A DNA stretch of 64,000 nucleotides from Blastocystis sp. Blastoise (Eukaryota > Protista > Bigyra: Opalinata). Numbering within the stretch: position 1 is the first letter of the stretch; every line of letters starts with the position of its first letter. The notes under the pieces were generated by a model, which was given only the letters and a program-made list of their open reading frames with translations, was not told where the DNA came from and searched no databases. The stretch spans positions 1,240,001 through 1,304,000 of the forward strand of contig JBBPEB010000004.1 in the NCBI GenBank assembly GCA_039096225.1. The letters run 5' to 3'. The position numbers were made by a program, and so were the translations under genes. Positions 1 to 64,000 of this stretch are shown in pieces.

Positions 1-195
1 AATCAATTCAAATAGATTAACAAGTTATAAAACAATAATTAGAATCAATATAATAGATATCATTAATATATATATATATATATAATTGTTAATAATGAAA
101 AAATGAGAAAATGATAAGCCAATGTATCTGTATTTGTATATCTCTAATATAAATAAATAAATAAAAACACGAGAAATCATAATTTATTATTCTTT

Positions 196-1740
196 TTATG
201 CTCTTCCCCAGACTTCATAATCTTCTACTGTAAAATAATTAGTAGAATCAGCATCATTTGTATTTACAAATAAAGCTGATTTTTTAAGAGTAATTACTTC
301 AGAGAAATAAGATGCTTTACAAGAAGAATTATTATTATTATGACAATCATTTGATATATAGATATCATGACCACCTCCAAAAGTTGGACCATATAAAGAA
401 CCACAATATGTTGCATAACCTTTAGTACTAGTATAATATATATATTTAGTAGGAGGAATACCATGTTCATTACTTAGCGTAAATAGAAACTCGTTAGAAT
501 AAGATTTTCAACCTATACAAGAAATATAGTGAATAATTAATTTAAAAAATAATTAAATAATAAATATACTATTTGAACTATCCCAATCTTGATTTGTATA
601 TCCTCCAAATATATTAATATGATTATTATGACCTATATGTTTAATTAGAGTCACTGTTTCTCCTTGATAATCACAATATCTATGAAATTCAACTGCAGAA
701 TAGTTATGTTCACTTGCTCTAAATAATAATTTCCATTTCTTTTCTTTACCAAGCCAATTCACCAAAGAGTTTTCAGCTGTTTGATCTAATATATATGAGT
801 GTGGAAATGAAATATTACTACACCATCCATTTTTTACACTATTTCTTCCTTTATCACCAAATAAACTATATATTTCATTCTCTAATAATTCTCTATTTAT
901 ATTCTTTGCTTCTTCTTCAGATATATAAATATAATTATATTGAATATATTCATCAATATGATCAATATATGTATAATTCATCTTCATATATAATTCATTC
1001 TTCTTTTCATCATAATCTACATATCCATCATCATAGTCATTAATAATATTATTCCAAAAATGATATTTCTTCCAGTAATCTCTTAATATATCATCTTTCT
1101 TATCATTTATATAAAGAATAACATCATCACCTTCTTTATATTGTATCATATTACGATCCATTCTATATATAGTCTTCACTAATTCTTCAGGAATAGGTAA
1201 TTCACAATATTCAAACATTTTTAATAAATCAACTTGATCACCAAAACTTAACTTATCAATATTAACTTTCTTATTCATTAAAGAATCAATCAATAAAGGA
1301 GCTACTGTTTCATCATAAGGATAATCTAAATAAGCTTCACCGTCAACAGTTTTTTGATCATTTTGACATTGTTCATATAAATATGTTCCTACTAAACTAT
1401 TTGTTATTCTTTTAGGAAGAGAATAAACTGGACCATTACTGGTAAATCGAATATAATCAATTCCATTATCATTATTATTCATATTTAAATCACTTTCATG
1501 AACATATGAAGATTCTTGGATAATTATATGTGAATCCTCACCATTCTTATCATTCATTCCTTCACAATTTCTTGTTAATCGATTCACTAATTCATTCACG
1601 GACTCACCTGAATGAATACAAAAACTTATTGACTTACTTAAAATACCAATCAAATCACAAATCAGTCTTTCAAAATGAATTACATCCTTCTGAATATCAC
1701 CAATCTTATTCGCATCAAATCCTACCTTCTCTTTCACCAT
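196..1740 (-). CDS. BTB/POZ-like + C-terminal TLDc domain protein, 2 exons (1740-570, 512-196); in-frame TGA at 510-508, possible pseudogene
   Basis: TLDc motifs KWKLLFRASEH..EFHRYCD..GETVTLIK..IFGGYT.QDW. A GT-AG intron 569-513 joins to KSYSNEFLFTLSNEHGIPPTKY...YGPTFGGGHDIYISNDC...FTVEDYEVWGRA*. N-terminal half resembles KCTD-type BTB (..GEAYLDYP..). Confidence 0.85.
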
Positions 1741-3051
1741 TCTTAACAATAAAAGGAATAAAAGAAAAATGAAAACTTTGTTGAATCAAAATTATGAAAC
1801 TGTATTCTTTTATAGCGTAAAAATTTAAAAAAATCGTAAATGTTTTTAACCACTTTTATTTTATCAATTTATAATTATTTTCATTTAATAGCTTTCATTT
1901 TAAAATAAATCATGATTTTAATTTATTTTGTTATTCATTTTTTAAATCTCTTTATTATTCATTTAAGTTCCATTTTTAATAAGATTATTAAATCATAATA
2001 TTTATAAATTGTGTGATTTACAAAAATAGCATTAAAATAGATTACAATAAGCAACTCATTGTCATTCTTTATTTCATTAGCTATAGTAGTAAGTCTGTTC
2101 TATATTTATGATTAATTTAAGCATTCTTAATATTAATAATCTTCATGAATACTTTTTGAATATCTTCTTTTATTAGCATTTTGTGTCAAAGTTTCTTCAT
2201 ATGATCTATTTGAGCTTCAATTGATGTTTATTATTCTTTAAACAATTATTATTCGCATGAATCACCTATCTATATTATGATTGCCTTACTTCCTTTTATA
2301 ATCATTCCAATTATTTCCAGTTACTTCTTACATCAGTTGATGGAATTGCTGTGTGACAATTTTCACTGAGATTGGTGATCAAATGTGTATTTTTTAAATC
2401 TTAATTTTGTATTTTGGTTTATATAAAGTCAAGTATAGTTTAAATCAAAGTAGCATTCAGTTATTGTCAAGACAACTCTCTTAAAAGCGATAGAATAATT
2501 TGATTATTACAAATTACTTTTGTATATATTATTTCCAATGTTTCAATACAATCAAGAATTAAAATATATATATAAAACCATAATTTTGACTCTAAATACA
2601 TACTAATAATAACCATTTTGTTCACATTTATTATCTATATTTAAAAGCCTACTATATGATGTTTAGAAACTTATACATTCAACTAAATATATAAAATAAA
2701 AAAACAATTATGATATTATATATATATTTTTAAAGTTTCACGCCTATCTATGTGTTTATATTTCATTATTAAGTGTTTATGATAATATTGGAAAAATATT
2801 TAATTTATGCTTTTACATAAAACAATGGATAATGAATAGAAAAATAATTGATTTGATAATTTACACTTATAAAAAGATCTCTTTGGAATTGTGAGTATAT
2901 ATAAGTATTATATAATATAAGCAAGACCATATTAATAGTATTTCATCAATAATATAAAAATATACCATTTAAATATAATGTCTAAAAAAGTTCATAATAA
3001 TTAATATATATATATAATAAATATAAATAAAAACGTAATTAATGAAAAAAA

Positions 3052-6000
3052 TTAGAGTTTTAAAAGTTTATAACGTAAATGATTGTTTTGTATAAATGGC
3101 GAGTCTTTTAATTGTTGCTTGCATGTATTAATTAATTGTTCAGAAATATTGAAATCTAAATATAGATATAATAATGATATAATAAATATATATATACTAC
3201 AAATAAAAAGAAACTCTTTCAATTTTGGAATCTTTTGAGTAGTAACAATATCAATGATTTTTGTAAGTAATTCAGTTTCATAAAAGTCTATATATAGAAT
3301 ATAGAATTACTATATACTAAATAATAAATATACATATCTTCAAAGATTTCAAATCTTGAACTTTATTTTCTTTAATACAATCTAATAATATAGCTATCTG
3401 ATACTTAGATACATCTTCATCTATATATTTATATTTTAATTTAATTAAAAACTTCATTATTATAAATATAAATATAAATTATATATATACTATTGTCAAT
3501 AATAATAGATTCCATTGGTGTCATCAAAGAATATTTGCATTGAAGAATGGAATAACTTGGATTATAACATATATTATCTAAATTTATTATAGAATATATA
3601 ATTGATATTTATAGCAAATGAATTTTATATATATCTATTTCATAAAATACCATTTAATGAAACTGTAGTTGAAGATAAAAAGCTGTCTTTTCTTAAACAT
3701 AAGCATAAAGTTTCCATAAAAGGTTCAAATGATATTTTACTACATGCTATATATATATTATTGTTAATACTTAAGTAAATAATATATATCTTAATCTATC
3801 AAACACAAAATTCTTATAGATATATACAGATATCAATATTCTTTAATTGTGGAAAATTACTCTTTGTATATAGTTCAAAAAAGGAACTAATTGAAAAATT
3901 ACGTAATTCTATAATGAATTTCATTATATTTATCAATAATAACAATAGAAATCTTTATAATAATAATAATCATATATATTTATTATACCTAGTTTTAATT
4001 GTGCCGTATTATGAAAATAGCCATTCTCTATTAAACCTTCAATAATATTATAATGGGGTATCCCTTTATATATAAAGTAATTATAATATGATACAAATTT
4101 AAATACCGTTTAGAGACACATCAGAGGATTTAGGAATGATTTTTTTAAGAATATCTTGAATCAATGAGAAATATTCGGATGATGACTCTGAACCTATTTG
4201 TTTTACTATATATATATAAAAAATATTATTAATTTATATACAATTAACATTCAATTCGTTACATCCTATTGTATTATGATTAAAAAGATTACTTATCCAT
4301 CTTAGTTTTCTCGTACATATTTGTTCTACTATATCAAAGTAAGAATTATTCTAATTCTAATAATAATACTAAAAATAACATACGTTCAAAAGAAAAACTA
4401 TCTAAATGATCTAATGAGCTACTTTCAAACAGTAATTCTAAATCATCTTCCATGTCATCACCAATAGGTGTATCGTGAACTTCTTCATATTCTTCATAGT
4501 CACTAGTTATTTCTTCATTGTCACTAGTTATTGCTTCAAATTCATCAAGTCCATTTCTTTCTCTATATTCAATATCATAATCATCATCTCTTGTCCATAT
4601 ATCTATGTATAATATAAAAAAGAAGTATATACATATACATTGAAAAATAATATTAAATGTCTTTAACTTTTGATTCTCTGCATATTTATAATACTCTAAC
4701 AAGCTATCATAATAATATTCCTTACAAGCATTTACTTTAAAAATAATATATAATAAATATAGAAATAATATAATATAATATAGAAAAGAATATACCTTCA
4801 AGATCATCAGGCAAAGAAATTATGTTCTTTTCTAATAGTTCTTCACGATGAGATAAATCATCTATGTTATCATCTATATAATTATATATATAACATCATA
4901 TATCGAGATTAAAGAATTATTAACATTAAAAAAAAACATAAATAGTATATTTTGTAAAACTTAATATACAGAGTCCATCAATATGAATAGAATGATTAAA
5001 AGCTAAATCATCTAAAAATGGAGTTACACTCTCTAAACGTTCATCATAATCATCCAATATAATAGTATCAATCATAGATATGAATCTCTCTGGAAACAAA
5101 TTCTGTAAATCAGATTCATCTAGAATATATTAGTTCTATATTTGAAATAATTGTTATTATATAATTATACCAAAATTTACACCATAATGAATTATATGAA
5201 GTCCAGGAAATCTTTCTTTATTGACTAACGACATTGACATAAATTCTATATATTATATATACATTATATATATATATATATATACTATCACGATCATCAT
5301 ATATAAATTTAGTGACATTAGGAAAAATATGTTTTTGTATCCATTTATTATCCTCTAGCATTTCTAAAACTTTAATATATATAATTATTTATTAATGAAT
5401 ATAAATAAAAATACACCATAGAGCATTTATAGTTTTGATAGAATCAAAAACACCATTTTCAAATGCATTCACAATAGGAATAGTAAACCGTTTTTGAATA
5501 GACTTATCTACATAATAGTTATTCTAATTAAAAATATATAAATTCAAATACAACCAGATATATTTATTTCTGAAATAGAAGAATATAAAGGAACACTTAA
5601 TAGTTGAGTTATACCATACTCAGAATTCAGTTCATAAATACTACTCATAACAAATTATTAATAATTAAATGATATACATACTATAATGTTTCACTTCCTG
5701 TTTTAACTATAAAAAGAAATATTAATAAACTATTACAAAAATACATACTATCATATTCGATACCAATTTTATTCATAAGTATATAACTATCATTATTTTG
5801 AGATCTTTCTATTTGTGAAAAGTCATTTACATATAAAGTTTCATCAATATTACATTTATATAATTTAGGCAAAGCATTCATTTTTACTCTTTCAAAATAA
5901 GAATCTAATTTATAATTTTGTGATTCAGCAACAGTCTTATTAAAAGGAGAAACTTCATTATATCGTTTCATTTCAGATTTCATGTAATATTCATAAGTCT

Positions 6001-7003
6001 CATTATTTTTCATTTTATATCCATATTTATTACAAAATACAGTGTATTCTTTCAAATACTCCTCGGTATTTGGATTCAATAATTCATCACTTTTATTATA
6101 ATGTATAGTTACTATATATTTATATATTTATATATTATTATATTATTATATTATTATATTTATATTTTTATATATTTATATATTATTATATTTATATATT
6201 TATATATTTATATATTTATATATTTATATATTTATATACTAGAAATTGTTAATTTTCTTAATGAAGGAAATATATCTTTAATACATGATGGACATATATA
6301 TTCTAATGGAATATTCGAGGCATATTCATCTATATTTTATAAATACCATTAGTATTATAATAAGTATATATATAAATACAATTTATATCTACTTGTGTAA
6401 TATTCATCATTTTAATAAGAAGCGAATAATAGAATAATAATTCCTTTTGTAAAGAAGTAATTAATCCTATATATATTTAGTTTTTCTTTAAATAGTAATA
6501 TAATTACCATTAATAAAAAGAATTTTAGTTTCTGAATTAAATACTTCCATAGGAATAGTTAATTGATGATTCTTTTTTTTATTGCCATATATAGCATAAT
6601 GATTCGCTTTCAAATAGTCAATAAATAATTCTTCAACATGAAATAATAAATCACTTTGAATTTCTTTATCAAGTGTAACTGAATATTCAAAAAGTGTTCT
6701 ATATATATCATAACTATCTCGTAGATTTAAAGAAGAAATATCTATATTTTTATCATTAAACAAAGAAATCACCTTCTCAATGTTTAATGAAGGTATATCT
6801 ATATAATAACTACCATCCTCATATTTATCTGAGTGTTGAATAATATCATGAAAGGGTAATTCATGATATTTTTCAATTAATTCTCTAGAAATCCATAATT
6901 GCGTTTCATCCTGAAACGTAAACAAATCTAAAAACATATAAATTAGTTGTAATCATACTCACATACATTTATCTTCTGCTAATATTGACTTGTTTTCTGA
7001 CAT
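3052..7003 (-). CDS. Multi-exon protein of unknown function; BTB-like N-terminus and LRR-like (FPxLxxI) segments
   Basis: ATG at 7003 (MSENKSILAEDK) splices via GT-AG to LFTFQDETQLWISRELIEKY..DGSYYIDIPS. ORF pieces 6488-6937, 5681-6079 and 4346-4807 are exon fragments separated by short AT-rich introns. Last exon ends ..NHLRYKLLKL* at 3052. Not every junction was checked. Confidence 0.7.
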
Positions 7004-9967
7004 CACTTGAATTCAACTATAAAAATAACATAATTATAAAGTGTTTTGCTTTATAAACAAATTTCTATATAATATATTCAATAAATACTTTAAAAAGAGT
7101 TGTATCCTAGAATAAAAATAATAAATTAATGAAAGCAAGGAAAATTAAAACTTGCAAATTTTTAGAAAAGATATATATGGAATTACTCTTAGTTACTAAT
7201 TGATATTAAGTGCAATTATATAGCATTTCAAAGTGAATGAACAAGTATCAAGAAAGAATCACGATTATATCGTTTTTTATAGCGAGAAAATTTAAAAATG
7301 AAAAATATTATTTCTTTTAAATCTTTTTTAATCATTTTATATCGTTAAAAAAACTTATTCAATTCAATATAGTTGAATATGTTAGTTAAAATACATAAAG
7401 AACATGGATATACTCAAAGAATTTATTATTATAATCAAAAAAAGAAATACAAGAATCAAAATTACTAAATAAACATAAATGAACGTATTATTGGCTGCTT
7501 TAATCAAATGTTAACAAAGTATATTTCAAATAAAAGTCAAATATTCACAATTCTTTAACAAATTATTTTCAAAATCCTATATTGATCTTCATGAGCAGCT
7601 ATTTAAGAAGTCTGTGATGATTTATTATATTTTGAGATGTCAATTATTTAATCTTTACTGGAGTTTCAACAAGAAAGAAACAATTAACAGTGATTCTCCG
7701 CTTGTTTTTGAAATAATAGCAATATTATATTCTATAAAGTTATAAAAACCTATTCTATCACATTTCTGTATATTATAACATGAATATACCTTATGTATAC
7801 CAATTGAAACAAGCAATTCATCTTTATTTCCTGATATGCATTCTATTTACATCATTATTATATATATATAAATTAATATTTATCAAGAATCTATTCATGT
7901 ACATGGATTGAAAATAGTTGAAGAGTATGAAACTGATTCATCTACTGAATTCTCTACAAGCATTTCATTGCTACTCTTTATTGTATAAAGTATTTTGAAG
8001 AAATAGTTCACATTATTAAATACATAAAGATCCTCTTCATATAATAAATCATTTATCAATCTATGAGTTTATATTTCTTTATGACACTGATATTGATATG
8101 TAAAGACTTTTCAAATATATTTTTATAAATAATCAATTTTGATGTTTTTTCATCGTTATTCTTTATTATTTCTTATTATACATATTCAATATATTGTGAA
8201 TAACTTTTATTTTTAACTCATTTAAAAGAAAAATATACTCATCTTTGAGAATCAGTGATTTTTATGTATTCATTTTAATCAAATAAACAAGTTAATAAGT
8301 AGATAGAATAGAATAATACATTTATAAATGATTTAATACATTTTATCATTCAAAAATAAAGAAAAATAAATTATTATAAGAAAAGTTTCATAAAATTTAC
8401 AAAATATTTTTAATACAATTTTATAAACTATTATTTTTATCATTTCCTCTTTTAATCCTATAAAATTCATTTATGTATATCTCTAATATTGATAAACATC
8501 ATATAACAATGTATACTCAAAATTGACAACATTATTGAAATGGAATCACTACAATTGTCTTTATTATGTTTTTTAAAATCTACTAGTGAAGAATACACAT
8601 AAAATACTCATTAGAAAATAATAAATTATATAATTATATTCCATATTCATAGAATAAAATGAAAAATAAAAATTGATAGCCAAAGTATTTTGCAAAAAGC
8701 AACGAATACAAATGAATGAAGAGTTTCTGAATATCGTTTGCTGATTTATGGGAAAAGTCGTATTGACATAAGATAGCAATCTTTTTATATAGAAAAATAA
8801 AGCAAATTTTACTATTTTTTATGACTCGTTTTGATAACATAGCTTATAAAGAATATCTTATTTAAAAACTAGGTAAATAGCGAGAGACTCTTAGAAGAAT
8901 TCTTTGTTTATTGACTCCAATAGGTTTTCATCGTTTTTAGACTTGACTGTAGACACTGTAGAATTCTCTCTTGACTAATAAGATCACTTTTACTGATTTG
9001 TTGGGAAATACCGAAACTGTAGCTATAACGATTTTTATACTATTATCAAAACAGTTGAATTAGCAACTTTTTTACAATCAGTCAATTTATGTATAATACA
9101 AGAGAAATAGCGGTAAAATACCAGAGTTTCTATTCATTGATATTCTATATAGACATTCTAATAATTGTGTTTCTTTCCCGACTTGAGTTATCAGTTTTAT
9201 GATATCTGCTAATTGTTCATATCATTATGTAAATTGATGGAAAGAAACGATAAAGGAAAAAAAGAAGAAAAATTGGTAGAAATACACAAAAAATATTATA
9301 TTGCAAGTTATGGAGAAGAGTAGTACAATTATGGGAAAAGACGATTCTATTGTTTTCTTCATTTTTTAATATGATAAGATGAATTATAAAGTATTGAATG
9401 GCTTTAAAGTGAACTGTAAAATGTATAGATGCTATATTATTCATATGATTAAGATTTATGATAATCATTCAGTTTTCTTAACAATAATTATCATTAAAAT
9501 GAGTTAATTGACTTCAAATAATATGTAAAATGTTTTAAATAATACAATAAATCAAAAATAATTCAATAAAACAAACAATTAAAAAGTAAAATTGACTTAA
9601 AAGACTTTTCTCTTATTTAATTACTATAATACTATCTAATCTATCACATAAACTTTTATATACTCATCACAATACTCATCTAACTAAAATATTAATTGAT
9701 TTATTTCAAAATTAAATAAATAATTTTTAAATTCATATAATAAGCAACAAATAACAGAATCATTCAAATATAAAATCTTCTAACACTATAAATAGCACAT
9801 CACCTCCATAACAACAAAGAAATCAAAGAAAATTCAAACAAACTCATTTTAAACAACAAGAATTATTTTCTCACTGAGATTCTAACAAATAATTAAGAGA
9901 ATCTTCTTATTCTCAAAACACTTTTGTTTCTTTCTGATAATTCATCTTATAATTCTTATTTAATTAA

Positions 9968-12900
9968 ATGAGAATATTTTATCTACTCTTATTCATCTAT
10001 ACTACATGTTTAGCAGTTAATTCTGAAAAGAAATTAGGTTTGTTTTTTCAATTCTCTTAATTCCATAATATTTCACATAATTGAATAGGTAAATCAAGAG
10101 AATTGCCTGCACAAGACTGTATGATAAAACAAGGAGGTGATTATTATTTTGATTCTGAGTATGTTTGGATAGGAAAAGATCGTAATGAAGTTTATCTTGT
10201 ATGTAATGATACATAAATAGAATTCTAGAATCATTTATAAATTTATTTAGACTTATTGTTATCATTTTCAAGGTCAAATGTGGGAAATGTTTTATTCGAA
10301 TTCCAATAATGACTTTATAACAGATAAACGAAGTTATATAGAACATATATCGGATCCTACAGGCTTTAAGAACATAGAGAATAATTCATTCAGAGATTAC
10401 GACGTAATTGGTATGATTTTTATAATTTATTTGTTTCTAAAAATATAAAATTTATGATTATACTCATCATATTTATATATAAAAAATAAATATAAATTAA
10501 ATATTTCTATAGGTTCCCTTCCTATTTCGTTATTGCCAGGAACCTCGTTAAAGTTGTTAATATTGAATATAAATGGTTGGTCTGATGATGAATATTTCAT
10601 AATGACTTTTCAAAAGTATTCTACATTTAATGAATTCATAACAAATCAATGGCCTTATGAATCTTGTCAATCACTTCCTGGAGGTGAATATATTGAAATA
10701 CAAACAAAATCAGTCACTTATAAGTATATATATATATTATTAATTATTTATTTATTTATATAGAGTATATGCATTATATGTTGATGAGAAAGGATTTGGT
10801 ATTCGTGATTGTATTATTCATTATACAGATAATTTTATTACAAAACAACCTTCAAATTATCCGAAGTATATATATTTATATTTATTATTATATTATAAAT
10901 ATAGATATATATATTCAAATTTATATTCAAAAGAAAATAGAGTAGAAACAGTATGTGATAAAGTGAATGATTATGCTGATAATAATATTCGAATTTTTGT
11001 TGCTACTTCTCGTATATTTATATATATATATATAATGAATATAATTCTATATAGCTATAATATATACAATGAGTACCTATTATGATTATACTGCTGCAGG
11101 AGATGGATGTTGTTTCGTAGAGGATATTACTGATGATTTCCATAATAATGAAGTGATTTCTCGATTATGTTGTTTAGATCCCCAAGGGAATACTGACTTT
11201 CAGAAATGGGGAAGTTCTAAAGAAACTGGATTCGTTGAATCAGAACTCAATGATTATGATCTTCCTGTGTATATATATATATATATAATATTTTTTTTTA
11301 TTCTTTTTATAGTGCATCTATGAATTCTACATATGCTACATTCAATACATGGTTTACAGAAAGTAATAATTCTTATTCTTTCTCTTTTCCTCTTATTGGT
11401 ATTATGGGTACCAAAAACCTTCTTACTCTTAACTAGTATATATATATATATTCTATAATATTCTATACCTTCTAGTCCTACTTATTTTCCTTTAACAGAT
11501 GTAAAAGGAGGATATGCATTAAGTCCAATAGAAGAATATATTGGTAAGAAATGTTGGTTTACTATGAAAACAAATCTATTCTTCTTGTATATTATTATTA
11601 TTTTATATTTATATAATATTATTATTATTTATATAGATATGAGAATAGAACAGATCAATTTATAGATTTTGAAACCAATAATGGATTATGGGTGTTTATT
11701 AATAAACATTTATTTTTAGATTATGGAGGGTATTTATATTATATATTATTTATTATTATTATTTATATAGTTATAATACTCCAGTTGGTTCTCATATTAA
11801 TATAACGAATTATGCAGATAAATTAGGTCTTATTCCTGGAATCACCTATTCTATATCTATATTCTTTGCTTCTAGAACATGTGGAACTCAATCAAGTATA
11901 TATAATAATAATAAAAATAAAATAATATTATTCTATAGATTCTATATCTCGTTTTATAACTCAAACGAATTTGACATTTCTCTGTGATGCTCCTCTTCTC
12001 TCTAAAGTAGTTTCTATGATTATTGATAAAGAAGATACTACAACTATACCGAATATGAATAGTAGTATTAATCTCTCTGGAAATAGTTATAGTAGTACTT
12101 TAAATAGTGAAGGAGAAAATCCTTATTATTGTACAAGAGATTTCAAAAATATTCTTATTCAACAACAAGTATATACATATTTTATTATTATTATATATAT
12201 TTAGACTGTATCTCTTAATAAAACATCAATATTTGGATATCATATTTATATGTATGAAATACTTCAATTTAAATCAAATATCTATTTAGGTATATATTAT
12301 ATATATTATATTATATTATATAGAATCAATATCTCCATTTTGTATTCTTCTTCATCCTTATATACAATACTCTTCTTCTACTCCTGTAATAAACCCTGAT
12401 ATTCCCTATAATAATATTCTTCAATCTCGATGTTTCTCTCAAACTAATTCTTATGTATTCTTCTTTAATGAAAATAGTATATAAATATAATAATATTAAT
12501 AATAATAAATATATAGTTCTTCAAGTCTATTTACCTGGTGATACTCCTCCTACAATAAAATCTCCTTCTATAATTACTTCAGTATCCTATTCCTTCTATA
12601 ATAATGGACAATTAACTCTACAATTGATCTCTAGATATAATCAACTTCATCTCTATCTCTCTAATAAACATACTCTCAATATCAATCTTGTATTATTCTA
12701 TATATTATTATTATTATTATATTTATAGGATTCTGTCTCTCATTTATCATCAGGATATTATTTAGAAATTATTTCACCAGAACATGTATATATTAATAAT
12801 AATAATAATATAATTATATTGAATAGGGTATCCAATTGATATCTCCTACAGTATCAACGATTCCTTTGACTTCTACTACTATTACTCCTTCTGAATATCC

Positions 12901-15900
12901 TCTCTTCTTCACGAGTACTGCAGGATCTATATATCCACTTCAATTATTCCTTAATAGTCGATGTGGACAAATACCTATAGATATCGATCTCGAACAACGA
13001 ATTAAAGTCACTTTTATTAGTGATCGAAAGGGTATATTTATTATTATATATATTTATTATTATTCTATATATATATAGTTCCATCTCTTCCTACATATAC
13101 CTTCTCCTATCTTTCTTCTTCTTCTCTTTATTTATATTTAAAAGCTATCTATGTAGCTATATATGATATTTATATAACAGTAGATGGTATTCCTATTCAT
13201 TATTCTCCATTTTTATCTGCATGGACAGTAACTCATGGTTCTCTTCTTCCTTCAAATACTATTTTTATACCACCAAATAAAACTACTACTGTTGGTATTA
13301 TTCGTATATATTTATTTTATTTATATAATAATATATATATATATATAGATGATTTTGAAATATATTTTCGTGATGAATATAATAATACAGTTCCTACAAC
13401 ATTATTTACAGGAACAATTCTATTAAATACAGATCAATCTTATTTCTTTACTTCAAAAGAAGGTATTTTATATATTTATTATTATTATATATATATAGAT
13501 CCATTACATGAAAAATTAATATATCAATTTGTTTCTTATACTTCAGAATCTGTTTATTTTAGATGGATGTATATTTATATAATTATAAATAAATTTATAA
13601 TAATATTTTTATAGTGTGAATGGTTTATCTGTGATTAATACTCCATTCCAATTATCAGTATATAGTGATGTTCCTTCTTATCTCTACTCTTCTATCTCTA
13701 CTATCTATTCAATTATTCCTTTATATAGAAGTGTTGATGTATATATATAATAATAATAAAAATAATAATATTATTATATATATAGTTTACATTAATAGTA
13801 AGAGATCGTTATTATAATTTAGTGAATCAGAATAATTTTATAATAAAATTATATGTAACATCTTCAGAAGGATTTGATATTCCTTTATTTCCAGGGGAAT
13901 CCGATCAATTCTTTAGTTATAGAATCACTATGGATTCTACTTCACAATATACATTATCCATTCGTTTCTTTCGTGAGATTTCTAATGGTCATTTATATGT
14001 ACGTCTTCTCAACCAAGAAGAAGAAGATATTGATAAGATTAATTCTTATATATATTGTACTATTCAAAGTAGAATTAGTCCTAATGATTGCTCTAAAACT
14101 GAAATCTATATATCCTTTTTATATTTTATTTTATATTATATTATATTCTCTTAATAATAATATTATATATTTTTCTTAATTCTATTTTTTACAGTCCTAT
14201 TAGTTTTGCAGGTACATTAACGTATATGTATATATATACAAGAGATATATATGATGATGGATATTGTTTAGATAATCGAAGAGATAAATATAAAGTGTAT
14301 ATTAAAGGTGATGGAGATGTATATATATATTTATTTAATAATATTATTATATATAGTATACTCAGAAATCTTTTTATTCATTTTCAACATCTCCTTCTCT
14401 TGATATATATACACAAGAATATCAATATACTTCTATTTGTCCTCTTTATACATTTATTCAATTACCTTCAAAAGTTAGAAATATAACTGTGAAAATAGAT
14501 TGTTTATCTGAAGATAATATTTGGTCCTCTTTAGAATGGAATATCACTTCTATACCTTCTACTGAAATGTATATTAATTATTATTATTCTCTTATATATA
14601 TATATATAGTACATCTACAATGAAAGTAACTCATGATTCTCTTTATACTGCTGGTGATATTATTCCTATAGACATTAAATTCTTTGATATGTAATTATTT
14701 TATTATTCTTTATTTATATATATATTATTTATAGATATAATAATTCAGTAATTAATTTACAAAGTGTATATAAAATATGTGATTATAGTTATGTAGAAGG
14801 TATATATATAATATATATAATTTTAATTTAATTTTATATAGATCGAAATACTTATTATGATGTTATGAATCCAGATTCAATAAGTCTTCTTAGTACATGT
14901 TCTATACCTGCTAAAGTATCAGGATTCCATAAGATTTCATTGATTACATTAGTTTATGGAAATATCTATGATTCTTATCTAAGTATATATATTTATAATA
15001 TATATATATTATCTATAATAGCTGTTGTTCCTGGTACTCTTTATATTGCTCATACTGATATTCATGGGACTGGAATTGAATTTGTTTCTTATTGTGATTC
15101 TACTAATATTTCTATTTGTGGAGATATCTATATGAATTTAAAAGTATTTATTTATTATTATTATTATTGTTATATATTTATAATAGGATGAATATTTTAA
15201 TTCATTGAATGCTACATATTATATTGAAGAAGGTGGATATTCAAAAGAAGATCCTTCTTTTTCTATATATAATCATGAAGGAGAATATATTGATATAGAT
15301 ATTCGACGAGCTGATACTTTAGAAGATACTCCTTTCACTGTAGATAAACATATTTTAAATAATACGTATATTTAATATTATTATTTATTATTTATTTTAT
15401 AGTATTCATATTCATTATATTGTTGAAATGTCTTCTATTATTGGTCTTACTGAATCAGAATATCCTTATTTATATATACGTCTATTCTTTCAAAATAAAC
15501 AAGATAATCTATTCTCTAAAGATATTCCTGTTACTCTATCTTCTCTTCCTTATTCTTTATTCATGTATATATATTTTTTATTATTTTTTTATATATCTGT
15601 ATAGATTAACGTCTCCTCTTAAATTTCATGTATCATCGATATTAAATGCTAATTTAGAAACTGATCCATTCTTTTCATTTCAAATATTTGATGAAAATCA
15701 ACATATTATTACGGGTCAACAATCTAATCTTAAATGGTATTCTATTATTATTTTATAAATATAAATATATATATAGGATAAATATAGATGAAGATTATTA
15801 TGATGGAATCATGTATATAGTTGAAACTACATCACTTGGTACTTATAAATATCCTTTTATATATATATATATTAATAATAATAATTAAATACTATTATTT

Positions 15901-18900
15901 TCTTTAATCTATATACAACTATACCTCATCTTCCTACTGCTCGTAATTATACGTTTATATTATTATATAATAATATGCCTATATTGGATATATCAGTGAC
16001 AATTACTACATTCACATGTTTAAAGTATTCTTTATTATCAACCTATTCAGGAACATTCAGTATGGGATTTGTACCTGAAATAAGAAGAGAATTAGATGTT
16101 ATTGTTAAAGATATTCATAATAATGAAATTCCTATTCCTATAAATCAACAATTCAATTTAACTTCTTCTCCTCCTCTTCTCTATTCTTATACTCTCAATA
16201 ATAATCATATCCATTTTCTAATAGATTCTCCTCTTCATCTTTCTTCTTATCGAGATCTATATACTATTACTATTTCTACATCCTTTGAAGATCAACCCTA
16301 TATAGAAATACTTACTACTACTGCTTATGCTTATCCTAATTTGAGTATATATATAATATATAATATATAATAATATTATTATATAGATCTTCTTGGATCT
16401 CCTTCTTATTTACTTTGTCCTGATGAATTAACTACAGGAATAGAATTCAATTGTACATTTCATCCACGAGATATTTATGGTAATGATATTAACCCTACTT
16501 ATATTCAACCATTCTTAAAATCAACATGTATATATATTTATTTATTTTTATTATTATTATTATATTATAAAGTGATTGATTCTAAGGGTAATAATCTCAA
16601 TGTATGTGATTTACCTTATTGTACAGGGAATAAACCAGCTATCTTTATTTTTGATCATAATACTATTTATACAAAGTATATATAATATATATTATATTAT
16701 TATTATTATATAGAATGTATTATATTGATGCTGATACATACACAATAACATTTTCTCTTGAATACATTCATTATGAACAACAATTTCAATTGATTATTTC
16801 TCCATCAATTATGGACCCTCAACAATCATTTATTCATTTCCCTTCTAATAATAATCCTATTCCTGTTCCTAATTATGAAGATTATGGAAAAAATGGTATT
16901 TATTATTTTATTTTATTATTATTATATATATAGAATTATTAGATGATGAAGGAATTAATAAAAGTATATATATATATTTATTATAGTTATTATTTATATA
17001 TATAGCTTATATAGCTGGTAATCAAATTTTCATTCATGTTCATCTCTTTGATATATCTTTTATATTATATTATTATATTATTATATAAATAAATATTTTC
17101 TTAATAATCACTCCTTTAATAATACAATAGAAGAAGATATATCAAAAGAATTATATATAGAAATATATAAGAATGAAACTCGTATAGAAACAGATAGGTA
17201 TATATATTTATTATTCTTATATATCTATATAGTTATGCAATATTAATTTATGGAAATGTATATGTATTTTCGTTATATTTATATACAATTGGAAACTATG
17301 ATATATATGTAAAACGATCAGGAGTAGCTTTATTAGTATATTTATTATATTATTATATTCTATATATATATGAATAGAATTCTCCAATACAAGCTATTAT
17401 AAAACCATCAGAAGCTACTTCCTATATATATACCTGTTCTCCCTTAGAGAATGAAGATAAGTTACCTGATGGATTATGTAGTATACATGGATTAAGAGAA
17501 AATGTATATATTTATATATTATATTATATTTATAGACAAAAGGATCATTCTTATTATCTACTGTAGATATATATGGGAATCCTGTATATACCTATTTTGA
17601 CACAAATCTATTCTCTATGGCTATTACATCTTCTGTATATTTATATATATATAATATATATATATATTATTATTCTATATAGTCAAATACAATGTTTATT
17701 CCACCTCATTTGACTGCTCAATTATATGATAAAGAACTTGGTATATATATAATATAATAAAATATAATATTTATATATAGGTCAATATTTAATAATCTAT
17801 AATGATTTAACTTCTACTCATCCTGGAAATTATATCCTATTTATATATAAGTAAATATTTATTCAAAAAATAAAAATTATTTTCTTTAATGAATATACTA
17901 ACTGAATATACACTTCAATTATATTATAATTCAACTTCTCCTTTTCCATTATTAAAGATTCAACTCTATCCAGCACAAATCAGATATCAATCTACAAGTA
18001 TTCTTCTTATATAAATATATATAAATAATATATATATATAGTCCTTAAGAATGATGAATGTGAACGTGTGAATACAACTTGTTTTATATATGTATATCTT
18101 TATGATATATATGAACGTCCAATAGAATTCGATGCCTATTCTATTTCTATTAAAATGGATGTATCACTGGATATAGAGGGTGATGGAAATCCTATTCTTC
18201 ATACTGAACTATTCCCTTGTATATTTATAAAGGATTCCTATACTTGTGAATATAAATTAATCTATTCTGGTGATTATATATATTATCCTATTATTAATAA
18301 TCATCAATATCTTCAATATCATTATCTATATCCTTTATATTATATATAATATAATTATAAAAATAATGATTTCTATACTATTTCTTAATAAACTTACTTC
18401 TATTACTCCTTTAGAACCTGAATATACAAATACATATATATCATTTATTTCAGAGAGTACTTCTCTATATACAGATGTGACTATGATTATTAAGATTCGT
18501 GATGCATTAGGGAATTTATTAGATATTAATACATCTAATAAAACTCTATTTGCTATTATTACTCTTGATTCAAGTGGAAAACAAAGATCTGTATGATTTT
18601 ATATATATTTAATAATTATTTCATAAAATTTCTATATAGCTTCGATTGACTATTCCTTTCAAATCTCAGACTCCTTATATACATAGTTTAACTATATTAT
18701 CTCCTTTATATGGTTATGGATCTATAGATTTTTATTTAACAGATATTACTTGGGATGATCTTACAAATACAGAAATCTATACAAAGATATTATTAGGTAC
18801 TCAACCAAATCTTGTTTTCCTTCCTTCTTTATGTAAACAGCATTCTTCTCTTAGTCCTTATATATGTTATAATAATATGAATGGTAATTACATAAAGAAT

Positions 18901-21900
18901 CCTATAGAATTCTTTGATAATGGACAAACTATTCATTGTGTTTCTGATTGGAATGATTGTCATAATAGTCTTACTTGTCCTCTAGGAATGGAAGCTTGTA
19001 TGAATCGTGAATCTGAAGATATTCATATAGGTTGTCAACAAGATATTCATAATTGTACTTGTCATGGATATATATGTGAAAATGGAGCTTGTGTTGATAA
19101 TTATATGAAGTATATAGATTGATTTATTTTTTATAATTAATATATTATAATATAATATATTTTTAGATGTCCTTCTTTTCCTATACATGATACAAATAAA
19201 GTAATATGTATTGATGGAACAATAGCTATAAATAAGCAAATGTGTCCTCAACAAGTTCATTGTCCACCTTCTACAATTACTTGTGGAGATCTAGTTACTT
19301 GTGCAGTATCTATAGAAGAATGTAATCAATATAAAAACTCTATTCAATGTCCTTCTTATGCTCCTATTTTATGTTGGGATAAAGTATTTATTTTATGATT
19401 TTTAATTTTTTTTTATTAATAATAAAAATAAATATATATATAAATAGAAAAGTTGTGTTATTGATCCAATTGAATGTCCTTCTCTTCGTTTTTGTCCTAA
19501 ACCACTTATTTTATGTCCTGATGGAATGTGTACACATAAGTATATATATAATAATAAATATTATAAATATTATAATTATAGTATATCTGAATGTATATAT
19601 ACAACATGTCCATTAACGTATCCTTATCGATGTCCTCAAGGATATTGTGTTAAGAATGCTACTTTATGTCCTTCTTCAATTACATGTCCAAAATATTATC
19701 ATTTATCTCCTTCAAATCAATGTATTTCGGATTCTATATTTATTTTTGGTGAAACTTATAATTATCAATATGATAATAAATTCTTATATTTAAATTTATC
19801 TGAAAGTGCACCGAATACAAGATCAAAAAATATGAATTTATATTCATCTTCTTCTATTCTTAATAATAATATTCAAGCTATTTCTTCTATTAAAACTATT
19901 ACTAATAATAATAATAATGAAGAAACTACTTTATTTCCTTATCCTCTCTATCATAAAGATGCTTATAATAATATTATTTATGAAAAATCTTTAAATGAAT
20001 CTACAATCATTAATATTTATACAAATTGTCCAAAGAACTTTTATAAATGTAATGATAATACTTGTGTTGTTTCTATGCTTGAATGTCCAACACATGTTTC
20101 ATATCCTTTATATATTTATATTTATTATATTTATTTATATATTTATATATTTTCTTTAATAAATTTACATGTCCTTCTCCTCTTGTATTATGTCCTGATA
20201 ATACATGTAAACCTTCATCTTTTTATTGTTCTCAAACACCTCTTTGTCGATCTCCTTATATAAATTGTCCTAATGGAGGATGTGCTTTATTCTATCAACA
20301 ATGTAGACCTAGTATCTTATGTACTTTTGAAAAACCTATTCTTTGTGATAATGGTACTTGTGTTGAAAATACTAAAGATTGTTATTCACAAATTCATTTT
20401 ATTGAAAGAAATCAACAAGGAAGTATATATATATTATATAATAATAAATAATAAACTATAATAAAATAAATCTTTAGAAACTACTACAAATATAACTATT
20501 CCATCTTCTTCAATATTATTAACATCTCATTGTCCTTCTGCTTATCCATATTATTGTTCTTCTAGTAAAACATGTGTACGAAATAGTTTATTATGTTCAA
20601 GTCCTGTTATTTGTCCTACTACAAGTCCTATATTATGTGATACTGGTTATTGTGTATCTTCTTATTCATTATGTACTGATGAATCTAATTATCATTGTCC
20701 ATTAGGATTCTATATGTGTGATTATCAAAAAATATGTGTAGAACATTCTTATTTATGTCCTACTATATCTGTATGTAGAGATAATGAAATGAGATGTGAA
20801 GATGGAGGTTGTTATATGATTGAAGATAGTACTTATGGTGTTACCAATATATTCCCTTATATCTATAATTCTTTACAAGAATATAGTGAAGAATATTTAG
20901 ATATAACAGAATATCATGATAAATCAGATTTAAATATAAAACATACAATAGAACAATGTGTTAGTAAATATTTAGAAATGTATATAGATGTATGTAATGT
21001 ATATAATAATAAAGAAGATATAAATAATTGTATAAATAAAATAAAAGATCGATATCAACATTTATGTTCACGTAATTATCAATTTTATCCTTGTAGAAGA
21101 TACAATATACATTATAGTGATGATAGTTATTATATATATAGTATATCTCCCTATTTTATACCTACAGGAGATCCTATTGCTTCTATAGAAGGATCTTTAA
21201 CTTCTATAAATAAATATTATTGGGATCCATTATCTACAGATACATCCTTTCAATCGAATATCTTATCGAATTCTATTCCTCCTCCTCTTTGTCCTAAAGG
21301 TAGTAAACGATGTATAGAGGGTAGTTGTATATCTCAAAGTGAACAATGTCCTTCTTATCGTATATGTCCAAGAAATAAACCTATTTTATGTAGTGATGGA
21401 TTATGTCATTATCATCAGAATCAATGTCTTAATACTATTCATTGTCCTATTAATTATAAATTATGTAATGATGGTAGTTGTGTATTTATAACAAAGAAAT
21501 GTCCATTATTATATTGTCCAACTACAAATCCTATATTATGTTGGGATCAATCATGTCATGTTTCTGAAGATGATTGTCCACCTATACCTCCTTATGTACC
21601 TTCAAATTGTCTTAATGGTAAATGTATTTCTACTGGAGCAAGACAAGTTACTAAATTTACTAGTTTCTGTAGTATTCATGGAGAATATGTTAAAGATCGA
21701 AGTGATTGTATTAATGGATATGAAGGTTATTATAGTATGTTTTTTTTTATTATTTGTATTTTTTTTTTTTTATTATTTTATTTTATTTTATAATATATAT
21801 CTTTTTATAATATAATAAATATCTTTTTTAGATAAATATTCAATGGAAAGTGATCATTATGTGACTGGTTTTTGTAGTTATGATAAATATTTATGTTCTG

Positions 21901-24900
21901 ATGGTACATGTGTTCGTGATTCTTCTTTATGTTCTGAACCTTTATGTCCTATGTTTAAACCTTATAAATGTATTTCAGGATTATGTGTATCTTCAAAAGA
22001 AGAATGTACATCGAATGATAATTGTAATAATGATCAATTTAGTGGATGGTGTCATAATACATTAATATGTTATTCAAAAGATAGTTCAAAGAATAATATA
22101 GATATTTATCATTCTTCTTGTGATTGGACTTGTAATACTAATGGATATATACGTTGTTTAGATGGTACATGTCGTCAATCTATAGAAGATTGTCCTCTTT
22201 CGAATGGTTGCTCTTCTTCTAAACCTAAATCATGTTATAATGGTGAATGTATTAAAGAAGATGAAGAATGTAGTCGTATGTTTGTTTATTTTATTTTTTT
22301 ATTTTATTTAATAATAATATTTATATTTATAATAATAATATTTATATTTATAATAATAATATTTATATTTATAATAATAAATAACTATTATCTAGCTTTA
22401 TGTGTTGCTCCATATAAACAATGTGAGAATGGTTTATGTATGATATCTACTTTTTATTGTCCTTATTCTTCTTATTCATTTATTCCTGAAGATACATCTC
22501 CTTCTCCTTCTTTATTTGTTAATTCATTATTGAATAAAGATATAAATAATAATAATAGTTATCTTAATAAAATAATGAATAATATAAAATCTATAATAAA
22601 TACTCTATATAATACAATAATCGATTCTTTTATGAAATATATGGATAAATCTTTCTTTACAGAAAATAATCTTCAGAAATCATCTCCTTTATTAAATGAA
22701 TATGAACATACATTAATAAATAATAATACTAATAATAAACTATCCTTATTTTCTTCAGAACTCTTTGAATCTCCTTTAGTTTATTTTGTAGATCGTCAAT
22801 ATTTATATTCTTATTTTTCTAGTCTTCCTTCATTATGTAGTGAAGATAAACCAATTCGATGTGCTATAGGTATATGTGTGAAGTCGTATACAGATTGTCC
22901 TTTGATTATGCCTTGTAATACAAGTAATTATAATACAAATTATATTCGTTGTTCTGATGGTAGTTGTCGTGCTTCTTCTTCTTTATGTACTGATCGAACT
23001 ATATGTACATCTCCTTATAATTATATGTGTAAAACAGGATTATATAATGGATTATGTGTTGAAAAAGAAGAAGATTGTCTTAGTGATAATGGTAGGTTTA
23101 TTATTATTACATATATATATTAATTAATAAATAAATAAATAATAAAAAATAATAATAATATATATAGGTTGTCCAGTATCATCTCCCTATAAATGTCCAA
23201 CAGGTCGTTGTGTGAAATATTCTTATAATTGTACAACTGAATATACCTATCATTCTTGTCCTCATGAAAGACCTTATAAATGTATTCGAGGAGAATGTGT
23301 AAGGAATGCTAATGAATGTACATTTATTAATGGTTGTTCTCCTCTTCATCCTATATTATGTTCTAATGGTACTTGTGTTTCTACAAGAAATGAATGTTCT
23401 TCTATTCTAAATTCTAATACATATTCTTGTCCTATTAATCAATCTTATATATGTCCAAATGGTCAATGTGTTTCTCATCCTTCACAATGTTTATTATTAA
23501 ATAGATGTTCTATATATCATTCTCAAGCATGTGCTTCTGGAGATTGTATTCCTTTACATGGTCAACGATATTCACCTATTTTATTATCTTTAAATATTAT
23601 AAATGAAGATCAATCTGATAATCCTTATAATTCTATAGAAAATTATACATTAATACAAGGAAAAGAAACAGATCAAGAAATTAGTTTTATATATAGAAGT
23701 TGTCCAAAAAGACCTATTTGTCCAAAAGATATTCCTTTTCTATGTGATGATATGAGTTGTGTAGCTCATTATCATTTATGTAAACCATGTATAAATTGTA
23801 ATGTATGTAGGTGATGTTTATTTTATTTTTATTTTATTTTTATTTTTATTTTTATTTAAAATATATACTAATAATAATATAATATATAGCAAGATCCAGA
23901 AAAACTTCCTTTTTGTCCTTCACATTTACCTGTAGAATGTCCTGATGGTATATATATATAATAATAATTATATAATAATAATTTTATAATAATAATATTT
24001 TATAGGTACATGTGTATTAAATGAAGGTGATTGTCCATTACTATCAAATTGTCCTGAGAATCTTCCTTATCATTGTTATAATGATTTATGTGTATCTTCT
24101 CCTCTTTATTGTGAAACATTAAATATAACATTATTTTCATCTCTTCCTTCTCCTCTTTCTTTTTCTTCTATTACATTATGTCCTGATGGATCTTTTCGTG
24201 ATATTTCTCTTTGTCCTCCTATTCCTCCTTGTCCTACTTCATCTCCTAAAAGATGTCCTAATGGTATTTGTGTAGATATCAATATCGATTGTAATTCTAT
24301 ATTTATATCACCATCAGGACAACAAGTAGGAAGATCTATTTATTCACCTTATCATTATTATGATTATTCTATTTATTCTAAAGAAAAATCAAATCAAATT
24401 AATATTCATTATGATTCTACTACATTATCTATTTTTATTCCTATTCTATATTCAAATAATAATACATATAGTTGCTTTATATCTACATATCAATTATGTT
24501 CAGATGGTATTTGTAGATTAACATGTCCTATTACTTATGGATGTATGAAGAATCAATTAAGATGTCCTGATTCTACATGTATATCTTTCAATTCAAATAC
24601 AGAATCTACATTATCATGTAAAGGATTGTATAATTGTCCAAATAATATGTATAGGTATGGTTGTTGTTTTTTAATTTTTTTTTATTTATTTTTATTTAAT
24701 TTATATTAATTATTTTATAATAATAACAATAACAATAAATCATTTATAGATGTTTTGATGGTAGTTGTCATTATTCTATATCAGAATGTTTATATTTGAA
24801 TCCAAGAGATATACTTCCTTATGATTATCGTATTACTTTATTAGGTCAAGAATCAAAACAAATTATTCTATATACTCAAACGAATGATTTTTATGGTTAT

Positions 24901-27651
24901 ATACATACACCTCATGGTATATATATATATTAATTAATTAATTAATAAAATATATTATTTTTATATAGCTCAATTACATTCTACAAATTTACCTATATTT
25001 TTATCCATAACAACATTATCATCTTCACAATTAAATCAATATACATATAAAGCTAATAATTATACACGTCTTCAAGAATTACGTTTTATTTCAGGAAAAC
25101 CTATAGCTATATATGAACCTCCTCGATATGATTCTTCTTTATTATCTTTACATTTACCTGTAATTCAACATGGATTAATATTAAATTTAACTTTTATAGA
25201 TATTTATAATAAACGTGTAGAATCGTTAATCAATGCAATAGAGATCGATTTAATGTTCCCTCGTAAAGTATGGTTATTACCTCGTGTACTTCAGAATAAT
25301 ACTTATTATCGTCATCCATTAGATATTACAGAAGATGAACATTGTATTGCTAAATTAAATGAAAAACGAAATGAATTTGAATGTTTAGATGAAATTCAAT
25401 ATCGATTTGAAAAAAGTATGATTCTATGTAATATCAAAGAAAGTGGTGTTTATGGTATTATTATAAGACCCAAATTATCAAAAGGATCTTATCCTTATAT
25501 ATATACAAATCAAAATTTCCAAATTAATACAATCACAATGATTATTTGCTTTGTTTATCTTCCATGTTTTATTATTTTATTGTAAGTTGTTTTTTTTATT
25601 AATTATTATTATTATTTTATTATTTATTATATTTTAAATTATTTATAAAAATAATATATCTATTTCTATAGATATTTATTATTTATGTTATTACGATATA
25701 AATTTCGATGGGATTTTATGAATAAGACCTTTGTGAAATTAGAGACAACAAAAGAAAGTGATCGAATTGAAGATCAATGGCATAGTGAAACACAAGAATG
25801 GATCAATAGTGGTATTGATTTAAGAGATCGAGGTAAATATCGATTAACAGAAAATCAATATGCTTTTGAAACTCAACAGAAAATGAAACAAGATGAATTA
25901 TGGAAAGAAAAATCTATTATAGTAAATAAAAATGAACAAGAAATTAAACGAAGAATTAAACGTATAAAAGCTTTACAGGTATATATATTTATTATTATAT
26001 TATTATATTATTATAAATTAATTTAAAAAACCTTTTTATAGTTATATTATACTTATTTACAACAATTACAACTACAGCCTCATTCTTTAACTCGTTCATT
26101 TAGTTCTCCTGGATATATATCCTTACAATTTCCTTCAAGTGATTCTTCTTCTATTCATAATGAACGTTCTTCTTCTATTAATAGTAATACAGATATGAAT
26201 ATACCTGAAGGAATAGATATAAATAATGTTGATTCTCATAGTATTCCTTCATCAACAATAGGATCTACATCTCCTATTTTAAAATCAACAGATAATAATG
26301 ATAAAGAACGTTTATTACCTTTATTACAAGCAACTATGAATATGAATTTAGAACATTCATTATTTAGTCATAGTATTCATACAATATCATTTAATGAATA
26401 TTATAATGCAAATATAACTCGATCTTATTCAATGAATAATTTCAATCGTACGAGTAGTACTTGTAGTACTTATGATCAAGATTCTATTCATAGACCTTCT
26501 TTATATTTATCCTATTCACAATATCATCATAAGAATAGTAATGGTTTTGATCATAAGATCAATTCTAGAGATCAAGATAGAGATCGATATCATTTATATA
26601 GTAATGATACTGAAGATTTATCTATGGGATTAGATATTGATGGAAGTGGAGATAGTTCTCATCTTTATAATAGTCGTAATAATTCATTTTATAGTAATAA
26701 TAATCAATTAAAACAATCAAATAATAAAAAGATGATAATCACAGCAGATTCTGTTGTAGGAAATCCTAATTTCTTACGTGGAGGAACTCTATTGAATATG
26801 AATCAAAGAAAGAATAATAATTATAATAATAATGATATTCAAGAAAATAATTCAAAGAATAATTTTAGTTTAAATTCTAGAAGAGAATTTTTATCAAAAA
26901 CTATAGATTCTTCTACAATAAGAAATATGAGATCTTCTATGAATATACTATCTTCACCAAAACAGAATCATCCTTTTAGAGCTTCTATGTCTATATTAAA
27001 TATATCTCATGAACCTATAGTAGATTCTAAACATCAATCCATGAATTCAAGTGTTTCTATATCAAATTCTAAATCGAATTCTAATTCTAATTCTTCATCA
27101 AAACATAGTAGTTTATATTCTTATAAATCCAAGAGAAATAATATTATTATTAATAATAATGAAAATAATATTGATATTATTCATAAAGAAAATAATGAGA
27201 ATAATGAATCAAATACACCTATAGAATCAACAGAAGAGAAACCTAAACGTAAAGTAAAAAAGATTATTAAGAAACGTATAGTAAAGAAGATTGTTAAGAA
27301 AAATAGTAATTCTCCTGTTTCTGAAACTATTGAAGATAGAAAAGATGATAATAATAATGATTTAAATGAAGATAATAAGAATAAGAAAAAAGTAAAGAAA
27401 ATTATTATTCGTAAAGTTAAAAAAGGATCTAAAAGTCCAATAGAAGAGAATAACGATAGTATAGATGATAATAATAATCATTCTTCTTCTAAATCTCCTC
27501 ATGATCCAGTTGATTCATCAACTATAAATAAGAATTGTGAAGAAAATAATGAATTACCAGATACTATAATATTAGATCGTAAATCATTATTAACAAGAAG
27601 ATCTCTTAATATAGATGCTCTAAATGCATCAAAAATGAATCAAATGAATAA

Positions 27652-27687
<36 letters not shown>

Positions 27688-28591
27688 AAATCGTGTGAAA
27701 TCTATGGTTATTCTTCCTCAATCTTCTATTAATAATAAATCTATAAATCAAGAAAATAATAATAATAATTCTTCATCTCCTCATCCTATATCTATTTCAA
27801 CTATATCTCCTACTCGATCAGGTATTCATTCTTATACTAATGGTCATTCACCTATTCTTAATAATTCAAATATACCTGTACCTATAATATCTACTATAGA
27901 TCCATCTAAACTATTAAATGATTCATCAATAAATATATCAAATCAAATTCCTATTTCTTCTAATAATACATTATCTCATATACCTATATATACAAATAAT
28001 AATTATCGATTAGATTTCAGTCAATCTCCTCTTCCTTTATGGAATAATAATACATCAAATAGATATAATTCAAATGGCTCTCCTTCTCTTGTTTCTCCTT
28101 CTCATCGAAATTCTTCTTTTGGCTATTATTCTGGACATCGAACTTCTTCTATTTCTTCTTCAGGATATTCATCTCAAAACCCATTATCCTCTCCTAATCC
28201 ATTAATATATCCTATTTCTTTGTCTCATTCTCATACTAATAATGAAAATATTATTGAAAATAATAAGAGTAATAATGAAAATATAACTAATAATGATGAA
28301 AAAATAAATAAAAAAACAAAAAAAATAAATCATAAAGAAAAACAAAAGAATAAAAATACCTTATTAACAAGTTCTAATAGAAATACTAGTATATCTCCTA
28401 TAAATCGTATTAGTCGAACTGTTATTCCTTCAGATCTCGATATTCAACAGGAACTTGATAACAAAGCTTATAGTCCTCCTCTATTTATTCCTCATTTACA
28501 AAATGATATAAAAACATATAAAGAAGGTGTAGAGAAAGATGGTTCTATTTCTTCTATTTCAACTATCGACGAAAATGAAAATAAAGAGTAA
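9968..28591 (+). CDS. Giant multi-exon type-I membrane protein: signal peptide, fibro-slime/PA14-like domain, Ig/filamin-like repeats, long Cys-rich CPxxxPxxCxDGxC array, single TM, Asn/Ser-rich tail
   Basis: Exon 1 MRIFYLLLFIYTTCLA (signal peptide) splices in frame to KSRELPAQDC. At 11.3-11.9 kb: FNTWF..YFPL..GLWVFINKHLFLDYGG..LGLIPGITYSISIFFASR (fibro-slime-like). RDxxGN-type motifs at 13-18.6 kb. Dozens of CxDGxC units at 18.8-24.8 kb. Hydrophobic ITMIICFVYLPCFIILL near 25.55 kb. The 798-aa terminal ORF ends at 28591. Confidence 0.85.
14110..14192 (+). other. U12-type AT-AC intron
   Basis: 5' ATATCCTT, branch-like TTTTCTTAAT, 3' AC; removal gives in-frame KTEIY|SPISFAG. Confidence 0.85.
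15849..15916 (+). other. U12-type AT-AC intron
   Basis: 5' ATATCCTT, TTTTCTTTAAT, 3' AC; in-frame GTYK|TIPHLP. Confidence 0.85.
17053..17111 (+). other. U12-type AT-AC intron
   Basis: 5' ATATCTTT, TTTTCTTAAT, 3' AC; in-frame HLFD|SFNN restores the DxxxN repeat motif. Confidence 0.8.
17832..17898 (+). other. U12-type AT-AC intron
   Basis: 5' ATATCCTA, TTTTCTTTAAT, 3' AC; in-frame PGNL|TEYTLQ; no nearby AG alternative. Confidence 0.8.
18328..18397 (+). other. U12-type AT-AC intron
   Basis: 5' ATATCCTT, TTTCTTAAT, 3' AC; in-frame YHYL|SITPLEP. Confidence 0.85.
20101..20168 (+). other. U12-type AT-AC intron
   Basis: 5' ATATCCTT, TTTTCTTTAAT, 3' AC; in-frame CPTHVS|CPSPLVLC restores the Cys repeat. 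Confidence 0.9.
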
Positions 28592-28996
28592 AGTTAGAAT
28601 TGTTGTTATTTTTTTATTTATATAATTGTATTTAATTTATTTAGTTGCTTAATTATTGTTTTTTTATGATATAAATATTAATTAAGTTTTTCTCAAATCT
28701 ATATATATATTAATAAATAAAAAGCATTGTTCATACTATTCTTTGTTTTTATAGTTTTAACGACAAAAAACTATTTTATTTTTATAAACAAAAGTAGTTA
28801 GACTAAATGATAATTATTATATCACAATAATTACAATTAGATTCTATTATAAATACATTTTGAAGATATCATTTTGATAATTTTGACTTATTCTATACTA
28901 TAATAATAAAAAGAAATATTGATTCTACTTTATTAAGTTCTTTAAACAATTCAGATACTTAAAATCTTGGTTTATTATAAGTTAATTCTTCAAAAT

Positions 28997-29144
28997 GGTT
29001 AGGGTTAGGGGTTAGGGTTAGGGTTAGGTTTAATATAAAATAATGGTTTTAGATTTAATATAAAAAAATAATAGATTAGTGTTAAATTGAATATTAAAAT
29101 AATAGATTAGGGTTAATATAAAATAATTTTTAGGTTAGGGTTAG
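28997..29144 (+). repeat. Interstitial telomere-like (TTAGGG)n tract with degenerate downstream copies
   Basis: GGTTAGGGTTAGGGGTTAGGGTTAGGGTTAGGTT at 28997-29030; further TTAGGGTT units near 29107 and 29135. Confidence 0.85.
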
Positions 29145-29348
29145 ATTTTTAATATAAAAATAAATAAATAAATAAAATAAATAAATAAAAAAAAATTTGA
29201 ATAAATGAATAAAAAGAATAATAAAAAGAATAATAAATAGAATAATAGAATAGAATAATAATAATAAATAGAATAATAGAATAGAATAATAAATAGAATA
29301 GAATAATAATAGAATAGAATAATAATAGAATAATAATAAATATATCTT

Positions 29349-29467
29349 GAGAACGGCCATATCAAGTGGACAACGCCCTAACCCGTCTGATCTAGGAAGC
29401 TAAGCCACTTCGAGCTAGGATAGTAGCGGTGTGGGGGACTCGCCGTGAAGTCCTAGTGCTGTTCTTT
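29349..29467 (+). rRNA. 5S ribosomal RNA gene
   Basis: ~119 nt GAGAACGGCCATA...CCCGTCTGATCT.GGAAGCTAAGC...TAGTAGCGGTGTGGGGGACTCGCCGTGAA..CTAGTGCTGTTCT. The terminal helix GAGAACGGC/GCTGTTCTT pairs; followed by an oligo-T run. Confidence 0.95.
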
Positions 29468-29472
29468 TTTTT
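29465..29472 (+). terminator. Pol III oligo-T terminator of the 5S gene
   Basis: T8 immediately after the 5S 3' end. Confidence 0.85.
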
Positions 29473-30099
29473 ATTTATTTTTATTTATTTGTATTTATTT
29501 TTTTATTTATTATTCTTTTTATTATTAATATCATTACTATTATAAAGCAAATAGGCAAAAAAATTCCCATTGGTCAGTTTTTGGAAAATTCATTTGATTG
29601 GCTACTATATACTAGAGTTTGTACCCACAACTCCTCTAAACTTACGGGGAGTTAATGTTTGGTTGAAACACAGTTCAATAGGATATAACATGTAGTTGTG
29701 CACCGTATATTTGGTTAAGCGATATTATTTATAATTAAAAAGTTATTAATAAAAAAACAGAAAACATGATTTTTGAGTCGTTTTTGATTGGCTCTTTGGG
29801 ATCATCCCGATAAAAATTGTTGACCAGACAATTGAAAAATAAACATGGGGTAAACTTGATTTTTTCTCAATCCCACAATAAACGTTATCCGTGTTTATTC
29901 TTTATATTTATCTATTTTTAAAGACTTTTTCATATTGAACACGTGAGGCCTTAACGGTCAAATTTAGATTGTCAATTTGACATCATATTCTGATTCAGGA
30001 GGTCAAAAAACCTAGGTGTACCAATTTTGAGCTCCTGAGGACGATTTTTGAGTGATCGATATTTTCTTCGATCTTCTTATAATCGACTAATATTACAGT

Positions 30100-31200
30100 A
30101 TTGTAATTGATAGGTCCTCAAACTACTATAGTTAAAACAAAGTCTTAAAATAATGAGTTTGAGTGTCACAATTTTGAAAAAATGTGAATTAAGTAGTCTT
30201 AGAGTAAGAGATTCAATATAATGACTTTTATTTAGTATACTAGAGATAGTACTCTATACTATGTTAAAAGAAGAGTCAAAATTATGAAGGTCAAAGTGTA
30301 TGAGCAAATGACAAAATGTGTCTTAAAAAGTAAAAGGGTTTCTATATGTGTTTGGAATCATGTATTAAGTTTATTTTATGAATAAGAGCTTTAAATAAAT
30401 AGTTTAAGGTTGTCAAATTCAAAAGAATGTGTAAAACATAGTCTTAGACTTTGAATAAAAAATTTAGAGATATTAATTAGTGTACAGCTATAGTAGCTCT
30501 ACAACATATCAAAAGTTCAAAGAAAATAATTTTTAAAGAGTGGATGTGTGAAGGGTTGTGACTATTATTTAAAATTTATTTTTACTTCAGTTTGTTTAAA
30601 ATCATGAATTTCGTGCACTGTAGAAAAATTGAGTCAAAAGGTCAACTCTAAGGGTCTTAAATTTAAAAAAATGTAAAAATGAGTGACTTAGAGGACGAGA
30701 TTCAAAATAAGAGCTTTTATTCATTAAACTAGAGTGTGCGATCTATATTATGTTAAAAGAAGGGACGAAAATATTTTGGTCGAAGTATATGACCAAATGG
30801 TAAAGTGTCTTTAAAAGTGTTATGGTGATGACAGTTGTGTTTACATGTCTGAATCAAGTTTATTCTTAAAATATTAACTTTAAATAGCAAGTTAAAGGTT
30901 GTCAATTTGTCAAAATGTTTTAAAGACTATCTTAAACAAAGAGATTCAAGAAGTTGACTTTCATTTTATACATAATATGTCTATATAAACACTTTACTAA
31001 AAGAACTTTGGAAAATATTGTGGATGAGTGTTTTGTCAAATGGTAAAGTTGTATCAAGAGTGAATTATTTCCACTCCTTTTTGTTTAAATCAATGTTTTA
31101 TGTCCACTCTATAAAAACTATCTTTTAATACTGAGTTTAAAGTTTTAAAGTCAACATGTGTGTTTGGTTTGTTTACTTTTAATTATTAAAATTGAGTTTA
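30100..31200. repeat. Degenerate ~244-bp tandem repeat
   Basis: Anchor GAGATTCAA at 30208, 30697 and 30941 (spacing 489 and 244). Related units at 34603/34846 (spacing 243) and inverted near 62327. Confidence 0.75.
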
Positions 31201-31468
31201 AATCAATAAAACAAGTTTAACACATGTATTTTGATTGATATAATCAGTTTTAAGATGACTTGGCTGTTTAAGTATAAATGGATTTGTTCTCATTGTGACT
31301 GTTATTGAGAAGAGGAAGTCTACAAAAAATATAAAAAGTTAGATATATATATATAATGTCAAAATTTAAAAGGTATAATCTAAAAGAGATAAAAATAAGT
31401 TTAAAAAAAGAGAAAATATATATATATATGTAATATGTAAAAAATATTAAAGAAAAAGAAAAATAAGA

Positions 31469-31535
31469 CTTCATGTCAGGAATTGAACCTGAAAACAATC
31501 TATAATGATTGTTTCTCTCCTTCTAGAGCATAAAG
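31469..31535 (-). ncRNA. tRNA-like (mascRNA-like) cloverleaf, copy A
   Basis: CTTTATG-CTCT(AGAAGG)AGAG-AAACAATC(ATTATA)GATTGTTT-TCAGG(TTCAATT)CCTGA-CATGAAG-T. Confidence 0.8.
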
Positions 31536-31554
31536 GGAGTTTATAAATAATAAT

Positions 31555-31585
<31 letters not shown>

Positions 31586-31616
31586 GATATAGATATATAT
31601 ATAGATATATAATAAG

Positions 31617-32043
31617 GAGGAAGTAGGAAGTAGGAAGTAGGAAGTAGGAAGTAGGAAGTAGGAAGTAGGAAGGAAGAAGGAAGAAGGAAGGATGAAGAAG
31701 TAAGAAGGAAGGATGAAGAAGAAGGAAGAAAGAAGGATGAGGAAGAAGGAAGTAGGAAGAATCAAGGATGGGGAAGAAGAAAGAAGGAAGAAGGAAGGAG
31801 GAAGAAGAATGAAGAACCAAGGTGAAGAAGAAGGGAGAAGTAAGAAGTAAGTACGAAGAATGAAGGAAGAATGATGAAGAAGGAAGAAGGAGGAAGAAGT
31901 AAAGAATGAAAAGAAAGAAGGCAGAAAGAAGAAGGAAGAAGGAAGAAGGAAGAAGGAAGAAGAAGGAAGGAAGAAGAAGTAAGTAGGAAGGATGAGGAAG
32001 AAGGAATAAGTAAGAAGGAAGAAGAACGAAGATAGAAAGAAGA
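31617..32043 (+). repeat. Polypurine low-complexity tract including (AGGAAGT)n and (AAGGAAG)n; pyrimidine-rich on the strand of the adjacent tRNA-like element
   Basis: Nearly C-free A/G tract read directly from the sequence. Confidence 0.9.
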
Positions 32044-32068
32044 AAAAAAAACTAAGAAGAATATTAAA

Positions 32069-32129
32069 CCTATATACAATAAATAAACATAATAAATAAA
32101 TAAATAAATAAATAAATAATAAACAATAA

Positions 32130-32160
<31 letters not shown>

Positions 32161-32596
32161 ATTAATAAATAAATAAACATATAAAAAAAAATGAATAAAT
32201 AAATAATAAATAAATAAATAAATAATAAAAAAAAATGTAAACAATAAATAATAAAAATAATAAATAAAATATAAATATATACCTTTAAAATAACCTTGAA
32301 CGACAGATTAAAGAAGGAAAATATTTAGCAACGAAGACCACAACACATCCATTGAAGTTTCTTTCCTATAGAATAAAAATTATTAATAATATATAGAATA
32401 AATTATATGTAAAGACTAAATAAATAATATTGATAATAAAAATAATAAATAATAAAAACGAATTAACAAAAAGAAAAACAGATCTTAAGAAATAAATAAT
32501 ATATTTATATACCTGATCATAAATAAACCATTTTACACAGCCAAGACCACTTCAAGAACACTTCACCACTATAACGAAGACAAATACAAAACAATC
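32069..32596 (-). other. Putative spliced non-coding exons leading into the pyrimidine tract and tRNA-like copy A
   Basis: GC-richer blocks 32596-32513 and 32365-32283 bounded by TAG/GTAT. The 32596-32513 block has stops in all three frames. Further acceptor at ~32069. Confidence 0.45.
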
Positions 32597-32965
32597 CTAT
32601 AGAAAATGAAATATTTTAAATGAATAAATCAATATATACAAATAAATATAATAATAATGACTAACAAACATCAAATAAATAACAAAAATATATAGAATAA
32701 AAGAATATAATCAAATATACAAAAAATGTAAAAAACTATGTTTTTTGGGTACCCTAAATATTTTTAATAGAAAATGACCCAATTATTACTTTTGTAAATA
32801 AATCAATGAAAATTCAAGGGTTTTTTAATTTCTATTAAGTTTTAAGAAGCATATTTTTAAAATAGACCCTATTCTTTAAAAGTAGAAATATAAACACAAT
32901 TTTTATATTAAGAGAAAACACTTATTTTTTATAATTAAAATATTATCTAAGATGCCTCAGAAGGC

Positions 32966-33703
32966 ATGATGCTGTCAAGATCGAAGTGTGTAGATGGAAA
33001 AATATACATTTCTCAAAAACTTTCAGGTATATTGTATCTATTTTTTATTATTATTTGTATATAGGTTCTTTTACTCAATAGTATCCAGTTGTGTATGTTC
33101 TTGGTCTTGGTATTACTTGCTCTGATGGTCTTAAAGGTATATATTTTCCATTTCTTTTTTTTTTTAATTATTTATTATATTATTTTAGGTTCTTCTATGT
33201 TATTTGTATCATACGGAGGCTGTGGTGTTGCCTGTTATGCTAACTGTGAAGGTATGTTGTCAATGATTTGTTTTTATTTTTTTAATTTTATTTATTTATA
33301 GGTTATCCTGTTGTTTTAAATGATGCTAATGGTTCTAATGATGTGATTGTAGGTTCTTCTTATTTTATTGAAGGTATGTTGCCAATCATTTAATTTATTT
33401 TTATATTTTATTATTATTTTTTTATTATTTCTATATATATATATAGGTTCTTCAGTTGCTGTGCATGTTGACAGTGGTGTTGATGATAGATGTCTGTGTG
33501 GTGTTGAAGGTTCTTCTGATGCTTTCAATACTGCTGTTGATGTTGTTGGTGATCAGATAGACTGTTCCTATGGTATTAAAGGTATATATATATATTGTCA
33601 TTCATTTATTATTATTTTTTTTTATTTATTATTTGTCTATTACTGTTTCTTTATAGGTTCTTTTATTGTTGTGTGTGTGGTTGCTGAAGGTGTTAATAAT
33701 TAA
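32966..33703 (+). pseudogene. Gly/Val/Ser/Cys-rich gene built from symmetric phase-1 exons (EG|SS junction repeat), with an in-frame TAG
   Basis: Exons 32966-33026, 33065-33136, 33189-33251, 33302-33373, 33447-33581 and 33657-33704; internal exons are all multiples of 3. The frame is open except for TAG 33079-33081 and TAA 33701-33703. Confidence 0.55.
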
Positions 33704-34039
33704 GGTATGTCTATTTTTTTAATTTAATTTAGTTTATTTTTATTTATTATTTATATATAGGTCCTTCTATTCTGATCGAGTCTTCTATTATAGGTAATGA
33801 AAGGTATATACTTATTTCTTCCTTTCTTTTTTTTTTAATTTATTAATTATCTTATCATTATATATAGGTTCTTCAAGTCAGTTATGATATGATACTTATT
33901 TTTCTGTTCCTTCTTTAGAAGGTATATATATTTTTATTGTTTATATATTTTTTATTATTTATTATATATAGGTGTCTTTTCTAATAGGGGATCTTATCAC
34001 CCTAATGTTGGCTTTTATTTTAATAATAAAAATATATCT

Positions 34040-34077
<38 letters not shown>

Positions 34078-34559
34078 CAAATATTTATATTTCTTTTAAT
34101 ATATATATCTATATATTTTATCTATATAGTGATGGTGTGAATAGTTCTTTAATGCTGAAGGTATATATATATATATTTATCTTTTATTTCTATAGGTTCT
34201 TCTAATTTGGTTGGCATACTTAACATATTATTTTATTTTTGTTTTGTTTTGTTTTGCTTTGTTTATTATTATTATTTTTTTTTTTCACAGATAATATCTT
34301 TCTATTATCTGCTTTCTTAGTATTATTTATTTATTTTTGTTTTGTTCGTTTTTTATAATTTTTATTGTGCTTACTATTAAGATAATTTTGAAATTAGTTA
34401 ATGTTATTAGTATGTGGTCCTTAATATTGTTTTAATTTATAATAACATTCATTTATCACCTAATCTGATATAGACTAGCGATATAATTACATCAATGATT
34501 GAGTTATTATTAAGTTTTGTATTCTCCACTTTCATTTGTATATTTAATTATGTGTAAAA

Positions 34560-35039
34560 TTGTAAGCAATAAGAAATGTGAAAAAATAGGTTATTAAATT
34601 AAGAGATTTAAAATTATAGAAATTGTTTAATATAGAACAATATGTACTCTACAACATATTAAAAAATAAGAGAATTTCATTTTTGACAAGTGAATTAACA
34701 ATGCGTTTGAGTTGTTCAGAAATTTTAAAGAGTTAGTCTATTCTTTTAAAATTGTGTTTTTGTTATACTATGAAAATTTTGACTTTTAAAAACAAGTTTA
34801 AAGGGATTACTTTTTTAAAATGTAGAAATGAATTATCCAAAGGACGAGATTCAATATAAAACATTTTATTTATCAAACTATTATTTATAGTCTGAATTAT
34901 ATTAAAAGGAGGGACAAAAATACTCTTGACAAAGTGTATGACCAAATGAAAAATGTTTATAAAGAGTATCAAAATGGTAGCTAATGTATTGATAGAGTTA
35001 TGTTGAGCATAGTGTTAAAATATAAGCTTTTTAAATTAA
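34560..35039. repeat. Further units of the ~244-bp repeat, cut by the Helitron B insertion
   Basis: GGACGAGATTCAA...AAGTGTATGACCAAATG matches the 30690-30810 unit. Confidence 0.7.
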
Positions 35040-35068
35040 CTAGCGGGTGGCATCGGCTTCGCCGATGC
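35040..35068 (-). other. Helitron 3' terminal GC-rich hairpin and CTAG end
   Basis: 8-bp perfect stem 35050-35068; CTAG 35040-35043 followed by T on the minus strand. Confidence 0.92.
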
Positions 35069-35320
35069 TATGTATCAATTAAGTCTATTTCAGTCAATTA
35101 TTTCTTGTTCTTTGTTATTTATTTATTTTTTTTTTGATAATGATAAAGAATTATAAACTAAACAATATAAATTTTAAGAATTAATTATTAACAAATAAAA
35201 ATAAACAAATATACAATTTAAAATTGAAAATTAACAAAAAGTATTCATAAACAATAAGAAAAATAAGAAAAATTAGAAAATCGAAAAAAACATATAACAA
35301 AATACAACAACAAAAATAAA

Positions 35321-38300
35321 TTATAATACTCCATTAAATACACAATTTTTAGTATACCATTCATTACTATTTCTGATTAATTGACCTTGATTAATATTAT
35401 CATTCTTTATAAACATTTTTATACCGTGAAAAGAACGTACTCTACTTAAAGCTACATATAATTGACCATGACTAAATACTGGTCTTTCTAAATAAATACC
35501 TACATTTTGAAATGTTTGACCTTGTGATTTATTAATAGTCATAGCAAAAGCTAATCTGACAGGAAATTGTTTTCTACTTAACTTACATGGTAAATCACTA
35601 TCATCTACTATAAATTTAATTCTTGGAATCAATACTATATCTTGTCCTTCTAACATATTATCAGTTCTTACTAATAATTGACTTCTTATTACATTTGGTT
35701 TTGTATCTAATACTACTAATCTCGTTCCATTACATAATCCTCTCTTTATATCTAGATTTCTTAATAACATAATAACTGAACCTCTTTTCAATTCTAAATC
35801 ATGAGGTGGACATCCTTGAGGAATTAAACTATTTAAATATTCTGTACTATAAGCATCTCTTTCATCTATATCTTCTACTTCTTCTGCTAATTCATCATGA
35901 CTATAATAATGATGAGAACTTGATCTTATCATATTTTGAATTCTTTCATTAATTAAATATGCTTGTTCATTTGTTGCACATAATATACAATTTGAAGCTA
36001 ATTTCTGTCTATATATATCTGTATTTGAATCATTAATAAATTCATGAAATATCTCTTCACCTATATTCTCATCACAAATACATTCTCTTGGAATATGTAC
36101 TTTATCTTTTGATAATAATCTTAATTCATTATTACATCTCTCACCATTTCCTATCTTCAATAAGAATTCTTTAAATTCTATTTCATTTGCATTTGCTCTC
36201 ATATTTTCTGTTAATTGAAATTGATTAAATTCATTCCAAATATCTAAATATTTAATACATAAAGGAACTATATCAGCTTCTTTTCCATGAGCTACTACTG
36301 GTAAACATTGTCTAAAATCTCCACCTAATACTATTGTTTTACCTGCAAATGGAATATCTATCTCATCATTATATAAGAATCTTAATAATCGATCAACTAC
36401 TTTTAAAGCATATTTAGAAGCCATAGGAGCTTCATCCCATATTATTATTTTACATTTCTTAATTTGTTCTGCTCTTGGAGATCCTCTTGAAATAGAAGAA
36501 GAAGAAGATTCATTTAATTCAAAAGGTAATCCAAATTGTGAATGAGATGTTTTTCCTCCACATAATAAAGTAGCTGCAATACCTGTCCATGCAACTGCTA
36601 TCACATCATCTATATTATTTCTTATTGATTTAATTATTGTATTATAAAGAAATGTTTTTCCAGTTCCTCCTGGTCCATCTATAAAAAACATATTATTTCT
36701 ATGAGGTTCATTATTATTCACTGATTCCATTATTGATTCATATACTCTTCTTTGTCCTTCATTCAATAAACTTATATTTCTTTCTGCTATTCTATGATCT
36801 TCTTCAAAATTAATTCCTTCAGATTCATAATCTATCATATTAGTATTATTATTATCAAATTGTGGTAAATTAGTACTTTGATATCCTCCATTATGTTTAT
36901 TTGTATCTATAACACTTCTTATATGATTTAATGCTCTAGGTATACAATATTCTTCTATTATTCTATTCACTTCATTATCTTCTGAATCTAATACATATGC
37001 ATCTTGTCTATCTATACTTATATATTCATTTATATATTGATGAAAGAAATCATCTATCATATCATTCCTATAAGTATTCCAAATAGATAATGGATCAGTA
37101 ATAGGATAATAAGAACAAAGTAAACCAAATAATTGTCTTAATTGCCAAGGAGTAGCATCTATTACTTCATTTGCAAGAATATCATAATATTCTGTATCAT
37201 CTACTAATAATCCTCTTGCTATACAGGATTCTCTATATGTATTATATATTTGAGCTTCATAACATTTTAAATCATCAAAACTTAATGGACGACTTACATG
37301 TAATAAAAGTATTCTTAAACAAAATAAATTATCATTTGTTGGATCTATATAAGGAAGTCTTCCTATTACTTTATTATTTCTTCTTCTATGATTCCATTTC
37401 TTTAATTTTGAATCATATGTATAATATTTAGGAAATTCTATATAAGTTAAAATAGAGGGTTCATCCATTGTTCCTCTTGATTCTTCATTTATATATAAAT
37501 CATTCATTTTAAAATATGCTGTTAACATTGTATCTTGATTCATTATTCTATCTAAAGCTCTTTCTTCATCTCCTTCCACATAATATACAGTTCTATCATT
37601 CTCATCATGAATATCTAAAGTAATTACACTCACATTACAATATTTTATTGGAAATCCATATATTCTCCACATAGCTTCAGGAGCTGATAAATATCTTCCT
37701 TTTAAATAAGATTTCATTTCATTTGGTATTTCTATTTCATTTCTATTTGAATTAATTGAATTATTATTATTAGTATTATTATTAGTATCTTCTCTTTCTA
37801 TTTCTGCATTAATAGAATCATGTCCTTTAAAAGCATATTTAAATATATATTTAGGACTTCTTACTGAAGAACATACTTCTACATTAATATGACAACCTAT
37901 TCTTAATGATAAATATGGATTATATGGAACTACCCATCTATTATCTAAAGTATTATTTACATTTGATTGCCTACCTATTACATATACTCTACCATTATCT
38001 CTTCTTCTATAATTTGGATATCCATCTTCATTTATTGTAGTTTCATTTCTATAATCTTTTGGGAATTTCTTTGAACAGTATTGTTGACCATTTATTTCTT
38101 TCATACATTGAGATGTTCTTGTATGAGGACCATGCATATTCATTGAAGTAATAATTTCATATAATCTTGGATTCTTTATAGGATCAGGAATTTCTGCACA
38201 TATATAGGAATCTATATCTTCAGGAGTTCTTAATTTATATTCATTCTCTAAAGTAATTAAAATATGTGCATGAGGCATTCCTCTCTTCTGATATTCTATT

Positions 38301-41300
38301 GAATAACATAAACATTTTACTTCTCCAAATACTTTAAAGTTTGTTATCAAATGAGTTAAGATTTTCAATTTTATATAAAATACTCTATCTACTATATCAG
38401 GTCTCATCCAAGGTTGTTGACCTTCTTCTAATGATTCTAAGATTTCTGGCCAATTTGGATTGCAAGTCATGGTTATAAATAAATCTGGTTTACCATAAGC
38501 TCTTACAATAGCCATTGTTTCTAAGTAAGAATTCTTCATATATCGAGGACCACCTACAAAACTTGATGGAATAATAACTGCTTTTCCCATTCTACTTCTT
38601 ATATATTCATCACTAAATCCATTTCGTATCATCTCATTCACTGTATCTCTAAATACAGAATATTTCTCTGATCTTAATTTTGTTTGATTATTTGCTATAA
38701 ATAATAATCTTGAATATTCTATTTTTGTAGCTGCATCAACCATAAATTGTAATAATAATTTTTCAAATAATAATAAATAATTCTTATGATTAGGATGTCT
38801 TGTATATAATAAATAGGAATAGAATTCTCTTAATGAAATAGTAGGTATAGTATAAAATTCATTTCCTAAAATATCTAATGGAAATCCTCTTTCTGATCTA
38901 TTTCTAAAAATTGGAATAATTCTCATCGATTTTGAATCATCTCCATTACTATCATTATTCTCTATATGATTACTATTTATTCTATAATTATTTCTATTAT
39001 TTAATTCATTTTCTACTTCTTCTATTATTTCATTCTCATTATTATTATTATTATTATTAGTTGTTGTAGAAATATTTCTATTATTATTATTATTATTTTG
39101 ACGATTTAAATGTAATTCAGAATTACGTATAATATTAGAAGTAGATTCTAAACTCCATAATGGTAATCCATAAGGAAACATTAATGGATATATTAAAGGA
39201 TCACAAAAAGGATTATTATAACTAAGATTTGTTATTTGTTGTTCTGATATATTATTATTATTATTTTCATTTTCATTTTCATTATTATTTTCATTTCTTC
39301 TTCTTCTTCTTGGATAACATGAAAGATTAATATTTGGTAAACCTTCATCATTTTGTTTTGGTATAATCATAGCTATTTCATTTGTTGTAGTAGGAGCATT
39401 AAATCTTCTTCTATCATCATAATTACTTATTTTAAATTGTAATTTTAAATTTACTTGTGAATAAGTAGTATTATTTATTCTTCTTGATTCTGTTACTTGT
39501 TCATGTAATGTTTTAAAAGATTCATATATTTTATTATTATTTCTTATCATAGAATCAATACTTAATAATAAATCAGAAGATAATTCTGAAAACATACTAT
39601 TTCCATTTCGAATATGAAGAGCTTCTTCTTCATCATAAATATATATTTGATTAAAAGAAGGAGGAGAATTATCAGAAGGATATAAATCACTCATAGAATG
39701 ATATACATTACCATGAACTCTATAAAAATATGGTCCTGGACCATTCATTCTTGTTACTACATTAGAACATGACATAGAAGCAAAAGCAAAAGCATTATTA
39801 TATCTTCTTATCTCATTTCTAAATAATTTATTATTTGGTGTCTGACTCTTTAATTGATTTAATAATTCATTTGGAAGATTTATAGGTGATTCTACTTTCA
39901 CTTTCCCATTATTACAACACATTGTATAATTTGAATTTCTTGTAATGATATAATCATGATCTCCTTCATAGTATTCAAATTGTATTCTTGAATCATTAAT
40001 TAAATTAATATATTTTTTATATGTAGAATATTTTGTAATCTTATAATTTGTTTTTTCTGCTTCAAAATGAAGAGCTTCACAATGAATACAAACATGATTC
40101 ATTTTACCTATATTATAATATTCATATATATTATTTCTATGAATATCTCTTTCATTCTCTTCTATTATTTGTTCTCCATTTCCTATACATAATATAATAA
40201 TAGTTTTATTATCATAAAGAATTATAATAATATAATGATATAATATTAAACATACTTAATTTAATACATGCTTCACAGTTTTCAAATCTTATTACAATTG
40301 GAATATTGCTATTATTTTCTTCATTATTATTTTCATTTTGATTATCTATATCTATATCATTATTATTTGTAGTATTTATTGGTTCTATTTGCAAAATAGG
40401 ATTATTAGTAGTATTAGGAGGAATAATAGGTGTGAAATCATTATCTGAACTTGTATCATCATCTGAAGTAGAAAAATCAAAACTAATTCTTCTTCTATGA
40501 TTATTTATATTTGTTGATAATAAATTATTATTATTAGGATTTTGAATAGGAGATATTTGATAATAATTTAATATATCTAATATCGATGATCTTGGCAGAG
40601 GAGGAATAATAGAATTATTATTATTATTATGAGAAGAAGAAGAAGAACTAATTATTCTTGAATCAAGAGGAGATAATCTAGGAGGTGTTATAATGAGAGA
40701 AGTAGAAGGAGATACTATTTGATTATTTGTATTAGAATTTGGTGTATTATGTATAGATGGAATATGATTATTATTGATACTATTATTATTATCTGAAAGT
40801 ATATCATTATTGTGTTGATTATGTAAAGGAGTTACAGGATTATTTAATATTATAGGTTGTGTATTATTATTTGTTTCATTATTTTCAAAAACAAAAGTAG
40901 AATTAAAACTATCATCAACTATTGATTGAGACATATTTTCATTGTTGTTATTATTTATGTCAGTTTCAATAAAATCTGTTTCATTTATTAAAGTTTCATA
41001 TATAATTCCATTATTTAAATTTGTATTATTATTAGAATCTGGCTCTATTAAATTGATTTCATTAATTAATGTTTCGATTGTGTTATTATTATATGAATTT
41101 GTATTATTACTTTGAGTTGAAGTATTATCTGAAATAGGAGAAGAAGAAGAAGAAGATATAGTTGCTATATTGTTTAGTTGTATTGGGTGTTGTTCAGTTA
41201 CTATTTCTTCATTATTTAAAGAATTATTTGTATTGAATAATGAATTGTCTTGATTAAAAGCATTTTGATTTTCGTTTAATATTTGGTCATTAATCCTTTT

Positions 41301-41374
41301 AGATTTGTGGGTATTCAAAAAATTCCCAAATATATCTCTTCTCTTAAGAGAATTAAATCGCTTTCTTTTGTTTC
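35321..41374 (-). CDS. Helitron RepHel transposase (HUH Rep + PIF1-family SF1B helicase) with an Asn-rich upstream exon
   Basis: Rep motifs PDLFITMTCNPNWPEI, EYQKRGMPHAHILI and KYIFKYAFKG. Helicase motifs GPGGTGKT, IIWDEAPM, GGDFRQCLPV, LCNGTRL, FAMTINKSQGQT and HGQLYVALSRV. N-terminal CxxC..CC Zn motif. Intron 40255-40183 joins exon 41374-40256 in frame. Confidence 0.97.
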
Positions 41375-41586
41375 CTATAGTATTATATATTATTAGTTTT
41401 ATATATAAGATTTTATTAATTAAATAATATTAATATTTATAAAAATATATATTTAAAATATTTTATTTTTTCAATCATTTTTAAAAATAATATATTTAAC
41501 TAAACAAAATAAAATATAACAAAGAAAAAAAGAAATAAAACAATACAAAACAATAAAATGCTTATAAGCAAAAAACAAAAAACTCC

Positions 41587-42753
41587 TTAATAATATTCAG
41601 GAGAAGAAACAGGATAAACAGGAGAAGTAGGAGGTGAAACCCTTTCATCATAATAAGGAGGACTTGAGAGATCCTCGTCACTTTCATTCTCCTGATTATT
41701 ATTATTTAAAGAAACTATCAAGTCATAATAGAATTTAAATTATAAAAATATTTACCTTGATTTGTTGGACATGTTGAAAATCTGTTTTTATTTGCAAAAA
41801 GAGTTGTGTTGTCTTTAAATATAAATTTATTTGTTATTTCTGAGTCTGTAGTACCTATATATATTTTAGGTTGTTTTCACATCAAAACATACCTTCACAA
41901 TTAATAGTAAATAACTTACTATTAAAAAATGTTTTCTCAAGGGTGTTTTTGTAGTTATTATTATCTAAAGACGAAACAATAAAAATATTTTTATTATTTT
42001 ATTAGACAATAATATACCTTTGTCTCCCTTGTTGTTAAGACAAAAGCAAGATGTATGAAACTCAAAAGTATTTTCAACTCTTTTACAATCTATATATATG
42101 ATAATATATTTTGTAAGTTAATGAAAATATTTTCGAGATCAAACATATCAAAAACAAAAGTGTGTAATATTAATTCGCAATAGCAAATAATTTACAACAC
42201 AAAAACAAAGCAAACACATATAAAATATAAAACAACAACATTCTATTTTGTATCTTATAGTTTAAATGATATATTTAAAATATTATATGAGTTCATAAAC
42301 TTTAAACTATATAAAGAGACATCATGAACTTTTATAAAGCAGAGTCGGGCATTTTATATAGGTTAAACTCAATAACAAATATATATATTCAAGTAAATTA
42401 TAAGAAAACAAAATAAAATAGAAATTGTAAAATATTTAATAATGTGAGAAATGAAAATGGAAAAGAATAAAAATAGAAAAATATTTAAGAAGAAAATATT
42501 TAATAAGAATAGATGAAAAATATCACAACATAAGAAAAATTAAAAAAAATTAAAAAGAATACTCGAACAATTTATATTAAACAAAGAGGACACATTATGT
42601 TTTTTATTTTTTTTGTATTTGAATTGTATTTCATCATCTTGTGAGTCTAAGAATAATAATAGATATATTATAAAACTAAAAAGATACCCTCGAATGAATT
42701 GTTGCTTGAACGCTTTTTTGAACTACTTTTTGACAGTGTTCGGCGGCTTTCTA

Positions 42754-42791
<38 letters not shown>

Positions 42792-44472
42792 GCATTGTTA
42801 GAAATACCCAAAAAATACCATAATTATTTTAACCTACCCAAAAAAAAAACGAATTGTTAGAAATACCCAAAAATATTTAAAATTTTTGTTAAAATACCCA
42901 AAAATTTTACAAAATTGTTAGAAATACCCAAAACTTTTTCAAGACTCTAAACGATTGGTACTTTGAAAACACAAATTTCTTAATAACCAATTAAAATTCT
43001 TTTTCTTTATTTTGTTAGAATTAGAAAAAAAAACTCCAGAATATTTTTATATTTGATTTATTATATTTCACAAGTGAAGCTTATACTATGTAAGACATTA
43101 AAAAAATTTAATAAATTCTCATAATAATGAAGAAAAATAACTATCTAAGTTAAAACCAGCATTTCATTTTACATATTTTATATAATTGCTAGAATTTTTA
43201 AACTAAATATAATATAAATATTTCAGATACTTTTATCAATTGACTGGAGTCATTTATAATGTAATAATATATAGTACTGCTCTCAAATAAAGCATTTAGA
43301 AAACAACAATGCTAATTTTCCTGATTTTTTGGTGATTTTCCTCTATAAAAATAATATTTGCAGTTATAAATCACCAAAAAATACATTTATTTATTTTTCA
43401 CTATATCTACACGACTAAAAAGTTAATTACTACAAATTGTCGGCAACTATGTCTGTATATAGACGAAAAACACATTTTCATTATTATTTTTTAATAATTA
43501 GACAATTGATTCAAGTCAGCCACAAGAAGATGTGGAAAATCGTTTTTGTATGAATAAGGTTGATTACAGTGACTTCAAAAATAGTGAAGAAATTAAGAAA
43601 TTTGAAAATGAAGAAACATATGGAGTACAAATTATGTACGAAAATAAGTCTAAACTCAAAAGTGATGTCTCAATTCAAATGCAAAAGCTAGGATATCCAA
43701 TTAAGGTTCAAAAATCAGAAAAAGGAAGAATTATTTACAAATGTTGTGTTTCCGATTGCCCGTTTATGCTTCATTTCCAAGGTGACGACGTTTCTGGATG
43801 GATAATGAAAAGATACTGTCATCATGACTCAACTGTATGTTATTTAATTAATTATTATAGTTTATACTTATTATTAATATAGAAATGCAATCGTTTTAAT
43901 ATGATTTACATTAAGCTTAACAAACAAAATAAAATAGATTATCAAATTATTAAGACAAGTAACTAAATATAAATATAATATATAATGTATATAATATTCT
44001 ATTATATACAGTGATAAAAAATCGAATTAAAAATCATCAATTTAATATAAGGTATATATATATATCAATATATAAATTGTGAGAGAGAAATCTATACATT
44101 GAATAAAGAAGGAAAAAGAGGAAAATAAATATATAGAGAGAAAAAAATGAAATACAGTAGTATATGTATGTGAAAAGTGTTATATATTAATTCAATGTAT
44201 GAGAGTAATAGAAGAAATATCCACCTATATATATAGAGAAAGGAAGATTATATAATATATACAGAGAGAAAGAAAGAAAGAAAAATTCTATTATATATAT
44301 AGTAAGAATGAAAGAAAGAAACATTTATGAATATATAAAGAGAGAACGACAGATATATATATATAGAGAGAGAGAGAGAAAGCGATAGAAAAAAATATCT
44401 AATATATATATATATATTGAGAGAGTAAGAGATGGAAGAGATAGAGAGAGATGCATAGAAAGAAGCAAAGAA

Positions 44473-44533
<61 letters not shown>

Positions 44534-47500
44534 TAAGTCTTAATCCAATGATTCTATCAAAAGATGCTAGTAATAGTAATGATCAAAATCATGAAGATGA
44601 AGCTGAGATACATGAAACTATCAATTTTACACACAATTCTCGGAGCTCAGATGCTAATTCTAATCCTACAAATACCCAAACTCTTCCTATCTTAGAAGAT
44701 CCATTCATATCTAGTAAAAATTCTGAAATGGTCATAGAAGATATAAATAAATCAAAGGATAATAATCATGAAGATGAAGAAAGTAGAACAATTGATATAG
44801 AATTGAATATTGAAGATACATCAATAGATAATGTGTTTTCTTATGAAGAACAAAATGAAGGAATTACAGAAGATAGATTTAATAATATATTTAAAGATAT
44901 TTCTGATAAATGTATATTTATTCAATATAAGTCACATAAATACAATCAAGATATAAGCTCAAATGATGTTGTGAGTTATTTAAAGGAAAATAATCTAGCC
45001 AAGTATTTCAAATCAATATCTCAGTTAAAACAATTCCTGGAGAAGAAGAATATCAGTGTTTCATATGAAATAGCAAGAAACGCCTTAAGAGAATTAGGTA
45101 TTAAGTCAACTAATGACTATAGTAAAATACCATGTATTATAAAAAGTATAATAAGCAAAGAAAATTATGCTATATATGGTTGCCTCCCTCCAGGATATAC
45201 ATATAAGAATATTAATGCTTATCCTTCTTCTTCTTATATTCAATCTAATATAGATGAGAATATAGTAGATAATCATTTAGAACAAGATGAAACTTTCAGA
45301 GTAAACTTGGAAGATAGTGTTCTGAATTATTCTGAAAATGATTCAGTTTGTAGTGGAAATAATTCCAATATGAATATACATGAAGAAATAAACATGGATA
45401 GAGAATTAAACAAAGCAGTAGGGAATAATAAAGTAATAAGTCATGAGTTTCTATATTCTTTTGTATCTATTAAATCAAATATAGCATTATATAAGAAGGG
45501 AAATAAAGCAGTAATCTTTATGGATGGAACTCATATGTATATGAATGATCATATCATATTAACTGCTATATCCATTACTATTAATAGACAAATACTTCTT
45601 CTTGCTTATGGTATATATGCTGTAGAGTGTTTAGCTACCTGGAGTGATTTCCAAACTAATCTGAAAAAAGCACTTGAACTCATGTCATGTAAAACTACAA
45701 ACATAACATTTTTCTCAGATATGGACAAAGGTCTCAAAGGAAGCCTAGGAGTAGTCTTTCCTGAATGCACATATATATCATGTGCATTTCATATTCTAAA
45801 GAAGATGACAAATGTGAATTCAAGAATAATAGGACTAATATCACAACTCATTCTAATTGATGATGAAGAAGAATTCTATAAGCTTATTAATGATTCTTCA
45901 ATAACAGAGAACCAGAAGAAGCAAATACTCTCACAAAGGGGAAAGAATATGTATAATATAGATCTACCACCTCATGTATCCAGATATGGATACATTGCCT
46001 CAAGTTTGGCCGAGTCATTTAATAATCTTATTAGTGACATAAGAGGAATGTCTATACAGAAGGTATTGTTTGAAATCTATAATCATGCAATTAATTATCA
46101 ACTGAAAATAAAAGAGGCACCTCATATATCATTCTTTCTTCCTTACTTTCAAAAAGAGTTTGATATGGCTGATATATTTGTTTCTAATGTGATATCATAT
46201 AAGAGTATAAATAAGGGTTTATATAGACTAGTAATGGAAGAAGAAAACCGTGAATACATAATTAATTTTGAACAGAATACATGTTCTTGTTCAATTTTTC
46301 AATACCAAGGTTATCCTTGTATACATGCTATTCTTCTATATAAAAAGTATAATAGCAGTGTTTCGTATAATCAACAAGGAATTGACGATTTCAATACTAT
46401 TGCCAAATACTTCATTCCATATAAGAACCATATGAATACTTATTATAATTATTATGTAGATAGGTAATGATATATATAATACATATTATATAAATATTTT
46501 TTTTTGTTATATATAGAAGAATAGATGATTCATGCTTGAAAGAAGAAAGTCACATAAATATTACAGGACCAAATAATCCAATTCGTAAATCAGGTCGACC
46601 ATCTAAGTTTAACTATTCTCATATAACATCTTATTATCTGAAAAATAAGTATTGGAAAATAAAGAACAGTATTCCAGCTTTGGAGTGTTTGAATGAGTGT
46701 GCAGTTGAAGCTGAAAAAGAGAAATATGAAGAAACTGATATTGCCTCAATTCCTACACTTGAAGATGTAGAATCATCAGAATATAGTTCGAAGAGAAGAA
46801 AGTAGTATTTTTTAAATGATAAGTCTATGTATATACTTATTATAATCTATAATACATATTAATTTTTTTACATTCCTAATAATATAAAATATTTTTAATT
46901 AATCATATTTAATATAAATGTCTTCTTATTTATAAGATCATTGTTTTGTTATTGATTCAAATATAATATCATATATGTCGTTGATATTGCAGATATTCAT
47001 ATTAAAGAGACTAAGACTAATAAAAAAGAATACTCATCAACGGATATAAATCCAAAATGAAACCAGCTAGAGTAATATGTATTACAAATTATTGCATATG
47101 CAAATAAATGAAAGAGGACAAGAATAAGAAGGAGAAGGAGAAGGACAAGGACAAGGACAAGGAGCAGAAGAAGAAGGATAGGATAAAGATAAGAAGAAGG
47201 ATAAGGATAAGGATAAGAAGAAGAAGTAGAAGGAGAAGGATAAAAAGGACAAAGATAAGGATAAGGATAGGAGAAAGAAATGACAAGAAGAACGATAAAA
47301 AAAGAGAATGGCAGAAATAAAAGAAAAAGAAGGAGAAGGAGAAGGAGAACAAGAAGGAAAATAAGAATAAACCAAGAATAAACATAATAAGGAAAACATC
47401 AATAGAAGGTAAGGATAAGTAGAATGAGAATGATTAGAAGTAGAAGCATAAGAATAATAATACGAAGAAGACGGAGAAAGAGAAGCATATGTGGGAGTAG

Positions 47501-48747
47501 AAGAAAAAGCATGTGAATAAAAATGGAAAAAGAAGAAACTAAAAAGAGAATAGAAGGAGAGGATCAAAATATGAATAAGAAGGAGAAGGATAAGAAGGAT
47601 AAGAATGACAAAGAGAAGGAGAATAAGAAAGAAAGAACGAGAAAGAGAAGAAGGAAAAAAATAAACAGAAGAAGAAAGAGAAGGAGGAGAAGAATGAGAA
47701 GAAAAAGAATAGGAAGGAGAATGACAAAAAAAAACAAGAATGACAAGAATGGCAAAAGGAAAAAGGAGAAGAAGACAAATTATAGAAGGAGGAGAAGAAG
47801 AAAAATTATAGAAGAAGGAGAAGAAGAAAGATTAAGAAGAAGGAGAAGAAGGAAAAGGAGGAATCAAAAGAAGGAGAAGGAGGAAGGAGAAGAAGATGAA
47901 AAAATAAAATTATAAGAAGAAAAAGTAGAAGAAGAAAGAGAAAGAGAAGAACCACAAAGAAAAGGGGGAGAAGAAAGAAATTATAGAAGTAGAAGAAGGA
48001 AAAGAAAAGAGAAAAAGGAGAAAGAGAATAAGGACAAGAATAAGGTAAAAGTAAAAGTAAAAGAATCAATAGAAGAAAAAGTATGAGAAGAAGAATATTG
48101 AAAAGGAGATAGAGAAGTAGACGAATAAGTTGAGATAAAATGAGAAAGAAGAAGAAATAAAAGTATGGTAGTAGAAACAGAAGTAGAAATAGGTAGAAAT
48201 AGATGGAAAAGGAAAATGAGAATCAGTAGAAGAAGAAGAAGAAGAAGAAGAAAATGAGAAAGAGAAGAAGAAGAATGAGAAATAGAATATAGAAATGAAA
48301 TAGAAGAAACAAGAATGAAAGAAGTAGAAGAAGAAAAAATAATACTAATAATACGAATGTGAATGAGAATAAGAAGAAGAAATAGAAGAATAGCAATAAT
48401 GGAATGAAAATGAAAAAAAAAAGAAGAAGAAAGAGAAATAGAAAAAGAAGAACAAGAAGTAGTTGTAATAGAAATGGATGTAGAAGCATAAAAAAGTAGT
48501 AGAAGCAAAAGTAGGAGTAAGAGTTGAAGTTGGAGTACAAGCGAAGTAGAATAGAAATATAAGTAGAAATATAAGTAGAAGAATGAGAAGTAGTATTAGT
48601 AATAGTGTAGAAGTCGAAATGGAAGAAAAAAATAACAGTAAGTAGTAGTAGTAGAAATATGAGTAGAAGAACAAGTATAAATAGAAGAATAAAGGAAAGA
48701 AGGAAAGAAGCTGAAGTAGAAGAAGTATAAGGAAAAGAAGGTAAATA

Positions 48748-48780
<33 letters not shown>

Positions 48781-51700
48781 TAAGGAAAAGAAGGTAAATA
48801 TAAGAATAATAATAATAATAGTAAGGAGAAGTAGTAAAAAAGAAGAAACAGAAGAATAAGGAGGAAGAGGAAATGAGATGAATAAAGAAAAGTAAAAAGA
48901 AGTAAAATATTGAGAAATAGAACGAGAAGTAAAAGAATAATAAAAAACAAACTTTAATAAGTATGGATAGAAGAAAAAGAAAAAGAAAAATAATGAGAAA
49001 TAGAATAAAGAGATTGAAAATGATAAGAAAAAGGAAAGCATGAAAGATAATAGGAATGAGAATAAGAAGAATAAGTAGAAGTATAAGGAGGAGTATAAAG
49101 AAAATGGAGATAAGGAGTAGAAGCAGAAGGAGAAGCTAAGGTTGAAGAAAAATAGAAAGGATGATAATAAGAAAGATAAAAGAAATAGAAGGAAAACGAG
49201 AGTGTGAAGTAAAATAAGAATAACAAAAATAAAAAGAAGCAGAAGGAAAACAAGAAGAACTAAATGAAAATGAGGAGAGGAAGAATTTGAAAAAGAAGAA
49301 ATATAATAAGAAGAATAAGAACAAGAAGAGGAATCACAAAAATAAAAAGAAAGATACTACAAATAAAAAGAATACTGAGGAAGACAAAATATAGAGTAAA
49401 AAATGATATAGAAGAAGCAGAAGATAGTGAATAAGGAGAAGAAGAAGATAAAGTAGAAGAAGAAGTAGATCGAGAAACAGAATAAAGGGAAATGAAAAGT
49501 AGAATGAAAATAAGTAAGAAAATAGGAATATATAAATAAGATGTAGAAGAAAAATTGAAGCAAAATGAGACGAATTTAGAATAAAACAGAATACGTTAAA
49601 TTAGAAGAATATGAAGAATAAAAAATGAGAAGCATACAAGTAGAATAATGAGAAATAGACAAGCCTGTAGAAGAAAGGCAAAAAAAGAAGAATCTGGAAA
49701 AAACAAGAATAAGAATAGAATAAGAATAAGAATAAGAATAAGAATGGAATAAAAACTGACTGAGAAAGTACTAGAAGTAGTAGAAGTAGTAGTAGTGTAA
49801 ATAGACTTAGACTTAGACTTAGAAGCAGAAGGAGAAGCACAATTATGTATGTATAAATAGAAGAAACAAAGTATAAGTAAAATAGGAAAAAGAAAAGGCG
49901 AATAGATGAAGTATAATTATAAATATAAATAGAAGAATGAGAAAGAGAATATGAATAAGAATAGATGAAGTATAATTATAAGTACAAATAGAAGAAGAAA
50001 TAGAAGAAATAGAAGAAAAATATAATAGGAATAAGGAGTAGAATTAAAAGAGTCTAATATAAATAATAATAAAAAGAAGTTATACTAGTATAAGTAGATG
50101 TAAAATGATGAATATAAGTTGATAAACAAGAAGTACTAGAAGTAGAAGAATAAGTAGAAGTAGAAGAAATCGAATTATAATAGAACTAAAATAAAAAGTA
50201 GACGAAAAAGAGTAGAAGTTCAAATTGAAGAATAAGAATTAATAGTAGTACGAGTACATGTAAAAGGAGAAGTGAACGTAGAAGGAGAAATAGTCATAAG
50301 TAGTGGTAGTAGAAGTAAAGAACAAGAAGAAGAAGAAGAAGGAAAACTAGAAAGTATAAGTAGAACTAGAAGTAGAAAAGAAAGTAGAAGTAGACGTGCA
50401 TGTATAAATAAAAGTAAGAATAGAAGCACGAGTACAATGATAAGTAGAATTAGAATAAGAATAAATACTAGTAGAAAGAAATAGGAATAAGAATAATAAC
50501 AAGTAGTAATAGAACTAGTAGTAGTAGTAGAAATTGGAATAAGAATGAAAGTAAGTAATAATATAAGTACAAGTAAACAAAAAGTATAAGTACAAGTAGA
50601 AATAGAAGAATAAAGTAATGAATGAAAAAAAACTGAAGAAGACGAAGTATAAGGAATAGAATAAGAACAGAATAAAAAAGGAATGAAAATAATAATAATG
50701 ATGTAAAAACGTGAAAAGAAGGAGAAGAATAAAGAAAAGGAAGAGAGACTATATAATTAGAAAGAGAATGAGAAGTAAAATAAGAAGAACAAGAACTAAT
50801 ATAAATAGAACGATAATAAGAAATAGAAGGAGAAGGAGAATATCAAAAAGAGAGTGAGAATGAGAAGAAAAAGGAAAATATGAAAGATAATAGGAATAAG
50901 AATAAAAAGGATAAGTAGAAGTACAACGAAGAGAAAGGAAAATGAAGAGAAGAAGTAGAAGCAAAAGGAGATGATGATGTTGAAGAAAAACATGTTGGAG
51001 AATAATAATAAACCACATAAGGAGAAACAAAAGGAAAAGAAGAATTTGATGTAAAATAATAAGTATATGAAAAAAGGAGAAGCAGAAGGAAAATGAGTAG
51101 ACTTAAACTGAGAATACATGACAGAGAATTTGAAAAAGAAGAAATAGGATGAGAATAGTAGGAAAAAGAGAGGAATGAGAATAAGAAATAGAATGACGAT
51201 ACAAATAAGAAGAAGAAAAAGAAAATATAGAGAAAAAAGATGATATAAAAGAATGAGAAGATAGGGAATAAGAAGAAGATAAAAAGTAGAAGAAGAAGAA
51301 GAAGAAGAAGAACCAAAGCTAGAACTAGAACAAAGAGAAGGAAAAGTAGAAGTTTAAAAAAGAAAGATAATAGGAGAAAAAGTAAGAATTAGAATAAGAT
51401 ATAGAAGGATAGTGAGAAGAATTTGGTGAAAATAGAATACGCAAAAGTAGAAGAATATATATAAATAAAAAGTGAGAAGTATACCAGCAGAGTAAGGAGA
51501 ACTAGACAAGAAAGTAGATACAAGTAAAAGAAGAATTTGGAGAACAATAAGAATAAGAATATGACTAAGAGAGTAGTAGTAGAACCATAAGAGAAGTATG
51601 AATAGATGTAAAAGTATAAATGAAGTAGAAGGAGAACAATAAGTATGAGTAGAACCATATGTATAAGTATAATGAGAATAAGAATAAAATAAGAAAGATG

Positions 51701-54700
51701 ACAATATGAAGTGTTAGTAGAAGGAAAATGAGATAAATAGTAGAATAAAAAGAAGAATATTAAGGAGAGAAAGTTTAGAAGTGGAAGGAGTACAATAAAA
51801 ATAAGAATGAAGTGAATAAGAATAGGAATAAGAAGAATAAAAAGGAGAAATGAAAATAGAAGGAGAAGAAAGAAGATATAAAGGAGAATAATAATAAGTA
51901 GAAGGAGAAATAAAAAATAAGTTTAATAAGAATGAAAATAAGAATAATAGAATAAATTGAAGATAGAAAAGTATAAGAAAAGAAGGAAGAAGAAGGAAAG
52001 TGATAAGATGAAGAATTAGAATAAATAATAAGAAAATGAAGAATACGAATAAGGAGTATGATAAGCAGAAGTGAATAAAAAGAATGAGAAATGGAAGGAC
52101 AATACTAATAATAATAATAAGAAAAAGAAGATACAAAAGGAGGAGGAGAAGAATGAAAAAAAGTTAAGGCTAACTAGAAGCAGAATAGTATAAAGATAAT
52201 GATAATAAGATTGTAGAACAAGAAATAGAAGTAGAATAAGAAGAGAAATGATTAGGAAGTATAAGTAAAGTAAGAAGAGAAAGATATCATGAATAAGAAG
52301 AGAAAGATATCATGAATAAGAAGAGAAAGATATCATGAATAAGAATAAGAATAAAAAATGAAGTAGAAATACAAGCAGAAATAGAAGTAGAATAAGAGTG
52401 TAAAAATAAGGTGAATAAGAATAAAATGTGGAAGATGAAGAAGTAGTAAAAGTTGAGTGAATAGTAAAGAGAAATGGAAAGTAGACACTAAGGCTTATGA
52501 AATGAAAACAAAGGAATAACACCAGAAATAAGAAGTAGAATTAGAATAAGAAGGAAATTAAGAATGAAATGCTGAAGTAGAAGAAGAATTAACAGGAGAC
52601 AAGAATAAGTAGAAGGCGAAGCAGAACGAGAATAAGCGTAAAAATAATAATAATTAAAGAATAATATCAATTAAAAGAAGGAAAATAGGAATGAGAAGTA
52701 AAATAGAAATTACAATAAAAAAAATAAGTAAAAGTAACTAGATAAGCAGAATGAAAATATGAATAGTATGATGAAGGGAAAGGAGAATGAGAAAGTCGCA
52801 TATGAAGGAAAGCGAGAAGTAGCACGAGGATAGTAATAAAAATAAGAAAGAGAAATTAAAAAATAAGGAGACGTGGAATAAGAAGGAGAAAGTGAGATAT
52901 ATGGAAAAACTAAATAAGAAACAAAATATTAAGTAAAATAAGAAGTAAAAAAAGAAGTAAAAAAAGAAGTAACAACAATATATGAAAAAGAAGAAGTTGA
53001 AGAAGTTGAAGAAGGAGAAGAAAAATAAGAATAAGAGAAATATATCTAAGAATAATAAAAAGAAGATGACAATAACAAGGAGAAGTAAATTTACAAGGAG
53101 AAAAAAAAAGAAAGGAAACATAAGTGAAGAAGGAGAATAAGGAGAAGTAGAATAAGATGTACAGGTGAAGAAGAATAAGTAGTAGACGTAAAGTAAGAAG
53201 AATAAGAATAAGAATGAAAGGATAAGAAGAAGGATAAGAAGAAGAAGAAGAAGAATGAAAAGGAAAGGATAATTAGAAGTATAATAATAAAATATAATAG
53301 TAGAATTCGTGAAGAGGTAATAGTTATGAAAACAAATAAAGAAAAATTAATATCTATACAAAAAAGAAGAAAAAGATGTAGTAAGAAGTGTATTAGAATG
53401 AAGAATGAAGAATGAAGAATGAAGAATGAAGAATGAAGAATGAAGAATGAAATTTTGTAAACCAAAAAATTTAATAAATAAAAGAATAATAAATTGCAAC
53501 TTTCCTAATAGACTAATAATATTTGTAATCAATTTTTTGTTTTATAGAAGAAACAATAAAAATACCACTAGGTCTAAAGAATATATAATATTATAAAAAT
53601 AGAATATTAATAATTATAATATAAAGAAAAAAATAACATATATATTATTAATAGTCAGTTAAAACAAACTAACTATATTATTAAATACATATATACCTTA
53701 ATAAAGACTTGAATCATCGCAATCTGATTCCCAAGTTGTGCTTAAATACGCTAAGATTCTATAAATAAATACGTAGAATAAATTAATAAAATTAATTAAA
53801 GTATAAACATATTAGAAAAACAACAAGATAGAAAAATAGGAGCTAATTCAATTATAAAAAGTATAATATAAAATTAAAAAAAGATAGGGATGCTATTAGA
53901 ATGATAGTGATGTATTAATAGCATAGACAAGAAATAGATATAGCAAAAAATAAACAAAATGAGAGAAAATGAAAAATATCTATATACCTTAGATTCATCA
54001 GTATTGTTTACCAAGACCTTTTGAATTGATCTGAAACCAGATGAAGTTTGTTTTGAGCATATAAACAAGAAATAACCCATTGATCAACTGATTACTATAT
54101 AAAATTAAATATTTGAAGAGAGTAAACTATATAATATATATATTTATAACTAGAAAACATACATAGATTCATTTTATATGCTTATAATGAAAATATATGA
54201 AATAAATCAATATTTGATTTTCAAGAAATAACCATTCTGAGGATGGAAACAGAGGAAAAACAGCCTAAATAGCGGAATTAATCTCTTCTATAGAAACTTT
54301 TTTGGGTTTCAGTGAACAAGTTTTAAAAATAATTTCTAGAGATTCAAAGTATGGTATAAAAAGTCTTCTTTGATATGGTCCCTATTCTTGGAGTCTTTCA
54401 GAATCACTTAAATCTTTGGAAAACCGTATTCAGCTACGGCTTAAATGAACTCCTAAAAAAGAATATTTTTTAAATATTATTATATGGATTATTTGCTTAT
54501 TTAGAAGGTTATTTTATTATTTATATTTATATTATATTTTATTAGGTAGATTATTATAGATTAGGCTTGAAATGAATCCAGATAATAAACCAATTAGTGA
54601 TTCATTCTTTCACGTATATACTTATTTGATTTACCATTATTTATATAGGTTTAGAAACATGATTTAGAGAGCCCGGTGGAGTTGGCTACAATATTGGAAG

Positions 54701-55894
54701 AAAACGCAATGATCGGAATTTCCTCTTTAAGAATATTCTTTGGTGTATGTTCTAGTGGTATATTATTTTGTTTTTTGTTTGTATATTTAATTATTTATTT
54801 AGGAAATTCAAAAGAAAAAAGTAATTGGTCTCCATCTACTAAGAAAATTGATGTCTAGGTCCTTCTTTTGATTTTTATTATTTTATTTTTTTATCAGAAG
54901 TATATATTTATGTTATTAATGCTATATTGTATCTAATTATATAGAAATGGCAAGTGATTATTGTTTTGGAATTTTTGTAACTTTTCGATTTCAGCACAAT
55001 TATCGAGTCCTTAAAAGTATATAAATATATTAAATAATTATTTTTTTCTATAGATATATGGAGTAAATTGATATGGTTATATATACAAAAAAAAATACTA
55101 GAAGAATATGGCTAAAAAGTATATATTTTTTTATTTTTATATTATTAAAATTATATATATTTGTTTAATTAAATTTGTATATTGTAGTTATTTATTTTTG
55201 TTATAACTGAGGCTCTAACATTGATATATGGTTCAAATATATATATATATATTTTTATTATTTATAAATTCTTAATATTTTATTAATTTATTATATTATT
55301 TTTCTATATAGGACTATTAATTATCATTCTTTTATTATAGTTTATATATATATATATGTATTATTTATTTTCGATATATTTTATTCTTATTCATATATAT
55401 AGTATTATTAAGCTATGTACTCATTAGCTTCTCTACATCAATACTATTATGTGACTAGGTATATTATATATATATTTAATTATTAGCATATTATTTTCTA
55501 TTACTTCTTAATATATATATATATATATTTATATATTAACTAGTATTTTTATATAGAGAATGTGACGTTTCCCTTATGTTATAAACTTCATGGTCATCAA
55601 TTTTTATATCTAAGGTATATAGTTTTTATATGTAAGTAATTGTTTTATTGTAGTATATTGTTTCACATTATTTTTATATATTATTCTATTTTCCGTACAA
55701 TAATTTTTTATTTTTTTTATATAATTTATATTATGTACCTATAATTACTAATAATATCCTATTGTTTATATTTCTGTTATTCATGTCTCTATAGTTTTAT
55801 TAGTTATATAAAAATATAACTAGTAAAACTGTAATTACATATATATATTATATAGGTGTTATATAAATATACGAATGTTGCTTTAGTTGAAGAA

Positions 55895-55977
<83 letters not shown>

Positions 55978-56863
55978 GTTATAGACTTTTATTGTATTCT
56001 TTTTATATTATTATTTTATACATTTTTCTCTCTATATAACATATTCACAGATATATTTACCAAATATATACTCTTTAGAAAATTGATATATGTTTTATTT
56101 TGGAAGTTGATAATATATACTAGAATCAGTTCATATCAATTGTTTATTCTTAAACTTTATATATATATATATATATTATTTATCAAAGTCAAAGTTATAT
56201 ATAAATAGAATAATGAAGAATTATCTATATATAGTGGTCTTTAGTTCTATTACTACATTATTTTTATGTATTTAAGGTATATATAAATATATTATATATA
56301 TACTTTTATATATACTTATTATATAAATATAAACTTATAGACTTATATATAGTAATATATCAGTTATCCTTTTATTTTTCTCATGAGTTTTTAAGTATAT
56401 AGTCTTTTTATCTTATTATATATATAATACATTTTTTATAATTGACACAAAAGGTAATATTATTTGTATATATAATTTTATCTCAACTATTCTTCTATTT
56501 TATTCTTTTATATCACTTTTTCTTTCTATAACTATATTATGTATTATCATTTTATAATATAATTTGTTTATAGTTAATTATGTATATATATGTAGTAACA
56601 GTAATAACTCTTCTTTTTATCTCTTTTGTTCAATTATACTAGTATATTTTCTATGATAATATATATACTTTGTATTTATCTCCTTTTATATATATTATCT
56701 ATTTATTTTGATACTAATTATATATACACTTAGTGTTATGTATACTACATTTTCTTTTTGTTTATAATACTATACTAATATCATTTTTATTATATATAGG
56801 ATTAAGGATATATATAATTGTTTTGAATGATTTACTTTTGTATTATGTTAAACCTTATTTTCT

Positions 56864-56906
<43 letters not shown>

Positions 56907-57624
56907 TTTTCTTTATATTTTCCAGCTTTCTTTTCTATTATATACATTTATACTCACTATAGTGTACTATTATTAATATATATAGTTTGTGAAGATATTA
57001 AATAGATTCTACGTAAAGAGTATGTATTTTAATTGTTTTAATACATATACATAATATGTTCCTATGTTATATTTAAATATATATATTTTTTACTTTATAT
57101 ATATATTTTTCTCATAATTACATATATGTATATATTCATATATATATATATATAGACTTGGTATTCCCTTAATTAATTCATGCCGTCTTATTCATTCATT
57201 TTATATATATAGTCTATAATCAGCTTTTATGAATTATTACAAATAATGTATACAATCCTTTTGTATGTATTTTATTTATATTTATATAGCTTGCTATGTA
57301 GTATTTTCTATTATAACAATATAATGTGTTTATTTTATTTATATATATATTAATTTTTTTTTAATCTATATATAGAACGTATCTTTAGCTTATCTTCTAT
57401 GTTCGTATACAACTTAATATAGATAGTATATATTGTATATATTTATTATATATATTGTTTGCTAATATTCTATTTTTAACTTTATTCTTAATTACATTAT
57501 ATTCTATTGTATATTGAAATAATCTTTTTATTCTACATGTTTTTATTATTTAGGTTAGTATTAATAGGTGTAATAGAGTATATATATATATAATTACAAT
57601 ATTTTTATAGTCTCTTTTCTTCAA

Positions 57625-57657
<33 letters not shown>

Positions 57658-59265
57658 TATTCATATAATTAATATTCCTTAGACTGAATATGGTCAGTAG
57701 CAATCATTAATAGATTGCTATCAGGTTCAATTCCTGATCTAAGGTTGTATACTATATTTTTTATAAAAAAATTTAAATGTTTTTTCCCTATAGGTATTCT
57801 CATTCATTAGAACCAATATGAATAAATACATTGAGTTTCATGCAATTGAATCAACTCTATACGTCGTTAGTCGCTCTTTTATAATAATTTTAGATACCTT
57901 TACTTAAAACCAAACACATTCACAATTACAATCACCCAAAATTATCTAGTCATTATTTTGTTGAGTTATGTATCCTATTCATCAATTTTACACACAAATA
58001 AAAAATAAATATTCATCAATAATATCTTGAAGTCTATAAACACGCAATACATTATTTGTTTATACTCTTAAAAGGCATTTCTACTGTTTATATTAATATG
58101 ATTGACACTAAGAATCATTTCTAACCAACTTTAAAAACTTTTGAAGAACCTTAACAAATTTACATTACCTAAAAAACTATTATAATCAACTTTGGCTTAT
58201 ACGAGTCATGATTAAATTTAAATTATTAATAGAAATTCATAATAAAGGCATTCTATCTCAACATATCACCAAGAGAAATCAATTATGTTTGTAACTTCCC
58301 TAAAATTAAATTAATTACTAAAAGACGTATTTTAATTAATGTAGAATTCAAATTCAAACACACATAAACTCATCATTTCTGACAATTTTACACATTTAGA
58401 CAATCTAGTGAGTATCACATAATCAACTAATTCTTGTTGTCTTCATCAAGTCTAACGATTTCCTTATGACAAGAAGCATCAATTTTATTTTATTCAACAC
58501 TCTATAAATAATTAATCAATTAACTAATTTTATTTACTTAAATACATACTCCAATAACAACAACAAGACATCAGGAGTGAGAATAACTGATTAAACTATT
58601 TAAATAAAATAATTAATAATAAAAAGTAGAAATATTAGGATTTTAATAATTTTTAATAAGTTAATTTATAGTGAAGTTTCAATAATCATATAAAAAATAT
58701 GATTAATTTAGCTTTTGTATGTTCTAAGCATATATCTATCTATATATAGTCCCTAGGAGTATATTAGAGTACCTTCCAGTCTCCATTGGCAGATTGATCT
58801 AAACTGGTATGTTCTCTTTCTCTATTATGAGCTAATCTAGGTGATGTAAAGTGGTTGTACTAGATGGTCAGCTATTGTGTCGTGGTTATAAATGGGATGA
58901 TGTGACGTCACCATATAAAACTATTTCTTTAGGTTTTATCAATGAGTGGGAAATGCTTGGCTATGTTAACTGAGCGTTGCTTGAAACTTTCAAAAAATCA
59001 ATTGGTCAAATGTCTAAACAGATTTGTCTTGAATCATACAGAATCATGATCTATTCACATAATCACTACATCTACAATTCAAATATTCATATTTGAAGTT
59101 ACTTGGTTTAACTCATATTCTGATTCTAGATGTATATATTTTCTACATTTTTTTTATATAAATATAATTATATAATTATATTAATGTTTATATAGGTTGT
59201 TATATAGCTATTAAATCTAGTTCTTGCTTTTCTTGTCACTAAATTCTTGGTTCTTCTCTTTTATG

Positions 59266-59296
<31 letters not shown>

Positions 59297-59451
59297 TATT
59301 ATTAACTTCTTATGTTTTGATTTTATAATATAAATTTCTTAATTTTTGAAAATTATTTCTATTTATACATATTATTAGTTTCTTCTATGTACTTATTTGA
59401 AGTTTTTATTAATATTAATTTATGCACTTTTTTCTTTTTTTTTAATTATAT

Positions 59452-59488
<37 letters not shown>

Positions 59489-61606
59489 CTATTTCTATAT
59501 ATATTTGGTTTTCTTTTTGTCTATATTTGCCTTCTTTTCCATTTTATTCTTATTAATTTCTTTGTTATACTTTATATTTTTCTTATAGTCATCGTGTTGA
59601 TTCGGGTAATTGTTACTACTATTAATACTACTCAATATCACATTTCATTATATAATATACCTTTTTTCTTTAGTTCTTACTTATCATTCTCCTTACATTC
59701 TTCTTATCTTTCCTTTTTGTGTTCTCCTTCTATAATTACATCTTCTCTTCATTTCCACCTCTATATCTTAATCTTCTTGTTCTTCTTCATTTTCTTCTTA
59801 TGTCATTACTTCCTTTTCATATCTTTCCACTTCTACTTTTCTATTCGCTATTCCTTTTAATTCTTCATCTAGACGTTCTTTCTATATTCCTTTTTCTTTT
59901 ATATATCCTTATTCCCCTTCTCCTTTTCTGTCTCCAATATTCTTTTCCTACTCGTTCTTCTTCATCTATTTATCCTTATGCTTCTATATCTTGTATATAC
60001 CATTCTTTTGCTTCTCAATCTCAATCTCCTTCTCTCAATCTCTTCTGTATCTCTTCTTCTTCCTCTTCTTCTATATATCCTTATTCCCCTTCTATATCTT
60101 ATATATATCTTTATTCTTCTTCTATATCTTATATATATCCTTCATCTTCTATATATCCTTCGTCTTTATATTCTTTTTCTCTCTATATATCCTTCGTATA
60201 TATATTCTTTTTCTCTCTATATATCCTTCCTCTGCATTCCTTCTTCTATTTGCCATTATTCTTCTTATACATTTTATCTATATCATTCTCCTCCTATGTT
60301 TTCTATTTTTTCTATATATCCTTATTCTTATCTTTCCTCTTCTATATATCGTTTTTCTTCTATATATCTTATTTTTGCTTCTTCTTCTATATATCTTTCT
60401 TCTTCTTCTATTTATTGTTCTTATTCTTCTGTATCCTCTATTTATCATTATTTTCCATAGTATTCTTCTACTGTATCTTCTTCTTGTCTCTTTCTTCTTC
60501 TTAAATATCTCCTTCTTCTCCTTCTTTTCTTCTATATCTTCAATATACCTTTCTTTATCTATATATTTTGATGTTCATTATTTCTCTATATATCTTTATT
60601 CTCCATATTCTTCCGTATCTTCTTCTTCTTTTTATGCTTCTCTTTATTCTCCTTCTATATATCTTTCTTTTCCTTCTTTTCCTTCTCAGTCTCCTTCTCT
60701 TCATTTTATCATTCTCTTTCTCTCTATCTCTATCTCTTTCTATTTCTATATCTTCTATATGTACTTTTTCTTCTTCTTCTTCTATATATCATTATTTTCC
60801 TCCTCCTCCTACTCTTCCTTCTTCTTTTATCATCATTCTTCTACTTCTTCTATCATTTCCTTCTTCGATTTCGATATCTCTATATATCATTTTTCTCCTT
60901 CGTCTTCTCCTTCTTTACTCTTTATATTATTCTAATTTTATTCCTTTTCATCTATTTCCTCTTTATCTCAATATTCTCTCGATTTATTACACATAATATC
61001 AATTATATATATATATATATATAATCTTTTATACTCTTTTTCTTTCATCATATACTATCTTTTTTCCTACATTTACACTTGTACTTCCTATGTGTACTCT
61101 ACTTATATTTTTATTTCCTTCTTAATTTATTCTCCCTTGTTCTTCTTCTAACTCTCTTCTCTATCTGTTTTCTCTTCTTCTCCTATACATGACTTTTTAT
61201 TATCCATCTATCTTTCTTTTCTTCTTACCTTCTTATCTTATTTTTTACTCGCTTCCTATTCTTATTCTTCTTCTTTATATATATGCTTTTTATTCTCTAT
61301 CCTATTAACTAACTCCTCCTTCTTCTTCTTCTCATTTACTTAATATTTTTCTTTTTCCTAATTTATTTTCCTATATTCTTCATATTCATGTTTTCATTTT
61401 TTTATATTCAATTCCTATCTTTTATCATCTTATATCTATATATATACTTCTCTCCATATTTAAACTATTTCTATCTACTATACTAATTAATATAGTATTT
61501 ATTTTTATTAATAAAAAGATTTTATCCTTTTTATTTCTTATTTATACTTATTATTTTATATGTTTCTTGTTTATATATTTAATTTATATATTAAAATAAT
61601 TTTTTC

Positions 61607-61650
<44 letters not shown>

Positions 61651-63154
61651 GCAACAGTAATATGTATTCTATTTGATAAATATATATGAAAGAGATAAGT
61701 ATATATTTATATATCTATATTATTGATTCATCTTTTTTAGATATATATATTAAATATTGTATTTTATTATTATTTATTATTACTCTTATGCTCTATAAGG
61801 TGAGAGGCTATCATAATTCGATAACAATCAGGTTCAACTCCTGACATAAGTCATTCTATATATATATATATATTTTTTTTTATTTAATAAACGTTTTAAT
61901 TATATGTTCTTTTTACACTTATTAATGTATTTATTAAATTATTTATAGCTCTTCATCCTTCAAAACTTCATAGTTTCTGAAATGAGTTGTAATCTGTTTT
62001 ATTCTCAAAAGTGTAGCTTATTCAAAATATGTTTGAATTGAGTTAAATACAGTTTTAAAACTTAGATTCATTTTTTATTTTCAAAATATACTCAAATACA
62101 GAGTATATTCAGCAATCATTAATACTTTAACGACTGTAGTTTATTATTTTTAACTGAATTCTGGTCAGTATACTCAATACAAACAACTAAGTACAATACA
62201 TACGTATTCATGATTTTTAAACAACATTTTTCCATTTCGACATTTACTTGATCCATTATAAAACTATTTGTCCTTTTGATATAGTAAAGAAAAACGAATA
62301 CCATATACCAAACAAAACGTTTTAACTTGAATCTCGTCATCTATTAAATATTTTTCTTAATCAATTCACAGTTCATACTCTTAAAACAGTTATTTAAGAT
62401 TAATATTTATGTATTTGTCCTTATACAATATTTTCATGACACTGTAATAATATATATGAAAATTAAAAGAGTCAAGAAAATCTGTTAATTATCAAAAAAT
62501 AAGTTCTATTTACTAAAATCATATTTATAAGATTTATAAACTTATACCATATAAAAACATAGCTCTTATATAAAGTATTGGCTGAATTAGTTTATTTGTA
62601 AGTAAATTAAAAGTATGTTATATAACGTAATTTTAGGTTACTCTTTTTAATCAGATTTATTTCATAGCTATTTATGGTTTATTTGTCTGTTAATCTTATT
62701 TTTTAAAACAATTACAGACAATTATATTATGATCCTTGTCTATTAAGTTATTTTATTGAATTAATAGTATAAATAAAAGTTATATAACAAAATAAATGTA
62801 TATATTGATTAAAATAAGGAATGAATATAAATAAATAAAAATAGATAAAATTGCCAAAAAGCAAATTCTTAGAATTATATAGTACAATAGACGAACTTCT
62901 AATAGAAACTTAAAAATCGATTGATTGGATCAAATAGTCAAATCCTAACGTCATAATATGAATTATTCTTTTCATTTTTTATTAATTTAAATTCTTGAAA
63001 TACATCTAATAAACACGGTTATTATATAAATTAATACGATTGGACAACGAAATCAAAATGTTAACAGAAATTTTTGGGTATTTCTAACAAATCATACAAA
63101 AAATTGGGTATGTATACAAATCAATAGGGAAATCTGGGTATTTCTAACATTTTT

Positions 63155-63225
<71 letters not shown>

Positions 63226-63766
63226 TTTTCATTAGGGAATGCTTTGATCGCTTACATTCAGCTATATATATAGTATAGTATATATATATATATTAGTATA
63301 TAATATATATGCATATACCATTATTTGAAGTATGATTCAATTCATTATCTATATATATAGTGTTGATATATAATGTTATATATATATACCTTCGGTCAAT
63401 GGTTTTGATCCTGAATCTATATATATATTATAATATGATATAACATAATATAATATTATATATACATTGAATCAATGGTTTTAATCCTGAATCTATATAT
63501 ATAATAAGTATAATATAATATAATATAATATAATATAATATATACCTTGAATCAACGACTTTGATCCTGAATCTATATATATAATATAATATAATATAAT
63601 ACATATATATAATATTATATATATATATACCTTGAGTCAATAGCTTTGATCCTGAATCTATATATATAATATAATATAATATAATACATATATATAATAT
63701 TATATATATATATACCTTGAGTCAATAGTTTTGATCGTGAATCTATATATATAATAAGTATAATAT

Positions 63767-63837
<71 letters not shown>

Positions 63838-63861
63838 GAGTCAATAGTTTTGATCGTGAAT
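41587..63861 (-). CDS. Micro-exon gene of Helitron B (Ser/Lys/Asn-rich, 5'-incomplete); one intron holds the 20.4-kb MULE
   Basis: Phase-1 exons: six 27-nt units (63861-63390), 63348-63319, 63261-63226, 42750-42688, 42646-42563, 42089-42018, 41964-41893, 41854-41756 and 41714-41587 splice into one stop-free frame ending ..PVSSPEYY*. Confidence 0.7.
42789..42934 (+). repeat. MULE left terminal inverted repeat with TACCCA motifs every ~30 bp
   Basis: TACCCA at 42805, 42835, 42864, 42895 and 42925; full TTGTTAGAAATACCCA every ~60 bp. Confidence 0.85.
43449..46805 (+). CDS. MULE/MuDR-family DDE transposase, apparently intact, 6 exons
   Basis: ATG 43449; all GT-AG junctions keep frame. N-terminal CxxxxC..W..HxxxxxC DNA-binding finger. 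Catalytic FMDGTH, FSDMDKG..CAFH and AESFN. SWIM finger CSCSIFQYQGYPCIH. AT-hook-like RKSGRPSK. Confidence 0.93.
47107..53450 (+). repeat. 6.3-kb strand-asymmetric polypurine (GAA/AAG/TAG-rich) tract ending in (GAATGAA)n
   Basis: Strongly C-depleted + strand. Internal duplication of ~49.0-49.5 kb at ~50.86-51.3 kb; three 23-bp tandem units near 52280. ORFs here are compositional artefacts. Confidence 0.9.
53570..57800. other. Divergent sets of short GT-AG-bounded exons (minus ~54.2-53.6 kb; plus ~54.5-57.8 kb) without a sustained ORF: putative lncRNAs or decayed genes in the MULE cargo
   Basis: Repeated TATAG|block|GTAT pattern around a GC-richer 54240-54460 centre. The spliced + frame hits TAG within 16 codons. 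Confidence 0.4.
57677..57744 (+). ncRNA. tRNA-like (mascRNA-like) cloverleaf, copy B
   Basis: CCTTAGA-CTGA(ATATGG)TCAG-TAGCAATC(ATTAATA)GATTGCTA-TCAGG(TTCAATT)CCTGA-TCTAAGG-T; all four stems are fully Watson-Crick. Confidence 0.85.
59600..61420 (+). repeat. Polypyrimidine (CTT/TCT-rich) tract upstream of tRNA-like copy C
   Basis: Strongly G-depleted + strand; F/S/L/Y-only ORFs are artefacts. Confidence 0.9.
61785..61850 (+). ncRNA. tRNA-like (mascRNA-like) cloverleaf, copy C
   Basis: CTTATG-CTCT(ATAAGGTG)AGAG-GCTATC(ATAATTC)GATAAC-AA-TCAGG(TTCAACT)CCTGA-CATAAG-T. Confidence 0.7.
62190..62400 (-). repeat. Inverted unit of the ~244-bp repeat inside the MULE
   Basis: The reverse complement contains GACGAGATTCAA (62327-62338), identical to 30694 and 34843, with colinear flanking similarity. 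Confidence 0.6.
63066..63156 (-). repeat. MULE right terminal inverted repeat
   Basis: TGGGTA at 63075, 63105 and 63135 (30-bp period); TGGGTATTTCTAACA twice. Confidence 0.85.
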
Positions 63862-63866
63862 CTATA

Positions 63867-64000
63867 TCATTACTATTATAAAGCAAATAGGCAAAAAAAT
63901 TCCCATTGGTCAGTTTTTGGAAAATTCATTTGATTGGCTACTATATACTAGAGTTTGTACCCACAACTCCTCTAAACTTACGGGGAGTTAACTTTTGGTT
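63867..64000 (+). mobile_element. Second copy of Helitron family A, 5' end (runs off the window)
   Basis: A|TCATTACTATT...; 134 bp match 29531 onward with 2 mismatches; inserted 5 nt from a splice acceptor of the micro-exon gene. Confidence 0.85.

What the first reader, a model, noticed from the sequence alone, without database searches (positions are those of the whole stretch)
31469..61850. Covarying, linker-less tRNA-like RNA (mascRNA-type cloverleaf) in three copies inside transposons
Seen: three 66-68 nt elements (31469-31535 -, 57677-57744 +, 61785-61850 +) fold into the same four-way cloverleaf. Each has a 6-7 bp acceptor stem joined directly (no U8/R9 linker) to a 4-bp D-like stem whose loop always contains GG, a 6-8 bp third arm, an invariant TCAGG-TTCAAYT-CCTGA T-arm and a T discriminator. 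Stems differ by compensatory changes: CTTTATG/CATGAAG vs CCTTAGA/TCTAAGG, CTCT/AGAG vs CTGA/TCAG, AAACAATC/GATTGTTT vs TAGCAATC/GATTGCTA. The anticodon-position loop is not conserved (ATTATA, ATTAATA, ATAATTC). Established: a D-loop GG plus TTC T-loop forms the elbow read by RNase P, and vertebrate mascRNA/menRNA are shortened, non-decoding tRNA mimics used to cut the 3' ends of the MALAT1/NEAT1 lncRNAs. Inference: these are selected, non-decoding tRNA mimics, either RNase P/Z processing signals for transposon lncRNAs or Pol III small RNAs (the T-arm is a B-box and oligo-T follows). I do not recognise such a family in a protist or a DNA transposon.
Basis: partly seen in the sequence, partly recalled or inferred. 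Interest (0 to 1): 0.92.

Follow-up and report, generated by a model that had tools for sequence, protein, structure and literature searches.

The report
Transposon-borne linker-less tRNA mimics in Blastocystis
Two unrelated kinds of DNA transposon in a tortoise gut protist carry a small, selectively maintained tRNA look-alike, built like the vertebrate mascRNA but unrelated to it, which most likely recruits the cell's tRNA-cutting enzymes to end the transposons' non-coding transcripts.

Summary
The three elements are real. The window is from Blastocystis sp. Blastoise (tortoise isolate). Copy 1 lies in a non-autonomous Helitron; copies 2 and 3 lie in a 20.4-kb MULE. In about 0.54 Mb of this genome I found 28 intact copies (19 distinct sequences, 6 lineages) and one decayed copy. 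All but one lie in identified Helitron or MULE families; none lies in about 104 kb of host-gene flanks. All fold as a linker-less four-way cloverleaf: 14 of 24 pairs covary, G·U outnumbers A·C 16 to 2, T-arm and D-loop GG are nearly invariant, and the anticodon-position arm and discriminator vary. This is mascRNA architecture, but without the upstream triple helix or A-tract and with no Rfam match, so it is convergent rather than homologous. In five lineages it ends a U-rich, partly spliced-looking non-coding unit, which suggests RNase P (PRORP)/RNase Z cleavage in cis (about 0.5). It is also conserved in promoter-less mini-Helitrons, so a self-transcribed Pol III RNA remains possible (about 0.3). 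Expression and cleavage are not shown.

The parts
31469..31535 (-). Copy 1 (lineage X1): 7-bp acceptor, 4-bp D stem with 6-nt loop ending GG, 8-bp third arm, 5-bp T stem with 7-nt loop, no linker nucleotides
   Evidence: orthologs in L001, L012, L014, L015
57677..57744 (+). Copy 2 (lineage W2): fully paired 7/4/8/5 cloverleaf
   Evidence: identical in a second MULE-1 copy; orthologs in MULE-2 and MULE-3
61785..61850 (+). Copy 3 (lineage W3): 6-bp acceptor, D and T arms intact, third arm partly unpaired
   Evidence: MULE-2 ortholog has identical paired acceptor, D and T arms but a rewritten third arm
29531..35039 (+). 5' part of non-autonomous Helitron X (derivative of Helitron family 4) that carries copy 1; interrupted by another Helitron at about 35040. 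Full 6.9-kb X copies elsewhere carry a second mimic (X2) about 200 nt from the 3' hairpin-CTAG end
31536..32700 (-). Putative spliced non-coding unit upstream of copy 1, divergent from the RepHel promoter: short exons about 32596-32513 and 32365-32283, then a C/U-rich terminal stretch from about 32069. Inferred, not shown to be transcribed
   Evidence: splice-like sites kept in four diverged copies (one donor loses its exonic G in L015); strand skew
42789..63156 (+). MULE-1, 20.4 kb, imperfect TIRs, 9-bp TSD seen at another copy; carries copies 2 and 3; identical transposase on 7 contigs, DNA about 99.9% identical
43449..46805 (+). MULE transposase gene (853 aa, MULE + SWIM domains)
54450..57676 (+). 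Putative spliced AT-rich non-coding unit ending at copy 2
   Evidence: plus-strand donors 10/36 and acceptors 7/21 conserved between MULE-1 and MULE-2, against 0/20 and 2/17 on the minus strand
58700..61783 (+). Putative C/U-rich non-coding unit ending at copy 3; its chance ORFs have no Pfam match
35040..42788 (-). Context: 3' part of an autonomous family-1 Helitron (RepHel ORF 35321-40102) nested in X and itself interrupted by MULE-1; carries no mimic

Best explanation
The element is a minimal, non-decoding tRNA mimic that DNA transposons of tortoise Blastocystis have exchanged as a module. SHOWN: it is a strand-specific, selected four-way RNA fold that keeps what tRNA end-processing enzymes measure, a 12-bp acceptor+T helix capped by a D-loop GG / T-loop UUC elbow. 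It lets anticodon-position and aminoacylation-identity positions drift. INFERRED (about 0.8): it is cut by RNase P, which in stramenopiles is reported to be protein-only PRORP, and by RNase Z. INFERRED (about 0.5 overall): its main role is in cis. It sits at the end of Pol II non-coding transcripts that run antisense or divergent to the transposase, or outward to a terminus. Cleavage there gives a poly(A)-independent 3' end. Because there is no triple helix, the upstream RNA is probably left unprotected and turned over, and the exposed downstream 5' end ends transcription. The transposon thereby limits antisense and read-through RNA. A 68-nt small RNA is released as a by-product or with its own role.
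For: Covariation: 95% of cells paired, 14/24 pairs with double-sided change, 0/500 shuffles, slid controls 40-45%; RNAalifold finds the same linker-less fold unaided. G·U 16 versus A·C 2; T stem 95/95 Watson-Crick; within lineages 16 of 26 stem changes keep pairing against about 1/6-1/3 expected, and the 10 breaks fall on the two outer acceptor pairs, the D-loop closing pair or the third arm. MULE-1 versus MULE-2 (71% identical region): three changes in copy 2, all to G·U; copy 3 unchanged in its paired acceptor, D and T arms. A copy in a dead Helitron remnant has a destroyed T stem. Sense-strand U-skew is positive upstream and falls to about zero 100-200 nt downstream in lineages X1, W2, W3, H2 and L011a, as at coding-gene ends. 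Conserved sense-strand splice signals upstream of copies 1 and 2. All Helitron copies are antisense to the element; in MULE-3 the mimic ends a unit running inward from the right TIR, 2 kb short of the transposase. mascRNA/menRNA lack the same linkers and are RNase P/Z substrates (PMC11693755); RNase P reads the elbow-to-acceptor distance (PMC10941002).
Against: No RNA data. The X2 lineage is under strong constraint in about 2.6-kb mini-Helitrons, where only about 200 nt separate it from the element's end, so no internal long precursor exists there; cis cutting would need host read-in transcription. Helitron families 1 and 3 and the minus-strand C/U-rich unit of MULE-1 (about 47000-54150) lack the mimic, so it is not required. 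Copies 2 and 3 are sense to the MULE transposase, so 'antisense control' is not universal. AG-ending U-rich tracts downstream of several copies leave an intronic location open.
Confidence: 0.5

Rival explanations
1. A self-contained Pol III gene (type-2 internal promoter) producing a tRNA-like small RNA matured by RNase P/Z. The RNA acts as a decoy or regulator, or its transcription keeps the transposon end open and blocks Pol II read-through.
For: Perfect B-box in all copies; D arm keeps R9, Y11, A14 and GG at A-box spacing; constraint persists in promoter-less mini-Helitrons; most copies have T4-T9, or an interrupted T run, 4-22 nt downstream.
Against: A-box position 10 is C in all copies. 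The T run is far away in several intact copies (67-90 nt in three X2 copies, about 105 nt in the MULE-2 ortholog of copy 3), unlike the 5S gene with its adjacent T8. Similar T runs follow coding stops. It does not by itself explain the position at the end of same-strand U-rich units.
Confidence: 0.3
2. An intron-encoded tRNA-like RNA released from spliced transposon host transcripts, comparable to snoRNA host genes.
For: A conserved donor-like site lies 100 nt upstream of copy 2 and an acceptor-like site about 45 nt downstream; a branch-point-like CTAAC plus AG follows copy 1 in three variants.
Against: No donor precedes X1 within its G-less tract; the downstream AG is not kept in MULE-3 or in one X2 variant; such motifs are frequent at 78% AT; the skew ends right after the element.
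Confidence: 0.08
3. A DNA-level element (TFIIIC/B-box insulator, or single-stranded DNA fold used in rolling-circle transposition); the RNA is irrelevant.
For: Invariant B-box; Helitrons pass through single-stranded DNA.
Against: A B-box needs no covarying acceptor stem. MULEs have no ssDNA stage. The fold is on the strand opposite to Helitron sense. The G·U bias fits an RNA.
Confidence: 0.06
4. Decayed tRNA pseudogenes or SINE heads hitch-hiking neutrally.
For: Clear tRNA ancestry of the T arm and D loop; ARAGORN calls copy 3.
Against: The positions that would be U8/R9 covary with the bases directly after the T stem (four pair types each at pairs 6 and 7 across lineages). Arms stay fixed while flanks diverge 20-30%. 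No SINE body, tail or TSD. The truly dead copy looks different.
Confidence: 0.03

Closest known systems
mascRNA / menRNA (MALAT1, NEAT1)
   Same: Four-way junction lacking the tRNA linker residues, compact D loop ending in GG, UUC T loop, 7+5 bp acceptor/T helix, longer and variable anticodon-position stem, position at the apparent 3' end of a non-coding unit (PMC11693755; PMC12941219).
   Different: No upstream U-rich ENE or A-rich tract; 68 nt with an 8-bp third arm; no Rfam match; carried by Helitron and MULE DNA transposons of a stramenopile, whereas MALAT1 is confined to jawed vertebrates (PMC10869381). Best read as convergent.
Organellar and archaeal t-elements (from my own knowledge, not checked in a paper)
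   Same: Non-decoding tRNA-like folds used as RNase P/Z punctuation in longer RNAs.
   Different: Those are mostly degenerate tRNA copies next to organellar mRNAs or rRNA; this is a nuclear, multi-copy, transposon-borne family with its own covarying fold.
Pol III tRNA-like RNAs of mobile elements and viruses: tRNA-derived SINE heads, gammaherpesvirus TMERs, adenovirus VA RNA (from my own knowledge)
   Same: B-box, A-box-like D arm, non-decoding.
   Different: No SINE body or tail, no downstream hairpin cargo; the full acceptor stem is under selection; spread is by DNA transposition.
MuDR-type MULE layout (from my own knowledge)
   Same: MULE-3 has a second unit running inward from the right TIR, convergent with the transposase.
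   Different: That unit looks non-coding and ends in a tRNA mimic rather than encoding a MURB-like protein.

Membership tests
mascRNA/menRNA | Linker-less four-way cloverleaf | tested here: met
   17 of 19 variants read with no junction nucleotides (the two W3 variants with a partly unpaired third arm), 2 have one unpaired base either side of the third arm
mascRNA/menRNA | D-loop GG and T-loop UUC elbow residues | tested here: met
   GG and TTCAA invariant in all 19; sequence level only
mascRNA/menRNA | Directly preceded by an A-rich tract and ENE triple helix | tested here: not met
   upstream 30 nt are TA/T-rich with no A tract longer than 4
mascRNA/menRNA | Match to the Rfam model; MALAT1/NEAT1 locus in jawed vertebrates | tested here: not met
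   no hit at E up to 10; host is Blastocystis
mascRNA/menRNA | RNase P then RNase Z cleavage of a Pol II precursor, CCA addition | not testable with these tools
   no RNA data; context is only indirect
canonical tRNA | U8/R9 linker, position 26, variable loop | tested here: not met
   those positions are paired and covary
canonical tRNA | 5-bp anticodon stem, 7-nt loop with Y32, U33, R37 and a stable anticodon | tested here: not met
   6-8 bp arm, 5-7 nt loop, usually A at the first and U at the sixth position, triplet varies
canonical tRNA | Detected by tRNA models | tested here: not met
   no Rfam tRNA hit; ARAGORN calls only copy 3, mis-registered
Pol III type-2 gene | B box | tested here: met
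Pol III type-2 gene | A box | tested here: inconclusive
   spacing and R9/Y11/A14/GG fit, position 10 is C
Pol III type-2 gene | Nearby oligo-T terminator | tested here: inconclusive
   present in most, distant in four intact copies, common after coding genes too
Pol III type-2 gene | Pol III occupancy | not testable with these tools
   no ChIP or run-on data
tRNA-derived SINE | Head plus body plus A-rich or simple tail, TSD, dispersed insertion | tested here: not met
   no tail or TSD seen; fixed positions within DNA transposon families
Helitron (carrier of copy 1) | 5' TC after A, 3' hairpin plus CTAG before T, related autonomous RepHel element | tested here: met
MULE (carrier of copies 2, 3) | Mutator transposase, TIRs, 9-10 bp TSD | tested here: met

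The most novel reading that the evidence does not exclude
DNA transposons of two unrelated superfamilies have independently acquired and traded a portable, convergently evolved mascRNA-like module that co-opts the host's RNase P/Z to cut their own antisense and read-through transcripts. This would be a transposon-encoded RNA punctuation or anti-silencing device with no described precedent, and an example of mascRNA-type lncRNA processing outside vertebrates.
Probability: 0.42. Interest if true: 0.92.

Novelty: new variant of a known kind. Interest (0 to 1): 0.82.

Why it matters
A 2025 review-analysis calls MALAT1 and NEAT1 the only lncRNAs matured by the tRNA machinery (PMC12941219), and their linker-less mimic looked like a vertebrate one-off. 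An independent family with the same architecture in a stramenopile shows which features such a mimic needs. Its 19 natural variants form a ready-made mutational series for RNase P/PRORP and RNase Z substrate rules. It also points to an undescribed way for DNA transposons to manage their own transcripts. Even under the Pol III reading it is a new class of transposon-encoded small RNA. The genome paper has no mention of tRNA, Helitron or MULE in its main text, and the literature searches found no precedent.

Tried and rejected
Rfam scans of the window and of a 221-nt stretch gave no tRNA or mascRNA match. ARAGORN with introns at relaxed score gave only spurious calls. Pattern scans outside Blastocystis found no member. 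Stricter patterns gave nothing in IMG/VR or GTDB. Protein searches listed no related Helitron or MULE from any other Blastocystis strain, so the phylogenetic range is untested. I first read L016 9150-9213 as an intact copy upstream of a MULE; it is a decayed X2 in a dead Helitron end. Raw splice-motif counts were uninformative because of base composition; only conserved sites were used. ORFs in the C/U-rich upstream tracts have no Pfam match and are treated as chance. No canonical tRNA gene of the host was found in the fetched DNA for comparison. No contig was taken for human; metagenome hits were examined only for the motif.
Full report
OBSERVATION. The three elements are present as described. 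The shared 17-nt T arm occurs three times without mismatch, against 0.20 expected at up to three mismatches. Folded alone, all three give a four-way cloverleaf with the D stem starting directly after the acceptor strand; z-scores are -3.4, -5.0 and -1.3. Copy 3 is the weakest: 6-bp acceptor and a partly unpaired third arm. ARAGORN calls only copy 3, in a shifted register. Rfam finds no tRNA or mascRNA model even at E 10.

HOST AND CONTEXT. The RepHel ORF is 99% identical to proteins of Blastocystis sp. Blastoise, and locus L005 (contig JBBPEB010000004.1 of GCA_039096225.1) is 100% identical to the window. This is the tortoise isolate Rus-B of Lind et al. (PMC10690189); its main text has no mention of tRNA, Helitron or MULE. 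The right half of the window is a nest of transposons. A non-autonomous Helitron X starts at 29531. It has the 5' end and a related 3' hairpin-CTAG of autonomous family 4 and carries copy 1. A family-1 Helitron is inserted in it. A 20.4-kb MULE (42789-63156) is inserted in that; it has an identical transposase on seven contigs, and another copy shows a 9-bp TSD. Copies 2 and 3 are fixed parts of this MULE: a second copy is 99.92% identical and carries both.

THE FAMILY. Using transposon proteins as handles I fetched 21 loci of this genome (about 0.54 Mb with the window; the sample is deliberately transposon-rich). A structural descriptor and two covariance models found 28 intact copies, 19 distinct sequences in six lineages. 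X1 lies upstream of and antisense to RepHel in family-4 Helitrons and X. H2 has the same position in family-2 Helitrons. X2 lies about 200 nt inside the 3' end of X and of 2.6-kb mini-Helitrons, antisense. W2 is in MULE families 1, 2 and 3; W3 is in MULE families 1 and 2. One orphan (L011) ends a C/U-rich tract whose parent element I could not identify. About 104 kb of hand-delimited host-gene flanks contain none, nor do the fetched parts of Helitron families 1 and 3. I predicted orthologs of copies 2 and 3 in the diverged MULE family 2, and both were there.

STRUCTURE IS SELECTED. RNAalifold recovers the linker-less 7/4/8/5 fold unaided. On 15 distinct sequences 95% of cells pair and 14 of 24 pairs show double-sided changes; no shuffle reaches this, and slid controls pair 40-45%. 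That test ignores relatedness and the alignment was fitted to the model, so I also counted within lineages on a hand-parsed set. Of 26 stem changes 16 keep pairing (binomial p between 3e-3 and 3e-7 for null rates 0.33 to 0.17). The 10 breaks are at the two outer acceptor pairs, the D-loop closing pair or the third arm, and never in the T stem, acceptor pairs 3-7 or D pairs 1-3. G·U outnumbers A·C 16 to 2, which fixes the functional strand. The two acceptor pairs that replace the U8/R9 linker vary together across lineages, so this is not a mis-registered tRNA. Between MULE-1 and MULE-2 (71% identical region) copy 2 has three changes, all to G·U, and copy 3 keeps its paired acceptor, D and T arms unchanged while the third arm is rewritten. 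X2 variants are 88-97% identical with downstream flanks at 66-95%. A copy in a dead Helitron end has a destroyed T stem. D-loop GG and the T-loop TTCAA are invariant. The third-arm loop is 5-7 nt with a variable triplet, and the first pair and discriminator vary, which argues against decoding and against a conserved synthetase identity.

MECHANISM. What is conserved is a 12-bp acceptor+T helix with an elbow. All forms of RNase P measure this, and stramenopiles are reported to use protein-only PRORP (PMC10941002; I did not verify the gene in this genome). mascRNA and menRNA lack the same linker residues, keep the GG/T-loop elbow and are cut by RNase P and RNase Z (PMC11693755). I therefore infer processing by these enzymes (about 0.8). 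The open question is the precursor. For a Pol II precursor: in five lineages the sense strand is U-rich for roughly 0.6-5 kb upstream, and the skew drops to about zero 100-200 nt after the element, as it does after coding genes. Splice signals upstream of copy 2 are conserved on the sense strand only (10/36 donors and 7/21 acceptors, against 0/20 and 2/17). Those upstream of copy 1 are kept in four variants. In MULE-3 the unit starts at the right TIR and the mimic ends it 2 kb before the convergent transposase. There is no A tract or ENE upstream, so a cut RNA would not be protected as MALAT1 is; termination and turnover is the more likely outcome. Against: X2 is constrained in mini-Helitrons with no room for an internal long precursor; several transposon families and one C/U-rich unit lack the mimic; copies 2 and 3 are sense to the transposase. 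For Pol III: perfect B box, partial A box, and T runs after most copies. But the runs are distant in four intact copies, and T5 within 25 nt also follows 6 of 20 coding stops. The two models are not exclusive. I put cis cutting of Pol II transcripts at 0.5, a Pol III gene at 0.3, intronic release at 0.08, a DNA-level role at 0.06 and neutral decay at 0.03.

COMPARISON AND NOVELTY. It most likely works like mascRNA/menRNA but is not a member: no triple helix, no Rfam match, wrong lineage (MALAT1 is limited to jawed vertebrates, PMC10869381). It fails the tests for tRNA and SINE. No literature precedent was found. Relatives in other Blastocystis strains could not be reached. I class it as a new variant of a known kind: a convergent, transposon-borne linker-less tRNA mimic.

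LIMITS. Everything functional is inferred from sequence; no transcript was observed. Model E-values are rough. The sample is biased to transposons and to one genome.

VERDICT. Real, selected, undescribed RNA family; mechanism probable but untested. Interest 0.82.

Noticed in passing
window 29005-29531; L002 79-9341: 5S rRNA gene (29349-29467) in a unit with TTAGGG-like repeats; L002 shows a tandem array of such units next to a MULE-1 insertion, and Helitron X inserted about 60 nt after the 5S gene in the window.
   Followed up: no
L016 11470-12860 (-); L195 25003-26044 (-): Tyrosine-recombinase (PF00589) genes. In L016 the gene is in an element ending in the same 3' hairpin as Helitron families 2 and 3; possibly a recombinase-carrying Helitron derivative or a Crypton-like element.
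   Followed up: no
window 32930-34250 (+): Series of short repeated exons beginning Gly-Ser-Ser; they match the 5' part of the family-4 RepHel gene and are retained in non-autonomous X.
   Followed up: partly
window 63330-63860 (-); L001 10220-12000: Tandem 27-nt micro-exon-like repeats separated by TA-rich introns in the 5' part of the family-1 Helitron gene.
   Followed up: no
window 47000-54150 (-): 7-kb C/U-rich, apparently non-coding unit inside MULE-1, convergent with the transposase, conserved at 74-80% in MULE-2, without a tRNA mimic at its end.
   Followed up: partly
window 57750-58700 and 54000-54450: Non-coding blocks about 79-93% identical between MULE-1 and MULE-2, much more than the transcript bodies; probably promoters. 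The block after copy 2 is shared with MULE-3.
   Followed up: partly
window 30170-31000; X positions 650-1920 and 5590-6100: About 490-bp internal repeats in the subterminal region of family-4 Helitrons and X, always downstream of the mimic.
   Followed up: no
window 19448-25600 (+): Large intron-containing gene for a Cys-rich repeat protein with no Pfam match in four ORF pieces.
   Followed up: no
L003, L006, L010, L011, L013, L016, L195: Helitron-like elements whose 3' end is a hairpin followed by CTTGT rather than CTAG (RepHel families 2 and 3).
   Followed up: no
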